Part shown: in pieces, positions 1 through 64,000 of the stretch | How positions within the stretch are numbered: the stretch's first letter is position 1 | How the letters are laid out: every line of letters starts with the position of its first letter | Virus record (IMG/VR): IMGVR_UViG_3300037141_000236 | Location: 24,948-88,947 of that record | Reading direction: 5' to 3' (one strand) | Length of the DNA: 64,000 nt | Source of the DNA: a virus | Notes under the pieces: generated by a model | Databases searched by the model: none | What the model saw: the letters and a program-made list of their open reading frames with translations, nothing else | Told to the model about the DNA's origin: nothing | Translations under genes and position numbers: made by a program

Positions 1-186
1 GGCGCACCATTTAAAATATCTTTAAAAAGTTCTTTTAAAACAATCGCAGGTGTTAAACTAGAGTCAAAATTACACAAGTTTTTTGAACAAAAACATAAAA
101 CAGGAGAATGGTTTGAGCTAGATCAATCCGATGTTGATAGTTTTGTTGATATTTGTGAAGCTTTTGAAAAGGCCTTGGCTGTATAA
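1..186 (+). CDS. T5orf172/GIY-YIG-like nuclease, 3' part (truncated by window edge)
   Basis: Frame 1 reads ...KLESKLHKFFEQKHKTGEWFELDQSDVDSFVDICEAFEKALAV*; the LE..LH..F....GEWF motif is typical of T5orf172; similar to 4337..4708. Confidence 0.75.
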   Translation, partial: GAPFKISLKSSFKTIAGVKLESKLHKFFEQKHKTGEWFELDQSDVDSFVDICEAFEKALAV

Positions 187-207
187 CGTAAAACTAATAT
201 TAATCAG

Positions 208-233
208 ACCGGAAGTAATCTTCCGGTTTTTTT
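208..233 (+). terminator. Rho-independent terminator
   Basis: ACCGGAAG-TAAT-CTTCCGGT hairpin followed by T-run. Confidence 0.8.
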
Positions 234-281
234 ATCATATTTAATTAAACAATCCGCGTGGATATCTAAAACCAGACCAAG

Positions 282-737
282 ATGACCAGAGTAATCAAAT
301 CCCTTCTTCTAATCGCGTTTATGGCTCTAATACCATTAAGTGTTAGCTCACATGAATCCAGAGATACAATAAAACCAAAGATAACGCAAATGATGGCTTT
401 GAACACTGAAGCCTCAAGTGCTTTTGAATTAGCATTGCAAGACGCCATTCTTAAAGGTGATATGAATCTGATGCATTCTTTTATTCTTCCCACCGTAGAT
501 TTCGTTATTAAAGCTAAAGGCGAAGTGAATACTGTTAAAGTTTCAGATAAAGATGCTTTGAATGGATTACAATTTGTATTAGCCCATCTACCAGCATGTA
601 CTTTAACAATCAGTTCAGCACAAGACGGTGGAAATATAATTTACATCTTAGAGTTTGATAAAAAGGATGGCAAAGCACCACTAGTGTGGGCGCTTTATAC
701 AAAGTACGGACAAATATTTAAAATATACGTAGGCTAA
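282..737 (+). CDS. Hypothetical protein with N-terminal signal peptide
   Basis: Basic N-terminus plus hydrophobic stretch LLLIAFMALIPLSVSS; TATTTA box upstream at 238. Confidence 0.6.
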   Translation: MTRVIKSLLLIAFMALIPLSVSSHESRDTIKPKITQMMALNTEASSAFELALQDAILKGDMNLMHSFILPTVDFVIKAKGEVNTVKVSDKDALNGLQFVLAHLPACTLTISSAQDGGNIIYILEFDKKDGKAPLVWALYTKYGQIFKIYVG

Positions 738-1057
738 TGGCAGCAGGAGATCCAGGAGGAGCACCTTTAAACCCAAATGATTTCACGAATGGAGATCATA
801 GTTGGAAGAATTGGGTAAGAGTAATGTGGGGTGCCCGTTACTTACAGTTATTTGCAATTGGGTTTGCTCTATTGATAGCTCAATTGTTTAATTTAGGTTG
901 GTGTTATGATGCGTATTCTAATGCAGCCGACGATGGAGTCTTAGCCATAATGTTAACTAGTGTTGGAATGTTTATTCCATTGACAATATGTTGTGTAATA
1001 GCTTATAAAGGTTTTTATCAATTTTGGCAAGATCAAACACATGGTATCTCTAGATAA
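737..1057 (+). CDS. Two-TM membrane protein
   Basis: Two hydrophobic segments; coupled to upstream gene (TAATG). Confidence 0.6.
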   Translation: MAAGDPGGAPLNPNDFTNGDHSWKNWVRVMWGARYLQLFAIGFALLIAQLFNLGWCYDAYSNAADDGVLAIMLTSVGMFIPLTICCVIAYKGFYQFWQDQTHGISR

Positions 1058-1559
1058 AGAAGACTTTAAGTCTTGGAAAATAAAGAAAGGACATCACTAT
1101 TGTTCGAACCTATTAAGGTTGAGTTTGTATTTAAAGCAAATCAGGCTCTCTTACGATGTTATATTCCAAGATTCTTGTGCGTATACTATGGCTTATCCGC
1201 ATAATTTGGATATTAATAAACTATTTGGCTTGTCATACGGGTATCACCATCATAATTCAATCAGATTTGGGTGGCATTCTAATAATGGCATTCAAATATT
1301 TGCATATTATTATGTAGACGGAATAAGAAAAGAAGAATGGATGTGTACTTTGAAAACAGGGGTACAATATAAGATGACAATTATTCGACAATCTGATAAG
1401 TATTCACTAGTTATAACAGGACCAGATAATCTTTTGAAGCAAAAGATAGTGAATCATGGATTGAATATGGTAAATTATGGTTATGAGCTTTTCCCTTATT
1501 TCGGTGGAACTCAAAAATGTCCGCAGGACATGATAATTTTAATGCATAAGAATGAATAA
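1041..1559 (+). CDS. Hypothetical beta-rich protein (possibly lectin/ConA-like)
   Basis: NKLFG, HHHNSIRFGW and LFPYFGG motifs; overlaps both neighbours. Confidence 0.5.
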   Translation: MVSLDKEDFKSWKIKKGHHYCSNLLRLSLYLKQIRLSYDVIFQDSCAYTMAYPHNLDINKLFGLSYGYHHHNSIRFGWHSNNGIQIFAYYYVDGIRKEEWMCTLKTGVQYKMTIIRQSDKYSLVITGPDNLLKQKIVNHGLNMVNYGYELFPYFGGTQKCPQDMIILMHKNE

Positions 1560-1989
1560 ACAAGAAAGAACACAACAGTTGATAGAAAGCATGCTTAAAG
1601 AAGTGAGGCTTCCGACTGGCTATTTTCTTGTCACCACGACATTTCAATTACCTTCCGCAGATAAAGAATGGGAAACCGTTTTCAACCAAGGAGAGACAAT
1701 CAAGTTAGATCCTTCTTCTAAGAGCATCCAAACGCTAAATAAGATAGATGGAAGATGGGCAGCTAAAGACATTTCTTTATTGGATCTTATGCAACCCCAA
1801 CAATATAGAATATTCCAACAAGGTGTAAGGAAAATGAATCCTGAAGAAGTACAAACTTTGACAGGAAAATCTGCTGCACCAGTAACTCCAGAGCTAGAAT
1901 TCACCACAACTGTAAGAGGTATGGCGAAACGTATAAGAGATTATAAGTTAGATCCCGGAACAAAAATCAAAATCACTGTTATTAAGTAA
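1552..1989 (+). CDS. Hypothetical protein, possible head-associated protein
   Basis: N-terminal LIE/LKE motifs; coupled operon. Confidence 0.5.
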   Translation: MNKQERTQQLIESMLKEVRLPTGYFLVTTTFQLPSADKEWETVFNQGETIKLDPSSKSIQTLNKIDGRWAAKDISLLDLMQPQQYRIFQQGVRKMNPEEVQTLTGKSAAPVTPELEFTTTVRGMAKRIRDYKLDPGTKIKITVIK

Positions 1990-3191
1990 TGAAAGTCGAT
2001 TTGAAGGTAGGAGATGTGATTCTTACAGGTAAGTGGAAGAATAAGAAAGTAACTGTAAAAGAGTTTGGCACCAATGAATTAGGCCAACCCACAGTAAATG
2101 GAAAGCCTATGCTTAATTTTCGCATAGCTCGTTTAATGCCTGAAAAAGAAGATTTAAAAGAATTATGGGTTCCGAATCTTGAATATCTTATAAAACAATA
2201 TGGGTTAACAGGCCCAGGTCCTTTATTAAAATTTAAAGATGATCCACATGAATACGTATTGAAAAACGTATCTCCTGATAGAAAAAGTGTATTTGTTACC
2301 TTAAACCATCAACAAACATATAGAAAGCCTTTAAATAAGTTAGAAAAAGTTAACAGAAAATATGTTGGTTGGTTTTCTATACCGCTTATTTATGAATCAT
2401 CTACATATTTAAAAGAAATGGGAGAAGAAGACAAATATGTTCCAAGACCTGACGAAAAAGCTTTAGAGCTTATGAGACAGAGACAGGCTGCAACACAAGG
2501 CGGGCCCATTGAACAAAAGTTCATGATGGAACTGGCAAGCAAACTTCGTTTTGCTTTCTCAGATTTTTTAGATACCATGAATCAATACGGAATAAGTAAG
2601 ACGAATCCTCAATTTGAAGCTGAATTCAAAGTAAAGTATCCAGCTTCTATGGATATGCAACTCAAAGGGTTATATTATAAATTCACACAAGGCGGATCAG
2701 ATCTATTAAAAGGAATGTCCTTTGAACAATTGATAGCCATTGTATTAAAAGAAGTACAAGCACACACTGCTAACGATTTTTATATTCATTTAAAAGATAT
2801 TGTAACTAATATCACAAAACAAGTTATAGGCACATTAAAAAAAGAATCAATGACTGAGGGTAAGGATCTAAAAGTTCAATTGTTAATTGAACAAATCATG
2901 GGAGAAGCTAAAGCAAAATTAAAACTTGCTCCGGCACCAATTCAAGAACAAACTTTAGAAGAATATAAAGATCCATATGCTCCTGATTCAAAGGATGAAA
3001 TGCGTATAAGCGATATCCTTACAAAAGCAAGAGGAAGTAAAGGGATGGCTATACAATTAGCACAGCGTATGGCGTTTGCAATTACTGATGTTGCAAAAGC
3101 TTATAGAAGATTTAGAGCAGCAGAAGATATGAATGCACATCAAATAGCTCACGTGTTTTATAAAAGATACAGAGATTTAGGAGGTAAATAA
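1989..3191 (+). CDS. Multi-module hypothetical protein, possible internal head protein
   Basis: 400 aa; KVGDVI N-terminal module; several L-x-E sites between modules. Confidence 0.5.
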   Translation: MKVDLKVGDVILTGKWKNKKVTVKEFGTNELGQPTVNGKPMLNFRIARLMPEKEDLKELWVPNLEYLIKQYGLTGPGPLLKFKDDPHEYVLKNVSPDRKSVFVTLNHQQTYRKPLNKLEKVNRKYVGWFSIPLIYESSTYLKEMGEEDKYVPRPDEKALELMRQRQAATQGGPIEQKFMMELASKLRFAFSDFLDTMNQYGISKTNPQFEAEFKVKYPASMDMQLKGLYYKFTQGGSDLLKGMSFEQLIAIVLKEVQAHTANDFYIHLKDIVTNITKQVIGTLKKESMTEGKDLKVQLLIEQIMGEAKAKLKLAPAPIQEQTLEEYKDPYAPDSKDEMRISDILTKARGSKGMAIQLAQRMAFAITDVAKAYRRFRAAEDMNAHQIAHVFYKRYRDLGGK

Positions 3192-4147
3192 TGGACAAAG
3201 ATAAACTAAACGAAGCTGCAGCTCCAGAAGTGGAAGCGCAGTTATCACAATTACAAGCAGCACATGACCTTCGTAAAGCCGAAATGGAAGACGATGAGTT
3301 GTGGTCTGCTATGGGTAGAGGCGCAAAGATGAGTTACATTGCAAAATTGAAAGCCCAAGAAGACAAGATTGAACGTCTTAAAAATCGTTTAGCTCGTTTG
3401 AAAATGGAGCCTGCAGTTGTAGAAGAAGAGGGTGGCAAGATGGAAGATTACATTGAAGGTCAAAAAGATCCTGAATGTGATATTGAATCAGAAGTCATTG
3501 CTTCAACAGAAACTCCAGGACAATCAGAAAAGGACATTGCTCAGAAGGCAGTACAACTTCGTAGGTCTATGGAAGGTATCATCAATAACATTGAGGATCT
3601 TGTTTTAAACAATGATAACCTAGAACCACATACTATTTCTGGAATTACAGAAATTTTAGCCAAATTTAAAGAAATCAAAGATGCATTGGAACATGCACCT
3701 GTTGTAGTAGAACCTGCAGTGATTACTATTACTGACGATATTGAGCCTGAAACAGCTCCAGAACCTCCACGTGAAGACGATCGTTATTTGTTGAAAGGCA
3801 AATATGATGAATTAAAGGAATTTGATAATGGAGTCGAAGTTGAATTCTCAGGGGATGCGATTGCCAAAGTTGTAAGAACTCGTTTCAAAGTAGAAGATGA
3901 AGAAAATGGAATGATGGTTATATCTGTTCCTAATGCTTACCAATCTTCTAAGCTATCAGAACCATCTTATAAGATCATTATATATTATGGAGATAACCGT
4001 TTGGGAGTCTATTCAGAATATAATGATGAAGATGGCAACCGAACAGCTGAGAAAGTTGAAAAGGAAATTCTAAGTCTATTGCACGATAAATCAACAAACG
4101 GTATGAGAACCACAATCGGAGATAACGGAGCATATATGCAAAACTAA
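3191..4147 (+). CDS. Acidic coiled-coil protein, possible internal head protein
   Basis: MDKDKLNEAAAP start; very Glu-rich; TAATG coupling. Confidence 0.5.
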   Translation: MDKDKLNEAAAPEVEAQLSQLQAAHDLRKAEMEDDELWSAMGRGAKMSYIAKLKAQEDKIERLKNRLARLKMEPAVVEEEGGKMEDYIEGQKDPECDIESEVIASTETPGQSEKDIAQKAVQLRRSMEGIINNIEDLVLNNDNLEPHTISGITEILAKFKEIKDALEHAPVVVEPAVITITDDIEPETAPEPPREDDRYLLKGKYDELKEFDNGVEVEFSGDAIAKVVRTRFKVEDEENGMMVISVPNAYQSSKLSEPSYKIIIYYGDNRLGVYSEYNDEDGNRTAEKVEKEILSLLHDKSTNGMRTTIGDNGAYMQN

Positions 4148-4151
4148 TAAC

Positions 4152-4340
4152 ATGACTATTTACTTAGTACAACATTATAAACCAGTAGATCATTATGGTG
4201 GAGAACCTGCTTTTAAAACCATAAACGAAAGTGATAATTTTAAAAAAGATTATTGTAAAGAAAAAGGTATTAAACTATTAGAAATTACATACAAAGATTA
4301 TAAGAATATCAAAGAAATATTAACCAATACTTTATTATGA
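4152..4340 (+). pseudogene. Remnant C-terminus of a Vsr/DUF559-like homing endonuclease
   Basis: QHYKPVDHYGGE..F....D..K..YC..KGIKLLEITY matches the end of this family; the upstream catalytic part is missing. Confidence 0.55.
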
Positions 4341-4708
4341 ACGTATATTTATTAAGAGCGGGTACGACTAATTTCTATAAAATAGGTGTTTCTAAAAATA
4401 CAGAAACACGGGTAAATCAGTTACAAACAGGGCATAACGAAACCCTTTTAATAGTTCACCAATTCAAAACAAAACACGATTATCAATTAGAAGGTTATTT
4501 ACATAGACGTTTTACTGATAAGAATGTACAATTAGAATGGTTTGAATTAGATAAGACAGATGTAGATGGATTCCTAACAGCTTGTGCTCAAGGAGAATCA
4601 AATTTTGACATCGTATTATCAGAAAACACATACGTACAAGACAAGAATGCTTCCAGAACACGAAAAAGAAATAGTTACAAAGGGACTGGTTTTACACAGG
4701 ACTACTGA
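4337..4708 (+). CDS. T5orf172 / GIY-YIG-like nuclease
   Basis: VYLL...YKIGVS....RV.QLQTG...LE..LH..F...EWF. Confidence 0.85.
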   Translation: MNVYLLRAGTTNFYKIGVSKNTETRVNQLQTGHNETLLIVHQFKTKHDYQLEGYLHRRFTDKNVQLEWFELDKTDVDGFLTACAQGESNFDIVLSENTYVQDKNASRTRKRNSYKGTGFTQDY

Positions 4709-5165
4709 AGGACTATACGCTTATCAGATTGAGAAGCAGGTTGGTAATGTAGTTCATTTAGATCACGCGAAGAATAACTCTTTCAAGATTATTCGTATTC
4801 GCTTGGCCAACCCACACATTCTAGCTCACACAAGCATACTACCTGCAACAGCACCTACAGAATTACCAATCAATTCAACAGATACTCCTTTGTTTGCAAA
4901 GACAAAGAATATGAAGACGTTAAGTGATTTATTATCTTTGTTATCTAAAGAAGAATATAAGCCTTTATTTATCCCAATTAAGAAGGTCCATAAGAACGTA
5001 AGTCATTTTGATGCAAGCTCAATGCAAGACGATGATCCATCACAACCATCCCCATCTGATTATGGAGTAGATGCAGGGAATGTTTATCAAGAGAATGCTC
5101 TACAGGTAATGTATCTGAAGAAAAGGTTAGAAGAGATTACAAATCGAAAAATAAGGTTAATATAA
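4647..5165 (+). CDS. Hypothetical protein
   Basis: Long ORF; ATG 4647 is the likely start; followed by a terminator. Confidence 0.5.
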   Translation: MLPEHEKEIVTKGLVLHRTTEGLYAYQIEKQVGNVVHLDHAKNNSFKIIRIRLANPHILAHTSILPATAPTELPINSTDTPLFAKTKNMKTLSDLLSLLSKEEYKPLFIPIKKVHKNVSHFDASSMQDDDPSQPSPSDYGVDAGNVYQENALQVMYLKKRLEEITNRKIRLI

Positions 5166-5188
5166 AAGGCTCCAATTGGAGCCTTTTT
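5164..5188. terminator. Bidirectional terminator
   Basis: Perfect palindrome AAAAGGCTCCAATTGGAGCCTTTT between convergent genes. Confidence 0.8.
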
Positions 5189-5207
5189 AGTTTGTATCTG
5201 TTTATCT

Positions 5208-5552
5208 TTAGTGGAAAATTTTATCTTTGAAAGCTATTATCAAACCTACAAGAATTTGAGCAATTACCCAAACAGTTGTAGAAACTGTCTTGAAATGTTG
5301 TAACGCTTTAACTTCATCTCTAAGGTCTTTCATATCGGTAGGAGATAATACTTCATCAATGTCTTTTTTCCATTGCTTTAGTTCTCCGACAGTAGTTTGT
5401 TGGTTCTTTATAACCGCAAGTTCTTCTTTAACGTCGGACAATTCCTTTTGTATCTTCTCGTAATTCAGGTTTAAACGCTCTAATTCTTTGAGAATGTGTT
5501 GACTCCACTCTTCCCATGTTAACCCAGTATCATTGCTTTTCATCTCTGCCAT
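5208..5552 (-). CDS. Coiled-coil protein with C-terminal TM helix (holin/XhlA-like architecture)
   Basis: Heptad-rich body plus TVWVIAQILVGLIIAF. Confidence 0.5.
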   Translation of the reverse strand: MAEMKSNDTGLTWEEWSQHILKELERLNLNYEKIQKELSDVKEELAVIKNQQTTVGELKQWKKDIDEVLSPTDMKDLRDEVKALQHFKTVSTTVWVIAQILVGLIIAFKDKIFH

Positions 5553-6079
5553 TATCCCTCTTTGTGAAACTGTGTGATATTCTTAAAGTCATTGAAATCT
5601 TGTACGATATGACCGCTCATCTTGATTAATCCATTAGATAATACTAATATGTTAATCATTTGTTGAGACTCAGGACTAAAATAACCGAAACGAATAGATC
5701 CATTTGGTGCTTCTTGCCCTTCTCCTATTTGTATTTGTAATTGGGTTGCCCAATTTTGTAAATTATACACTGCAATCTCTTGTTGTGTTTGCTTTACATC
5801 ATTTTTACCTTCTTCGTCAGCAATCTGATCGCCTTTAGGCATTGGTTCTTCGACTGGTGTTTCTTCTCCTGCCTCTTGAATCTTATCAACAACGTTGATG
5901 TTTGATTTCTGAGCGATTTTAGATATCTGGTCAGGGTTAGCTTTGGCTAGGTCAGCCATAGTTAATTTAATTGCCGGAGGAGCTAATTCATGTAAGGCGA
6001 CCAAGTCGGTCTCTATCCTACTAATAGCTTCGTCAATGAGACGTTGTATTCTTTCTTTTCTTCTATTCTTATAAGACAT
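5552..6079 (-). CDS. Hypothetical protein, possible head-associated protein
   Basis: LHE/IQE motifs; TATTTA box at 6104-6109 (-). Confidence 0.5.
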   Translation of the reverse strand: MSYKNRRKERIQRLIDEAISRIETDLVALHELAPPAIKLTMADLAKANPDQISKIAQKSNINVVDKIQEAGEETPVEEPMPKGDQIADEEGKNDVKQTQQEIAVYNLQNWATQLQIQIGEGQEAPNGSIRFGYFSPESQQMINILVLSNGLIKMSGHIVQDFNDFKNITQFHKEG

Positions 6080-6132
6080 TAGCCTGGTGACCAGTTATAA
6101 CATTAAATATGACCCTAAATCCAAAAAAGGGA

Positions 6133-6161
6133 GGTTCGTAAGAATAAAGCTGGTAAATTTA
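6133..6161 (+). promoter_or_regulatory. Putative early/middle promoter GGTT-N17-TAAATTTA
   Basis: Same spacing as the elements at 45934 and 51482; 25 nt before ATG 6187. Confidence 0.5.
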
Positions 6162-6186
6162 CTATACAAACCAAAAAACATATAAT

Positions 6187-6456
6187 ATGTCATCAGCAAA
6201 ACTGTCTCTCGACCAGAAACTCGAAAATAAGCTTAAAACGGGAGTTGTTTGTTTCACTTTTCGCAAGAAAGATGGAACCATCCGTTACGCCGCAGGAACA
6301 CAGGACCTTTCCATTGTACCTGTTGAAAAGCATCCAAAGAAAACCGGCAACCTGGGAACAGCGACCAACATTTCTTATTACGATTTTTGTAAGGCCAACT
6401 TCCGGTCTCTCAAACGTTCTGAAGTAATTCGGATTAATTCGACAGTTACGAAGTAA
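6187..6456 (+). CDS. DUF2693-like SH3 beta-barrel (WYL-related) protein
   Basis: V.FTFRKKDGTIR.A.GT...Y.D......RS motif. Confidence 0.75.
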   Translation: MSSAKLSLDQKLENKLKTGVVCFTFRKKDGTIRYAAGTQDLSIVPVEKHPKKTGNLGTATNISYYDFCKANFRSLKRSEVIRINSTVTK

Positions 6457-6498
6457 AGAAAATCCCGGAGTAATATCCTGGCTATCTGCCGCGTCCAG

Positions 6499-6526
6499 AC
6501 CCCATCCTCATAGATGGGGTTTTTTT
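6499..6526 (+). terminator. Rho-independent terminator
   Basis: ACCCCATC-CTCATA-GATGGGGT followed by T-run. Confidence 0.85.
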
Positions 6527-6595
6527 ATTATTATCGAGATAACTTGATATTGGTTAACCGATTTTATATTTTTAAGTGAATCCAAAAACTTAAAA

Positions 6596-7249
6596 ATGAA
6601 AATTGAAACTAAAAGTGACTTGATCGTTTGCAATGGAAACCTTCCATTAACAGATGCCGAGAAACAAAAAATGATTGAGGAAGCAGCCTACCATTATGGC
6701 CAATTCCTAACCTCCCTTAAATTTGATTGGGAGAATGATGTGAATGCAAGCGATACTCCAAGACGAGTAGCTAAGTCATTCGTAAATGATCTCATCGCAG
6801 GATGTTATGCCAACACTCCTAAAATCACTACATTTGCAAATACCGGTGAACAAGCTTATGACGGAATGGTATTTGAAGGTAACATAGATTTAAAATCTAT
6901 GTGTGCACACCATCATTTAAGTTTTATGGGAAAAGCACACATTGCTTATATCCCAGCGCCTAATAGTGAAATTGTAGGACTTTCAAAGTTAAATCGAATT
7001 GTGGAACATTTCGCCCGCAGACCACAGATCCAAGAAAATCTTACAATGCAAATTCATGATTTTATTAACAAGACTTGTAAAGGTAATTTAGGCGTTGCTG
7101 TAATGTTAGAAGCAAACCATTTATGTGCCTGCGTAAGAGGAGTTAAACATAATGCAACAATGGTAACATCCAAATTATCAGGTGTCTTCATGGACAATGG
7201 GAACTTGGCAAGAGGAGAATTTTATGAATTTGTAAAACGAATGAAATAA
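6596..7249 (+). CDS. folE: GTP cyclohydrolase I
   Basis: TPRRVAK, SMCAHHHL, GLSKLNR, RRPQIQE and HLCACVRGV motifs. Confidence 0.95.
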   Translation: MKIETKSDLIVCNGNLPLTDAEKQKMIEEAAYHYGQFLTSLKFDWENDVNASDTPRRVAKSFVNDLIAGCYANTPKITTFANTGEQAYDGMVFEGNIDLKSMCAHHHLSFMGKAHIAYIPAPNSEIVGLSKLNRIVEHFARRPQIQENLTMQIHDFINKTCKGNLGVAVMLEANHLCACVRGVKHNATMVTSKLSGVFMDNGNLARGEFYEFVKRMK

Positions 7250-7257
7250 GAAATACA

Positions 7258-7800
7258 ATGGCAACTAAAGACGAAGGAATATTAGATGTAGTCTCTACAG
7301 GAGACGTTCTAACAAAGAGATACGGGTTTGAACATAAAGAAGTACCACTCGCCAATTGGCCGGCTGCTACCCAAAAGTTCCTACTTGCTGATGAAGTTTC
7401 TGAGATTGGTAGATTTATTATTACCAAATTTAAGAAAGAGCTGTCAGGCATTAACATTGGCTATGTCTTCAAACAGAAGGCAGGAAAGAAAGGCGAAGGT
7501 AGAATTTTAGGCCAAGCGAAAGCAGAATCTGAACTACAAAGAACTCTTCACGGACTAGACGCATTGATCCTAATTGGATTCGATACCTGGTCTCAAATGA
7601 ATTGGGATGAGAAGCTAAGACTAGTACATCATGAATTATGTCATATTGGCTTCACTCCGGACGGAAGTGATGTAAGTACAATTGATCATGAAGTAGAAGA
7701 ATTTTCAGAAGTAATGCAACATTGGGGTCCCGGCACTGACGCCCAAGTAAATCTTATAAGTGCTTATCAATCATTTTCTAAACTAAACGGAGGAAAATAA
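7258..7800 (+). CDS. Putative phage metallopeptidase
   Basis: HHELCH zincin motif followed by HEVEEF...V...WG. Confidence 0.75.
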   Translation: MATKDEGILDVVSTGDVLTKRYGFEHKEVPLANWPAATQKFLLADEVSEIGRFIITKFKKELSGINIGYVFKQKAGKKGEGRILGQAKAESELQRTLHGLDALILIGFDTWSQMNWDEKLRLVHHELCHIGFTPDGSDVSTIDHEVEEFSEVMQHWGPGTDAQVNLISAYQSFSKLNGGK

Positions 7801-7801
7801 C

Positions 7802-8632
7802 ATGAGAGATTACATATCTTTTTCCACATACCGCTTATTTTCTTCTTGCGCCTTTAAATATCATTTACTTAAAGACCTTAACTACGCAGAAGGATCAAAT
7901 GAATTTCTTATTTTTGGGACAGCAATTCATGCTACCATTGAGGATATAGTAAACAAAAAACATAGTCATATTTTATATGAAGGACTTTTAAAAAAACATT
8001 TAGCCGCAGGAGGAGGAGAAGTATTTGCAAATTCGTATTTCGGCAAGAAAATGTTACCAGAAGGTGTAGCAATTCTAAAAGAGTTGGATATTCTTAATAG
8101 ATATAAAGGTTGGGAAATCGTGGGATCCGAAATAGAAATGTATGAACCTCTTTTCGAAGAGACTAATCAAATAATTTATTTTAAAGGAATTATTGACCTT
8201 GTTTTAAAACAAGGTGATAAATATATAATTATTGACTTTAAAACAGCTATGAAGCCTTGGGACATTGAAAAGAAGAAGGAAGATAAAGGATTCTTTGGGC
8301 AGCTGGCATTATACAAACACTTCTTCGCAGTAAAGAATGGAATTGATCCAAAGAACATCAGTACTAGATTTGTGGCTTTGGCAAGAGTTCCAATCAACAT
8401 ACAACAATACGAAATTAATATTAGCCAAGAATTCAGCGATGATATCCTTGCAGACATAAAACGTGTAGCTAAAGAAATAGGTACATCAACAGTGGGAATA
8501 GCACCCAAAGCAAAACATAGTGGAAGAGCAGATGCAAGTTATACTTGTAACTATTGTCCTTTCAAAGCTATGTGTACAAATCAAGTAAACCAGGTTGTTT
8601 TACCAAAAGAAGAAACCATTAAAAATGATTAG
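7802..8632 (+). CDS. PD-(D/E)XK Cas4/RecB-like exonuclease
   Basis: N-terminal Cys, FGTAIH, KGIIDL, IIDFKT, QLALY, C-terminal CNYCPF...C Fe-S motif. Confidence 0.88.
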   Translation: MRDYISFSTYRLFSSCAFKYHLLKDLNYAEGSNEFLIFGTAIHATIEDIVNKKHSHILYEGLLKKHLAAGGGEVFANSYFGKKMLPEGVAILKELDILNRYKGWEIVGSEIEMYEPLFEETNQIIYFKGIIDLVLKQGDKYIIIDFKTAMKPWDIEKKKEDKGFFGQLALYKHFFAVKNGIDPKNISTRFVALARVPINIQQYEINISQEFSDDILADIKRVAKEIGTSTVGIAPKAKHSGRADASYTCNYCPFKAMCTNQVNQVVLPKEETIKND

Positions 8633-9281
8633 ACCACGTGTCGGAATAGTGTTAGACTATAGTCTAAGAATTCCAGAATTCAAAGATATGTATTTGAAAT
8701 TAAAAGAACAGATACTGGTAGGCATGAGCGGCGCAGCCAATCTCCAACAAGAAGATTTAATAGATCAGAACAGTTATTGGAATAAAGCAGTCAAAGAGAA
8801 TCCAGCCATCATAGACTTCTATTCTAAACAAATTCCCCCCACAAGTAACTCCGGTAAAGACTTTGATATTACATTGAAGAAGTACTTTATGACTAATGAG
8901 CACAGACTTAAATTCTTAGAAGAATGGTCTTATGCTTTGTATGGTCAAGGGGCAATCAACAATAAGTCTGATGTGAATGTAATCAATACAGCACAATCTA
9001 AACTATGTGATATTGTGTTGATCGACAGATGTACTCATACAAGGAAGATACCAAACACATTCGCATTCTTATCTCGTGCCGGCTTATTTGTAAAGCAAGT
9101 GGTTTTTACTAATACAGAAGACGAGATAAATGAATTAAAGAAAGGATTGATCAGTTGTTATGACCCTTTTGAAGATCCAAGTATGATTATTGAAGTGGGA
9201 GGCAAATACAGCACACCATCAAAGAGTTTAATGGATTGGTTCATGAAAGTCGAAAAGCAGATAAAAGACAAAGTGAAGTAA
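8625..9281 (+). CDS. Hypothetical protein
   Basis: Long ORF overlapping the nuclease stop; ATG at 8625. Confidence 0.6.
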   Translation: MIRPRVGIVLDYSLRIPEFKDMYLKLKEQILVGMSGAANLQQEDLIDQNSYWNKAVKENPAIIDFYSKQIPPTSNSGKDFDITLKKYFMTNEHRLKFLEEWSYALYGQGAINNKSDVNVINTAQSKLCDIVLIDRCTHTRKIPNTFAFLSRAGLFVKQVVFTNTEDEINELKKGLISCYDPFEDPSMIIEVGGKYSTPSKSLMDWFMKVEKQIKDKVK

Positions 9282-9334
9282 TTCTTTGTTGGGAGCAAAA
9301 GATTTATTAGATTTAATGAAATAGAAATTATACA

Positions 9335-10618
9335 ATGAGCATAGAACGTAAAATTAAAAGAGCAGCAAAGAAATCTGATTTTCAAAAAGCTTTAGATGAC
9401 GGTGCCAAACAACAAAGAGATGCAGGTCTTTCTCTTGAGCAACGTAAAGAAGAACGCTATGAGAAATTAGAGAAGATTTTTTCTCAGTTGGGAGATCGTA
9501 AAAATAGGTATTTGTTTTACGCACCCGACATTCCTTTCCCATGTTCTACTGTTAAAGTAATATACGAACATGCCTACTACTTGAATCAAATGGGGTTCAA
9601 TGCAATTATCCTTCATGAAGTAAAAGGATTTCGCCCGAACTGGATTCAAAAACCAGAACTACTTAAAGAAGCAAAGATCATTTATCTATCTGAGAAAAAG
9701 AAATCAGGTGGATATTCTAAGCCATCATTTGCTTTCTCTCCAACAGATACAATCATTATTCCAGAAGGTTTCTGGACTGTGATGACAGGCTTCGCAGAAA
9801 CAAAGACATTACACAAAGTTGTTATGGCTTTTGGTTATGGAGGATTTGCAACAGCAGAACCTGGAGCGAACTGGGCATCATTAGGATTTACAGATGTACT
9901 TTGTGTTTCAGAACAGTTGAAAGAAGACTATTCTAAACTATGGCCAAACCTTACTTATCATGTGGTAGGTTATGATATTGATAGAGAATTATTTTCTCCT
10001 GTGGATGCGAATCTTATAAAGCCTGAAATTGCTTTATCTTGTCGTAGCAGAGAGGACGCACAATCCCTTATCAATATCTTCTACAGCAAGTATCCTTTCT
10101 TAGATATGTTCCAATTCAAGATTCTAAAGAAGATGGATACAAACGAATATGCAGAGTCACTAAGAACTAGTGCAGCAATGGTATTCGTAGATGAGAAGGC
10201 AGGGCATCCTGCTCCTCCATTAGAAGCGATTGCTTGTGGTGTAACAACTATTGGAGTATTCGGAAGAGGAATGGAACACCTTGTAGATCAAGAAGGATTT
10301 GTATGGCTTCCCTCAAACGATCCATTTATGATTGTGGAAGCAGTAGCGGAATTTTGTGTTAACTGGCTTGAGAACAATGTAAGACCAATCGAAGATAAAG
10401 CGATCCTTGATAAGTATCACACGGATGTAGTAAAGACAAAGCTTCTAAATGTATATGAAGAACTACAAATGAATAAGATCAAGTTATTCACTGCTGTTAA
10501 ACAAGCGGTAGACGAGTCAAAATTGGATACAGCAATAGATACAATGCCAATCGATTTCAAGGCAGACGAAGTAAAAACAGTAGCCGAAGTAATTGCGGAA
10601 ATAAACGAAACAAAATAA
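9335..10618 (+). CDS. GT-B fold glycosyltransferase
   Basis: IIIPE motif and C-terminal E..G.P.PPLEAIACG nucleotide-sugar motif. Confidence 0.75.
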   Translation: MSIERKIKRAAKKSDFQKALDDGAKQQRDAGLSLEQRKEERYEKLEKIFSQLGDRKNRYLFYAPDIPFPCSTVKVIYEHAYYLNQMGFNAIILHEVKGFRPNWIQKPELLKEAKIIYLSEKKKSGGYSKPSFAFSPTDTIIIPEGFWTVMTGFAETKTLHKVVMAFGYGGFATAEPGANWASLGFTDVLCVSEQLKEDYSKLWPNLTYHVVGYDIDRELFSPVDANLIKPEIALSCRSREDAQSLINIFYSKYPFLDMFQFKILKKMDTNEYAESLRTSAAMVFVDEKAGHPAPPLEAIACGVTTIGVFGRGMEHLVDQEGFVWLPSNDPFMIVEAVAEFCVNWLENNVRPIEDKAILDKYHTDVVKTKLLNVYEELQMNKIKLFTAVKQAVDESKLDTAIDTMPIDFKADEVKTVAEVIAEINETK

Positions 10619-10718
10619 TGAAACCATTAACATAATCCCAGCAGAACCAGAGCCTGAAAAGGAATGGTACGAAAAGAAGTAAGTTGATTATAATAACGGT
10701 TATAACGAGATTTAATAA

Positions 10719-10940
10719 ATGGCAGTAATACAACAAGTAAGAACAGCACCCACAAATTGGGTAATTGATTTTACAAAAATCGCAGCGATGTCTGCAACAT
10801 ATGAAGATATGGTTGCAATTAACGAAGCTTGCAAAATTGTAATGGGAATCAGAGGCAATACAATGTCTCAAGGGGAAGCATTAGCTTTTCATTCTCTAAT
10901 TCATTTGGGAGTATTAACAAAGGAACCAATAAAAGAATAA
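10719..10940 (+). CDS. Hypothetical protein
   Basis: ORF in operon. Confidence 0.5.
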   Translation: MAVIQQVRTAPTNWVIDFTKIAAMSATYEDMVAINEACKIVMGIRGNTMSQGEALAFHSLIHLGVLTKEPIKE

Positions 10941-10941
10941 T

Positions 10942-11241
10942 ATGATAACTCATAATTCGGATATAGACACTTTAGAAATCCCTACAAATTATACGTTTCA
11001 AAACAAACTTATATATTTGGCGATACATGAAGTTCTAAAACCATATATCCATGAATCTTGGACTGAGAATACAATCATTACATTAAAGCAAGAATTATCC
11101 GGTAGACTTATAGAAACTTTTAAACTTCCATTTACAAAGATAGAAGTTACGAAGAACGGCAATGAAATAAAAGGGCATATAGAATACACCGGAGGCAATC
11201 CTTTAGAATTTATCTTATCAAACAAACACAATGAAAATTAA
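10942..11241 (+). CDS. Hypothetical protein
   Basis: ORF in operon. Confidence 0.5.
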   Translation: MITHNSDIDTLEIPTNYTFQNKLIYLAIHEVLKPYIHESWTENTIITLKQELSGRLIETFKLPFTKIEVTKNGNEIKGHIEYTGGNPLEFILSNKHNEN

Positions 11242-11896
11242 TTATATCGTTACCACAACCTCTACAATTGAAGTATCAGAAGAAACTAGACAATCTATTG
11301 AACGCAATCTACAACCTGGAGATACTTATAACGTTGCCATATTCAATGATACTATTAACGAAGAGACTTCTTTAAATCAGATAATTTCTACATTAGGAGA
11401 CGATGGATATATTGTACTTGTTAACGATGGAAGTATTGTAAGGGAATTTGCTTCAGACATTTACGCTAAGTATGCGGATCTAGGAACTGATGATAAAGGC
11501 CCAATGGAAGTAATTAAACTTCCCATTGTAGAGCTTTGCACTCCCGTTGAAAAAGCAGCTCCTCATTTTAAAGGATTCCTCAATGCTTCAATCTGGAAAC
11601 CATACTTTGCAGAAAACGTAGGAGAACTTGATTTAACGTTGGCAACACGTGGAATCGACTTACTTCTTTATGGAGCCTTGATTCCTACAGTAATCGCAAA
11701 GAAACACGCATTCAATACAACATTAAAATATTATTCCTTCTTTGAATTCTTGAGCCGTCTTATTCGCGCTGACATTCCCGTTCTAGGGATCCCGAAAATA
11801 ACTTTGAAATGTATCAAAGATTACGAACTCAAGGATGTGCCGCAAGAAGAAAAACTTTTGCACTTTAGAGCAGCACAAGCCTCTCAATCAGCTTAA
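11231..11896 (+). CDS. Divergent GT-A (GT2-like) glycosyltransferase-like protein
   Basis: YIVLVNDG (DxD-like), LPIV, FEFL.RL....IPKI; near the GT-B gene. Confidence 0.45.
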   Translation: MKINYIVTTTSTIEVSEETRQSIERNLQPGDTYNVAIFNDTINEETSLNQIISTLGDDGYIVLVNDGSIVREFASDIYAKYADLGTDDKGPMEVIKLPIVELCTPVEKAAPHFKGFLNASIWKPYFAENVGELDLTLATRGIDLLLYGALIPTVIAKKHAFNTTLKYYSFFEFLSRLIRADIPVLGIPKITLKCIKDYELKDVPQEEKLLHFRAAQASQSA

Positions 11897-12471
11897 TGCT
11901 CCCAAGAAGATCCAAGCCGAAGTTTAAACTTCCTTCGGTACACAGTAAAAAGATAGGCCCTCCACCTCCGTTTGTCCCAGAGGAAGAGAAAACGCTTGAA
12001 CAAATGTTGCCATCAAAAGACTTGGCAGCACTTAATAAAGCGTTGGAACAAATCCGTTCCGAAATATTCCATACAGAATCTACAGGCGAAGAGATAATTA
12101 ATCCATCAGGAACATTATCTTATTCATTAACCATCGATGGCAGTGTCCATTTCGATCCAGGACAAGTATCCAACGTTAAGATGAATGTTGAAACTAAAGG
12201 TGGTTTCGGTAATCCTGCAGCCCGAGAGGCATGTGTTGTGAATATTACAATGCATACTGATCTCGAGGGAGCAGAAGCAATCAAAGAGATATTCAATAAC
12301 TATATGACTGCAGGTGTACACCAATATACTGTACGTTTATATAAAGGAATCATATTATTCAGATCAATACAATTATACGACGCAAGAATAACTAACTACT
12401 TCACAGAAATAGATCCTGCCGGGAATGTCACAATCAATATTACGCTTCAGCCAGGCTTTTGGCACATCTAA
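11896..12471 (+). CDS. Hypothetical protein
   Basis: Pro/Lys-rich N-terminus, beta-rich C-terminus. Confidence 0.5.
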   Translation: MLPRRSKPKFKLPSVHSKKIGPPPPFVPEEEKTLEQMLPSKDLAALNKALEQIRSEIFHTESTGEEIINPSGTLSYSLTIDGSVHFDPGQVSNVKMNVETKGGFGNPAAREACVVNITMHTDLEGAEAIKEIFNNYMTAGVHQYTVRLYKGIILFRSIQLYDARITNYFTEIDPAGNVTINITLQPGFWHI

Positions 12472-12480
12472 TACGAATTA

Positions 12481-13278
12481 ATGCATGCGAATCAAAACGA
12501 AAATAAAGAAGTAAAGGTTGAAGTTGAGGTGAAAGTTCCTGCAAAACGCGGAAGGAAACCAAAACCTGGCTCAGTTAACCCAAAAAGTTACTTTGCCGAA
12601 GTACAAGAACAAGCTATCAAAGATTATTTGAGTGGCAATCTTTCAACTGCTCAGAAGAATAAAGTCTTTGAGACAATTATTGATCCTTGCTTAAAGAAAC
12701 TTGTGGATGGTGTCATGACCATGCCTATGTTTCAAAAGATTATAGGTATTAATAGAGATCAATTAAAGGAAGACGCATACTACCACGTAATATTCCAACT
12801 AGATAAGTTCAATCCTAATAAAATAGGTAAGTCAGGCGATCCTGTAAGAGCTTATTCCTACCTGGGAACAGTTGTAAAACACTATATTCTTGGCTTAAAG
12901 ATCCAAAATGATGGATACATCGCCAAACATGGTGGAGTTCTTGATGTGGATGAAATTGGCGAACATATCCCCGACAACAGACGTAATCCAGAAGAGTTTG
13001 AAGAACTTAAAAAGGGTCTTGTAGCACAGTTAGAGAAGACTGTGGAAACAAAACGTCTTAATAAAAACGACCTAATCGTTGGAAACACACTAAAATATAT
13101 GCTTTCCAACTGGCATAGGCTCGAATTCCAAAGTAAAAATGAGTTTGTAAGGCTTCTGTGCCATTATACTCAATTGAATCCACCAGTAGTGGCACGTAGT
13201 CTAAAGAAATATAAGTCTTTGGTATATGATATGCTAGTCCAACCAAAAGGTAAATCTAAGAAGAAACAGAAGAAGTAA
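12481..13278 (+). CDS. Putative divergent (gp55-like) late sigma factor
   Basis: YF...QEQAI..Y start and LDKFNP.K...AYSYLGTVVKHY region-2-like segment; just upstream of the baseplate operon. Confidence 0.55.
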   Translation: MHANQNENKEVKVEVEVKVPAKRGRKPKPGSVNPKSYFAEVQEQAIKDYLSGNLSTAQKNKVFETIIDPCLKKLVDGVMTMPMFQKIIGINRDQLKEDAYYHVIFQLDKFNPNKIGKSGDPVRAYSYLGTVVKHYILGLKIQNDGYIAKHGGVLDVDEIGEHIPDNRRNPEEFEELKKGLVAQLEKTVETKRLNKNDLIVGNTLKYMLSNWHRLEFQSKNEFVRLLCHYTQLNPPVVARSLKKYKSLVYDMLVQPKGKSKKKQKK

Positions 13279-13306
13279 CTTCCTATTTATTATTAAACCA
13301 TAATAA

Positions 13307-13654
13307 ATGATAAAAAAGAGAGAAGATGTACAAGTTTCATCGTCTGGATTAGAAACACTTTTAAATAAAATATTAGAAGCATGCGAAGCAGACATAGAAG
13401 AAACAGAACAAAACATAGCCTTTTACAAGTCACAAGTAATGAATGACGTCAATGGAAAGGAAATGTACGGAACGTATCTAAATGATGCTTTAAAAATTAA
13501 AGGACAAGCGAGAGATAGATATATTAAAATCATTAATATATGGAAAGATCGTGTTAAGGTTAAAGAAATCTTGGAAAAGGCTTCTGGAACTGATGAAAGC
13601 CCTGAGAATTTACTTAAAGCTATTGACGAATTTTTTGAAACTGAACAGGACTAA
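13307..13654 (+). CDS. Hypothetical helical protein
   Basis: ORF after TATTTA box at 13284. Confidence 0.55.
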   Translation: MIKKREDVQVSSSGLETLLNKILEACEADIEETEQNIAFYKSQVMNDVNGKEMYGTYLNDALKIKGQARDRYIKIINIWKDRVKVKEILEKASGTDESPENLLKAIDEFFETEQD

Positions 13655-13830
13655 TGGATAATCAATTTTCAACAATCACAGAAGAAGAATTAAGACAACG
13701 AGTATCTCGCTTAGCTTCACAAGCCGCAGGAGTGAGACAGAATGTTTTAAAAGAATGCGACAACCTTGAGAATCTTTATAAGGAGATTCTTAAGTTAAGA
13801 AAAGAAATGGCTGACAGAGTCAAAGGATAA
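13654..13830 (+). CDS. Small coiled-coil protein (58 aa; not in ORF track)
   Basis: MDNQFSTITEEELRQRVSRL...ADRVKG*; TAATG coupling at both ends. Confidence 0.6.
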   Translation: MDNQFSTITEEELRQRVSRLASQAAGVRQNVLKECDNLENLYKEILKLRKEMADRVKG

Positions 13831-14762
13831 TGGAACCAAATAGGATAACCTCCGGTAGGCCGAAAGACTTACTTAAAACAAAAATGACGGATCTTACCAT
13901 CAACCACGAAAACTCGGGGCTTGGTAGGACTTTCTTTTTGGGTCAGGTTATTGATTCGAAAGATCCATCAAATGCAAATAGATTAAGAATTCGTATTCCT
14001 TTATTAGATAATCCTTTTTATGTAGATGACTCAGGTAACTTAACTACAACATCTGGACACGATAAACTTCCATGGTGCATTTCTGCTCATGGAAGAATGA
14101 TTGACACTCCTGAAAATAATAGCGTAGTACTCGTAGCTTTATTCGATCCGGCGAATCCAATGATGGGAAGAGTATGGTTCAGCGCAGTGCCTGAGCTATC
14201 AGCAACAGATATCTTTGATCAAACTCGTTTACAGCCAGAACAAGATTCTGGAGCTTGGAAGAATGCGGAGACATCCATTAATACAAAATATGGTAATACC
14301 CCAACTGTTGCAGGCCGACCAGCTTTACAAAGTAAAGCAAGGCAAACTAATCCTAGCGTGGGAATAAGAGGTAAAGATAATAACAAACTACTATTTGAAA
14401 CGGGCAAAACTACACTTATACAGAACCAAGGAGTGAATAACAAGACCACTTTAATTGAAATGACAGATAATTTAATGGTTATGAGTCAGCAATTGAGTAT
14501 TCTATCAAGTCAATCTAATAAAAGACTTCATCCTGTGTTGGGTGATCCTTTATTTACCTTCATGAGAAGTCAATTGGATCTATTGAATCAAATTGTTATT
14601 TTATTAAACACTTCTCCAGGCATCGGTAATAATGGGTATGCAGTTGCACCAGCAGTAACAGCACCGAATATACAGGCAGCGTATCAGAAGCTTACAGCAG
14701 ACTTTGATATATTGAAACAATTGGGAGAAGGACAAGCTAAGAATATAACCATCTCAGCATAA
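13830..14762 (+). CDS. Baseplate spike / gp5-like OB-fold protein
   Basis: GQVIDSKDP..ANRLRIRIP...LPW...P.....VLV gp5/VgrG OB motif. Confidence 0.8.
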   Translation: MEPNRITSGRPKDLLKTKMTDLTINHENSGLGRTFFLGQVIDSKDPSNANRLRIRIPLLDNPFYVDDSGNLTTTSGHDKLPWCISAHGRMIDTPENNSVVLVALFDPANPMMGRVWFSAVPELSATDIFDQTRLQPEQDSGAWKNAETSINTKYGNTPTVAGRPALQSKARQTNPSVGIRGKDNNKLLFETGKTTLIQNQGVNNKTTLIEMTDNLMVMSQQLSILSSQSNKRLHPVLGDPLFTFMRSQLDLLNQIVILLNTSPGIGNNGYAVAPAVTAPNIQAAYQKLTADFDILKQLGEGQAKNITISA

Positions 14763-15106
14763 TGTTAAGACAGACAGGAATAGAGAATAGATTGATTACA
14801 TTGGCGTCTCAGATAACACAGTTATTGACGCCGGGAATCCCTTTGTCTGATAAAGCTAGAGAGATTGCTAGACTTAATGCCATTGCAACGACAGAAACGA
14901 AAGATTCAGGATTTGTACCGGTAACTTTTGGCAATACGTTTATCTTCCCACACAATTTAGGTTATACGCCGAGTGTAACTTTGATTGTAGGATTCAGACA
15001 GCCATCAGATTTCCCTTACATTTCAGCAATAGATGATAATACTGTCACAGTAACGTGTGCATCGAATAATATTAATCCAACATTAATAAGAGTAATCTGT
15101 CATTAA
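14762..15106 (+). CDS. Small virion/baseplate-associated protein
   Basis: HNLGYTPSV motif; sits in the baseplate operon. Confidence 0.5.
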   Translation: MLRQTGIENRLITLASQITQLLTPGIPLSDKAREIARLNAIATTETKDSGFVPVTFGNTFIFPHNLGYTPSVTLIVGFRQPSDFPYISAIDDNTVTVTCASNNINPTLIRVICH

Positions 15107-15481
15107 ATGGCTAAACCTAGTGCTTCGCTTCATTTTCCTTTTACAGAGGATCTCAATACGCACTCTTTATCAAGGGCGACGACTCCTAATGATGCGATAC
15201 AAAGCGCAATAACCGCGTTTTTACTAACGGAGAAGGGCCAACGTAGAGGTAATGCGATTGGGAGCTTTCTCCCCACATTACAACACCAATTAATTCCTTC
15301 ATCTGCTTTACCAGGATTTGCAGATGAACTACAATCAGAGCTACAACAACAATTTCCTGGAATCATATTTAATGATATTACATTAACACAAAATTTAGAT
15401 GATCAAGTTGCTAATTTAGAAGTATCAATTACGTTTTCAACTCCCATCACCGATGTCACCCAATTTTCGATAATCATATAA
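15107..15481 (+). CDS. gp25-like baseplate wedge protein
   Basis: FPF...AI...LLTEKGQR...GS.L motif. Confidence 0.82.
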   Translation: MAKPSASLHFPFTEDLNTHSLSRATTPNDAIQSAITAFLLTEKGQRRGNAIGSFLPTLQHQLIPSSALPGFADELQSELQQQFPGIIFNDITLTQNLDDQVANLEVSITFSTPITDVTQFSIII

Positions 15482-17685
15482 TGGCAACAGTATCAACTAA
15501 TCCAACGGTAGCAACTCCTTCTTCTACAGCAGGAACTCAAATTAACTATTTGAGTCGTGACTTTAATTCTATCCGTGCGGATTTAATAAACTGGAGTAAG
15601 TTATACCATCCTGACAAATTTATCTTTATAAACGACGCCACGCCTGATATGATGTATCTAGAAATGGTTGCATTCGTGGGAGATATGCTTTCTTTCTATA
15701 CAGATAAAACATTTAACGAATCATTCTTATCAACAGCTCAAGCTGCAGAATCAATTACTCGCATTGCCAAAGACCTGGGATTCTTTGAAACAGGTTCTAC
15801 TCCTGCACAAACACAAGTAACACTTACATTAACTGTTCCTTTTGTTACAATTAGTGGAGTTGTACAGCCAGACCCTGATTATTTAGTATCTATTAAATCA
15901 GGGATGGCTTTGCAATCAGATAGTGGAGTAAGTTTTGAAGTATTAGAAGAAGTTAACTTTGCAGACCAATTTAATAGAAATGTTATTCCTAATTTGGATG
16001 GTAATAATCTAATTATAAATTTCACCATAACTAAAACAGCTGTGGCGATTGCAGGACAAACGAAAATACAACGTTTCTTTGTATCCAATAACTTAGCAAA
16101 ACCTTTCTTAGTTGTTACAATGGACGATCAAGACATTACACAAATTGTAAGTATCTTGAATGTCCCCACAAATACATTCGTTGCTCCAATAGATGATGAC
16201 TTCAATGATCCTAATAAGACTTGGACAGAAGTAAGAGCTCTTTCTGATTCCACAGCATTTTTACCTTTAAGTCCGACAACAGTATCGACACAAGCTTTAG
16301 CTAGTTTCATTACTCCTGCAGTTCAACAAGGGGTTGATACTCCTATATCTAAAAGATTTATTGTTCGTAGAGATGTGAACGATATTGTTTCCTTAACATT
16401 TGGATCAAGCAGCACGTCATTTGCGTCATTTAACAATATGATTCAGACCGCGGTGGATCCAAACACTGTTTCTTTCAACCAAGTATTAAATAATACTTCT
16501 TTGGGAGAGATTCCTTTACCTAATTCAACCTTATTCATTAAGTATAGAGTAGGTGGTGGTGAACAAACGAATATTATTACAGGACAATTGAATACAATAG
16601 TTGCAAAGAACTTCTTTCCAGCAAGCCCTACTGCAAACTTAACAATCTTACAACAAGTAAGAAATTCATTATCTGTAGCCAATTTAATTCCGGCACTTGG
16701 TGGTAAAGACGTACCTTCAAGTGAAGAGATAAGAGTTACTGCTGGAAAAGTATTCGCAGCACAAGACAGAGCTGTTACTTATGAAGACGTTAAAGCTATT
16801 CTAAGTACAATGCCTCCAGAATTTGGAAGGCCATTTAGAATTTCATATGAAGAAATGAAACCTATGGTGGCTAACTTCCAACAAGTAGAAAATGGTGTTA
16901 ACACCTTGATGGCAAATCTATTAGCTGATCCAACAGCAATTGGTAGGCAATTGATTGCACAACAAATATCCAGCTTCATGGCAAATCTAAGAACAGGAAC
17001 AGCTATGATTGGAGCAAGTAACGTTGTATCTACATTGGATGCTGTATCGTTACAATTACTGGGCCAACTTCCAACATTATGGATTGGAGAAAAAGCAAGG
17101 TTATATGTATTAGGTATCGATGAATCAGGGCAATTACTTACAGCGTTCAAAGATCCTACAAGTGGATTATTTATATCTCCAAATCAATTATTAAAACAAA
17201 ACATACAACAGTTTCTTATTTCTAAAAGAGTAATAGGAGATTGGATTGATGTTGTGGATGCAAGAGTAGTAAACTTTCAAGTAGAATTTACAGTATTAAC
17301 AGACAAGAAGAATAAACAACAAGTGTTAGTTGACTGTTTAAATAAGTTAAGAGATTATTTCAATTCAAATAATTGGAACATCAATCAGCCTATTATGATA
17401 GCAAATGTCGTTACTGCTCTTCAGGAAATTAATGGAGTAGTCAATGTCGTTGACATTAGCTTTTATAACATATTTGGGTTAGGAAATGCGAGTCAAGACC
17501 CTGTCAGTGGCAGAGTTTATCAACCGGTTGAAAGTGGAAGATATAGAAACAATAGCCCTATACCAGCTTCTGTTGCAAATAATAGGTATCTTATGATGCC
17601 CGTGAATAACATAATTGTTTCTTACCCAGATCAGCAGTTCGAAATCCGATTTCCGGAAAGTGACCTCATAGCCAAAGCTTTATAG
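15481..17685 (+). CDS. gp6/baseplate-J-like wedge subunit
   Basis: YLSRDFNSIR.DL, GDMLSFY.D, GG.D.PS.EEIR, AQDRAVT.ED. Confidence 0.88.
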   Translation: MATVSTNPTVATPSSTAGTQINYLSRDFNSIRADLINWSKLYHPDKFIFINDATPDMMYLEMVAFVGDMLSFYTDKTFNESFLSTAQAAESITRIAKDLGFFETGSTPAQTQVTLTLTVPFVTISGVVQPDPDYLVSIKSGMALQSDSGVSFEVLEEVNFADQFNRNVIPNLDGNNLIINFTITKTAVAIAGQTKIQRFFVSNNLAKPFLVVTMDDQDITQIVSILNVPTNTFVAPIDDDFNDPNKTWTEVRALSDSTAFLPLSPTTVSTQALASFITPAVQQGVDTPISKRFIVRRDVNDIVSLTFGSSSTSFASFNNMIQTAVDPNTVSFNQVLNNTSLGEIPLPNSTLFIKYRVGGGEQTNIITGQLNTIVAKNFFPASPTANLTILQQVRNSLSVANLIPALGGKDVPSSEEIRVTAGKVFAAQDRAVTYEDVKAILSTMPPEFGRPFRISYEEMKPMVANFQQVENGVNTLMANLLADPTAIGRQLIAQQISSFMANLRTGTAMIGASNVVSTLDAVSLQLLGQLPTLWIGEKARLYVLGIDESGQLLTAFKDPTSGLFISPNQLLKQNIQQFLISKRVIGDWIDVVDARVVNFQVEFTVLTDKKNKQQVLVDCLNKLRDYFNSNNWNINQPIMIANVVTALQEINGVVNVVDISFYNIFGLGNASQDPVSGRVYQPVESGRYRNNSPIPASVANNRYLMMPVNNIIVSYPDQQFEIRFPESDLIAKAL

Positions 17686-17787
17686 AAATAATAGTACTAA
17701 ATTATAAAGGTATCATTGCAAAGGCACTGTAATTGTAACTTCCTTTTATTTTATTGATATTTAATAAGAACAGCATATTAATCTAAA

Positions 17788-18513
17788 ATGAGTAAAGCAA
17801 ATAATAAAGCTAAACCCAAATATATCCGTGAAGAGGACGTTGCACGTGAATTTCTAAGTATTAATAAAGAACTAAAACTTACTGATAAACAGAAGCAATT
17901 AGTTAAACAGATTGAGCAAGACAAGATTGTTATTGTTACTGGCCCCGCCGGAACGTCAAAAACGTGGGTCTCTTGTTACTCCAGCATACAATTACTAAAG
18001 AAGAATAAGATTTCTAAGATTATTCTTTGTAAACCTACCGTTATTACATCAGGCTCTGTGGATCTTGGAGCTCTTCCTGGAGAATTATCTGACAAAATTG
18101 GGCCATTTGCTGAAAGTTTCTATCAAAATTTCAGTGAGATCATCCCTGCACATGATTTAAAATCATTAATAGAATCTAAAGCTATTGAATTTGTACCTGT
18201 GCAGTTTATGCGTGGATATACTTTTAAGAAAAACACAATAGTGTTAGTGGATGAATTCCAAAATTTTCATTTTAACGAATTATATACTATCGTTACAAGA
18301 TTAGGTAAGGATTCTAAAATTGTCTTTGCGGGAGATGCTACACAAAATGACATTAAATTAAAGTATTTAGCGGTAGCTAAATTTCAAAAGCTTTTGGAAG
18401 ATTTACCTGGAATTTCTAATTTTGAGTTTGATCGTTCTGATAATATGCGTGATCCTTTATTGGTTGAAATCACGGATCGTTACGAAAAAATGAACGATGA
18501 TGAAAAAAAGTAA
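17788..18513 (+). CDS. phoH: PhoH-family ATPase
   Basis: GPAGTSKT, LGALPG, FMRGYTF, DEFQN, TRLG, GD..Q.D. Confidence 0.93.
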   Translation: MSKANNKAKPKYIREEDVAREFLSINKELKLTDKQKQLVKQIEQDKIVIVTGPAGTSKTWVSCYSSIQLLKKNKISKIILCKPTVITSGSVDLGALPGELSDKIGPFAESFYQNFSEIIPAHDLKSLIESKAIEFVPVQFMRGYTFKKNTIVLVDEFQNFHFNELYTIVTRLGKDSKIVFAGDATQNDIKLKYLAVAKFQKLLEDLPGISNFEFDRSDNMRDPLLVEITDRYEKMNDDEKK

Positions 18514-18712
18514 AACAGACAGAAAACATACAAAAGAGTCTGTTGGGCAAATTGTGAAAAATTATACTCATATGGAAGATTTAATTAGAGAACAAGCAGG
18601 CTGTTATCAACATTGTCTAAAAAACAAAAAGACTGATCTTTTAAAGGGTTTAAAATACAAATTAGAAAGATCAAACGGTCGAATTAAGAATTAATAGGTA
18701 TTTATAGAAGTA

Positions 18713-19360
18713 ATGCTACTACAAGAAGCCACATACCAAGATAACATTGATCAATTGAATAAAGTATTAGCTTACTTATTCAATCATCAGCAGATGTCTT
18801 ATATCCAAAAACAAACTTGGGATAAGATATTGAAAGAGCCTGATCTTGTTACAAAGTATCAAAAGCTTATGACCTTCTATAATGATAAGAAGAATAAGTT
18901 TCCTGATGCAAGAGAGATTCTTAAGAAATCAGCTCCAGAGATAAAGCCTGCCGGTGCTAAAGCAGAGCCTCTTTCTCCAGCCGGTGGAATTTCTCCTGAA
19001 CGTATGGAACAACAGATTAAATATTACAATTATGCCATTCGTACATTGAGAGACAATAAGCAAATGTCTAACGAACAATGGAGACAATATGTTGGAATAG
19101 GTAAAGAAGCTAAAGACCAAGAGGGTTTATTGCTTGCATTAAGTCAATTCTATAAAAACAATAAGTTTCCAAAAGCTAGTGACGTTGTAAAGCAAGCGCA
19201 AGCAGCATATCAACAAAAAGCCAATGCCGCCAAAGCATCAACTGGTGCAGTCGCTACCGGGTTAGACACATCTAAATTCTCGCCAGAGAAACAAAAGATA
19301 ATTGACTCATATATAAATTACCTTCAACAGATCACGGGTCGCAAAGTTGTATTTCAATAA
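18713..19360 (+). CDS. Hypothetical protein, possible head-associated protein
   Basis: MLLQEA start after TATTTA box; internal repeat (FY..K.NKFP.A / FYKNNKFPKA). Confidence 0.55.
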   Translation: MLLQEATYQDNIDQLNKVLAYLFNHQQMSYIQKQTWDKILKEPDLVTKYQKLMTFYNDKKNKFPDAREILKKSAPEIKPAGAKAEPLSPAGGISPERMEQQIKYYNYAIRTLRDNKQMSNEQWRQYVGIGKEAKDQEGLLLALSQFYKNNKFPKASDVVKQAQAAYQQKANAAKASTGAVATGLDTSKFSPEKQKIIDSYINYLQQITGRKVVFQ

Positions 19361-20077
19361 ATGAGAGAATCATATTGTGTTTATTTTCACATTAACCCTA
19401 TTAAACAAGAAGTATTTTATGTAGGTATTGGAAATTCCAAAAGACCTTACAAAAAACAAGGTCGTTCTAAATTATGGGTAAACACTGTGAATAAGTATAG
19501 TCATGATATTATCATTATTCATAAAAATCTTTCTTGGTCCGAAGCAAGTCAGTTGGAAATACAATATATTAAACAAATAGGTCGTAAAGATTTAGGTAAA
19601 GGTTCTTTAGTAAACCTATCCTCAGGTGGTGAAGGTGCTATTGGTGTTAAGCGTTCTGACGAACAAAAACAAAAAATTCGTTTAAAACTAACAGGATATA
19701 AACACTCTAAAGAAGCATGTGAAAACATGGGCAAGTCTCGCTTAGGTAAACTGCGTCCGCACAAAGAAGAAACAAAACGTAAAATAGGTTTAGCTCATGT
19801 AGGAAAGAAACTTACTCAAGAACATAAAGATAATATTCGAACTGCTCGAACCGGTTGGGTTTATTCAGAAGAATCAAAACAAAAGATAAGCCAATCTAAA
19901 ATGGGTCACACTACGTCTTTCGAAGCTAAAGCCAAAATGCGCGCAGCAAAGTTGGGTATTAAGAATGGCCCACATTCAGAAGAAACTAAACGAAAAATGT
20001 CATTAGCCAAAATAGAAGGCTATAAAAGAAGAAAACTTTTAAAGGAATTAACAGAACAGAAGGTCACATTTGCTTAA
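19361..20077 (+). CDS. Free-standing GIY-YIG homing endonuclease with NUMOD3 repeats
   Basis: YCVYFH...VFYVGIG...R, LVNLSSGGEG, repeated HSEETKRKMS-type units. Confidence 0.88.
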   Translation: MRESYCVYFHINPIKQEVFYVGIGNSKRPYKKQGRSKLWVNTVNKYSHDIIIIHKNLSWSEASQLEIQYIKQIGRKDLGKGSLVNLSSGGEGAIGVKRSDEQKQKIRLKLTGYKHSKEACENMGKSRLGKLRPHKEETKRKIGLAHVGKKLTQEHKDNIRTARTGWVYSEESKQKISQSKMGHTTSFEAKAKMRAAKLGIKNGPHSEETKRKMSLAKIEGYKRRKLLKELTEQKVTFA

Positions 20078-20142
20078 ATAATACAAATTAATACGGTAAC
20101 CATCTAAACATAAAAGTTAGGATGGTTATTTTTTTGTTTGTA

Positions 20143-20403
20143 CTTTTAGGCATGGCAACTGAGCAACGCATATCTTCTGGACAAATACCTGAAATGATAC
20201 CATTTCTTGGTGCCCGAGTCTCCGTGCTTAATAAAAAAGGCGAAACGATCTGTGGCGAACTACAATTTGTAGGAATTCTTCCCTTGATTCCTGAGTGGGG
20301 CTTGGTATGTACCATAAGTCGTTTGCCTGGTGTGGAAATAAACAGCCTGGCTGACATAACATTATTAGATAAAGAATGGACCTGTAAAACCGAAACAACA
20401 TGA
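20143..20403 (+). CDS. Hypothetical protein (start uncertain)
   Basis: ORF 20122..20403; first ORF of the accessory array. Confidence 0.4.
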   Translation, partial: LLGMATEQRISSGQIPEMIPFLGARVSVLNKKGETICGELQFVGILPLIPEWGLVCTISRLPGVEINSLADITLLDKEWTCKTETT

Positions 20404-20588
20404 TCGCACTCTGTATGATTTTGTATCTTTCTGGAATAGTTATTATACAAGCTGCATTCTTAGCTTATCTTTTCCGAAACTATGGAGTTACTGAACGGTT
20501 ACCTTGGCCTCTACGTTTGGTAGCACTGCTTTCATTTCTTTCACTGATTGCAAGCTTCTATTTTGTATTTCAAAACCATTTAAAATGA
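20400..20588 (+). CDS. Small two-TM membrane protein
   Basis: Two hydrophobic helices; ATGA coupling. Confidence 0.5.
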   Translation: MIALCMILYLSGIVIIQAAFLAYLFRNYGVTERLPWPLRLVALLSFLSLIASFYFVFQNHLK

Positions 20589-20842
20589 GTGCACGATTCA
20601 CAAAAACAGTTCCTGAGTTTGTTTATATGGAAGCAGTTGGTTCCGGATGGTTTGCTGGACTTTATGTACATCCCAAAGCAGGAAGAAAAATGAGAAAATT
20701 CCAATTGGTTGAAGTGCCAATGGATCCTCCAAAAACTAAAAAACCCAAAAAGAAGAAAGCTCCTTCTAAAGGAAACCCCATGCGATACGATAGGGTTCTG
20801 TTCACTGCGAAAGATCTGTATAAGTAACACCCCCATATTAAT

Positions 20843-22069
20843 ATGATACACTTTAAGGTTGATAAGAAAGCTGAGGCGGTTACTTTCAGAACAACTTTGA
20901 AATTTGAAAGTTGGTTTCTCACTCTGCAAGTAACAAAGCTCCTCTATTATAATAATGAAGCTACACTCGGAGAACAAGACTTCGAGACGGTTTTCTATTG
21001 GCCGGAATCTAAATACAGAGATCACGGTTATCTTAAACAATGGATACTCGACAATAACTACCTTTATCAATCTGGCAAGAATTACGAAGTACAATTCGAA
21101 GCTGTGATGGTTGAAAAAGATCGTAATCATAAGCACATTGTAAGAGTCTTTAACGAATCCGATTGGGAGAACTATTGGGAAGTTCTTGTTCCTCCATGTG
21201 ATTCAGGTACTCGTTTAGATTATCTCGTAGAAGAGGGAAAATCATTCAGATATCGTTACAATTGTACTGAAGGACAATACGAAGGAATCCCTTTGAGAAT
21301 CATTGATGGTGAAATACAAGACTATCCTTATGTTCCTATACGTCAAGGGTTTTTCGATTGGGTGAGAGAAACTAAGGAAGAGATTCCAGTAGTTGAGGCG
21401 GAGCCAAGTTTATTCTATCCATTTACATTAAGGCCTGATGGGTTTTATTTTGCTGGAGACTTCTTATATAGTAAGGCAGCATTTAATGGTGCAGAGTACT
21501 ACAACCCTGTAAGAAGACTATTCCCCATTCCTGAGACAAGCCTCTGGACAATAGTTAAAGGCTGGGCTCCTCCTGCTGAACCAAAGAAGAAAAAGAAGGA
21601 AAAGAAAACTGAGCTTACTCCAAGGCAAAAGAACCTTATTAAGGAACTGAAAGAGTTTATCATTCCCGGTGGAACGCCTGCTGACTACGAAGAGCGTATG
21701 GCTGCAGTATCTCCTTATACAATCATTTGGAATTTATTTGTACACAAGCCCGAACATGAATACTCAGGAAACGATTATAAAACAATCTTCAACCACCTTA
21801 CCGGAATTGTCGAGAAAGACAAACCTGCAATCGTTTTACCATTTGAAGAGACGAAGTTTTACTATACGCGATCTGAACGAACTGATATCGACACGCGGTT
21901 CCAAATCATAAAGATTGAAAAGAAAGCCAACGGAGAGATTTGGAGAATACAAGGATTCCATGCTGATAAGAAGTGCATTGACCATTCTGATAAAAATTAT
22001 TTTAATCCTGGAGGCAAAGAAGTTTTATTCCCAATAGAACCCACAGACCTAATCCCAGAAACAAAATGA
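20843..22069 (+). CDS. Hypothetical protein
   Basis: 408 aa ORF. Confidence 0.65.
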   Translation: MIHFKVDKKAEAVTFRTTLKFESWFLTLQVTKLLYYNNEATLGEQDFETVFYWPESKYRDHGYLKQWILDNNYLYQSGKNYEVQFEAVMVEKDRNHKHIVRVFNESDWENYWEVLVPPCDSGTRLDYLVEEGKSFRYRYNCTEGQYEGIPLRIIDGEIQDYPYVPIRQGFFDWVRETKEEIPVVEAEPSLFYPFTLRPDGFYFAGDFLYSKAAFNGAEYYNPVRRLFPIPETSLWTIVKGWAPPAEPKKKKKEKKTELTPRQKNLIKELKEFIIPGGTPADYEERMAAVSPYTIIWNLFVHKPEHEYSGNDYKTIFNHLTGIVEKDKPAIVLPFEETKFYYTRSERTDIDTRFQIIKIEKKANGEIWRIQGFHADKKCIDHSDKNYFNPGGKEVLFPIEPTDLIPETK

Positions 22070-22159
22070 ATCGACATCCTGCTTTAGAAGTCTTATTGGC
22101 TTCAGACCGAATGATTGAGAAAATTGACGAAGCATTAAACATTTTAAAACCAAACACAT

Positions 22160-23089
22160 ATGGCATCGGTGACAATGAAACAAACAGACTTTATTCTCAA
22201 ACAAGCAGTACAACTCAAAGGGACAAAGTTTTGGGGCAAAGTAAGAATGATTGAAACAGATCCCGAGACAGGAGAACAAACTCGTATTTATGTGCAACTT
22301 CTTTCTTCAAAGAGGGATCACCATGAAGCTTCTGGATTTAAAACAGAGAGGTTTGACTACCAACTTGTTCCATGCCTGTTTGATGAAATAGAAGACAGGG
22401 CTGCTTCTAATAATGACATTTTCTCTTTAATATCAAGAGGAGACCTGGCAAAGATCAAAACGCTCAAACTTAAAAACCTTGACAGGCAACCTATGGGCCG
22501 AGCCATAGGTCATCACGGTGCGATTGGCTGGGCTCTTGCTGTCGGAACCATTGAAGTGATTCAGTACCTTCTGGAATATTCTCCGAAACTAAGACATTCA
22601 GCAGGTTGGCTTAACTATCTTTATAATAGGCAAGCGACAACAACACAAGCTGAGTACCTTTTGATTTATGATCTTCTTTTAAAACATTACCCCAATCAAT
22701 TGGTAAACTCCCAGGTGGTTCGCAATATGCAATATCAGGAAGATAAATATTTCGCGATAATACCAATGTATCTTAAACAAGAAGGTGTGGCAGCACGCAA
22801 TGTAAAAGGATACCAAAACTTACTTGTCCACGCTTTACGTTCCGGAGCTTATAAAATAGCACAACATTTGATTGTGAATGGGTTTGATTTATACCAAACC
22901 ATTGATTTTTTAAAACATGAATCTTTTCGCACACATGGTAATCCCGATCGAACCCAATTAGATGGTGTTCGAGAGATATTGAAAAGTCGTGGCCATGCAA
23001 GCACAGCTATTGAGGATCTTATTAAGTTCGCCAAGGATCCAGAACGTTGGGAAGCGAATGAAGTAATCAAACAAGAAATCGGGTTATGA
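22160..23089 (+). CDS. Ankyrin-repeat-like protein with C-terminal EIGL tag
   Basis: AIGWALAVGTIEVIQYLLE and LLVHALRSGAYKIAQHLIVNG repeats; ends VIKQEIGL*. Confidence 0.6.
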   Translation: MASVTMKQTDFILKQAVQLKGTKFWGKVRMIETDPETGEQTRIYVQLLSSKRDHHEASGFKTERFDYQLVPCLFDEIEDRAASNNDIFSLISRGDLAKIKTLKLKNLDRQPMGRAIGHHGAIGWALAVGTIEVIQYLLEYSPKLRHSAGWLNYLYNRQATTTQAEYLLIYDLLLKHYPNQLVNSQVVRNMQYQEDKYFAIIPMYLKQEGVAARNVKGYQNLLVHALRSGAYKIAQHLIVNGFDLYQTIDFLKHESFRTHGNPDRTQLDGVREILKSRGHASTAIEDLIKFAKDPERWEANEVIKQEIGL

Positions 23090-23451
23090 AAACCATAGAA
23101 GAAGACTTTTGTGTTCTCTTGCCTGAAGATCGGGAAGAAAACAAAATTGTATTCTTGCGTATTGAACTTCTTCTTTTAGATAATGGCTATCAATGGCCGG
23201 GATCTCAAATATTTGATTATAAAAAGACCTTCAGATACCTGCCGCGAGCAACAAAGTTTACAGTTCGAAAAGAGGAGCGCGGTAAATTTATAAGGTATTC
23301 AACATTTCCTCATGCAGAAGGGTTCTGTATATCTCCTGATATATTAATTGATTACTTTGAAAACGATGGTTTATATCCACCTGCGTTACAAAGAGCATAC
23401 GATTGGATTCACATGGAAATTTACCCTGATCCAATAACCCTAGCGTGCTAA
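23086..23451 (+). CDS. Hypothetical protein with near-terminal tag variant
   Basis: AYDWIHMEIYP near the C-terminus. Confidence 0.55.
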   Translation: MKTIEEDFCVLLPEDREENKIVFLRIELLLLDNGYQWPGSQIFDYKKTFRYLPRATKFTVRKEERGKFIRYSTFPHAEGFCISPDILIDYFENDGLYPPALQRAYDWIHMEIYPDPITLAC

Positions 23452-23519
23452 CATTCTCAACAATAAGGTTTATCCGTTAACAATCTTTCTATATCTTTAC
23501 GGTATCAATAACAACGCCC

Positions 23520-24899
23520 ATGAGAATTAATCCTTATTTTGCCGACACAAGACATGCAGCCATCTTTAAAGATGGTGAAGAACTCAACCGGTGTAATATG
23601 AAAAATGGTCTTGAAATTATGGCACCGGTGGGTGCATCCCTTTATTTTGGGGAAATAATTGACTGTTGGGATAGTGTAACCATCACTTGCTCATTCATTG
23701 GATTATCAGGTTCCCGAGCGATCCCATGTGAAAATCTTCGAATAATACCAGGTAGCATTCATGCATATAAGCCAGAAGATTTTAAACACGGTCAAAAGTT
23801 TACCGCAAAATATAAGGGCCAGAGAATTGTCGGAGCCGTTTCAATTTCCGGAGGAGAAATCTACTTATGTCAAAACGTAGAGAACGGCAAATACACCAAG
23901 GAAAAATTTGGTTTTGATTTTTCTTATGTGATTTACGATGGGTGTGGATCAATAGATCCTTCCGGTCTCTTTACCGAATTAGTTTTCAGCGACGGGTGGG
24001 GATTCGATTACGAAGCAAAAATAAATCCCATTACGTTTGAGCCGGTTACAGATGAATGGGTTGAAATGACTGGTGGTGATATCACATTGGGCAAAACAGT
24101 TAAGCATATTTATGGAGGAACTGGGATTATCACGCGATTAGATTCCCGTATTATCGGAATTAAATGGGAAAATCACTCCTATGATTCAGAATATACTTCA
24201 AAGATAATATTCAAAAATCTCTTAACGAAGAAAGACAATTCAATGTCAGAACTCACCACACGCTTAAATGAAGAAGCAGTATTGCGAAAAATACCGTTAA
24301 ATGATGAGACTCAGGTCAATGCAGACAATGTTCACGAAGGTGAATCAGTAAGAATATATTCTCATTCTGATGGTGGAAAACTATTAGGTGTAGGAACCAT
24401 AAAGACACGCAGTGGAGTCTGGGGCGCAACTGTTGACCGTCTTGGGGCAGTAAGCTATACTAGCTATTGCTGCCTCCGCAGACTTGATTACAAAGAATGC
24501 TCCCCTTTATTTAAAGACCATCTTAAAATAAATCTTAATGTATTTCACATTAGTGGTTTGAAAGGAATCATCACAGGTTTTTCTCGCACGGCTGAATCGT
24601 CAAAAATGAAAATCTACATAAAATGGGAAAAGACGGAAGATAATTCGCATAATTCCGAACCCGTTAAGTATTCTGAACTCTTACTTCCCCAACTTTATTT
24701 CAAATCTAACCAAACACAAACCATAAAACCAAACACAAATGAAAAACGCGAGCACAAAAGTATTGAAGTATGTCGACCGGTTGCAACAATCACAAGCGGA
24801 CAAAGACGCCCAGGAAACACAGTTTCAGGCAGAGGAAGCAAAACAACAATTAGCAGGGGACATCAACGCCACAAAGCGATCGATAGCGCAGCATGGTAA
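23520..24899 (+). CDS. Multi-domain hypothetical protein
   Basis: 459 aa; TATCTTTA box at 23492; 3' end overlaps the next gene. Confidence 0.55.
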   Translation: MRINPYFADTRHAAIFKDGEELNRCNMKNGLEIMAPVGASLYFGEIIDCWDSVTITCSFIGLSGSRAIPCENLRIIPGSIHAYKPEDFKHGQKFTAKYKGQRIVGAVSISGGEIYLCQNVENGKYTKEKFGFDFSYVIYDGCGSIDPSGLFTELVFSDGWGFDYEAKINPITFEPVTDEWVEMTGGDITLGKTVKHIYGGTGIITRLDSRIIGIKWENHSYDSEYTSKIIFKNLLTKKDNSMSELTTRLNEEAVLRKIPLNDETQVNADNVHEGESVRIYSHSDGGKLLGVGTIKTRSGVWGATVDRLGAVSYTSYCCLRRLDYKECSPLFKDHLKINLNVFHISGLKGIITGFSRTAESSKMKIYIKWEKTEDNSHNSEPVKYSELLLPQLYFKSNQTQTIKPNTNEKREHKSIEVCRPVATITSGQRRPGNTVSGRGSKTTISRGHQRHKAIDSAAW

Positions 24900-25026
24900 G
24901 CTCCTTGCAAAACAAACCAGCATGTATCCTTTTGACCCACAAGCTATCATTTCTCTCCAGGTAAAACTTGAAGGTCTGGAAGACGGTTTGAAACGTCTCG
25001 AAGCCCTGCACGCAGAATTGTTCTAG
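24739..25026 (+). CDS. Coiled-coil hypothetical protein
   Basis: A/C-rich leader before ATG; followed by a terminator. Confidence 0.65.
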   Translation: MKNASTKVLKYVDRLQQSQADKDAQETQFQAEEAKQQLAGDINATKRSIAQHGKLLAKQTSMYPFDPQAIISLQVKLEGLEDGLKRLEALHAELF

Positions 25027-25049
25027 GAACAATCTTCACTGTATTAAAG

Positions 25050-25079
25050 AACCCTTGATAAATCAATCAAGGGTTTTTT
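25050..25079 (+). terminator. Rho-independent terminator
   Basis: AACCCTTGAT-AAATCA-ATCAAGGGTT followed by T-run. Confidence 0.75.
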
Positions 25080-25316
25080 AATTGTTGAGAAGTTGGTATC
25101 TTTATAATATGAAAAACTCTAAAACGTTAGAATTCGAAAAATCATTGCCGATAGTTTCGATAAAGTAATTACTGACCCTGAGACTATCGGGCGAAGAGAA
25201 GAAATTATTGAAAAGACGTTAAAGGTCATTTTGAATATAGCACATTCAAGCATGGGGCTTGAGGGTGAAGATCCTGATCTTGAAGATGATATGTTTTTAT
25301 CCTTATTGAACGGACT

Positions 25317-25640
25317 ATGAGCTGGGGAGATGATGGCGAACCAATGGAAGACTTTTCAAGTTTTGTCCCTAATCCTTTGGAAGAGATAAACGAAAAGTTG
25401 AGAACGGATGCCGCTGTCCTGAAAAGGGCTATATGGTCTCTTGGCCAAAAGATTGTGGAACTTGAAGACGCTGTGATAAAAAGGGATCAGTATCTAAAAG
25501 AAGCGAAGGCATGTACAGATAAGCAGTATGTAGAAATAATACAATTAAGAGAAATGCTTGCAGAATTAACAGGAGATGGCCTTTCTGCAGCCGAACACAA
25601 AATTAAAAAAGAAATCAATGCGTCCAATAAAGATAATTAA
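25317..25640 (+). CDS. Coiled-coil protein with tag variant
   Basis: AAEHKIKKEINASNKDN*. Confidence 0.6.
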   Translation: MSWGDDGEPMEDFSSFVPNPLEEINEKLRTDAAVLKRAIWSLGQKIVELEDAVIKRDQYLKEAKACTDKQYVEIIQLREMLAELTGDGLSAAEHKIKKEINASNKDN

Positions 25641-26028
25641 AGTCGGTCACATGAAGCATCCGGGTAAAGAGGAAGAGCTACCCTCATCGTACAATCAGCT
25701 TGATAATTTTCTAAAAATGAATTCCACCACTGCATCTGAACTTAAAATGCAAGAAGTATTAATTGGGTGGGATATCGCACATCCGCCTTTAAGTATTCAA
25801 AGCATGTCTCCAGATGACATTGGCAAAACAGTTGCTTATCTTCCCAAACGCTCTTCACTTATTGAATCAGTGAAAGCTTCTGAAGGCGGAATTATTACTG
25901 CTTACAATGATACTTATGTTTTTGTACGTTTTGGAAGAGGGTCCATTGGAAGTAGTCAAGCTTGTAATCCCGAAGATTTACGTTACTAATGTTAGGAAGA
26001 TTCCCCAAGCTTTTTGTATTTAATGATA

Positions 26029-26505
26029 ATGAAAGAGATTGAGTTTAGTTGCATTATGGTTGGTTTCGACCTTCCTAACTTCCAGGAGTTTACTGAAAAA
26101 TTTATACACCCTGAAGATGTGCTTAAATTAGAGGAGACCCCCCACGTAACAATTTGTTTTGGACTTTCTCCAAACATCTCCTTAGACGAAGTAAAATCGC
26201 TATTATTGCCGCTTAAAGACATCTACATTACTTCTTCTGAGATTAACGAATTCATACAAGATGGTTTTGAAGTTGTTAAATTCGCAGTCAGTGCTCCGCT
26301 CCTAGAACAAATGAATGATGTGATGACATCAACCCTTGATTACACCAAAGTAAATCCAGGTAGATATAAGCCACACCTTACGATTTCGTATGTTAAACCC
26401 GGAACGGCACTTTCATACAAGCGCACTATCCAACCATTGATTTTAAAACCCGTTAACTACATTTTTAGTCGTCCGAACGGTGAAACCATTTATTTTACAA
26501 TATGA
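26029..26505 (+). CDS. 2H phosphoesterase (T4 gp57B/Acb1-like candidate)
   Basis: Two HxT motifs (PHVTI, PHLTIS) about 80 aa apart; SCIMV start, DV..LEE.PH. Confidence 0.8.
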   Translation: MKEIEFSCIMVGFDLPNFQEFTEKFIHPEDVLKLEETPHVTICFGLSPNISLDEVKSLLLPLKDIYITSSEINEFIQDGFEVVKFAVSAPLLEQMNDVMTSTLDYTKVNPGRYKPHLTISYVKPGTALSYKRTIQPLILKPVNYIFSRPNGETIYFTI

Positions 26506-27209
26506 TAGAATATTTTAAACTCTGCCCAACTTGTAGTGAGAAAATCACATATAAAAGCGCCCAAGTTTTGAAAGAATCAGTTGCTAATAATCGAAATTGT
26601 CGCAAGTGTTTTAGAAAAGTTCCAGGATTCGTTGAAAAATTATCAAAAGGTTGGTTTCAGAAAGGGCATAGGCCTTCTACTGCTGATAATAGAAAAGGTA
26701 AATCTTGGGAAGAAATCTATGGTGTAGAAAAAGCGAAAGAAATAAAACTAAAACGTTCACAAAAGAAACAACCAATTACTTCAAATATCCAAAGAAGTAT
26801 AGCGTGTAAAAACGCAGGTTGTGGAACTTCCAATAAAGGGCGAAAATGTTCCGAAGAAAACAAAAAAGCATCCAGGCTTTTAATGGTAGAACGTTTAAAA
26901 GCTACTCACCAAAATTTTCACCCACCTTATAATAAACTTGCTTGCGAACATTTCAATAAACTCATGATAGAAGAAGGTATTCACATACAACATGCTTTAA
27001 ATGGTGGTGAATATCATATTAAAGAGTTAGGATATTGGATTGATGGTTATGATAAAACAAACAATATTGTTTATGAGTTTGATGAAAAGACTCATTTTAA
27101 AGTGGATGGCGTTTTAAAAGAGAAAGATATTAAACGTCAAAAAGAAATTGAAGACTTCTTAAAATGTAAATTTATTCGAATTAAGTGGACAGATATCCAA
27201 ACCCTGTAA
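26502..27209 (+). CDS. Free-standing homing endonuclease (Zn-ribbon + Vsr/DUF559-like nuclease)
   Basis: CPTC...CRKC, GKSWEEIYG.EKA, YWIDGYD...VYEFDE..H...D..RQ.EI. Confidence 0.78.
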   Translation: MIEYFKLCPTCSEKITYKSAQVLKESVANNRNCRKCFRKVPGFVEKLSKGWFQKGHRPSTADNRKGKSWEEIYGVEKAKEIKLKRSQKKQPITSNIQRSIACKNAGCGTSNKGRKCSEENKKASRLLMVERLKATHQNFHPPYNKLACEHFNKLMIEEGIHIQHALNGGEYHIKELGYWIDGYDKTNNIVYEFDEKTHFKVDGVLKEKDIKRQKEIEDFLKCKFIRIKWTDIQTL

Positions 27210-27272
27210 GCCCTTCTTAATTTGATTTCCTGTTGGTTGATTACCAAATTTCTCATAAACAAGTAATCAATC

Positions 27273-27725
27273 ATGACTTCCTACACAAATATACGTTGCC
27301 AAACATATTATGGCTCAAGTCCAGTTTTTTCAGCAAACTATGGTGAAGTGGTTCTTAACTGCATTCATTTCATAGATCCGGGAACAAATGCAATTAAATG
27401 GGTTGTAACGTATGCAACACCGTATGTTGAGCCTGCATATGCAGCACCACATTCTACTGTGACAGTGCAACCTGAGCCTTATCAAGCACAAACAGTTTCA
27501 AGTATGATCTATTACCAAACAGAACTTTACAAGGAACAAAACATGAATGCAGCGATGAGACGTTTCTTACAAGTGAAAGGTTTGGAAGAAGACTTCAATA
27601 GACTTTTTGCAGATGAACAAGTTAGAAAAGAAATGGCCTCCGCTGTGAAGTTAACCTTAGATGCCCAACCGTTACCAGAGGAAGCACTTTCTGGTTATGC
27701 AGCGACCGGTAGTTCTACAAAATAA
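27273..27725 (+). CDS. Hypothetical protein
   Basis: ORF with A/C-rich leader. Confidence 0.55.
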   Translation: MTSYTNIRCQTYYGSSPVFSANYGEVVLNCIHFIDPGTNAIKWVVTYATPYVEPAYAAPHSTVTVQPEPYQAQTVSSMIYYQTELYKEQNMNAAMRRFLQVKGLEEDFNRLFADEQVRKEMASAVKLTLDAQPLPEEALSGYAATGSSTK

Positions 27726-27764
27726 ACCTTATAAATCAAATTAGTATCCTTAAATTTATATATT

Positions 27765-28184
27765 ATGGCAGTGAAAGTAAAGAAAGAACCTCTTAAACTA
27801 GGTGAAGATATCGAATGGGGCAAAGGGAAAAACAATTTTCAAACAACGGTAATTGGTTTCTTCCAACCACCTTTAGGGTCGTATGCTTACAGGACACCTC
27901 CAAAGAGAATCTTAATTGAACTACCTGAAAGTAAAGTTCAACGTTTTAAAAACGCGTATAACCCCATTTACACTGGTAAGCAGTTAAAAATAATGTATAA
28001 AAACAAACAAGATCAAATTAAAATGCATCTTGTGGAAGATATAAAACATTATGCAGTGGCAAATCCAACAGGGTTAAGACGCTTGGATCCTTTTATGCAA
28101 GCGCAAAGAGCAATCTTAAATGAAATTTATGTTGGAAGACACACAAGTCCTTCCGGCGTTTTAATAAGACAAGTTAAAAAATAA
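27765..28184 (+). CDS. Hypothetical protein with near-terminal tag variant
   Basis: LKLGEDI start; DPFMQAQRAILNEIY. Confidence 0.55.
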   Translation: MAVKVKKEPLKLGEDIEWGKGKNNFQTTVIGFFQPPLGSYAYRTPPKRILIELPESKVQRFKNAYNPIYTGKQLKIMYKNKQDQIKMHLVEDIKHYAVANPTGLRRLDPFMQAQRAILNEIYVGRHTSPSGVLIRQVKK

Positions 28185-28455
28185 ATATGAGACACGTGAA
28201 ACTAACACCACTGGCCGTAACAATTTCAAAGGTATCAGCAATGAAGAAAGGCACAGGAGCATTCCCTGCCAAACTAAAAGCTCCCAAGCCACTTGATCCT
28301 GCTGTTGAGAAGGCTTTAAAAGAACGTCTTGCTGCTTTGACAGGAAAAACAGTTGCTGCCATCGACGAGACAAAACGTAAAGAAAGAGTAAAGAAAGGTT
28401 ACGGCAGTCTTGAAGAAGCAATGAAACAAATGAAACAAGACATAAAGAAATAATT

Positions 28456-29139
28456 ATGGCTTACGTTGGATATAAAACACCGCTTCCTTCACCAATGCCT
28501 CCACCTCCAGCAAGACCTAAATCTTCTATGGGATCTCTTGGACCATTATCACCTCATCGCATGCCTGCAGCTGAAAAATCATTATTATGGCAAATACAAG
28601 GTATGCATGATGAAATGGATTGGGAATTTCCCACAACCATTCAAATGTTATGGCTTGTAAATACAAGAGCCTTTGTGGTGGCTAATTATCATTCTAGCCA
28701 ATGGCCTTCATGGATGCTTGAAGTAACTCCAACCGAACCACCAAGAGACCCAAATGATGATGGAGGCTTAGCAGAAGCAACAAGAGCCGCGGGAGTACAA
28801 GTGGGTGTTCTTATGTCTGACCCCATAATAAATTCATATCCCGGCTTATTAACCCCTACTGAACTCACTCAGCCTTTAGATAGAGAAACAGAAGATGCTA
28901 AAGTTAAATGGAATGCTGCAAAGTTACAAAACTTAAATGCATTACGAATGGGTAATAAATTCAAAGTAGATGATGAAGGAAACGTTCGTTTTGATGCGGG
29001 TGTTGACTATTACCAACGTGCTGCCATTCGGGAGCTTATAGAAGAATTTGGCGCGATTCCTGAAGATCACGTTGACTTCAAACCCCAGCGCAAAAATACC
29101 TGGAAAGAGAGGTTCCTTAAATGGATAAAGGAAAAATGA
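28456..29139 (+). CDS. Pro-rich hypothetical protein
   Basis: 227 aa ORF. Confidence 0.55.
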   Translation: MAYVGYKTPLPSPMPPPPARPKSSMGSLGPLSPHRMPAAEKSLLWQIQGMHDEMDWEFPTTIQMLWLVNTRAFVVANYHSSQWPSWMLEVTPTEPPRDPNDDGGLAEATRAAGVQVGVLMSDPIINSYPGLLTPTELTQPLDRETEDAKVKWNAAKLQNLNALRMGNKFKVDDEGNVRFDAGVDYYQRAAIRELIEEFGAIPEDHVDFKPQRKNTWKERFLKWIKEK

Positions 29140-29187
29140 TATAATTTCACCATATTTAATGTATAACAAACTAAATTATATATTAAA

Positions 29188-29367
29188 ATGGAATCATTCA
29201 ATTCAATTAAAGTACTAGTAGAAGGCGTTCAAGCGGACATTGACAAATTCGAAGCAGGTAACAAAGCAGCAGGAACTCGAGTAAGGGCAGCAATGCAACA
29301 AATCAAAGCTCTTTGCAAAGATGTACGTAACGATGTACAAGCAGTAAAGAAAGCACCTAAATCATAA
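29188..29367 (+). CDS. Hc1-family histone H1-like protein (59 aa; not in ORF track)
   Basis: MESFNSIKVLVEGVQADIDKFEAGNKAAGTRVRAAMQQIKALCKDVRNDVQAVKKAPKS*; GNKAAGTR.R is the family signature; TATTTA box at 29153. Confidence 0.8.
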   Translation: MESFNSIKVLVEGVQADIDKFEAGNKAAGTRVRAAMQQIKALCKDVRNDVQAVKKAPKS

Positions 29368-30095
29368 ACCATGGAAACAAATTTCAAAACAGTAACAGAA
29401 ATAATTGCTGACAAAGATAATTGCAATTGTCCGTTGGAATTAAGTGTGATACCTAATTATATGGGTATTAATTTGTGTTCTGTGGAAGCAGTCAGTTGGC
29501 AAAAGCAAAGCGATGGTCAATTAACACAATTGACTATATACTTTACTCCTGCAGAAAAAGACACACCAATAACCGAAGTGCCATGAAAAAGAAGTATAAG
29601 TACAGACTCAAAGAAACAATTCGCAAAGCTGGTATCTCCGAAGATATATTTTGGTGTGCACAGTTTATTGATGAAGAAGATTTTGAGAAATATGGAAAGG
29701 ATGACATGTTTTGGTCTACCATCTCCAATTTTCTTGATCCGACTTCAAAAGAAGAAGCTTTGAAAGATATTGAACGACATAAAAATCAAGAAGAACCTGT
29801 GATCAAATACCACGAAGCATGAAATATTTCTTCAGATCATTAAAAGTTATTCCTTGGGGAATAATAAACATATGTTCGATACTTTGGCACTTTGATACGA
29901 ATCATTGTGTTTCATTTAATACATTGTATAATGAAATTTTAAAACCTGGTCCAAGGTATAGGTAATTGAAGGAGAAAGGGATGTGATCGCTTACAACGGC
30001 TTCTGCATCCCTTATCTTTTCAACCAAGGTTTATTTGTCAAACAGGTTGACTGTTTGTAACTTTAGCGTAATTAATATTAACTAACTAGTTGATT

Positions 30096-30959
30096 ATGAA
30101 ACAGATAAGAGTGGGATCGGATACGATCATCAGCAGGGATATAAACCTGGAACGCTATTTAAAAGACATTCGAAAGATGCCTACAATGAATTACACTGAA
30201 GAAAGGTTAGTAATCATCGAAGCACAGAAAGGAGACCAAGCCGCTTTCGAAAAACTTATTACTGCCAACTTACGATTCGTTGTAAGCTGTGCAAAGGAAT
30301 ATCAATATCCAGGAATTGAGATCATCGATCTTATTCAGGCTGGCAATGTTGGACTTATGGAAGCGATAACCAAATTCGATCTTACCAAAGAAATCAAATT
30401 TATCTCTTATGCAGTATGGTGGATTAAAAACTCCATCATTGAATTTTTAAGAGAGAATACAAAGGCAATTCGTTTACCTTACAACCAACAAAACGAAATC
30501 CAACGTTATTTCAAAGAGAAGGATAAATTAGAGAAACAATATGAGACGACTCTCAACGCCGATCAGGTGGGGCAGTTGACTGATACTGATATCGATGTTG
30601 ATTATATCCGTCAAGCTCTGTTGTGTAATTCACATGCACAATCAATGAATGACCCAATTGGAGGAGGAGATGGTGGAGAAATTGGTATTGTTGAAGACCT
30701 AATTTCAGATCCTCACGCTAACTTTCTTGACGGCTATGATCACGCTTTCAGGAGACAGCAAGTGAGTCGTGCGTTAGGAAAGCTTTCACCAATACAAAAA
30801 CAAATCATCGTCCTTTCCTTTGGGTTGGAAGATTCAATCAGTCGTTCAAACGAAGACATTGCAGAACAATTAAAACTAACTGCAGAAAGAATCCGACAAA
30901 TCAAAAACCAAGCTGTTGCTAAACTTGGTACCCTTGATTACCTTTCCATTTGTAGGTAA
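30096..30959 (+). CDS. RNA polymerase sigma-70 factor, compact Bacteroidota SigA/RpoD type
   Basis: YLKDI, LITANLRFVVS.AK.Y, DLIQAGNVGL..A..KFD, KFISYAVWWI, IRLP, LTAERIRQIK; no region 1.1. Confidence 0.93.
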   Translation: MKQIRVGSDTIISRDINLERYLKDIRKMPTMNYTEERLVIIEAQKGDQAAFEKLITANLRFVVSCAKEYQYPGIEIIDLIQAGNVGLMEAITKFDLTKEIKFISYAVWWIKNSIIEFLRENTKAIRLPYNQQNEIQRYFKEKDKLEKQYETTLNADQVGQLTDTDIDVDYIRQALLCNSHAQSMNDPIGGGDGGEIGIVEDLISDPHANFLDGYDHAFRRQQVSRALGKLSPIQKQIIVLSFGLEDSISRSNEDIAEQLKLTAERIRQIKNQAVAKLGTLDYLSICR

Positions 30960-30982
30960 TATAAGAACATAAAATTAACGGT

Positions 30983-31012
30983 CAAAAGGGTTACTTGACG
31001 GTAACCCTTTTG
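30983..31012 (+). terminator. Rho-independent terminator
   Basis: CAAAAGGGTTAC-TTGACG-GTAACCCTTTTG. Confidence 0.8.
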
Positions 31013-31052
31013 CTTTTCCGGTCGTATATTTAGACAAACAATCAAACCACTT

Positions 31053-31976
31053 ATGAGACAAACAAAAACCACAACCCAAGTTGCCCGTGATGACAAGTAC
31101 TTAAAGTTCCTGATGGCGCTTTATTTAAAGATCAGTAAAGGTTATACCCGAATTTCGATTTCTGCCTTATGTGTAGAACATAAGGTTGATTCCGTTGTTG
31201 TACAAGCCGTCCTTGATTTGGGCTGGGTGAACAAAATGGCCAACACAATGCAATACTATTGGAGAGGTCCAATTCCAATCGAAGCAATGGCCGAACAAGT
31301 CCAATCAAAAATCACCGCGATAAAGAATACAAAGACTGTGAATGAGAGGTTTAAATCAACTCCACTCAGTGCAACCGGCAAACCGCTTATTCCCGTTGTT
31401 AAATCAACAGAGCCACAAAAAGTATTGAAGGGTGCCATTCCAAGGTATCTTGATTTCCTTGAAGCTCTTTACTTTTTGACAGCCGAAGGTAAAACCGACA
31501 TCACCATAAGTAAAATAACAGCTGAGCATAAAGTAGGCTCTTCTATTCCCGGTGCGTTGATAAAGCTTAATATTATTTCCAAAGAAAAAGACGAGACATA
31601 TAAAGGCCAAGGTCGGAAAGTGCTTTGGTCCTGGATTGGCGGGATTCCTGATGCAACGATGGCAGAACTCGTATTGAAGACAAACAATGCAGAAATCGTA
31701 TCGCAAAGTGCAAATGCAAAAAATAAGGTTATAAAGATTGCTCCTGGTATTCCCGAAAGATTCCATCACATACTAAAGAAAGATCCCAGCGTACCTGAAA
31801 TCAAAGTGGCGATCATACCAACTCCTCCTGTTGTTATTCCTGCGAAAGAATGGAATGTAAAAGTAACGCCAAGCCTTTCTGATAAAGAAAAAGCTTTGAA
31901 AAGAGAAATTGCTTTGAAACTTTTGGATCTTGGCGAATTCGAACGTGCAAACAAAATGTTAGACGAACTTCTGTAA
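31053..31976 (+). CDS. Protein with tandem duplicated ~80-aa domain (possibly winged-helix)
   Basis: YLKFLMALY...ISIS...EHKV...W.G.IP...MAE occurs twice. Confidence 0.6.
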   Translation: MRQTKTTTQVARDDKYLKFLMALYLKISKGYTRISISALCVEHKVDSVVVQAVLDLGWVNKMANTMQYYWRGPIPIEAMAEQVQSKITAIKNTKTVNERFKSTPLSATGKPLIPVVKSTEPQKVLKGAIPRYLDFLEALYFLTAEGKTDITISKITAEHKVGSSIPGALIKLNIISKEKDETYKGQGRKVLWSWIGGIPDATMAELVLKTNNAEIVSQSANAKNKVIKIAPGIPERFHHILKKDPSVPEIKVAIIPTPPVVIPAKEWNVKVTPSLSDKEKALKREIALKLLDLGEFERANKMLDELL

Positions 31977-32713
31977 ACCCTAAAACTTTATTATATGAGA
32001 GGTAAGATTGATCCTATGGAACAATACTTAGAAAAGAGGTTAAAGGATTTTGGAATTGTTTGCCCATCACCGAGAGGAAAGAAAAACGAAATGCTTTTCG
32101 AAGTTCCGAAGACTGAAGCAGAATGTGAAGATTTAATTCGTATATTATTAATCGCTCGTAGAGAGTTTAACAATTGATTTATGGCACGATTACAAAACCT
32201 AAAGCGCTGGTTAAGCAATAACTTAACCTTCTTCACAACGAACGGGAACAAACAACACCGAATTTCTCCAAGGTATATTCGCTAATTTTAGTAAATTTAC
32301 CTTATGAAACGATCGGACTATTTCTTTTTCGCTATTATGTTGACTTCAATGTTAACAGCAATGTACTTTATGCTATGGAGCGTAATGCCGTTCTGGATGC
32401 AATTCTGGTGGGTGTCTTTACTCCCATTAGTTATTATCAAAGTTTTCTTCCCAAATACCAAAGCAGGTAAATGGTTATTGTCTGACCCTTTTAATAAACC
32501 CAAAACAAAATGACAAACGCACAACAACTCGGTTACGATTACTTCTACCACTACAACGAATATTCGAAAAAGTGGTTTTGTATTCACAAAGACAGCCTTA
32601 ACAACTACACTGAAAGAAACCCCAAGCAGCCAATGAATTGGAAAGATGGATCCTCAGTTGAAGATGCTGCAGCGCATATGCTTACTGTTCTTCACACTGT
32701 AACTGCTGAATAA

Positions 32714-32968
32714 ATGATCATTTCATTTCTCTTTGGTTTGTTTGTTTCTCTTGCTGGGGTTATTGTTTATGCAGTGACCACAAGCGATAGTGAATCACAA
32801 TCCATAAAAGCATTGGAAGGTGAAAGAGATCGTTTAAAAGGTTCGCAGCAACATATGTTTGAAATGTGCGAAGACTTCAAAGAGTGTAATCAGGAATTGA
32901 AAGTCGAAAACGAAAAATTAAAAGTTAACGACCCGTATGAGAAAATGCGGAAAGAATGTGGGCTATGA
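32714..32968 (+). CDS. TM-anchored coiled-coil protein with tag
   Basis: N-terminal TM; ends DPYEKMRKECGL*. Confidence 0.6.
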   Translation: MIISFLFGLFVSLAGVIVYAVTTSDSESQSIKALEGERDRLKGSQQHMFEMCEDFKECNQELKVENEKLKVNDPYEKMRKECGL

Positions 32969-33465
32969 TTTTACTTATCTGTTCTATTATTTGGGGTATC
33001 ATCGGGTTAATCATGTCAATAGTATTTGTTGCTGACAGCGACAATACGGATGATCACAATGCCCTTGAGTGTTTTCTTATCTTCCTGTGTATTACTGCTT
33101 TTGGGATTCCTTTATTAGCAGCAGCTGGTATTCACAATATATGGATGCAGTTTAATAAGAAATCCTATAAGAAAGAAAAAGCATTAGCTGTAAAGATCAT
33201 TGATGACATGCAAAAGAAGATTGATGAATTGGAACGTGAAAAAGAAGAAGATGATAACTGTATTAAACGAATGGCTCGTGAATATCAGGATCTGAATACT
33301 GCTTACAAAAAGCTCATTCACGACGATCCCATAGAAAAGATGCGCAGAGAGATTGGTTTGGGCATTGAACCTGAAGAAGAAAAACTTACAGTAAGACCAG
33401 CAATAAAATTCACCAAGAAACGTAAAAAGAAACCAGTGTCTACTGGTTCTTCATCAACATTTTAA
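32956..33465 (+). CDS. Two-TM coiled-coil protein with sub-terminal tag
   Basis: DPIEKMRREIGL followed by a basic extension. Confidence 0.6.
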   Translation: MWAMILLICSIIWGIIGLIMSIVFVADSDNTDDHNALECFLIFLCITAFGIPLLAAAGIHNIWMQFNKKSYKKEKALAVKIIDDMQKKIDELEREKEEDDNCIKRMAREYQDLNTAYKKLIHDDPIEKMRREIGLGIEPEEEKLTVRPAIKFTKKRKKKPVSTGSSSTF

Positions 33466-33646
33466 ACAATGGTACTACTTCTCTTCATATACGGCTTTAT
33501 AGGGTTCCTCTTTTGGTTCGCCGGAATGTTCCTTCATAAGGGATTAATAGCATCTTCCTCTGCAAATAAGATTGCTTTCTTAATTTTCTGTATTATTCTT
33601 TGGTTGCCTCTATTATGTTTCGCTTTATACCGTAAAATTAAAAACC

Positions 33647-34096
33647 ATGAAGGACCTCATTCTTAGAAGCTACCAAATTGCCCATTTACGTAAATGGGAT
33701 AAACTTTATATTGCTGTCGACATTCATGACGTTACTCTAGAAGCGAATTACTCGAAGGGAATACCAACTACCTTCCTAAGTAACGCCAAAGAGGTTCTCC
33801 AACGTCTAACGCAAAGAAAAGACGCTGTATTAATACTTTATACCTGTTCCTTCCCTGCCGAAATTGAACAATACTTAGAATTCTTTAAATCTCACGGTAT
33901 TGAATTCAAACACGTCAATGAAAACCCCGACGCACCAAACACAGCCTTCGGTTGTTTTGATAAGAAGTTCTATTACAACATTCTTATTGAAGACAAAGCC
34001 GGATTCAATCACGTAAAAGATTGGGCTGAAATTGATGAAGCTTTGAATGAGATTGACAAAGCTAGTGTGGATCTCGCACTGAACGCTCCGAGATAA
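33647..34096 (+). CDS. HAD-superfamily (BT0820-like) phosphatase-like protein
   Basis: IAVDIHD, LILYTC, VNENPD, K.Y....IEDKAG. Confidence 0.7.
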   Translation: MKDLILRSYQIAHLRKWDKLYIAVDIHDVTLEANYSKGIPTTFLSNAKEVLQRLTQRKDAVLILYTCSFPAEIEQYLEFFKSHGIEFKHVNENPDAPNTAFGCFDKKFYYNILIEDKAGFNHVKDWAEIDEALNEIDKASVDLALNAPR

Positions 34097-34371
34097 ACCT
34101 TTAGAATCAACCTTCTACTCCCTTATTACCCTTCTTTTTAATAAAAACGTTTACTATTTTTAGATTCTAAACCAATCTAATTATATGAAACATTTATTAT
34201 CCCGTAACCTTCTTCTCGTATCTGCAATGGTTCTCCTTTGCATAACCATCAACTCTTGTGGTTGTGGTTGTTCGGATAAGAAAGCTGCATTAGTTATTGT
34301 ATCAGATACAACAGCTACAGCTGATACAACCGCAATTATCGTTACCACTTCAGATTCTATAAAATAAAATT

Positions 34372-34719
34372 ATGGCAAAGAAAAACAAAGTTAAAGCTAT
34401 TGAGTTTGGCGACAAAAGTAAACCTAAACGTTTTACAATCGTCTGTGGGCCTTTTGATCTTGAACATGTCACTGACGGGACACCTTGTGTTTGTAAACAA
34501 TGTGGTGCAAAATTATGGATAAGTGATTCATCCTTGCTTGCCGTTGCCGAAAAAGACCCTGACATAACAATGGAAAATTTACGTGTGCTTTGTGTTCCGT
34601 GTGGGCAAGAAGTCGTAAAGAAAGAAAACATTCAGAAAGCCAATCTAACAGCTCAGCAATTGGAAGAATTGGAAAGGTTCATGAAAGAAAAACCGAAGAC
34701 TCAAAATGGAGAATTATAA
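34372..34719 (+). CDS. Zn-finger protein
   Basis: CKQC and CVPC pairs. Confidence 0.55.
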   Translation: MAKKNKVKAIEFGDKSKPKRFTIVCGPFDLEHVTDGTPCVCKQCGAKLWISDSSLLAVAEKDPDITMENLRVLCVPCGQEVVKKENIQKANLTAQQLEELERFMKEKPKTQNGEL

Positions 34720-35218
34720 GGAGTGGACTTATATGGATAAGAGTGGTTGGAATAGAGGGCCTTGGGATAAAGAACCTGACAAAGCAATTTGGATTGACCC
34801 CACGACTGGTTATCATGTTTCCATTGTAAGGACACATACCGGAGCTTTGTGTGGTTATGTGATGGTACCGAAGTCACACAAAATGTATAAGAAAGCTTAC
34901 GATGACGTTCCTTATGAATGTCACGGCGGATTAACTTTCGGTAGAGAAAAGGAACAAGACAAAGTTCCAAATCAAACAATACAATATATGCCGATGAAAC
35001 GACTTTCATCACCTAAGAAAATGAAAGTGTTTGGTTTCGATTGCGCACACTATGGAGACTTGTCTCCCGGAATGGCTTTAAACTTTGGCAATAGAGAAGA
35101 GACATACAAAGATTGGGTTTATGTAAAGAATGAAGTAGAACAGTTGGCGTTACAGTTTTGGGGTGACGATGATACAGCTGGCGCAATTAACAAAATAAAA
35201 CAAGAGATTGGGTTATGA
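34706..35218 (+). CDS. Conserved phage protein (G.LCGYV/HGGLTF/GFDCAH family) with EIGL tag
   Basis: Motifs as named; ends AINKIKQEIGL*. Confidence 0.7.
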   Translation: MENYKEWTYMDKSGWNRGPWDKEPDKAIWIDPTTGYHVSIVRTHTGALCGYVMVPKSHKMYKKAYDDVPYECHGGLTFGREKEQDKVPNQTIQYMPMKRLSSPKKMKVFGFDCAHYGDLSPGMALNFGNREETYKDWVYVKNEVEQLALQFWGDDDTAGAINKIKQEIGL

Positions 35219-35988
35219 GCAGATTCAACATAGGTAATATGGCGCGTTTAAAATCCCCATCAAGTCTTTTGAAAGATGGTTGGGTTAAAGATGCTCTTGG
35301 AGGGTATAGTCATCCAAGCTATTGTTTGACAATTAATTCATCGATGGCAGGGGAACTGGTATATGCTCGTCTTGCATTGATTTCAAGAATTGACGATAAG
35401 CATGTTGAATTTTCGAATATTGGATACACTTGGCCTTTACGTGTAATGGAGAACTGGGAGGAAATTGGTTTGTCAGAAGAGGAACCAGAAGTAATCATTG
35501 AAGAACACCCTGCTAAAGTACATATCACCGCCAGCGTTCTAACTGAACAATCAGCTTTAGCAGAGATATTCTTTACAGACTTTCTTGGGAAACTCGATCC
35601 AATACAAAAGATAAGAGCAGCTAAGGTTCTCATTTCTGAATTTGAACCTCACAATCCCATCCTGCAAAAGCTTTGTGGCGATACAGAAATATTTAATTCT
35701 AAAGACGTCCCAAGAGGAGCCTGGATGAATAATTCCAGAGCCGTCGATACTGGGCCTTACGTTGTAGCATGTCAGAGAATGGGAAGCAGACTTACTTTTG
35801 TTAAGCTTGTTATGAACAAAACAGGTCTTGGGTTGAAAGAAGCAAAGGATGTTGTGGACAATTTGCTTTCGCCTTCTACTCATACAGTTGTTGCCTACAA
35901 TCTTTCTCTTGATTGGGCAAATGAATGGGTGGCAGATATCAATTATGAGTGTCCCGATGCAAATGCCCAGGTGGGAATTTTAATTTAA
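35215..35988 (+). CDS. Protein with C-terminal ribosomal L7/L12-CTD-like domain
   Basis: SRLTFVKLVMNKTGLGLKEAKDVVD resembles bL12 KI.VIK.VR..TGLGLKEAK.LVE. Confidence 0.65.
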   Translation: MSRFNIGNMARLKSPSSLLKDGWVKDALGGYSHPSYCLTINSSMAGELVYARLALISRIDDKHVEFSNIGYTWPLRVMENWEEIGLSEEEPEVIIEEHPAKVHITASVLTEQSALAEIFFTDFLGKLDPIQKIRAAKVLISEFEPHNPILQKLCGDTEIFNSKDVPRGAWMNNSRAVDTGPYVVACQRMGSRLTFVKLVMNKTGLGLKEAKDVVDNLLSPSTHTVVAYNLSLDWANEWVADINYECPDANAQVGILI

Positions 35989-36076
35989 ACTAACCTTCTG
36001 AGAGCTTAATTTTGTAGGCGAATGTTATTTTTACCTTTACCTTTATACAAACATTAAATCTAACAACCTTCCCAAT

Positions 36077-37210
36077 ATGTCAAATAAGTCAAATTTAAAA
36101 GGAGCTAAGAGCATTGCGCAAAAACTTGCAGTTCTTAAAACAAACGAAGAAAAAGCTGAAGCTGCAGGACAAAAACTTGCTGACAAACCAGATGTAGAAC
36201 AAATCTGGGTTGAAACAGGCAGCCAATACTTCCGCAGAGAAATCGGCCGTCACTTCAAACAACTTGATAACGCTGTATATACAGTGGAAATCACACAGAT
36301 GGGCGAATTCTATTTAGAACGTCAAGAAGAACGTTTTGATTTTCCTTACAAAGTTTACGGCCTGGAAAGCAAATTGATCCAACGTACTTTAAAGACTTAT
36401 AAAGCTACAACCGGCAATATGGGTCTTCTATTGAACGGTATCAAAGGAACAGGTAAAACTGTCACTTCAAAGATCCTGGCCAACGAATTGAATATGCCTG
36501 TCATTCTTATTTCCAAATACATTCCTGGTGCCCACTTCTTCCTGAATACCATTGAGCAGGATGTTACCATCTTCATCGATGAATACGAAAAGGTTTACGA
36601 AGAAGATTCTGAAATGCTTGCAATCATGGATGGAGCATTAAACTCCGAGCATAGACGCGTATTCTTATTGACCACAAATAAACTATATGTCAATGAGAAT
36701 CTGTTGCAACGCCCAAGTCGTATTCGTTACTTAAAGACCTTCCAGGACTTGACTCCCGAAATCACCGAAGAGATTGTTGATGATTGTTTGATTCACAAAC
36801 AATTCAAAACAGAGGTTTTAAAGTTCATCGCGAATTTAGAGATCATTACTGTTGACATTGTGAAAGCAGTTGTGAGTGAAGTAAACATTCACGAAGAGCC
36901 GCCATTGAATTTCAAGGATGTATTCAATGTGAAGAAGATCACTGGCAAGTATGATGTATCCATTGTGGACCTTACCGGTGTGTCCATTCCATTTAAAAAG
37001 AATGTAACCATCAATCCAAGAAACTTTGACGATGCCGAACAATATATCGGTTATAACTTCATGGTTGGTAACGAACACTTGGGAAGAATTACAGAAGTGT
37101 TGGATACTCATACGATCAAGATCCAACCTGCCAAAAAGAAATCGAAAGAGATTACTGTTAAATTTGAAAGTGCAGATTCCATTCACAAAAATTACGCATT
37201 TGCGTTTTAA
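36077..37210 (+). CDS. AAA+ ATPase
   Basis: Walker A GIKGTGKT, Walker B IFIDEYEK, LLTTN sensor, RPSRIRY Arg finger. Confidence 0.9.
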   Translation: MSNKSNLKGAKSIAQKLAVLKTNEEKAEAAGQKLADKPDVEQIWVETGSQYFRREIGRHFKQLDNAVYTVEITQMGEFYLERQEERFDFPYKVYGLESKLIQRTLKTYKATTGNMGLLLNGIKGTGKTVTSKILANELNMPVILISKYIPGAHFFLNTIEQDVTIFIDEYEKVYEEDSEMLAIMDGALNSEHRRVFLLTTNKLYVNENLLQRPSRIRYLKTFQDLTPEITEEIVDDCLIHKQFKTEVLKFIANLEIITVDIVKAVVSEVNIHEEPPLNFKDVFNVKKITGKYDVSIVDLTGVSIPFKKNVTINPRNFDDAEQYIGYNFMVGNEHLGRITEVLDTHTIKIQPAKKKSKEITVKFESADSIHKNYAFAF

Positions 37211-37490
37211 CAATGGGACCTTTCGAATGGATAGCACCGAAGGCTTATAATCGCTGGAGAACCTTTCGTTTAAAGCGTTATAAGAGGAAGAAAGTAAAGG
37301 AGATGAAACTCATCCCGGAGCAGCTTTACCATATTAAATTCAAAGTAAAGATTGGAGATAAAGTAAGTCCCCAGTTATGCGGCGAGTATGATATTGTAAT
37401 TCCTGCGACCGGGATTTACTTTGCTAAAATAAAGCTACAAGATCATTTAGAAAGAATGATTTCTGCGGAAGTAATAGAGTTTGATATAGT

Positions 37491-37613
37491 TCAAGATTCC
37501 TCTGAATCTTCTTCGGATTCATCTTCTTCAATGTAATCCACATCATCGCGACGTTCCACAAGGCTTTGTATACTGCAGGCAATGATAAGTAAAAATAAAA
37601 CAAGTGCTCCCAT
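37491..37613 (-). CDS. Small TM protein with acidic tail (40 aa; not in ORF track)
   Basis: MGALVLFLLIIACSIQSLVERRDDVDYIEEDESEEDSEES*; TATTTA 6 nt upstream on the - strand. Confidence 0.55.
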   Translation of the reverse strand: MGALVLFLLIIACSIQSLVERRDDVDYIEEDESEEDSEES

Positions 37614-38051
37614 TACATATAAATATTTTAAATGAGAACGAATTGTTTAATATGGTCTGTGAAGTATCGAATAAACAACCCCGGTAGTAAATTGAAAGCC
37701 GAATGGGATAGTAAGCTATGTTGGTTTCACTATTATGTTATTGATGGCGAATTTGAGATACATTGTGAGCAGAGATACGAAGGCCGTTGGACACCATTGT
37801 TTGTGCCAAAAATAAGAAAAGTCAAATTAAGAAAGAAAAACAAATGAAATTCCCCGAAGATAAAATTATTGCTGAAGTAACCATGACAGCCAAAGAAGAC
37901 GAACATGGTAATAAGCAAACTGTTTCTTTCACAACTGATAAGGTTTCTTTGTTAGACATTGATAAAGGAACCATTGTGTTAAACATTGTGGGCGATGAAG
38001 GAGTTAACATAACTGTTAAATTCACTAAACCGATGGAGGATGAAGTAGAAC

Positions 38052-38294
38052 ATGTTTAATCTCGGTGATATTGTCGTGCGAATTGATAACAGCCATCACG
38101 GAATGAGTATTGGAATGATTTCCCGTATTGTTGGTTTTGAACGAGATCAACTTAGATTACACGATTTCAATCCAGATACTTCTCATATGCCTGAAAACTT
38201 TAGACACGCAACAGATGAAGAAGCATTCGATTATCGACAAAAACATTACACAAGTACAAAATTACAAATCATGAAAGAAGTTTATGGGGAATGA
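38052..38294 (+). CDS. SH3/KOW-like small protein with tag variant
   Basis: FNLGDIV start; ends KLQIMKEVYGE*. Confidence 0.6.
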   Translation: MFNLGDIVVRIDNSHHGMSIGMISRIVGFERDQLRLHDFNPDTSHMPENFRHATDEEAFDYRQKHYTSTKLQIMKEVYGE

Positions 38295-38516
38295 ATATGA
38301 TGAAGTGATGAAAGCAATGATTGTAACGTTTGCTACTCGCTTAAAAGAAAACCCCGACGAAGTGATAGTAATTGAATCGTTCATCATTGAAGAAGGATTG
38401 AAATACTTTACTGAAACGGAACAATACGAGTTATGTCAGCTTTTATTAAACTTCACAAAGGATCACCCTGAGAAGGTTATTTTGATGACAAAGAAACAAT
38501 TTTTCGAAGACGACAA

Positions 38517-38933
38517 ATGGGAAACGATATAAAATATAAATCCGGAGATCGTGTAACAGTTAAGTTGGAAGGTATTCCAGAGTTCGAAGCAAAGATCATG
38601 GCAAAAGAACAATGGAACGCTGATCAGCATGAAAAGAATCTTAATTGGTTCCTTTCCCTTGCCGGTGTTAAACCATCAATTAAAAAATTGATTGGGATAT
38701 TACAAGATGACGATGATAATGGTGATCGTGATTTTACAATTTGGAAACCACAAGATTATGATTGTATTGATGATATCGTTTGGGATTCTTTTGTGGGCAC
38801 ACCGCCGTTCTTCAGAAGACAACATTACTTATGGACACTTGAAAAATATTTCAGACCATCATCCGGTATTATCGCAGAGGAATATAAGATAAAAAAAGAG
38901 ATTTATGGCGAAGGTACCAGACTTAAATTATAA
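38517..38933 (+). CDS. SH3/KOW-like protein with tag variant
   Basis: YKSGDRV; EEYKIKKEIYG. Confidence 0.6.
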   Translation: MGNDIKYKSGDRVTVKLEGIPEFEAKIMAKEQWNADQHEKNLNWFLSLAGVKPSIKKLIGILQDDDDNGDRDFTIWKPQDYDCIDDIVWDSFVGTPPFFRRQHYLWTLEKYFRPSSGIIAEEYKIKKEIYGEGTRLKL

Positions 38934-39300
38934 TTTCAAAGCAGGTGATATTGTAAGTATCACCCTACCCAGTATTGAAACATTTGAATCTCGCATTGTG
39001 GGATTAGATAATCAATGGGCTACAATTGGTTCTCCTTGGTATTGCGAAATACCAATTGAACTTATTCCGCGCTTGCAAGAAATACAAGACAATCAGGGCA
39101 AGAACCCTTTAATTTGGGTTCTTGGTTTAAAAGCAATGGAAAAACACGTAGTTGAAAAACGTTTTACTCTCGCTCATGGGATATTACCTTTTAAAGAAGG
39201 AATGGGCTATGCCACACTTGATGAGCAATATATCGAAGAAAGCCCTTTTGCACTGGCAGAATTTAAAATAAGAATGGAAACAGGATTGAAATTAAGATAA
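38905..39300 (+). CDS. SH3/KOW-like protein with tag
   Basis: FKAGDIV; AEFKIRMETGLKLR*. Confidence 0.6.
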   Translation: MAKVPDLNYNFKAGDIVSITLPSIETFESRIVGLDNQWATIGSPWYCEIPIELIPRLQEIQDNQGKNPLIWVLGLKAMEKHVVEKRFTLAHGILPFKEGMGYATLDEQYIEESPFALAEFKIRMETGLKLR

Positions 39301-39903
39301 ATCAAATAGGGAATCCAAAGCCTTATTAACATCCACGAATCCAACAACACCATCAACTGTGCCTTGATTACTATACTGCCAAACAGTGTAATGATCCCAT
39401 CCATGAGGAAGTGTAGGTTGATCTTCATTGGCGTACTGAGCAAGCCACAATGGAATCATCCCGAAGGTATGATCTTTAGGAAGATATTGATTAAAGAAAG
39501 GAGTATAACTATAAATCATAATGTTATGCCCTAGATCCTTCATCGTATCAATAAAACATTGAATCCATTCCCTTACAAGTTCCGGAGACAAGTTACTTTT
39601 ATTAGTTTCGATATCTAATACAGGAAGAATATCATAAGCAGGAAATTTATCGAGCGCTGCAGCAAATGCTGTTGCTTCTGCTTTGGCATCAACCATAACG
39701 CCAGGATCATTCATCTCAGCAAAGTGATAATAACCTACTTTAAGTCCCGCCGCTTTAGCATTGGTACCGTGTGATATAGCAGTTGCATCCATAAACTTGA
39801 TACCATCAGTTGATTTAATATAAACGAAAGAAAGCTCTTCAGCTTTTACTTTAGAGAAGTCAGGGTTCCCTTGCCAATGTGAAATGTCTATGCCTAATGC
39901 CAT
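39292..39903 (-). CDS. GH25 muramidase (endolysin)
   Basis: GIDISHWQG, YIKSTDG, GYYHF, VLDIE, LWLAQY, WQYS..G.V.G...VD.N; true start ATG at 39903. Confidence 0.92.
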   Translation of the reverse strand: MALGIDISHWQGNPDFSKVKAEELSFVYIKSTDGIKFMDATAISHGTNAKAAGLKVGYYHFAEMNDPGVMVDAKAEATAFAAALDKFPAYDILPVLDIETNKSNLSPELVREWIQCFIDTMKDLGHNIMIYSYTPFFNQYLPKDHTFGMIPLWLAQYANEDQPTLPHGWDHYTVWQYSNQGTVDGVVGFVDVNKALDSLFDLS

Positions 39904-39991
39904 TATGTTACCTATTTTGATCTTTAAATAGGTGTTTTTCAGCAGGTTTATAAATATAAATCGTAAATTTAGCTTATAATACACAAACACT

Positions 39992-41457
39992 ATGAGAGCA
40001 ATCGATGTAAGTAAATTAAAAGTTATCGCTTTGGCCGTACTAATGAGAGCTTCAGGCAAAATACCTGATGATCATATGGAAAACACCTTTTCGGCTGCTT
40101 GGGATCACGCTAAAGAAAGAGAGGAAAGAGAAGGCGATGTTGTAGAAGCTGCAACGTGGAGACAAGAAGGCATAAATGGTATGCAGTTTGGATTTGCATA
40201 TCCAACTTATCTTCAGAAGGGAGAAATGTTTTACGTTATGATTGGCGATGAAGTTGTTGCCGTCGATAAAAAGTATTTGTATCCCGTTTTCGGGCCGACA
40301 GATTCAAAGACAATGAGAGCAGAAGTTGAAAAAATGAAGAAAGAAGTTGGACTATGAATAAAGCCATAACACCTGCAATGCTTCCTTTGTTGAAAGGAAG
40401 CAATGTGAAATGTATCAAAGCTTCCTTTACTGGAGGACTCCTGGTTGAAGGCAAAATTTATACAGTTGAACGAGTTTTGTTGAGAGACAATCAATTGTTA
40501 AAGCTGAAGGGAATTCAAAATCAGAATTTCAGACCGGCAAGGTTTGAATTGGTTATTTATACATTGAAGCTTCGGGAAATAATGATTAAAGAAGAAATTG
40601 GACTATGAAACCAGAAGAATTTAGATTAGAAATGATCGTCAGAGTTAAAGATGACGCAAAAGATTCTGACTTCACCCCAGGAGAAAAACTTTTAACAAAA
40701 GGGATCATTTATTTTGAAGGGAATTATTTTATTCTTGTACAAGCCTGGAATAAAGAAAAAAAGAATCTCGGGCCGAACATCAATATCAGCGAAGTTGAGG
40801 TGGTGAAAACTGAAATGGAAGAACAGATGGAGAAAATCAAAAAAGAAATACAATCATGAAGCCGGAAGATTTTAGATTAGGAGCTACAGCCGTTGTCGTT
40901 GGTGATGATCAAACCGGCTACCATAATGGTGAGGTAATCATAATGAAAGGAGTTTATTGGTCTTGGAGGACTGGATGCCATTATGTTTTAACAAAATCCT
41001 TGCGGGATCAAAACCAAAACTTATCTATTGAAGGAAATATCAGTTTGAGTGCTTTGGAATATCCCACGACACCTTTGGAAAAGGAAATGAAAAGAATTAA
41101 AAGCGAGATCAATAGCGAAGGAAAATGAATACACACAAATATCATTTAGGCGACATTACTTTAAAAGCAGGTATTGAACATGAAGTTATATCAATCGTTT
41201 GGCAAAAGAGATATAAAACATTTGTTTATGGTATCACAAACGGGTCAAAAGGATCTGTTACCGATACACAAGCTTACTACCATAAATTCCTTCTTGCGGA
41301 TGATAGTTATGATATAATAGAATGGGATACTAACAAACGATTTCTTAAATGTGCAGTACAATTCGTTGAAGAAGATAGTTTATCAATCATTCGAACGGGC
41401 ATAGCTGCCTACATTGAGCAGCATGAACGCATAATCAGAGAAGAAATTGGCTTGTGA
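39992..41457 (+). other. Cluster of 5 coupled tagged ORFs (39992-40357, 40354-40608, 40605-40859, 40856-41128, 41125-41457)
   Basis: Ends MKKEVGL, IKEEIGL, IKKEIQS, IKSEINSEGK, IREEIGL; every junction is an ATGA overlap. Confidence 0.75.
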
Positions 41458-41487
41458 TTTATTCTTAAAAGCCATATTTAATAGTCA

Positions 41488-42243
41488 ATGATCGATTCTC
41501 TGCTACCTCATAAGGATTTACACCCTAAAATCTGGCCTCTCGGCGTTGAAGGGAAGATTAATCCTCTTGTTAGAAAGAAATTACTTCAGATAGCTTTAGA
41601 CTTTAAAAAGACATTTGAATTAAAAGAGGTGGGGTTATTGGGACAACTCAATGTTATTGACGTTGTTATGACAGGATCACTGGCAAACTACAATTTTACA
41701 GAGCATAGTGACATTGACCTGCACCTAATCATTGATTATAGTGATGTTGCACCAGAATATCTCTCAGTTGTTAAGTCTTATTTAGATGATAAGCGTCTTC
41801 TGTACGCATTCAAACACAATATTACAATATTTGGCTTTGACGTTGAAGTGTACGCTCAAGACAAAAACGAACCTCACATCAGTTCCGGTACATATTCTCT
41901 TGTAAAGAACGATTGGGTCATTCATCCTTCTGAGAAATTCAAAGAACCTGATAAAGTATGGATAGAGCAGAAGGCCAAAGCGCTTATGACATTCATTGAC
42001 AGGCTCGTTATGGATGCAACCACAATGCCTTTCGAAGAGATTTTACCGTTGGTGGACAAGACCAAAGCTAAACTCAAGGAATTACGCGGCATATCTTTGA
42101 ATTTAGGAGGGGAATTTAATGAAGGGAACATCTTATTCAAAATCCTTCGCCACACTGGATATCTCAAGATTTTAGATGATTTAAAGAAAGCCTTAGTTGA
42201 TAAGCATTTATCAATAAGTGAAAAATTAAAACGAAAAGGTTAA
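41488..42243 (+). CDS. Pol-beta-superfamily nucleotidyltransferase
   Basis: TGSLANYN....SDIDLH (GS...DxD) plus DVEVY; TATTTA box at 41475. Confidence 0.82.
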   Translation: MIDSLLPHKDLHPKIWPLGVEGKINPLVRKKLLQIALDFKKTFELKEVGLLGQLNVIDVVMTGSLANYNFTEHSDIDLHLIIDYSDVAPEYLSVVKSYLDDKRLLYAFKHNITIFGFDVEVYAQDKNEPHISSGTYSLVKNDWVIHPSEKFKEPDKVWIEQKAKALMTFIDRLVMDATTMPFEEILPLVDKTKAKLKELRGISLNLGGEFNEGNILFKILRHTGYLKILDDLKKALVDKHLSISEKLKRKG

Positions 42244-42337
42244 CTGTACTAAGTTAACCTTTTTTCTTAACCCGTTGTTCTGTCATTAACCTATTAAAAT
42301 AGCAATAAAATCACTAATTTTATAAAAACACCCTGTA

Positions 42338-42718
42338 ATGAAGATAGACACAAAGATAAAAATCCTATTTGATGGAGAAGATAAGGAAGGAACATACGTT
42401 CTCATTGCCATCGGCACCGATGAAGAGGATAATCAAATATTCGTTACAGCAGAGCAAGCTGATTATATTGAGCTTATGCGAATTCAAGATTTAAACATTT
42501 CGGAAGACGAACAAACAGAGATGGTTAAAAAGAATTTACCTAACTTCAAGCCGATTGCTTTTCCTGTTGGGTTGATTTATGACAACTTGCTGGCTGAAAT
42601 ACCAGAAGAGAATCTTGTCATTGTTGATTTGAAAGGCGTTAATCCAGAAAACTACATGAAATCTAAAACAAATAAAACAGATGAAACCACAGACGCCACT
42701 GAAGAAACTGAAGGATAA
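42338..42718 (+). CDS. Acidic hypothetical protein
   Basis: ORF. Confidence 0.55.
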   Translation: MKIDTKIKILFDGEDKEGTYVLIAIGTDEEDNQIFVTAEQADYIELMRIQDLNISEDEQTEMVKKNLPNFKPIAFPVGLIYDNLLAEIPEENLVIVDLKGVNPENYMKSKTNKTDETTDATEETEG

Positions 42719-43619
42719 GGTAATGCTCCATGATGGAATGCACGGAATTGTATTTGGCGAAGTTGTTGGCATGAGTAATCCGAAAGATGAAAATGAACAA
42801 ATTAGATATCTTCTTAAGTTGTTTAATTGTACTGGTGGTTTTAGTTTCCATAGTGTTAAAGAGATATCCAAATTGATTAAAGAATGGATAAAAGAAGAAA
42901 CAGTTGAGGACTTTAAAACTTATTTTGCTAAAGAAAGCATGGTGGTCACAAAAGCTCCTGATTTTGTAACCTACAGCTGGATTGATGAAGACTGTTTGTA
43001 TACCGACGAGCAAATATTAGAATACGAAGCAGATAAGATACGAGTCGAAGTGTGGAAAAAGAAACGTCCACTGCGTCCTACACCAAAACAAGCATAAGAT
43101 TATGGAATTACATAAATTTGATTATGTAAGGATTAAGACTGCTAAAGAGTTTAATCTTTGGCCTGAGCAACACCCTGACGGTTGGAATTCTAAAGGCCAA
43201 ATGGATTGTTATTTGGGCCAATGGGTTGTTATTTTAGATTGTGATAACAATAGGAAAACTTTCAGAGTCGAGAAAATCGTAAAAGATAAGCAGTCGAGAA
43301 ATTGGATATTCAATTATTTTGATATCGCGTCACATTCTGGAACCGTTGAAGCCGCAGAACTTAAAATCAAAATGGAAATTGGATTATGAATGAAGATTGG
43401 ACAAACAGATGGGTTAAATGTCTTGATACTCAAAACATAATAGAGTTACATTTAACCAGTGGTAAATATTATCAAGTACTCCATGAGTTTGATACCACAG
43501 GTATTTGTGTGGTAAATGATCTTGGCGAATACAGTGGCGCATTATATAAAGGAAGGTTTGAGGTCGATGATATAGTTTTCGCAGAACAACTAATTAAACA
43601 AGAAATAGGACTAACATGA
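42681..43619 (+). other. Three tagged ORFs (42681-43097, 43102-43389, 43386-43619)
   Basis: IRVEVW..., IKMEIGL*, IKQEIGLT*. Confidence 0.7.
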
Positions 43620-44260
43620 AATATAAAATCAAATGTGTGGCACCAAAAGTATATTGTATCGAATTTGATAAGATGTACGATATGGCGATGACATTTTTAA
43701 GATGTCAAGAATTCTATGAATCACCCAAGTTCAAAGGACAACGATTTACTCTTATTGAATTTATGGCTTGGTATTCTAAAGAATGGGGAGGAGATTGTTT
43801 TACTTATGCAAGCGACTGGGCTGGGTTTAATATGCCCGCCTCAATTGTAAAAGATTGCCTACTTCCAGTTCCCATTGACTTTAACATTTACGATGATGCG
43901 ATGCTTACCATTCATAATCAATGTAGAAAGCTATGCGGTTCTGAAGACTTCTATATTATTGGAGTATTGAAAAACCATGATGCGTTTGACCATGAATTGG
44001 CACATGGCTTTTATTATACAGTCCCAGAATATAAGAAAGCAATGGATGAAGCCCTAAAAGAACTTCCAACAATGCAAAAGAAACGAATTTACAAGCATTT
44101 AAAAAAATGGGGAGGTTATTCTTCTAATGTATTAAAGGACGAAGCACAAGCATATCTTGCAACAGGCTTTGAGAATCTTAATATCAATCGCAAATATTTG
44201 TTACCATTTATCAAAATCTTTAAAGCCCAAAAGAAATGCAACCTTTTAAATACAAAGTAG
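43616..44260 (+). CDS. Putative zincin-motif protein
   Basis: HELAH plus downstream DE.QAY. Confidence 0.6.
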   Translation: MKYKIKCVAPKVYCIEFDKMYDMAMTFLRCQEFYESPKFKGQRFTLIEFMAWYSKEWGGDCFTYASDWAGFNMPASIVKDCLLPVPIDFNIYDDAMLTIHNQCRKLCGSEDFYIIGVLKNHDAFDHELAHGFYYTVPEYKKAMDEALKELPTMQKKRIYKHLKKWGGYSSNVLKDEAQAYLATGFENLNINRKYLLPFIKIFKAQKKCNLLNTK

Positions 44261-45175
44261 GTGATATGATGATTGTTGATGGGCGATACGAAAGAATCGT
44301 TGCCACCGGAGTGATCAGTGATAGAGAACCAAGAAAGTTATACGCCATGAAATGCGAAAGAGGTAGAGGTAATACGCTTAAAGATTGTCTTAAATCATCA
44401 ATATTCTGGGGCGAAGTCATCGTATATGAAGGTGTTGATGTAAATGAAAACGTTTGGTGGATACAAGAAGATATGATACAAATTTCAGATGATACTTTAA
44501 GTTATCAAACAGAGTTAATAAGACAAGAAATTGGGTTATGACAAATTTAAAGCCAGGCGATTGGGTTGTAATGGGCGAACCAGGTTCTGGTTGGACTCTG
44601 AATGAAAAAGGACTTGTCGCACAAGTTAAAGAAGTGGGGCGTTTTTCTTACGATTATGATATTGTTTTAGATTCTGCATCAAACCCTGGATTAATAGGAA
44701 CCCAGTGCGCAGGAGAAGTTTCAGGATTAAAAGGCTGCACTTCTGAAAGATTATATACTGCATCACGAGTGCAAATAGAAGAACAGCTTTCAAGACTTCC
44801 TGGAACATTCCATTATGCTTTACGTATAATAAAACAAGAAATAGGGTTATGTGTCACTTAGGCGATATTGTTTTACATACTCCCACAGGTATCACCGGCG
44901 TAATTGGAGCTCTCGGTGCACCCAAGAAAAAATCCGCTGATGTAAGAGACTGTGTTATCATTGTGGATTCTTCTTTCAAAGACTACAAAGCAGTTTTCCC
45001 AATGCAAAAGGATTATATTAAACAATGGAAGGCACAAAGAAATAATTTCACATATCTAAGTAAACTCAAACCTCCCTTAAGTTGTATTTGGGTTCCGAAA
45101 GAAGAAATAGAAATCATTATGCCAGGAGTTTTAGTTGCAGTAATTAAAAAAATAAGAAAAGAAATCGGCTTATGA
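44236..45175 (+). other. Three SH3/KOW-like tagged ORFs (44236-44541, 44538-44861, 44849-45175)
   Basis: YKVGD/LKPGDWV/HLGDIV starts; IRQEIGL, IKQEIGLCVT, IRKEIGL ends. Confidence 0.75.
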
Positions 45176-45588
45176 ATATTAAAGAAAGAGCCTGCCGGCT
45201 AGTTGAAAAGCTTTATGGTGTTGAAGTACAAGTAGAAGATATTGCGTGGGGTGGATATGCGAGAAGCCATAAGAGTCAAATTGTTGTAAATAGAAATGAG
45301 GAAGATGTTGCGTTTTTTCTTTCTGTCTTGTTTCATGAAGCTGGTCATGTACATTGTTTCCGAAATAGAATCTACCCTGCCTATCATGGCATTTGGGGAA
45401 TCTCCATGTTAAGTAAAAAAGAAAAACGAGCTGTTGTGTTAACTGGATGGAAAGCAGAACAATATGTCGATCGCTGGGCTGAGAAAGAGATGAAGAAACA
45501 TTTTCCTAAATATAAGTTTTATAAAGGTTACGAATGTGAAGCAGATAGGAAGTGGTTGCACGATAATCATTTATACAAATGGAAGTAA
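45172..45588 (+). CDS. Putative metallopeptidase (HExxH)
   Basis: FHEAGH plus E..VDRWA. Confidence 0.6.
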   Translation: MNIKERACRLVEKLYGVEVQVEDIAWGGYARSHKSQIVVNRNEEDVAFFLSVLFHEAGHVHCFRNRIYPAYHGIWGISMLSKKEKRAVVLTGWKAEQYVDRWAEKEMKKHFPKYKFYKGYECEADRKWLHDNHLYKWK

Positions 45589-45876
45589 AAGACTATAAAG
45601 ATTTAGACGAAGCCATTGAAAGTGTAAGAGATGAAATTCCATTACACATTCCTGAAGGTACGCAAGTCATTGGAATAGGATCAGGTCACAATGAATCTAC
45701 TCATGAAGATTATAAACGTGTTTGGAATTGGACGAAAGACGATATTGGAGTGATTATTTCATATATGGGTAAAAGCAGATACAAACAACACGTTTATAAA
45801 ATACAAAAAGATACTGGTGCTATCTGTTTAGTCCGCGCCGAAGGCTTTAAACCTATCGTTTCTTAATATAAAAAGA

Positions 45877-45972
45877 AACTCATTGATTATCAAGCAGTTA
45901 CAGATTTCCTGAAATTATTGTTGTTTAAGGGGTGGTTGGTCACGTGATTACCTGTATCTTTATGGTATAGAA
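45877..45972 (+). promoter_or_regulatory. Repeated promoter module, copy 1 (palindrome + GGTT-N17-TATCTTTA)
   Basis: Shares TCATTGATTATCAA..AGTTACA.ATTTC and GTATCTTTATGGTATAGAAA with 51424-51522. Confidence 0.7.
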
Positions 45973-46000
45973 ATTAAAACAAACAAAAAAACCACATACC

Positions 46001-46273
46001 ATGAAAACCACATTGAAAGGTACAATCGCAACAGTTTTTTCAAGCGCCAAAAACAGAGTAGTGACCGTGAAGCTGAAAAGCGGTTTTGCAAAGATTTACG
46101 AAAACGAACCTGAGGTCACTGTGCATGTGGGATTGTTTACTGCAAAAAGAACCATCGCGCATATGTACGTTGGAAACCCCGGCGAGAAAAATTTCCGGCC
46201 GATGATCAAAAACGGCAAGGAAGTAAAGGTCCTAATCCAGATGGACAAGTTCAAAGTTATTGACGCTGACTAA
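46001..46273 (+). CDS. Hypothetical early protein
   Basis: First ORF after promoter module 1. Confidence 0.6.
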   Translation: MKTTLKGTIATVFSSAKNRVVTVKLKSGFAKIYENEPEVTVHVGLFTAKRTIAHMYVGNPGEKNFRPMIKNGKEVKVLIQMDKFKVIDAD

Positions 46274-46359
46274 ATTTCCCTGCCATGGGAACAACAGGGG
46301 AGGCGCACCTGTATAAAAACCTCTTTTTAAATCTAATTAAATCTAATCCCATAAAAGAA

Positions 46360-46659
46360 ATGGCCTTCACATTCAAAACCACAAAGTCTACCGGTCGCTT
46401 CAGGTCTTTCAATCCTGACTTGCACGAGATCAAGTTGAACAAAAAGGTAGTTGGAAGCATTTCCGATAGTGAGCCTTACAAGATTTCTTTGATGGTAAAA
46501 AAGGTTGTTTCTGAAGGCACTGTTGATAATAACGTAAATTGCGGTTGGACCATGATTCGGTTCAAGCACGAATCAGCAACGCTGAAAGAAGCACAAGCTT
46601 GGTTGAACGAAAAATTCGATTTGATCATTAAACAAAACGACATATACACAGGTGAATGA
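46360..46659 (+). CDS. Hypothetical protein
   Basis: MAFTFKT...; ATG after an A/T-rich leader. Confidence 0.55.
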   Translation: MAFTFKTTKSTGRFRSFNPDLHEIKLNKKVVGSISDSEPYKISLMVKKVVSEGTVDNNVNCGWTMIRFKHESATLKEAQAWLNEKFDLIIKQNDIYTGE

Positions 46660-48125
46660 AAGCTCGAAGAACCTTTAAGACTCATCCATTTTTAGTTGTT
46701 GCTTGGCTACCTGCCGGACACATTTTTGGATTGAAGAAAAAGAAAAGCATCCGGAGAGATCGCTTCAAAACATTACTGGAGGCCGAAAGAGAAGAAGCTG
46801 CATTATTAAAAATCGGAGCATTAACCACATCTATAAGAGAGGGAAAATAACATGGCAAAGATGATAATCAAGAAAACAGAATTCGAAAACTACCCTTCAG
46901 CCAATTCACTTGAGTTTGATTTCGAGCCCGGTTGTCGCAATAATAAATGTATGGTCATTGAATCAGCTAACTCATTGGGAGATGTTGAAATTGAAACTAG
47001 TGATGGTTATGGAAACAACGCTTCCTTTTTTCTTAATCAGGAAGCTTTGAAAGAATTGATTATCCACCTTCAAAAACAAGTGAAATGAGCAAACGCGTAT
47101 CAAAAGAATGGAGAGCCTGGCTTGAACAAGCAAACTCACAAGATGATGGAAGTATTGTTTCCATTGATAATAAAGGCAAAATCCGTGTTGAACGTTATAC
47201 TCCTGGGCCAACACGTTTTCAAAGATTCATAAGCAAATTCAAAAGGAAATGAAACATACCAGAGATGAAATAAAAGATGGGAAAGATTACTTCAGTTTCT
47301 ATATGGAGCTTGCCGGCAATGGCAACTCTATAAAAAATTGCACGGGAGTATTTAAAGTGAAGTTGCAACACAGAGACAAACTTGGATATGGATCTTGGGG
47401 AGTAAGTGGAGGGACAAACACTGGTTACGAATCAAACCTCACTAACCGTTTAAATGGAAGTAAACCTTGTAACGGTGTAGATTGTGAATTTTACGATACA
47501 GAGGAAGAAGCTATTATTGCGCATGACAAACAGGTGCTGAAGTTTGTTTTCACAGGAGATACCGCTAAACAGAAAAAAGCAAAACTGAACAAAAAAATAT
47601 CCAAATGAATACTCCCGAAGTTAAAAAGAAAGTAATCAAGCACGCTTCCGAAATCTACCCTTATGGCTCTGCCTGGTTTCATGCCGGTGTCCATAGCTAT
47701 TTCATGGATGGGGAGCAGCCACAAAGACCTTGCAGTGATGATTATATTATGGGATATCAAACTGCACAGATATCAAAACTCAAAGACAGATTCGAATTTA
47801 AACCCATCTAATATGGCATACGTAACCATTCTCAAAGGTGCAATGATGGGACTTGTTGGACAACTTGTGGACTTTGATAGAGTCACCATTGGATCCACTG
47901 ACTTCAAATTTTCTGCGGGAGACTATCGTGAAGCCACATTCGAAGAGATTTGTCGATTGGTATTAAAGAAGGAAACTGTTATAAGTTTCACATATACTGA
48001 AGGACAGGATGATTGGTGCCAAACGTTCTCTAACAAATGGGAATTGCATTTTTGCGGTGGCGATGTTTGCCTAATTAACCCTCAAGGCATTTGGGTTGGT
48101 ACGCGATAACCTTTATCTTTAGGTT

Positions 48126-48638
48126 ATGAATACAGAACTCGAAGAAGCAACGCGGAAACTCAAAGATGAGATTTACCGTAAAGAACTAAGGAAGCTGAGA
48201 AATCTTATGCACCAATGTTATTTCCCTGTAAGATTTCATCCTTCTTTAGGTGAGCCCAAAGATGATTACTGGGATGAACAATATAACCTTTATAAGAAAT
48301 CAAAAGGTGATGCAAAAGTTAAGCTTGCAGAAGAAAAACACATTCAAGTATATGTCCTGGCAAATAAGATAGGTCTTACTGAAAAGGAAAGGAATATACT
48401 TTGGATAAAAGAAAGATATCGAAAAGTCCAGTCGCAGGAAGAACTCAGTAAAAAACCTTTGAAAGAAGGCCGCGATAATAAAGACGTTCATGTTGGTTCA
48501 GGTGGCGGTGGCTCAGGGAAAGTGCGTTATCCCAGTAAGAAACGCTCCCGTGCTGTCTGGAAGAAATTTTATGCATTGTTTCCTTACTATGCGAAACTTG
48601 ATGGTTGGGATGGCAAAACCTCAAAACGAATGAAATAA
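48126..48638 (+). CDS. Basic hypothetical protein
   Basis: GSGGGGSG..RYPSKKR motif; TATCTTTA box at 48114. Confidence 0.6.
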   Translation: MNTELEEATRKLKDEIYRKELRKLRNLMHQCYFPVRFHPSLGEPKDDYWDEQYNLYKKSKGDAKVKLAEEKHIQVYVLANKIGLTEKERNILWIKERYRKVQSQEELSKKPLKEGRDNKDVHVGSGGGGSGKVRYPSKKRSRAVWKKFYALFPYYAKLDGWDGKTSKRMK

Positions 48639-49292
48639 AATGGACTATGCACCGTATATAGGTTCTGATGGTAAACTATGTTTGCAAGGAACCGAAATAA
48701 AAGGTATTGTCGGATCAAATGAAACAAAGGATACAATCCTTCGGATCGCCAACAAGTTCCCTCACCTTTATATTGTCATTCTTCCGAATCCTCTTAAAAG
48801 GGATAACTTTTTCTTATTCAGTTATTGCTTATGAGAACGCTCATCAAACAATTCCTCTGCCGCCATGTGTGGGACTACTGGAGTAATCAATACAAAAGAT
48901 GTTACAAGTGCGACAAGGTACACTTTCATAAAGTTAAGAAATGATTGACATCGATAAGGAATTCGCATTACTTAAAGCATACATGAAGTTGTATATTGAA
49001 CTTCTTATGCAAAATGAGAAGCATCCTCCCTCCTTTGAACATTATAAAGAAAACCTTTCATTCTTCGCTGCTTCTCCGTATGTGGAATTGTATTGCGTGC
49101 ATGGCAAACAACATGCCGTTGGTTCCGGAACATTTGACTGGGCAATGAAACAAGATGATTGGATTGCTTACCGACATTACCAAAGTTATAAGTGTAAAGA
49201 GGTTAATGTAACTGATTGGACCTGGAATAAGAACCTTCATAAGACGGCTTGTAACAAGTAAATTCTTATCTTTAGGTCTAAATCCATTAACG

Positions 49293-49757
49293 ATGAGCAG
49301 AAATAAAATCGATATACGCACGTTGGCAGACATGGCAACAGCTATAAGCCATTACGAAGCTTTGGCAGGCTACTTCTCTCAATTGGATCCCGCACAGAAA
49401 GCAACACTTGATCCCGCTTGGGACAGAGCTTGTGCAAGTGCCAAACATATGGATCACAATTCATTTGAAATCTGGCAAGACATCAACTTTCACATTATAA
49501 GCCAAATGTGGGGTAGTACTGCTTGCGGTTGGGGAGGCATGGGTGGTGCCATGATGACAAAAGCTTACACAATGATAATCGAGAACCATCAAAACAAGTT
49601 GGCTTTCGTTTATTGGCACGGAAAGCTTGCATACATTGTCGATACCGATGAGAAATGGGAAACATATGTAAAGAGAGGCTATCAAGGTTTACCCAGCCTT
49701 CATTCGCTCCCAACACAATTAACCGTTGTATACATTGGAAATAACAGAAGAATATGA
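49293..49757 (+). CDS. Hypothetical protein (Q.WGST..G.GG.GG.MMT motif)
   Basis: Gly-rich motif; TATCTTTA box at 49267. Confidence 0.6.
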   Translation: MSRNKIDIRTLADMATAISHYEALAGYFSQLDPAQKATLDPAWDRACASAKHMDHNSFEIWQDINFHIISQMWGSTACGWGGMGGAMMTKAYTMIIENHQNKLAFVYWHGKLAYIVDTDEKWETYVKRGYQGLPSLHSLPTQLTVVYIGNNRRI

Positions 49758-50611
49758 AAAGCGAAACAATAAAATCATTTACTTATAGTGAATTGCTAAC
49801 CAAGTGGGAAGCATCCTACAAGAAGCAACGTGAACTGTTTGCTGAAGCAGATAAGTTCGGAACTGATCCAAAAGTGTGGCCGGTATTGACATTGAAAGCC
49901 TGTGAACAAAGGGATATCACAGATTCATACGCAATGGAAATCTTCGAACGTAAAGGATTCAAATCATGAAAACAGACGTTCTCATAGCAACAGTACTTCT
50001 TGGTTGGAAAGAAGATAGAAGTTTCCCTGACAAAGGAAGAGTGTTTCGTTCTCCCGGCGGAGCTCTTGAAATGGATACCACTTTCAAATTCAAAACAGAT
50101 TATAATGAATTGATGAAGGCATTCAGCGCCATTGAACAAATGGGCTACACCATCGAATTAATATCTTTTAGAGTTGGCAATAAAGGTCCCACTAAGTATG
50201 TAGCTTTTATTCACGAAGACCAAAAAACCCTTATTTGCAGATTTACTTCTTTTGACAGGCTTGAGGCAATGTATTTGGTAGTATGCCATTTTGCTTTATG
50301 GATTTCAAAAGGCAAACCAAAAATAGAAATATGAAATATCATTGGGTAATACTTAAACACGTTCCCACAGGTAAATGGCTATCAACCAACGCTCAAGGAG
50401 AAACAGAACTCGTTGATGCACCTGAAGATGCTTTGCCTTGTGATCTGAACGCCTGGGAAGGTAACATCATCAACATGGAAGATGCAACGGCAACGGATGG
50501 TACAATCATTACCGGTGATGATATCATGGTGTACAATTATACTGTGAAGGTTACAAAACCAATTCCAGGTGCATGCACAACATTCAAAGAAAATAACACA
50601 ACTGATTCAAT

Positions 50612-50737
50612 ATGGATCCAGTAGAATTTATCCAAGGGGAACTACAAACATTGCAATGCACATTAGGCGTTGTATTATTCATCATACTCGGTTGCCTGAC
50701 TACAATGGCAATTTGGGTTTATCGCAAAAAGAAATAA
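50612..50737 (+). CDS. Small TM protein (41 aa) followed in frame by an orphan tag
   Basis: MDPVEFIQGELQTLQCTLGVVLFIILGCLTTMAIWVYRKKK* then IRKEIGL*. Confidence 0.6.
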   Translation: MDPVEFIQGELQTLQCTLGVVLFIILGCLTTMAIWVYRKKK

Positions 50738-50757
50738 ATCAGAAAGGAAATTGGATT

Positions 50758-51383
50758 ATGAATTTCAAGGTAAGAGATTGGGTTATATATGAAGGTCAGC
50801 CTTATCAAATTGCTTTAATACTGGGCAATGTAAAAAGCAATGATTGTTTACTCATTGTACCAAAAGGTTTTAAAACTGCTTTCCAATTAAATGCAGGAAG
50901 TATCCCTGCCTGGAAAACCTTAATAAAAGGTTTTCCAGGCAAAAAGTTCGAAGTAATACAGGCAGAAGAGTTAGTTCATGTGGGATCTGTTTATTACTTC
51001 TGGTGCACGACAGATGAACTTTCCGGTACGGTTGGAATAACTGTTGAGGAAATAAAGATTAAAAAAGAAATAGGTCTATGAGCAAATTCAAAATAGGAGA
51101 TCGTGTTGAATGTCTCACCATCAAAGAACTTATTGTAAAGAACCCTACTTTTGGTAAAGCTAAGATTACTGAAGTTGGGTCATGGGCAGGTGCAGGCTAC
51201 AAAGAAGGCAAAAGGTTTACAATTCGAACAGAGAATAATGGAAAGGATGAAACTGCATACTTTCCTCTTGAAATAGATGCTGATCCACATAGAGGCGTTT
51301 ATGGTTGGGCTTTGAAACTATCTCTTGCCACCATTGAGGAAGTAGAACAAGATATCTTAAAAGAGATTTATTCTAAGGAATAA
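50758..51383 (+). other. Two SH3/KOW-like tagged ORFs (50758-51081, 51078-51383)
   Basis: MNFKVRDWV...IKKEIGL*; MSKFKIGDRV...ILKEIYSKE*. Confidence 0.72.
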
Positions 51384-51423
51384 ACCCTCAATACATAATC
51401 CTATCATTTATTGGTATAGAAAC

Positions 51424-51522
51424 GTAAGTCATTGATTATCAATGAGTTACATATTTCTTGCTTTTATTTTGTGTTTTAGTAGGTTGGTAACCTAATCTCC
51501 CGTATCTTTATGGTATAGAAAA
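51424..51522 (+). promoter_or_regulatory. Repeated promoter module, copy 2
   Basis: GTAAGTCATTGAT-T-ATCAATGAGTTAC palindrome (1 mismatch); GGTT-N17-TATCTTTATGGTATAGAAA. Confidence 0.7.
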
Positions 51523-51547
51523 AGAAACAAAATCTAAAAACAACCAC

Positions 51548-51988
51548 ATGGCCATCACAAAATTAACCTGCATCCAAGTTCGCACACAGTTAGAACTCGC
51601 TTTGAAAACAATTGGTGAGCAACACGGAATTCGGTTTGATATCGGCAAAATTCGTTTCAATGATGTTTCTTTTCGCTGTACTCTGAATGCGGAAGCGAAA
51701 AATCAAACCATTGCGCTTGCAACGAATGCTATCTATGCGACAACCGTTCCAAGCACTGGCACAAAGGATTTGAATTTCTATATGAATCGTTCTTATCGCA
51801 AAAATGCAAACTGCATTACTTATACTGTCATTGAATTTCATCCGAGCCGTCCAAAATACAAGTTTGTCGTTTCAACACCGTATGGAACCAGATATCGCGC
51901 GGCTGCAAAATGGTTGGATAGCATGAAGGATGTTACACCAAGCAAACTTGACGACGAAATTTTGGGCGGGGAACTAAGTTCACTCTAA
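51548..51988 (+). CDS. Hypothetical early protein
   Basis: First ORF after promoter module 2. Confidence 0.6.
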   Translation: MAITKLTCIQVRTQLELALKTIGEQHGIRFDIGKIRFNDVSFRCTLNAEAKNQTIALATNAIYATTVPSTGTKDLNFYMNRSYRKNANCITYTVIEFHPSRPKYKFVVSTPYGTRYRAAAKWLDSMKDVTPSKLDDEILGGELSSL

Positions 51989-53157
51989 ATCAAAATTCAC
52001 TCTAACACCAAACAAATAAATTCACTTAAATCAAAACATATGTCACTCGAAATCGGAAACCACAAAAGCTCTACTTCTTACTACGAATTTCACTCGTATA
52101 AAAAGGCAGCGATCATCAAAGCGAAAAACATCTTGACTGGCCGAATCAAAGGCAACGAAGAACAAGCCCAAGAATTGATGTATCCCAATCACGTTGTTGT
52201 GTATGCCAACACCAAAGAACAGGCAATGCAAATATTGTGTAAGCGTTATGCCAAAGTGCGTTACAACCACATATTCAAGTGCGTATCCAAATTGCGTAGT
52301 TTTAAATAACTTCATCTCAAAATCAAACATCATGCGTTGCATCGGAAAAAAGAAAATCGGAGATTTAAAAGGCGGACAAATGTTCTCAATTGATCTCGTA
52401 AGTGAGAAACTTCCAAACCCAGGCCTGTGCATAAGACTTGCAGCAGTTGCAGTCATCGTAAATGGTTGTGCAATGCCAAGGGCATCGAATTATACCAAAG
52501 GAGATTCCTTCATTGCCATCCGCGTTAGTAATGGGAAGCCAGCAATGTATCACACTGATCAAGAAGTATACGTTTACGAATAAAACCCAAAACCATGAAA
52601 AAGAAATCAGATACTTATTTTGCAGTTGCAGTAACCTGGAATAAAAAATATGATTATTTCAGTGGTCGCGATAAACTCGAAAAAATCCTTAGCCGCGAAT
52701 GTTCAGGCTCAGGTTGTGGAATGGGAACTGCTGACGCAGATTGGTGTTACAAGCAGAAAGCCACAGCGATCAAGATTGCCAAGCGCCTCAAAAGACTGAA
52801 GTGGTTGTCCAGTGTTGACATCACAAAGTATTCAGATACTGAAGATGTAAACATTGAATTCTAACTATGAAAGCATCAATTCACAAAGCTCCGAAGTTCA
52901 GTGTTGTTCCAAAAATGTTTAAACAATGGAAGCAACCAAATCATATTCATAGACTCTACTTGTCCATCGTGTGGTTTGGTTATGTTCTCTTTATAAAATA
53001 CAAATGAGGCACCTGAAATATTTAATCCCTCTGTGGATCATGTTAGGAATTATCATTGGCATTCTGCTTTACACAACTCCTGAAAAACCTCACAAACAAT
53101 TCGTTATCGACAGTAAGTCACATTACGTGTAACCTCTTCTTATAAGAATTATACATT

Positions 53158-53183
53158 AAAAGCACCCTTTGTGGTGCTTTTTT
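53158..53183 (+). terminator. Rho-independent terminator
   Basis: AAAAGCACC-CTTTGT-GGTGCTTTTTT. Confidence 0.75.
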
Positions 53184-53216
53184 ATTAATTTTACGTAAAC
53201 ATCTAACCTTATCACA

Positions 53217-54002
53217 ATGGACATTCTAAAAGAAATGGATAAAGACATCGCAGAGAAACGCGAAGTCGCCGAAGACTTGACAACTCAAGCCAAACAATTG
53301 TTATTGACCGCAGAGAATAAAGAACGCGATGCCCTTGTCTCAGCAGGTCTTGATCGCCACATCAAAGAGATCGATACAACAAGAGGCGTTGAGATCGAAA
53401 GAGAACAATTCGAAGCCAAGTATGGTAACAGAGTTCTCCACGCCGACGAAATCAAAGCATTATGTGTGAAATACAATCTGCGTTTCCTGAATACACATTA
53501 CTTCAACGGTAAAGTGGATGCACAAACCGGAATGAAGGTTGCTAAGTTGATGGCTGATCACAAAACAGAAATGGGAAGAGACAATTCCGATTTGTTTTAT
53601 GTGCTTGCGCCACCAAGGGCGTTTGCTTTACGTGAGAAACCAAAGAAGGTTGTGGATCTTGATCCAATCTTATTCTATAAGATCCCTGGTTCTGGAGGCC
53701 AATATTACACTTACGTCCATAAATGGGGCGAAGACTTCACAGTGATGAGAAAATTTTCCGGCTGGCTGTTTAAGAGTGTAACCAATATGATTCTGATGCC
53801 TTTCTTATTCGCAACAGCGGTTGGGCAAGTTGTGTTCTTTGGATTTGCACATCACTTGTGCCCTTGGTCACTGTTGACTTTGATTCCTGCCGCAATTGCC
53901 ACTGTTATTTTTAACTCTAACTTTGGCAACGGTAATCCCGAACGCGCGTTAACTGAAAGAGTATGGAATGAAGATACAAAACGTTCCAATTTGTTCTGGT
54001 AA
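53217..54002 (+). CDS. Hypothetical protein with two C-terminal TM helices
   Basis: DPILFY...HKWG motif followed by two hydrophobic segments. Confidence 0.65.
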   Translation: MDILKEMDKDIAEKREVAEDLTTQAKQLLLTAENKERDALVSAGLDRHIKEIDTTRGVEIEREQFEAKYGNRVLHADEIKALCVKYNLRFLNTHYFNGKVDAQTGMKVAKLMADHKTEMGRDNSDLFYVLAPPRAFALREKPKKVVDLDPILFYKIPGSGGQYYTYVHKWGEDFTVMRKFSGWLFKSVTNMILMPFLFATAVGQVVFFGFAHHLCPWSLLTLIPAAIATVIFNSNFGNGNPERALTERVWNEDTKRSNLFW

Positions 54003-54030
54003 GCTAACCTTCACATACGTTAATTTCTGT

Positions 54031-54067
54031 ATAAAGAGAAGTCTGTAATGGATTTCTCTTTATTTTT
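54031..54067 (+). terminator. Probable terminator
   Basis: ATAAAGAGAAGTC...GATTTCTCTTTAT followed by T-run. Confidence 0.6.
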
Positions 54068-55101
54068 ATATATTAATTGAACTCAACTATAAACATCATG
54101 AACACACTCGGAATCATATTAGGCATTGTTTTAATTTGTGCGTTTCTTACTTACCTTTGGCGCCAGATTATGATTAGCGAAATCAACAAAATTGTTGACA
54201 AGATGGAACCGTTTGAAACATCACAAGAGATACTTGATGAGCTGGATTCTGACATGGAAGACAGTGGCATGGCACAAGGAGAAATCGAAAGTAACCTCAA
54301 TCACTGGAAAAATAAATACATAATCACAAGAAAATGACTTACGATAAACTATTCAAAGCGTTAAGCGAATTCTACGAGAAGAAAAACTGGAAAGTAAAGT
54401 TCTATATGCAGCATTCAACCTTCTCCTATGAAATCTATCATAGCCAGGATGCATTTCATGGAAAGCCTTTGTATGTGAGCACAATCTTCTATCATGGCCC
54501 GGACAATATTGATTCAATGGGCAAGTCAATCATTGACGATATCAAAACTAATCGAGCTCGATTGAAGAAGGAGAATCCAAAGCCATTTACTTATCTCCCA
54601 CAGAATGATCCCAAAGCACAAGAATGTGTTTCTGTGGAAGACTGGACTCCAAATGATCCGCGTCCTGTTCTTGATCCTAAAAAGATGACAGTAACAGTCG
54701 ATGGCAAAACTATCAAAGTAAAGGAAGTAAAGGCGAAAGACCTGGTGCAAAAGAAACCATTACTTGTTCCTTTGAAAAGGGATACATTGATGAGTACTCA
54801 AAGACAGGTCACAACACCAATTAAAAAGCTTATTGTCCGAACACCTAAGTTTGGAAAGAAACGCCCCATCATTCGTAAAAAAAGAAAATAACATGACACA
54901 GGAAGAAGATGACCAAATAACACGTGTGGCTTTCGTAGCTGCACTCATTGCAGCTGAAGCTCCTGCCGATATCAACGAAGAAGTTTTATTTGTTATGGCA
55001 AAAAAAGCGATTGCTGGCATGGGTCCAAAAGAATTAGCCGAGTTGGAAGCATACAAGGAACAATTCAAAGCTTGGGATGCAAATAAAGACAAAGAAGAAA
55101 T

Positions 55102-55350
55102 ATGGCGAAGGTAGAAATTTCAAGAGTAGACTTTCTTGTTGCATTGGCAAAAGCAAGCGCAGCTACTCCAGAAGAACAAGAATTGGTTAAAGACAGTCTT
55201 GCACTGATTTTGAATGCACATTTGTTTTTAGAAGAAGCAACACCCAAACAACTTGAAATATTGGATGCAAAGAAAGAAGCTTGGTTGAAATGGAAGAACA
55301 GTGGCGAGTCAGCTGAAGACACAATCAAAAGAGAAATCGGACTAATATGA
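55102..55350 (+). CDS. Helical protein with EIGL tag
   Basis: Ends SAEDTIKREIGLI*. Confidence 0.65.
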   Translation: MAKVEISRVDFLVALAKASAATPEEQELVKDSLALILNAHLFLEEATPKQLEILDAKKEAWLKWKNSGESAEDTIKREIGLI

Positions 55351-56363
55351 AAAAGAAACGATCCGCCAAATACGAAATAGAAAATAACACCGAAACCAAT
55401 GAGTGAACTCTGGGAAGAATATGAAGAAAGGCAAAAAGACAAAGCTATGGCAAAGTGGCATAAGGCAAAATACCTATTGTATATCCCTTTGATAGCAATA
55501 TTAGGATACTTTGCTTACATTTTGTATTGGCCTATCAACGCCATGCATATAACTTATTTTATTTGCGCAGTGCTCGCCATACTCGTTCACAAATTCTTAT
55601 GGAAAAAGAATTGGAAAGAAGAGCCTTTAGAATACACTTACTTCTTGTGTTTCTTCTTCGGACCATTTGCCTTACTTTATATGATACAAGCAGCCATCAT
55701 ATGGCACCAAATGAAACGCCCATGACCCTGACAAGAACAATTGAATTGGAAGCTGAGATATCCGCAACCATTCACAAAGATAACAATTGTACAGTAACCT
55801 TCGATTATTCGATTGGAGAAGGAATTACTGATAGGGCTTCCAAAGTGTCAGCCTACACATTTAACCCTCTTACAGAGGAGTTTTTCTTGCTTTATACAGT
55901 GTTTGGCAAGGATAAGATACGTTGCCTGGAATCTTTATTAGTTTATGTGCAAACACATACCAAGGAAATGAGTTCTTATACTGTCTCTTGGTCACGAAAA
56001 GTTCTCGGCAGTGTAGGTTCCATGCGATCCAAAGTAAATGTTTCGTATTTTTATGGTAAGAATGTGAAGGATGTCATTGATAAATTCTTTGCAGGTAAAG
56101 GTCCCGATATGTATTATGTGTGGGAAATCAAACTAAATCCTTCTGCCTAATGTCATACGCAAGACTTCGTAAAGCTGATTGTAAAGTATCTACCAATATT
56201 AAAGGACTGATCTTTGAATCCGGGCAACAATATAAAGTTGTTAAGAATGGTGACTCTTATTATGTTCAAGAGAAAGGCTCCAAGAAAGTGAATGACGGTA
56301 TGTGGCTGAAAGAAAATGTCTTTTTATCTTGCTTTGATCTCATTGAAATGAAACTCTATCGCA

Positions 56364-58143
56364 ATGCAAAAGTTTGACCTTCTGGATAAGATAACATTAA
56401 AACATCACCCAGGAGCTTTTACAATCGTGGGTGTGATCACGCCTAATCCTGATTTGGAAGAAAGAACATATCTCATTTCTATTCCGTTAAAATTCAGTGA
56501 TGGTTTTCTATATACTCTTGAAATGCGAGACGGTTGGCAAGCAGGCCAATGGTTTGATTATACCACGTTTATAGAACCAATGATGATTGAAGGCAAATAC
56601 TATATGTGGGTTAGCGAATGGAAAGTAAAAGATAGCGTACTCACACCGGAACAACTAATCGTTAAACAAATAAGACAAGAGATCGGATTATGAGCTTCAA
56701 AGCAGGTGATATCATTGAGACAACGTTTATGCCTGGAAGGTTTCTGGTGATGATGTATCGTCCGAAAGAAGACCCGAAGAGCAGCATGATTGAATATATG
56801 ATTGCGTTGCCAGACGATTTCAAAATACCCACCGCAGAACATAAAATTTGTGATGTCAAAGAAGATTTCTTTCAAGAGTATAAAAAAGCTGGATACAAGA
56901 GTGATTGGCCTAAATGGATTGCAGAGTCTCCTGGCTCAGAAAAATATGTTTTGGTTGGGCAAAGATATATGTGGGTTCATCCAGAAGAAATAAAAGATCC
57001 TTTTGAAACAACCGAAGAGCAAATAATAAAAGAAATTGGCCTATGAGCAAGTACAAGCCCGGTGAATGGGTTAAGGTTAAGGGACTTGAAGGTGAGTTCC
57101 AAATCTATCTCTATCGTAAGTATGAAAATACCAGGATTTCTTCCGGATATATTATTGGTGTTACCAAGAATGTTGATCAACATTCTATATTTGATGGCCA
57201 TGATGAAGAATGGGCTAGGTGGATCCATAATTCACCCGGCTCAGAAAAATTTATGCTCCGTGGAGTAACCTATGCTTGGATTGAGGAAGAAGATATTGCT
57301 GGTGAAGATCCTTTACAATCAACTGAACGTATAATCAAACGAGAAATTGGGCTGCCATGAAGAACATACTATTATTCCTTTCGGGTAAATACAAGCGGTC
57401 TTTGCTTTTAAAAGCGGAGAAGGTTGTTTGGGACATCTATAAGAATCAAGGACTAACATCAACAGGATGGGCCGCAAGAGAAGCAATAAGAAAACTTAAA
57501 TAGCCATGTTTAAAGAAGGAGACCAATTCGTTGTCAAGACAAAAGAACAGTTTGCTGCTGAATTTGGAACAAAGGAAAACTCTAATAACTTTCTTTTGGA
57601 ATCTGATGGCCACATAATTTATTTTAATGATGCCAACATGGGTAAATTTTATGGTAAAGTTGTAACAATATGTCAGATAATGGGAAGAGGTCGGTATACA
57701 ATAAAGGAAGAACAAATTTATAAATGGACAGCTGAAATGTTTCAACTAAATATTACAGCAACCTTGGCTTCCGCCGAACACATAATAAGAGAAGAAATTG
57801 GGTTATGATACTATATGCAATAAAATATAAGCCCGGAGATAAAGTTCGTGTAAGATTCTTTGAAGACCTTCAAACGAAATATTCTTCTGACCCAAGAACC
57901 AGCTGTTTACTTATTCCTGCTGAGACAGATAGGAATTCGATTCAATTTTTAGGGTCTATGACACTCTTGTGTGGTAAAATAGTTACCATTTCAAATGTTA
58001 TCCCGCAAGACTCTCATAAAAAGAAATATGATCGTTATTATGTTGTAGAAGACGACAATGACAGTTATTGGTCAGATGCAATGTTTATTTCTCCAGAAGA
58101 AAAAGCTACATTACAAATTAAACAAGAGATAGGTTTAGTATGA
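56364..58143 (+). other. Five SH3/KOW-like tagged ORFs (56364-56693, 56690-57046, 57043-57360, 57506-57808, 57805-58143)
   Basis: Ends IRQEIGL, IIKEIGL, IKREIGLP, IREEIGL, IKQEIGLV. Confidence 0.78.
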
Positions 58144-58962
58144 TCCACACTTGTTAACAATCTTATAACCTTTGCTGGTGATTTTATGATAAGCTTTACG
58201 GATCCCTTTAAGAAGTCTCTTAACCATTGATTCTTTCATTTCAGGGCCAAAGCTCTTTGATTTTCTACCTCCCCAATTCTGGCCCATGAATGGTTCTTCC
58301 GACGCCAAATGAATACAAACAATCTCTGGAATGAACTTCCTTTTACCTGCAGGAAATTGTTTAAGATGTAATACATCAGTACGATCGTATGCTGCATGTT
58401 CTCTTGGATAAGTTATGACTCCAGATCCAATTGGATTCCACATTTGAAAGAAACCTATTGGCCAATAACCATCTCCTTTGTATTGAACTACTCGTTGTCC
58501 AATTGGAAAATGATGCATATGCATATAAACCCAGCCATCATAGATTGGTTTATGAATACTTTGATGGATAAACTCTTGCCAAGCTTTATATGAATTGCAC
58601 ATTAAGCGATCTATGCCATAGATACAGTCTTTATCTAGCGATAAACGATCTAATAACTCTTTTGTAAGAGGGGGAAGCCAGATATCAGCATCTAGTTGCA
58701 CTACCCAACCATCCTTATCTAATTTCTTGAGGCCTTCGTTGATTCCCAAAGCTTTGTTTGCCACAGGGCCATCAGTATAGAACGCATCAGTTTGAATGCA
58801 AGGAACATTATAAAATTGACATACTTGGAAAGTAGCCAAGTCTTTAGTGTCGGTCACAACAACCATACGATTAAAGAGAGATTTATTATTTGGAAGGGTG
58901 ACTTTTAGAAAATCACTGTAGCCAATACAAACTACAACTGCTTCGATCTTGATTTGGGACAT
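58135..58962 (-). CDS. GT-A (GT2-like) glycosyltransferase
   Basis: VVVTD, NKALGINEGL, LDADI (DxD), IGFFQ, D..H; TATTTA at 58982 (-). Confidence 0.8.
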   Translation of the reverse strand: MSQIKIEAVVVCIGYSDFLKVTLPNNKSLFNRMVVVTDTKDLATFQVCQFYNVPCIQTDAFYTDGPVANKALGINEGLKKLDKDGWVVQLDADIWLPPLTKELLDRLSLDKDCIYGIDRLMCNSYKAWQEFIHQSIHKPIYDGWVYMHMHHFPIGQRVVQYKGDGYWPIGFFQMWNPIGSGVITYPREHAAYDRTDVLHLKQFPAGKRKFIPEIVCIHLASEEPFMGQNWGGRKSKSFGPEMKESMVKRLLKGIRKAYHKITSKGYKIVNKCGSY

Positions 58963-59162
58963 TTAGAGCCTATTTTTATTATAAATAGACTAATGATTAT
59001 GTAAACTTTGAGAAGTAGATTACTTTTTCCTGAGTTTATAAGTATGTTCGTAGCATATTCGAATCATCACCCAACGTTTATTCCTCCATACAAACACTAC
59101 AAATTGCGTAGCTTTACCACAATGATGACAATGCGGTCTATCTTTTCGCATTATTGTTTTCA

Positions 59163-59807
59163 CTATTCAGAAGCCTCACAACACATTTCTTCACCAGCTT
59201 CTCTGCCTTCCATTTCTTCTCCGAAGGCCACATCAAGTTTATAAGACTTGTCTCCAGCACCTGAGGTTTTTGTGTTAAACTCTTTCTTCTTGCCATTTAC
59301 GACAATTGAAAGGATCTTATAGTTTGTGAAACCCGAGAGGTCCCACATTTTAAGAGCTCCAAATAATTCTGCTTCAGAATCGAACTTAAGAAGGATATAA
59401 TCTTCAGGTTTACTGCTGTAAGCCCTTTGTAGTTTGCGTTCTTTAGGTTTGGATTCTTCATCTCCTTCTAATATTCCAAGCATTTTATGCGCAGGTTTAT
59501 GCGCAGGTTTACCAGAAGAATGCCTTGCTTTTATTTTACGATCCTCATGACCATATTTTGACTTAACGGCTTCATCACCCAGTGAATCCATTTCATCCCC
59601 CAAGTCACCATTATCATACTTCGCGACAATTACTTCCTTACCAAAGAAATCATCAATGATATGACTATAAATCAACGCTGCTGCATCTTCACGAGAGACA
59701 TGAAGCTTGGTAACAGCTTCATCGATCTTACTTTGGATCACAGACTTTTGTTCACTTGTTAAAAGGTATTGCGGGACGAGTACGGTACTTACTTCTTTCG
59801 GATTCAT
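59163..59807 (-). CDS. Hypothetical protein
   Basis: 214 aa ORF on the - strand. Confidence 0.6.
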   Translation of the reverse strand: MNPKEVSTVLVPQYLLTSEQKSVIQSKIDEAVTKLHVSREDAAALIYSHIIDDFFGKEVIVAKYDNGDLGDEMDSLGDEAVKSKYGHEDRKIKARHSSGKPAHKPAHKMLGILEGDEESKPKERKLQRAYSSKPEDYILLKFDSEAELFGALKMWDLSGFTNYKILSIVVNGKKKEFNTKTSGAGDKSYKLDVAFGEEMEGREAGEEMCCEASE

Positions 59808-59923
59808 GTTTTATGTTATCAAGGTTTAGAAGATAAATCTGTGAAATTAATATTAGCTAAACAACAAACCCGTTCTTTTTCATGTGAATTTGAGTGTTTA
59901 TTTGTATTTTTAGGTTATAAACT

Positions 59924-60534
59924 GTGAAGACTATGTTGAAAGAAGGTGATCTTGTGCGCTTTAAGACTTGGGAAGAGCTCTGTGATGAGTATGGAGAAGA
60001 TCCTTCTGGTAAGGTTTACCTTCCTAACGGTAGAGCTCTGCTGAAAAAACGGCTTGGTGATATTTTAGGCAGTGCAGCTTATCTAGATAAACTTACCATT
60101 GATAATATGTGGATTGTCAAACCTGGCAGCCGGCCATGGTTTCCAGAACTGTTTAAAAAGTTTGAACCAATTGATGAAGCAATGTTAAAAATAAGAAAAG
60201 AAATATGGCAACAGTAAATTATAAACCCAAAGAAGAATTTAGTCTTGGGGAATTTGTCACACATGATAATTGTGAGAAGCTGGGAGGCGATCAAATTATA
60301 ATGATTGCTACTCGTCTTGTGGACAATGTAACGTTTTTTGGCATAGAGGATAAAGGGAGAGGTATGTATTGGGAAAAGTTTGGAGGTAAATCCATGCACA
60401 CAATTAAAACGCTCAGTGGAATTTCCCTTGGTAAAACGAAAGTGGCCTTCTACGATGCACACAATTTAACCAAAACAAATCACATAACAGTACAAGAAGA
60501 AATCATCAAACAAGAAATATACAATCAAAAATGA
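59924..60534 (+). other. Two tagged ORFs (59924-60217, 60205-60534)
   Basis: LKEGDLV...IRKEIWQQ*; FSLGEFV...IKQEIYNQK*. Confidence 0.7.
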
Positions 60535-61414
60535 CTCTAAAAGATAAAGCGGCTAAGGCCGAGAGAGATAAGGAAATGCAAGAATGGAAAGATGCATTGG
60601 CACTTGCCGAAGATATGACTCGCACAAGTAAAGTATTGGCTTGTACAACAATGTCTGATCTAAGAAAAGTGGTAAAGGAACTTGGCCCATTCATTTCTTA
60701 TTCAAGACCTGATGCTAAAGTTTGGGGTGCAGAAAAGATTTTGCTATCAATCATTGCAATAAGACAAGGCGCTGCGATTGAGCACATGACCAGAGTGAAT
60801 GGCTTGAGAGCGAAGGTAGCAGAACTAGTTCTGGCAAACAATTATGGACAACCTTGGGATGAAGCGTAAGAAACCTGACATGGATAGCATAAAGCAAATG
60901 ATTATGGATTTGCATGTTGCGGAACATCGCATAAGGAATGAGTGTGGCCTGACACCTGCAAATTTAACATTGGAAGAACGCTTGGCACTTAGTCTTTTAC
61001 ATTTAAAACAAAGCCAAGATGCTTTCATGAAAGCTGTTAATGAAACGGCGGGCATTACTGAGGAAGCAAAGGCCGCAGCTGCAAAGAAACTTAAAGAAAT
61101 GGCTAAAAAGAAAGGAGAAAGTAAATGATTTGGCTAATAGGTTATTTGGCAATTGGATTAATTTCACTGGGTGTGCTTTTATACAAGTATAAGAAAGACA
61201 CCCAAGAGATGGAAAAGGAACTTATGGTCTTTGCGGTCTTTTTAACAATCCTTGGCTGGCCAATAGTATTTGTCGGCGGAGCTATTCTTCAAAGGAATCT
61301 TAATAAGACAGTTCGCACACAAGCGGAACTGTTGGAACAAGAAAAGATGGCCGATATGGATGATGAAGAAAAAGCCAACTACATAATGATGCGCGACATT
61401 TTTAAAAAGAAACC

Positions 61415-63712
61415 ATGAAAACAAAGAAGTTTAACTTGGGAGATATTGTTAGGGATGATAATTCATCAACAACCGGTAAGATAATCATCATTGCGCAAAA
61501 CAGAGAGTCGAAGACCTATCATTATGGAATTGGAGATCCTAATAATGGGTACACAATTAAACATTTCTTCAAAAAATACGAATCACATTATTTTTTCACA
61601 TTTGATGGTGAAATGGAAGCCTCAGAAGAGGAAGTCACCTTTCACGATGAAAGTGTGTTGACTTTATTGACACCCGTGAATCCTTTAATTTCTGTCGAAC
61701 AACAAATAAGAAAAGAGATATGGCACCATTAAAACCAGGGGATTGTATTGTAAGAACATTACTAGGTGGTAACAGCAGAACCGCCTATAAATGCAACCAC
61801 ATTTATAAAGTACTACGTCATGAAGAGGATACTGTTTTCACTGAAATGGATTCGGTGGGAAGTAATCATAATGGTTGGGGAGTAGGACACTTTAGGAAAG
61901 CAACTCTCGAAGAAGCAGAGTTGTATGATCTGTTTGGCATCTGCGATTGCAACATCATTGATACAATGGAAAAAATGTTATTGGTTAGATACGAAAGAAT
62001 TATTAAAAGAGAAATTTATGGCAACAAAAAAGATCAAGCTTGTTAAGCCGAAATTCAAATACAAATATCACGTGGGCGATATTATTTGGGCCAATTGGGC
62101 ACCTGATGATGGATATGATCTTGAATTAGGAAGAGAAATTGTTGCTGTCATTTATAGAACTGACCTTAACGATCTCTTTTATGCAACAAAACCCATTGTA
62201 GGAGAAGAGCCCACCGGTTGTTTAATTGAACCGAATGATGATTATAAATTCATTGAGCTTTTACCTGGACAACCAACAAATGTTGAATTGGGTTTATATA
62301 TAAGTGAAGAAGAAGTTGATCATTGCGAGCCCATGACACCATTAAAGAAAGCCGAAGCAAAAATAAAACTTGAAATAGGATTAGTATGAAATTTCAGAAA
62401 GGAGATAAGGTAAGAATGCGACATGAAAGTGAATGGGCACACATACCTGGCTATGAACGTCATGAATTCTTACCTAAACAGCTTGCGCCTGTGGGCAGAG
62501 GCGCAATTCACAAATATACAAGAGTCACGATTGATTTTACACACGCAGCATTAAGTATGTCTGTAGAATCTTTAAATAAGATTGAAACTGTGACAGGTTG
62601 TTTTGGAAATATTGTTGCAACAGAAGGTTTTAATTTTCCTGAAGACTTATTAGAATTGGTTGAAGAAGCAGATGATAGCATACAAGCACAAGAACAACAA
62701 ATAATAAAAGAAGTTTATGGCAAAGCAAAAGAAATATAAACCAGGAGAACACATTACTCTTATCTCTACACATAACCGATATAAAGTAATGGTTGTTGCA
62801 GTTGAGAAAGAAACTGGAGAGTATTTTTATGCTTTCGAAGATAAAGAAAAAGGAAAGCCCTTAGAAGGATTTTCTGACAATGATCATTATGTATTTTCTT
62901 ATGCGCCGGAATATACAAGCGATACACTTTTAATCTTTGGCGGAGAAGATCGAGTCGCGTTCGAAGAAGATGAATTAGAAACAGTTTGTGAAAATATTAA
63001 AAAAGAAATAGGGCTGTAATATGACAAAGACAATGCAAAAATATAACCTGGGAGATTATATTACCGGGATCTATTCCGAACATCAATCAGATGCTTATTA
63101 TAATAATCTGTCAGCAAAAGATAGAAAAGGAAAGATCGTAGCAATCATAAGGGATTACAATGATATTTGGTATGGTGTAATTTCAGACGAAGTAAAATCA
63201 CCTTATTCAAAAGATCATTGGGAACTGGTTGATTGTGATGAAACTTGTGCCGCAGAGATGACAAATGTTAGTTGGTTGCAACAAGAAGCCATCGAAGTTG
63301 AAAAAGATCCGTTTTTATTAGCACAAATTAAAATAAGAAAGGAAATTGGAATATGATAACAGACTTTAAAACAGGCGACAGAGTTAAATTCAAACCAATT
63401 AAAGAATTGGAGAAGCTTTCTAATTGGATATCAACTGAAACTATTCATAATAGAACGGAAGAAAATTTGATGAGGCTTCTCTTTCAAGATCCGAAGTTAG
63501 AGAACCATAATTACGTCTTAACCAGACCTCATAATGTTTGGGATAAAGAATTTATTGTATCTTTAGTAAGAGAATACGACAATTGTTTAGAAATAGGTGA
63601 ACCACATACCGGGCCATTAGGCTATGCACACCAGTCTGAATGGTTTATGAAAGTTGATGATTTGAGCATCGCAGAACGACAAATTAAAAAAGAAATATAT
63701 GCTAACAGTTAA
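61415..63712 (+). other. Seven consecutive SH3/KOW-like tagged ORFs (61415, 61720, 62018, 62386, 62717, 63021, 63353)
   Basis: Each has a [FYL]xxG[DE] motif near the start; ends IRKEIW, IKREIY, IKLEIGL, IIKEVY, IKKEIGL, IRKEIGI, IKKEIY. Confidence 0.8.
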
Positions 63713-64000
63713 AACTTATTTAGACAAAAGCTTGATTCCCGGTGCAGGGATAGGACTTTTTGCTTCTGAATTTATTCCCAAAGATACAATCATCTGGGAG
63801 TTTAATCACAATCTTGATCAAATCTTTAAAAAGGAAATGGTCGAAGCCTGCAATGAACTTGACAAAGACTTCCTTATCAAATATTGCTTCGTATTCAAAG
63901 GCGATTACTATCTTTGTGTGGACAACTCACGTTTCTATAACCATTCAGACGATCCGAATTGTTATTCAACAGATTACAATGAAGAATATCTTGGTTATAC
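63699..64000 (+). CDS. SET-domain protein (truncated by window edge; not in ORF track)
   Basis: MLTVKTYLDKSLIPGAGIGLFASEFIPKDTIIW...DNSRFYNHSDDPNC: GxGLFA and RFxNHSxxPN are SET signatures. Confidence 0.88.
   Translation, partial: MLTVKTYLDKSLIPGAGIGLFASEFIPKDTIIWEFNHNLDQIFKKEMVEACNELDKDFLIKYCFVFKGDYYLCVDNSRFYNHSDDPNCYSTDYNEEYLGY

Follow-up and report, generated by a model that had tools for sequence, protein, structure and literature searches.

This locus raises the question of why some 35 small accessory proteins, encoded by an uncultured giant phage from peat, share one C-terminal end. In the 64,000-nucleotide window analysed here (positions counted from its first letter; all tails lie on the + strand), these proteins finish in a common 16-residue capped helix, for which 35 tails gave the extended consensus D-P-[LIF]-x-x-A-E-x-x-I-[KR]-x-E-I-G-L. 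The original prediction had listed 23 ORFs with E-[IVCT]-G-[LI] and 15 with I-x-x-E-[IV]-[YWNQ] at or near the C-terminus; each carries its motif (23/23 and 15/15), and the terminal position held for most, but not for the ORFs ending at 33465 (motif 35 residues before the stop), 28184 (19), 43097 (13) and 23451 (9). Across six frames of the entire 88.9-kb record, [IVLM][KRI]xE[IVCT][GYWNQ] matched 43 times on the + strand and 3 times on the - strand, with 34 of the 43 matches at most 8 residues from a stop and the tail-coding stretches in frame with long ORFs, with one exception. The core [IVLM][KR]xE[IV] occurred within the final 15 residues of 27/165 called proteins, compared with a mean of 0.63 (maximum 4) in 1000 whole-protein shuffles and 1.43 (maximum 5) in 1000 shuffles of the final 15 residues only, so the comparison with shuffled sequences that had been proposed came out clearly in favour of C-terminal enrichment (27 versus about 1). 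A parallel result was obtained for E[IV]G[LI], found in 20/165 proteins versus 0.19 and 0.36 in the two kinds of shuffle. All 27 core-tailed proteins fall within the 99 proteins of 22.1-64 kb, while none of the 34 proteins of 0-22.1 kb and none of the 32 upstream of the window carries the core, in line with the predicted absence from structural genes.

The tail is kept by selection at the protein level. The wobble bases of its Ile, Ile and Gly codons hold 0.13, 0.20 and 0.06 bits of information, as opposed to 1.3-2.4 bits for the first two positions of the codons, and the same-codon share at shared tail residues was 0.55 against 0.50 ± 0.03 expected. All four Gly, three Ile and both Glu codons occur, and Leu is retained even where no ATGA overlap demands it (TTG-TGA at 41457, CTG-TAA at 63019), both as claimed beforehand. 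No pair of tails reached 26 identical bases of 30, and neighbouring tails were no closer than distant ones (17.0 vs 17.3 identical bases), which indicates no recent homogenisation; IREEIGL-stop at 57785..57808 shows 88% DNA identity over 33 nt with the tail ending at 41457. In 38 same-length strain comparisons, which are non-independent events, changes affected 5/380 tail sites and 233/4042 body sites (odds ratio 0.22, P = 4e-5), a roughly fourfold rarity that, together with the free wobble bases, upholds the claim of conservation as protein and not as DNA. Four strain SNPs are listed in the last 12 codons of IIKEIGL-stop (57023..57046), three of them synonymous and the fourth a T-to-A replacement upstream of the core. 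I[IK][KR]xEI[GY] or a close variant is also kept in seven distant relatives, the bodies of which show 19-33% identity or give no BLASTP match to the record's proteins.

The tail also lies where the following gene begins. ATGA overlaps join the next start to IKEEIGL-stop (40585..40608), IKKEIQS-stop (40836..40859), IKSEINSEGK-stop (41096..41128), IKMEIGL-stop (43366..43389), IKQEIGLT-stop (43593..43619), IKKEIGL-stop (51058..51081), IKREIGLP-stop (57334..57360), IKQEIYNQK-stop (60505..60534), IKLEIGLV-stop (62363..62389) and IRKEIGI-stop (63333..63356). The Y/W/N variants arise because the ATG of the following gene is embedded in the tail: within TAT-G in IMKEVYGE-stop (38268..38294, ATG 38284), IKKEIYG plus 7 residues (38889..38933, ATG 38905), IKREIYG plus 7 (62002..62046, ATG 62018), IIKEVYG plus 5 (62701..62739, ATG 62717) and IKKEIYANS-stop (63683..63712, ATG 63699 of a SET-domain gene); within ATA-TGG in IRKEIWQQ-stop (60191..60217, ATG 60205) and IRKEIWHH-stop (61706..61732, ATG 61720); and within AAT-G in IKKEIN plus 6 (25602..25640, ATG 25618), the end of a 107-aa coiled-coil-like protein. 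ATG 44849 lies within TT-ATG-T of IKQEIGLCVT-stop (44829..44861), and the next ATG stands 1 nt on from IKKEIGL-stop at 62996..63019. Overall, a start adjoins 30/35 tailed versus 33/60 untailed genes (P = 0.003), an association that counts against a docking function of the helix; synonymous choice leans toward A (Lys AAA 19/20, Arg AGA 10/12, Ile ATA 15/32), and Gly is GGR at position -3 in 18/23. The leaders are A-rich, G-poor and devoid of SD sequences, as are Bacteroidetes leaders in the passages of PMC6847099 that describe them, where A is favoured at -3. These observations would suit a translation-level element serving the next gene, either an A-rich initiation region for a non-SD host or a nascent peptide tuning termination and re-initiation, which we nevertheless judge very improbable: conservation follows a three-base periodicity with the wobble free, the variable middle codon falls inside what would have to be a contiguous RNA site, the spacing from Glu codon to ATG takes values of 2, 4, 8 or 11 nt, the 33 untailed genes are as tightly coupled, the late genes are coupled without any tail, and the distance from tail to stop ranges from 1 to 13 residues, unlike that of an arrest peptide. 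The GG of the Gly codon at -5/-4 (68% and 60% G) likewise runs contrary to leader composition (16-17% G in the leaders of the other 105 starts), and five tails of canonical or near-canonical form lack an adjoining start downstream. The next start is 30 nt off, behind a late-type promoter-like box, at IREEIGL-stop (41434..41457, TTG TGA) and 48 nt off at IKREIGLI-stop (55324..55350); ILKEIYSKE-stop (51354..51383) is followed by a 164-nt gap with no adjoining start; and no + gene follows the degenerate IRMETGLKLR-stop (39268..39300) or IKQEIGLV-stop (58117..58143), each of which faces a convergent - gene (58135-58962 in the latter case).

Whether the tail belongs to one protein family depends on the bodies that carry it. 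About 21-28 carriers look like a single fast-diverging beta-barrel family of about 100 aa with an N-terminal [FY]KxGDxV strand. Tandem arrays of tailed genes of about 80-140 aa, mostly ATGA-coupled and many with this strand, lie within 38052..45175 (38052-39300, 39992-41457 and 43102-45175), and arrays of the same type occupy 56364..63712 (56364-58143 and 59924-63712) and 50758-51383. The N-terminal signature G[DE]x[VIF] was present in 19/33 tailed versus 4/62 untailed proteins, two of the latter four being tail variants that the regex overlooked, and an alignment of the tailed proteins revealed common N-terminal, Trp and tail motifs. The original description of about 38 unrelated proteins is overstated: at least eight carriers have other folds, but roughly two thirds share the N-terminal motif and size class and look like paralogs that diverged within a single, tandemly arrayed family. 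It is possible that most carriers form one family and that much of the conservation thus reflects the family's own structural helix, a point against docking. If so, the tail would be the last structural element of an expanded paralog family with no common reader, and unrelated genes would have acquired it by hitch-hiking, through recombination at the junctions and in-frame reading to the ATGA for coupling; we regard this explanation as possible but rather doubtful. A body-only cross-validated profile recovered only 8/28 putative members (E below 0.05) and BLASTP joined only three pairs, yet the tail is near-invariant, and such constancy on such different bodies fits poorly with packing in cis. 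In addition, no helix follows the repeats in the multi-repeat barrel relatives P0155, P0167 and P0174, which implies that the helix is not integral to that barrel, and in 16 comparisons across the eight non-family clusters there was 1 tail change versus 55 body changes.

The carriers of other kinds further bear on this point, and the tail does occur on several clearly different scaffolds, as had been claimed. IKQEIGL-stop (23066..23089) ends a 309-aa protein (22160-23089) outside the beta-barrel family with a weak ankyrin-repeat match; MRKECGL-stop (32945..32968) ends an 84-aa protein with a hydrophobic N-terminal membrane-like segment; MRREIGL (33340..33360) is internal to 32956-33465, a membrane-like protein, and lies ahead of an acidic and then a basic stretch; NWEEIGL (35452..35472), also internal, belongs to 35215-35988, where an acidic hinge comes after it and the end of the protein resembles the bL12 C-terminal domain; and MKKEVGL-stop (40334..40357) ends a 121-aa protein (39992-40357) without the N-terminal motif. 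On the phrog_2164 protein 34706-35218, the tail is an add-on: the family match covers residues 17-150 of 170, IKQEIGL-stop (35195..35218) comes after the linker WGDDDTAGAIN, and among the protein's 120 listed relatives only its own 98%-identical cluster representative has it. The 82-aa helical protein 55102-55350, a non-family carrier, fits the family-helix explanation better, as the invariant tail Glu is changed to Lys in strain variant P0141 and variant P0142, on four contigs, is a 69-aa form without the tail; both variants count against a docking helix. Weaker instances comprise IRVEVW (43038..43097), 13 residues short of the stop, on a body that fell in the family in both cross-validation folds; IHMEIY (23407..23424), 9 residues short of the stop of 23086-23451, which may be due to chance; ILNEIY (28113..28130), 19 residues short of the stop of 27765-28184 and probably no tail; and IRNECGL (60931..60951), tail-like but near the N-terminus of 60844-61128, which may be an ordinary helix-turn.

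Of the dispersed repeats in the region, the junction of tail and ATG is at the same time the main one (families D1-D11 and D15, 24-57 nt, 61-92% identical), which suggests that homologous recombination moves gene cassettes here, and strain contigs break at it, each joint being seen on single low-depth contigs matched at 80% likeness. One such contig skips the 311 nt between two tails (44515 to 44827, 15 bases in common), IRQEIGL-stop (44518..44541) and the tail at 44829..44861; matching ends at 45178, directly after IRKEIGL-stop (45152..45175), and at 50738; contigs enter from other tails at 50732 and at 62716, the latter within the tail at 62701..62739; and a 548-nt skip ends at ATG 56690, which overlaps IRQEIGL-stop (56670..56693). 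An orphan IRKEIGL-stop (50738..50761) directly follows, and is in frame with, the TAA of a 41-aa membrane-like ORF (50612-50737), its end overlapping ATG 50758 of a family gene, and in one strain this TAA is followed by a different gene. Tail junctions thus mark cassette swaps between strains, and the tail codons with the overlapping ATG form a recombination joint, which would offer unrelated genes another way of gaining tails. The breakpoints and the orphan, which demonstrates that tail DNA can persist untranslated, agree with hitch-hiking; however, it is the only untranslated tail found, versus about ten in-frame tails on non-family genes. The origin of the Y/W/N variants in an embedded ATG, the identity of the junction as the main repeat and the strain breaks at junctions are new here; the embedded start and the recombination joint had been overlooked in the original prediction.

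We put the probability of a docking handle, taken as a whole, at about even. The tail would be a self-contained 16-residue amphipathic helix with an N-cap (D/T/S-P), a Gly-Leu C-cap and one invariant hydrophobic stripe (L/I, A, I, I), found mainly on ~100-aa beta-barrel accessory proteins, a large and fast-diverging family whose genes stand in tandem, translationally coupled arrays, probably of a non-late expression class. Homologous recombination where the last tail codons overlap the following ATG would swap, delete and insert cassettes, and other folds (membrane-like, ankyrin-like and the phrog_2164 protein) may have gained an in-frame tail through it. The same hydrophobic face on otherwise dissimilar bodies suggests a common partner, phage or host, onto which the helix would dock every carrier, and the tail would then be a common handle for a variable arsenal. 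Core residues 6-7 are chemically non-equivalent (G-L versus Y-G, W, N or Q), which counts against a docking helix, and 19/35 tails have 1-13 residues beyond G-L or its equivalent, which argues against a signal needing a fixed free C-terminus. No partner of the tail was found in the record, which represents 28% of the genome, so that the proposed addressing system is still something that we infer.

A virion version of docking, in which small proteins would be loaded into the prohead for co-injection, seems unlikely. In T4, the capsid targeting sequence (CTS) is removed by the prohead protease, which cuts at hydrophobic-x-Glu. Among the genes of the present record are those of a T4-type prohead core protease (Peptidase_S77, E = 1.1e-19) and of a major head protein (phrog_138), and, as in T4, small hypervariable proteins share a short conserved peptide. 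According to the relevant passages of PMC3012670, T4 internal proteins are highly diverse defence proteins with only the CTS in common. Unlike the N-terminal CTS, however, the tail is C-terminal or occasionally internal and has no recognisable cleavage site; the T4 protease site is not matched consistently, Lys or Arg standing three residues before the invariant Glu. Moreover, its carriers lie outside the late block, 0/66 proteins in and around the structural block are tailed, about 35 cargo species would be many, and the late-type box ATATTTAATA stands ahead of structural genes and of no tailed array, while other promoter-like boxes (TATCTTTAnGGT) occupy the 22-64 kb accessory region, a TATTTTTAGGT variant standing directly before the tailed array at 59924.

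Other known systems resemble the tail in part. As described in passages of PMC2839356 and PMC4122927, PeSLs are short dispersed repeats at gene borders of a hyperplastic region, where recombination leads to insertions, deletions and replacements between close strains, and strain contigs here similarly break at repeats; PeSLs, however, are intergenic regulatory DNA (promoter plus terminator), whereas the present repeat is coding, is translated into a conserved helix and overlaps the next start with no intergenic space. As a short terminal peptide on unrelated proteins, presumably with one reader, the tail is also comparable to C-terminal docking peptides. Clamp-binding tails, C-terminal degrons and encapsulin cargo-loading peptides are each read by one hub. 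The bacterial clamp-binding consensus is QL[SD]LF, which the tail does not fit. A search of the PDB with the tail profile (E up to 10) matched only seven distinct sequences, namely of MreB (AERIKKEIG), a coiled-coil region, a designed minibinder and two designed coiled coils, one a tetramer and the other three-stranded. As in the 'AE-x-IK-x-EIG' helix of MreB and in designed coiled coils, the motif is a common way of building and capping a helix, although there the helix is internal to one fold, whereas here it ends about 35 proteins of one region.

A shared C-terminal peptide with the core I-[KR]-x-E-I-G-L, here called the tail, is carried by about 35 small accessory proteins. The original prediction had listed 23 ORFs ending in E-[IVCT]-G-[LI] and 15 ending in I-x-x-E-[IV]-[YWNQ], and each of the 23 and each of the 15 ends was found as stated; the motif lay at or near the C-terminus for most of them, but was sub-terminal in the ORFs ending at 33465, 28184, 43097 and 23451. 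A six-frame count over the full record gave 43 occurrences of the broad motif on the + strand and 3 on the − strand; 34 of the 43 lay no more than 8 residues from a stop. Among 165 called proteins (simple codon-usage calls with start refinement rather than curated annotation), 27 carried [IVLM][KR]xE[IV] within the last 15 residues, compared to a mean of 0.63 (maximum 4) in whole-protein shuffles and 1.43 (maximum 5) in shuffles of the last 15 residues, and 20 carried E[IV]G[LI] (0.19 and 0.36 in the respective shuffles). The shuffles ruled out chance or composition as the source of the motif and bore out the expected C-terminal enrichment. All 27 carriers fell among the 99 proteins of 22.1-64 kb and none among the other 66, in agreement with the predicted absence from structural genes. 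A slightly wider pattern recovered 35 tails, whose 16-residue consensus, D-P-[LIF]-x-x-A-E-x-x-I-[KR]-x-E-I-G-L, reads as a complete putative helix, opened by an N-cap, closed by a Gly-Leu cap and bearing a single hydrophobic stripe, much as the proposed helix with a Gly C-cap. The tail was C-terminal in 35 cases and internal in 2-3; 16 of the 35 stopped exactly one residue past the core (15 with G-L or G-I, one with Q-S), and 19 had 1-13 further residues after that point.

That the motif is conserved as protein and not as DNA was upheld by several comparisons. Conservation along the tail codons had a three-base period, the wobble bases of Ile, Ile and Gly carrying 0.13, 0.20 and 0.06 bits and the first and second positions 1.3-2.4 bits, while residues common to two tails used the same codon in 55% of cases versus 50 ± 3% expected from genome codon usage. 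No two tails agreed at 26 or more of 30 bases, and adjacent tails were no more similar than remote ones, so the tails are not kept alike by recent DNA homogenisation, which was tested for and not seen. For strain variants, drawn from 90%-identity clusters (P0126, P0127, P0128, P0136, P0142, P0143, P0150 and P0180 were left out for their other length), 38 same-length comparisons yielded 5 changes at 380 tail sites relative to 233 at 4042 other sites (odds ratio 0.22, P = 4e-5, the comparisons being non-independent events). Furthermore, a search of 1.84 billion cluster representatives found seven distant relatives that keep I[IK][KR]xEI[GY] or a close variant, with bodies (the protein without the tail) only 19-33% identical to the record proteins or lacking a BLASTP match. 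Given the free wobble bases, the codon choice, the slow change among strains and the retention in distant relatives, we conclude that selection acts on the tail peptide.

The description of the carriers as unrelated stood in part: their bodies mostly lack BLASTP links (3 linked pairs among 33 carriers when tailless bodies were compared) and several other folds are present, but about two thirds are probably one family. An alignment of 28 carriers (77-138 aa) displayed a common N-terminal strand M-x-x-[FY]-K-x-G-D-x-V and a Trp strand before the tail, and among proteins with a tail 19 of 33 had G[DE]x[VIF] within their first 30 residues, as against 4 of 62 without one, two of these four being tail variants missed by the regular expression. 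In two-fold cross-validation, a body-only profile recognised 8 of 28 held-out members (E < 0.05), and it also caught the weakly tailed 42723-43097. The profile of all 28 carriers retrieved 33 proteins at E <= 0.001 among the 1.84 billion representatives, namely 21 from this phage or close strains, the 7 distant tailed relatives, and 5 long proteins of tandem KFKxGDxV repeats; of four repeat proteins whose full sequences were read, three (P0155, P0167 and P0174) lack a helix behind the repeats. Based on the shared N-terminal and Trp motifs, the profile results and the repeat relatives without a helix, about two thirds of the carriers probably form one fast-diverging small-barrel family to which the helix was added as a module. 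The repeat protein P0173 (348 aa, from another, GC-richer source) has five tandem barrel repeats followed by a tail-like helix …AEAAVAAIRKEIENG, which could be a chance likeness or an older barrel-helix link. The AF2 model of one family member was beta-rich with a C-terminal helix at residues 87-97, at modest confidence (mean pLDDT 67); Foldseek with a barrel member returned nothing from the PDB at E <= 0.001, and SH3/KOW-like neighbours in the Atlas (DUF2158, KOW, EF-P; TM 0.44-0.57) serve as leads only. None of nine barrel-family carriers tested had a Pfam or PHROGs profile match at E < 0.001.

A tenth protein in that test, the 170-aa product of 34706-35218, matched phrog_2164 over residues 17-150 (E 4e-24), and it gives direct evidence for a portable tail: proteins of this family usually stop a few residues past ...YV..EV..LA.QL, and here a linker, WGDDDTAGAIN, and then the tail come after that point. 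Among the best 120 of its 188 homologues (E <= 0.001), only its own 98%-identical cluster representative had the tail. Other carriers include a 309-aa protein with a weak ankyrin match (22160-23089), a coiled-coil-like 107-aa protein (25317-25640), two neighbouring membrane-like proteins, one with a terminal tail (32714-32968) and one with an internal tail (32956-33465), a 121-aa protein (39992-40357), and an 82-aa helical protein outside the barrel family (55102-55350). The last of these counts against any common function, as among its strain variants are one with Glu changed to Lys in the tail and a tailless 69-aa form, the latter on 4 contigs. Viral-contig searches with the phrog_2164 protein and with P0171, and a metagenome-contig search with the distant family member P0169, returned no relative, near-identical records possibly lying outside either set, and a degenerate-DNA-pattern scan of IMG/VR gave 15 single matches, which is chance level, with an ORF ending in the motif at 3 of the 15 loci. 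Downstream of the phrog_2164 carrier, 35215-35988 (257 aa) has a C-terminal end like that of the ribosomal protein bL12 CTD (Pfam Ribosomal_L12 at E 6.9e-5, below the cut-off; best PDB matches all L7/L12 chains, best E 0.0065, with ...TGLGLKEAKD.V in common), and the first third of the protein resembles a member of the barrel family, with an acidic hinge and a tail in internal position. The idea taken from this end, that the tail mimics the bL12 N-terminal domain, found no support: the dimerisation domain PF16320 had no match in the whole record at E <= 10, and no bL12 chain was among the PDB matches of the tail profile.

The IMG/VR virus record comprises 88,947 bases, with the window at bases 24948-88947, and since CheckV estimates 28% completeness it would be a fragment of an approximately 300-kb phage. 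Its genes include those for a T4-type prohead core protease (Peptidase_S77, E 1.1e-19) and a major head protein (phrog_138), for a tail sheath and a baseplate wedge protein, for a helicase and an AAA ATPase and, at 30090-30959, for a sigma-70-family factor. No near DNA relative was found in the phage collection, where the only matches were to distant ATPases. The sequencing runs containing the sequence are peat metagenomes, with no RNA run among those listed, and besides the possible source, 3 runs from 3 studies hold at least 72% of the sampled words. Leaders of starts not behind tails (n = 105) were 37-58% A and 4-19% G, without a Shine-Dalgarno signal, a leader type that has been described for Bacteroidetes (PMC6847099), which suggests that the host probably lacks Shine-Dalgarno-guided initiation and, by inference, belongs to the Bacteroidota.

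The tails lie on gene junctions, with an ATGA stop/start overlap (gap −4 nt) in 18 of 30 coupled tailed genes. In the Y/W/N "variant" tails, the ending arises because the ATG of the next gene is embedded in the tail codons (ATGs at 25618, 38284, 38905, 60205, 61720, 62018, 62717 and 63699, all on the + strand), with E-I-Y-G written as GAR ATH T-ATG-G, E-I-W as GAA AT-ATG-G and E-I-N-A as GAA ATC A-ATG-C. Synonymous choice in the tails leaned to A (Lys AAA in 19 of 20, Arg AGA in 10 of 12, Ile ATA in 15 of 32), and the Gly wobble base, falling at −3 relative to the next start in tails of the EIGL-stop class, was a purine in 18 of 23; this leaning would match leaders rich in A that favour A at −3. 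The Gly GG, in contrast, opposes the leader composition (G at 68% and 60% at −5 and −4 versus 16-17% elsewhere). Coupling influences the tail codons and the final two residues but does not account for the tail itself, because 33 untailed genes show equally tight coupling and late genes are coupled with no tail present, five tails have no adjoining start (39300, 41457, 51383, 55350 and 58143), the Glu codon stands at a variable distance (2, 4, 8 or 11 nt) from the ATG, and GG runs against the leader. A role of the tail at the level of translation, set beside these overlaps on one side and the equally tight untailed couplings on the other, appears highly improbable. A Shine-Dalgarno reading, with K-E as AAGGAG, was ruled out, the conserved pair being K-x-E, its Lys nearly always AAA and the genome without such a signal. 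The style of coupling differed between regions, mostly TAATG (gap −1) in the structural block 737-15481 and mostly ATGA (gap −4) in the accessory arrays.

The main dispersed repeat of 22-64 kb was the tail-plus-ATG junction itself, in repeat families D1-D11 and D15 (24-57 nt, 61-92% identical), the D2 repeat crossing the ATG into the N-terminal codons of the next gene. Strain contigs from four peat runs of four studies were compared over 43713-63712; the joints come from single contigs of depth 3-8 matched at 80% likeness, each of them weak, and it is their agreement that carries the pattern. One contig skipped 311 nt, from 44515 to 44827, passing from before one tail to before the next with 15 shared bases and thereby removing one cassette, and one lost its match at 45178, directly behind a tail. 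A 548-nt skip in one contig ended at the ATG 56690, behind a tail, and one contig joined at 62716 coming from a different tail (…AAATAAGAAAAGAGA). At 50738-50761 an orphan tail, stop-IRKEIGL-stop, lies in frame behind a 41-aa membrane-like ORF (50612-50737); one strain contig keeps the small ORF to its stop and then enters a different gene, while another reaches the orphan tail from a different upstream gene ending …KPTTSLYQQE. As the strain contigs differ on each side of this site, the orphan tail is best read as a recombination scar and not as a fresh nonsense mutation. The evidence from repeat joints for cassette gain and loss, taken from single contigs, is weak to moderate. PeSLs are described as intergenic units of a sigma-70-like promoter and a stem-loop terminator (PMC2839356), and they share with the junction repeats a dispersed placement at gene borders and the gain or loss of cassettes there between close strains, here at the joints or loose ends 44515/44827, 45178, 50732-50738, 56690 and 62716; unlike the PeSLs described there, the present repeat is part of the coding sequence and extends over the next ATG, with no intergenic promoter plus terminator. 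In kind, the pattern is that of the PeSLs, with a coding repeat.

Recombination at tail junctions also underlies the main alternative to a shared function, namely that the helix has significance for the barrel family alone and is carried along onto other genes, in-frame fusion being favoured because termination stays at ATGA. We consider this alternative possible but doubtful; if true, it would be a warning that shared terminal phage peptides can come from junction recombination and not from function. The reading we favour, at about even confidence, is docking of the carriers on a common partner, in which the helix would tie a variable arsenal of carriers to one hub. The common partner is suggested because packing in cis would hardly account for a hydrophobic face (L/I, A, I, I, then L past the Gly cap) that stays invariant on hypervariable or unrelated bodies. 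A degron role and docking on a host hub are possible alike. Beyond docking, we tentatively propose an addressing system, in which one reader would grip the 16-residue capped helix on at least 35 early accessory proteins of at least 6 folds in a host without Shine-Dalgarno-guided initiation (probably Bacteroidota), the helix codons serving as both the next-start overlap and the recombination joint. Because these codons overlap the next start and act as a joint, a gene dropped into the array would be coupled and addressed in one step, and addressing, expression and evolvability would all sit in the same 50 bases. The junction design suggests that hyperplastic regions may shuffle genes without breaking expression in hosts without Shine-Dalgarno-guided initiation. 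Phage accessory regions are rich in small orphan genes of unknown handling, and the shared tail would offer one handle, whether in pull-downs or in assays of localisation or stability, on many dozens of so far unknown proteins at a time, a quarter of the region's genes, and would also point to a hub used by the phage during takeover.

When compared with known systems, the tail profile had PDB matches that were all capped helices of a generic type, among them the MreB helix AERIKKEIG, a designed binder and a designed coiled coil. Bacterial sliding-clamp-binding peptides have the consensus QL[SD]LF or a close variant, a pattern at odds, on comparison by eye only, with where the hydrophobic residues of I-[KR]-x-E-I-G-L stand, and C-terminal degrons of the ssrA kind have fixed non-polar residues at the free C-terminus, a feature that the tail, with its varying number of residues past the core, may not share. 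The T4 CTS is N-terminal and is removed by the prohead protease, whereas the tail is C-terminal or, rarely, internal and has no consistent hydrophobic-x-Glu site. The T4 CTS is, like the tail, a short conserved peptide on otherwise diverse small phage proteins (PMC3012670). Within the docking reading, the tail might load carriers into the head, which we regard as unlikely: the late-type box ATATTTAATA stands before structural genes and before none of the tailed arrays. No description of the tail motif was found in the literature, one of the searches being a weak negative owing to many chance matches to surnames and place names; the finding is a short shared terminal peptide on diverse phage accessory proteins, and such peptides are already known in kind.

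The box ATATTTAATA(G) occurs 14-36 nt upstream of the starts of structural genes and of a few further ones, at window positions 17757, 41474 and 29153 and, within the 24947 record bases upstream of the window, at −23935, −1295 and −676; as a candidate late promoter, it may be recognised by the sigma factor that the phage encodes at 30090-30959. Other promoter-like boxes, TATCTTTAnGGT, are found in the 22-64 kb accessory region, with a variant TATTTTTAGGT directly before the tailed array at 59924. An intergenic cassette of about 120 nt is present in two copies (45871-45994 and 51420-51542, 77-80% identical), each ahead of a gene array and containing GGTTGGT-N15-TATCTTTATGGTATAG, and shorter boxes TATCTTTA(n)GGT precede 23520, 48126 and 49293; these cassettes and boxes, together with the TATTTTTAGGT variant, are candidate early or middle promoters. 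Among the remaining genes, 26014-26505 (163 aa) has two H-x-T-x motifs and weak Pfam matches to the 2'-5' RNA ligase superfamily (E 3e-4) and anti-CBASS Acb1 (E 0.02), a possible cyclic-nucleotide phosphodiesterase or counter-defence gene. The start of 45172-45588 (138 aa), which has an HEAGH motif and a weak match to the putative metallopeptidase DUF6782 (E 0.02), overlaps the stop of a tailed gene, and directly after the last tailed gene, 63699-63998, which runs off the window end, encodes a SET-domain protein (Pfam SET, E 1.7e-10).

Follow-up and report, generated by a model that had tools for sequence, protein, structure and literature searches.

Tag-coding DNA behind the stop codon of a 41-aa reading frame in a phage small-gene array: most likely a recombination scar

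One copy of the DNA for a C-terminal peptide tag, common to many small genes of a virus contig, stands directly behind the stop codon of a 41-aa open reading frame (ORF). This orphan is most likely a recombination scar in an otherwise novel tag array. We give about an even chance to a more specific reading, in which the TAA is the native stop of the 41-aa ORF and a lost or displaced tagged gene has left its tail, the orphan, attached to the start of the next gene. Taken alone, the orphan would be a minor relic of evolution, useful mainly for tracing how the array is reshuffled. The features of the locus are given in Table 1.

Table 1. Features at the orphan locus, in window positions
Feature	Position	Strand	Remarks
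Untagged 97-aa gene	50331-50624	+	Upstream; shares its last 13 nt with the beginning of the 41-aa ORF
41-aa ORF	50612-50737	+	MDPVEF...AIWVYRKKK; hydrophobic helix, RKKK, stop TAA
TAA stop between 41-aa ORF and tag	50735-50737	+	Directly before the tag core
Orphan tag DNA, IRKEIGL + TGA	50738-50761	+	In frame with the 41-aa ORF
Tagged 107-aa gene, MNFKVRDW...IKIKKEIGL	50758-51081	+	ATG overlaps the orphan TGA
Functional tag of 107-aa gene	51058-51081	+	Right edge of the block that varies in X10

The window, the whole stretch of DNA analysed here (64,000 nt), is the final 64 kb of an 88.9-kb virus contig, 36.5% G+C. The phage genome is much larger than this contig, since proteins of the locus near 50 kb are found on contigs of up to 168 kb. 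Twenty sequencing runs from 16 studies contain the locus; all are metagenomes of peat, permafrost or watershed origin, and none is recorded as RNA. From about 22 kb onwards the plus strand carries densely packed small genes, mostly linked through ATGA stop/start overlaps. On the minus strand, two genes (275 and 214 aa, 58135-59807) break the plus-strand array of small tagged genes. Among the ten longest ORFs scanned (1989-37210), the sole Pfam match at E 0.001 is an AAA ATPase at 36077-37210; the other nine had no Pfam family at that value.

The canonical tag, [IM][KRI]xE[IV]G[LI] followed by a stop, occurs in 15 plus-strand copies in the window, the orphan included. Further copies are one residue longer ahead of the stop, or have G replaced by Y, W, Q or N. 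Five tags with an extra residue (family D6) lie at 43589-43619 (T), 55320-55350 (I), 57330-57360 (P), 58113-58143 (V) and 62359-62389 (V); in each the added codon ends in A, so that the ATGA stop/start overlap is retained.

The orphan is genuine, full-quality tag DNA. With up to one mismatch allowed, the pattern GARATHGGNYTRTGA has 18 matches, all on the plus strand, compared with 0.74 expected and a maximum of 3 in 100 shuffles. The stricter 24-nt pattern ATHARRNNNGARATHGGNYTATGA has 10 matches in the window, one of them the orphan, and 0 in 100 shuffles. Held out and scored on a matrix of the 14 other canonical tags, the orphan reaches 34.0 bits, ninth best of the 15; the 14 training tags, slightly favoured by being scored against themselves, range from 27.6 to 39.6 bits. 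A chance match, which the original prediction had named as one way in which it could fail, is excluded by these figures. That prediction had read the locus from the letters alone, as RKKK and TAA followed in frame by ATC AGA AAG GAA ATT GGA TTA TGA, with the end of the tag overlapping the ATG at 50758, and every one of these details holds.

The orphan's closest relatives are the tags at 43366 and 63333, each identical at 22 of 24 bases, with an exact run of 18 nt shared with the former. Exact runs between tag junctions average 7.9 nt and reach at most 17 nt among the 14 other tags and 18 nt for the orphan. In codons 4-7 of those 14 tags, 7, 0 and 18 bases at codon positions one, two and three depart from the majority, and six of the seven first-position departures are synonymous TTA/CTA changes. 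Judged by this pattern of substitution, the tag is conserved as a peptide and its DNA similarity is a by-product. Because tags appear to be constrained as a peptide, the orphan is best read as a relic and not as a DNA signal. A scan of 49000-52500 found no promoter-like or terminator-like site at 50738-50761.

Most canonical tags (14 of 15) end in TGA and one ends in TAA. In 13 of the 14 TGA-ended tags the ATG of the next listed gene lies inside the overlap, so tag DNA and the next start form one physical piece. The orphan's junction (..GGATTATGAAT..) has the same overlap, with the ATG at 50758. It is nonetheless the sole copy among the 15 that is separated by a stop; the others are continuous with the body of an ORF. 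As read, it is untranslated and gives the 41-aa protein no tag, and it forms a 20-nt leader plus start overlap for the 107-aa gene. No other copy preceded by a stop scores above 13.3 bits in the window. One candidate for a second orphan, at 58541-58555, was discarded: it lies within the minus-strand 275-aa gene and scores under 12 bits. Tag-like DNA alone is thus not a tagged protein, which is a warning for tag catalogues.

Across IMG/VR the strict tag pattern was found in 15 contigs, with one match each, and 11 of the 15 had an in-frame stop within 8 codons upstream. These matches are at chance level, and the pattern search of IMG/VR found no other tag-bearing phage. As far as the strict pattern and IMG/VR tell, the tag array looks specific to this lineage. 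Within the window, a 48-aa ORF at 57357-57503, between two tagged genes, ends in AAREAIRKLK; its DNA tracks the first half of the tag (..ATAAGAAAA) and then diverges, and the ORF may carry half a tag, the complement of the orphan.

Several properties bear on whether the 41-aa ORF is a gene. Residues 18-36 form its single strongly hydrophobic segment (19 residues, mean Kyte-Doolittle value 2.48), and other small window genes that are hydrophobic or basic-tailed are untagged and have similar basic C-termini, for example FKKKP, IIRKKRK and KFKRK. Codon log-odds are +8.8 bits in frame over 40 codons, compared with -27.9 and -0.6 in the other frames, a score that is joint top of 29 plus-strand ORFs of 35-50 aa. 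The ORF has been called as a gene on three contigs (P0003). By these properties the ORF is probably a gene for a small membrane protein, and the TAA its native stop.

It is unlikely, in our judgement, that the ORF is no gene and that 50625-50757 is instead a decayed tagged gene of which only the tail is recognisable. The coding potential is moderate: the score exceeds that of 88% of 51 minus-strand ORFs, and 12% equal or exceed it. The protein also has no homologues outside this lineage, of similar length or longer, in the protein collection. But the ORF's frame is the best of the three, an alternative frame giving -0.5 bits, and the design of helix plus basic tail is like that of other small genes here. 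Strains differ at a single site within the ORF, 50638 (G>A in X9 and X10), where the change is synonymous, and the edge of a block exchanged in strain X10 coincides with the ORF's stop. Without the ORF there would be a non-coding gap of 133 nt, which is unusual in this tightly packed array.

Its neighbours are more clearly coding. The 97-aa gene has +41.1 bits in frame compared with -42.7 and -106.9, and the protein or near variants of it (P0010-P0012) are present on nine contigs. The 107-aa gene has +39.9 bits; its protein cluster holds seven variants plus a 68%-identical allele (P0002). Some gene callers extended the N-terminus of the 107-aa protein to an ATG at 50656 or a GTG at 50569 (P0007, P0008), an extension that we rejected since it has a coding potential of only -0.5 bits.

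Pfam and PHROG contain no fitting family for the 41-, 97- or 107-aa proteins, and a Herpes_LMP1 match to the hydrophobic helix of the 41-aa protein (E 0.041) was set aside. BLASTP against the 70 listed window genes found no paralogue of the three proteins. No match was found in viral contigs searched with the 107-aa, 97-aa and P0002 proteins, in viral and metagenome contigs searched with a 29-nt window pattern, or in metagenome contigs searched with the 97-aa protein, all collections from which the closest records may be missing. The phage collection gave no protein match. A weak match in genome contigs to an alphaproteobacterial MAG (L001, 28 residues) was judged irrelevant. At the DNA level, the only match of 49000-53000 in the phage collection was to a 634,780-bp uncultured phage (LR745206.1; 73.8% identity over 107 nt at 49443-49549); it lies inside a 154-aa gene (49293-49757), a gene other than those of the orphan locus.

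We compared the locus over 2 kb (49800-51800) with contigs of four runs from four studies (X2, X4, X9 and X10); such contigs hide minor variants within a run. The X2 contig has no differences over 50055-50985, and the X4 contig has one over 50544-50770, at 50592. The X9 contig (50438-50800) has 13 differences, none beyond 50638 and every one listed; immediately upstream it diverges by about 6%. All three contigs, which come from three studies, have the TAA and the orphan in unchanged form. The X10 piece aligns across the TAA to 50738, with 3 of its 12 differences, near the end of the piece, having no listed position, so direct verification of the TAA is confined to X2, X4 and X9. Four proteins called in the 107-aa frame and extended upstream (P0001, P0004, P0007 and P0008, on contigs of up to 168 kb) have the same translation across the junction.

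This is the alignment of relatives that had been proposed as a check, and it shows the TAA in X2, X4 and X9 and a different sequence following the 41-aa gene in X10. A sequencing error at the TAA, which would have made the orphan simply another tagged gene, is excluded for three of the four runs by the X2, X4 and X9 contigs. An assembly or sequencing error, or a chance match, is hardly credible as an explanation: the same bases occur in contigs of three studies, and the pattern and matrix statistics given above exclude chance. Tag DNA can thus uncouple from a protein and yet persist unchanged in several strains.

The same contigs bear on the idea that the TAA is a recent nonsense mutation. For a recent mutation, one of the three options first put forward, no sense-codon version was found: the X2, X4 and X9 contigs have TAA at 50735-50737, and the collection has no extended protein. 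An old nonsense mutation is possible, with a chance that we put at somewhat under one in three. Here an ancestral 49-aa tagged membrane protein (...RKKK-K/Q-IRKEIGL) would have had AAA, CAA or TTA changed to TAA, the truncated gene would have stayed functional, and X10 would later have swapped everything past the new stop. The tag is in frame, and the stop takes the place of the codon just before the core, which in the 14 other tags is AAA in 5, CAA in 2 and TTA in 1. Acidic residues are absent from the six positions ahead of the core in 4 of the 14 tags, which means that the basic run RKKK is not disqualifying. The window also contains a tagged membrane protein (32714-32968), but there helix and tag lie apart, with a long coiled coil between them. 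Three of the four runs carry a verified TAA, and no sense-codon form was found. No tagged or longer version was found among 5.8 billion protein clusters, in which the sole candidate is the identical P0003; a relative of at least 49 aa is likewise missing from the protein collection. Two separate events would also be required, and the later one would have to end no more than one base from the new stop codon.

Programmed readthrough or recoding of the TAA, giving tagged and untagged isoforms of the membrane protein, had been the second option. It is very improbable and went unsupported in every line examined. All that speaks for it is the in-frame arrangement together with the intact tag. TAA ends 31 of the 70 listed genes, and the next base is A in 15 of those 31, so that the stop of the 41-aa ORF has the commonest terminator context. 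There are no tRNA genes in the 88.9-kb contig (of a genome of at least 168 kb), no Rfam element, and the RNA fold is not unusual (z -1.54). The extension is not conserved, since the X10 sequence is unrelated from one base past the stop and has no tag there. The locus resembles programmed stop-codon readthrough in having an in-frame extension past a stop; it differs in having no leaky context, stimulatory structure, suppressor tRNA or conserved extension. Two related possibilities were rejected. A frameshift does not account for the arrangement, as the tag is in the zero frame; general recoding of TAA is contradicted by genes that tile the region under table 11, where in-frame extensions past TAA are short.

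The most informative strain is X10, in which the locus is split over two unjoined contigs (records 2 and 3) whose flanks are each visible for 30 letters. Record 2 matches the window over 50247-50738 and continues with 288 letters unlike it. This continuation is led by an ATG that starts one base past the position of the 41-aa stop, and nothing like the opening of the X10-specific sequence occurs in the 88.9-kb contig. In record 3, similarity to the window sets in at 50770. Before this point stand the codons for ...KEIGL and a TGA overlapping an ATG, followed by MSKFK. This tag DNA is a different copy, like the orphan at 15 of 19 bases, and the homologue of the 107-aa gene has an extra codon. 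P0002 is the X10-type allele: it starts MSKFKVRDW, is 68% identical to the window's 107-aa protein and has the same C-terminal tag. Further along record 3, the window's 162 nt between 50895 and 51058 are swapped for 153 unlike letters. The match resumes at 51058 with 2 differences in 253 nt (51193 and 51263), and the tag there is identical at 24 of 24 bases.

The block that ends with the 41-aa gene joins different right-hand neighbours in different strains. X10 records 2 and 3 show that the 41-aa gene can be separated from the unit made up of tag and 107-aa gene. The X10-variable block, 50738/9-51057, opens with the first base of one tag core and closes immediately before the next core. Two X10 edges fall at tag-core starts (50738/9 and 51058) and three do not (50247, 50770 and 50895), as seen in one strain pair over 2 kb. 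Strains of this peat phage thus differ by gene-sized blocks whose edges can lie exactly at tag starts.

A further strain difference lies upstream, away from the tags. In the 122-aa gene at 49966-50334, X4 has 130 unlike letters in place of 142 nt within 50117-50260. X10 loses similarity before 50247, and together with the X4 swap this makes 50117-50260 a second strain-variable segment.

The favoured reading, a leftover tail from a tagged gene since lost or displaced, would work as follows. The 24 bases past the TAA would be the 3' tail of another tagged gene whose body is gone. That body would have been lost by deletion, or displaced when a block ending with the 41-aa gene was joined beside the 107-aa gene; the joint would have fallen precisely behind the TAA, where the tag core begins. 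Survival of the tail would be explained by the last codons of the tag, which hold the next ATG (..TTATGA), and by the preceding 20 nt, which are the leader of the 107-aa gene. Since a tag's last codons contain the next ATG, rearrangements that spare the downstream start would tend to keep tag DNA. We infer the direction of the event, that the lost gene had been tagged, and that the tail was retained for the sake of the downstream start. In other runs of tagged genes the first members have no tag leader, so the leader is not generally required.

Some features of the locus count against such a scar. The remnant is exactly the seven-codon core and is in frame with the 41-aa ORF, an agreement expected by chance in one of three cases. 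So neat a cut would not be expected from random deletion. Where the stop stands, 5 of 14 tags have AAA, which a single base change turns into TAA, and this fits the nonsense mutation equally well.

The third option first proposed was that a new gene had replaced the body of a tagged gene and left its tail. It is the best supported of the three as regards a leftover of rearrangement, but not as regards the 41-aa gene being the replacement: that gene did not simply replace a tagged body, because in X10 it stands before another ATG-led sequence. The accompanying suggestion, that tag DNA serves as a micro-homology joint for shuffling gene cassettes, also fared unevenly. The joint at the orphan lies at the 5' edge of the core and not inside it. 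A crossover inside the tag would yield a tagged gene, so the orphan is not evidence for one. The tag-to-tag block in X10 is suggestive of such a joint.

A broader view, to which we assign only a small probability, makes tag DNA and the stop/start overlap inside it (..GGN YTA TGA) the movable connector of a set of gene cassettes. Strains would trade gene bodies along segments that each stretch from one tag start to the next. The tag would then segregate with the downstream gene and not with the protein that it tags, and the orphan would be the footprint of an exchange beside an untagged gene. If true, the tag would amount to a coding version of PeSL or attC-type shuffling sites, and a single 24-nt sequence would be at once peptide tag, translational coupling site and recombination patch. 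The two tag-start edges in X10 make the crossover-site idea worth testing across the array, and the orphan together with the X10 edges gives a testable handle on how the small tagged-gene array is reshuffled.

The ssrA degradation tag and PDZ-binding tails are C-terminal addressing peptides, and the tag resembles them as a short conserved C-terminal peptide common to unrelated proteins. The orphan is uninformative on the function of the tag because it is attached to no protein. Leftover fragments at joints belong to the general picture of phage mosaicism. For lambdoid mosaics, homeologous recombination by phage recombinases has been proposed (Martinsohn et al. 2008; PMC2327257). The likeness to that account is in gene-sized exchanges, joints close to or at gene boundaries, and possible crossovers at short similar patches. 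The differences from it are that the patch here would be a 24-nt peptide-tag sequence common to unrelated genes of one genome and that no recombinase was identified here. Gene-sized replacement blocks and leftovers at joints are ordinary in phages; what would be unusual here is that the repeat is a peptide-coding tag.

Comeau and colleagues reportedly described PeSLs in 2014 as mobile regulatory cassettes of T4-type phages. As Arbiol et al. (2010; PMC2839356) describe them, PeSLs are a short repeat between small non-essential genes in the hyperplastic region of T4-type phages. The genes that they flank are inserted, deleted and replaced between close phages. The same paper presents the PeSL as a non-coding promoter-plus-terminator unit and recombination between PeSLs as demonstrated (PMC2839356). 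PeSLs are the nearest described system with a repeated element at joints, and the two are alike in having a repeated short sequence among small genes and gene blocks that differ between related strains. The tag repeat differs in being coding, with constraint at the peptide level and variation mostly at third codon positions, and the evidence for exchange here comes from one pair of strains, in which two block edges coincide with tag starts.

The window also contains a non-coding repeat. Two intergenic segments, 45871-45994 and 51420-51542, are about 77-80% identical over pieces of about 50-60 nt (families D10 and D13), and each heads a run of mostly untagged genes. The X2, X4 and X10 contigs join the piece at 51485-51550 to other flanks, with identical loose ends in the three runs, and this element is therefore also present elsewhere. 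The repeat shared by 45871-45994 and 51420-51542 may be a PeSL-like regulatory cassette.
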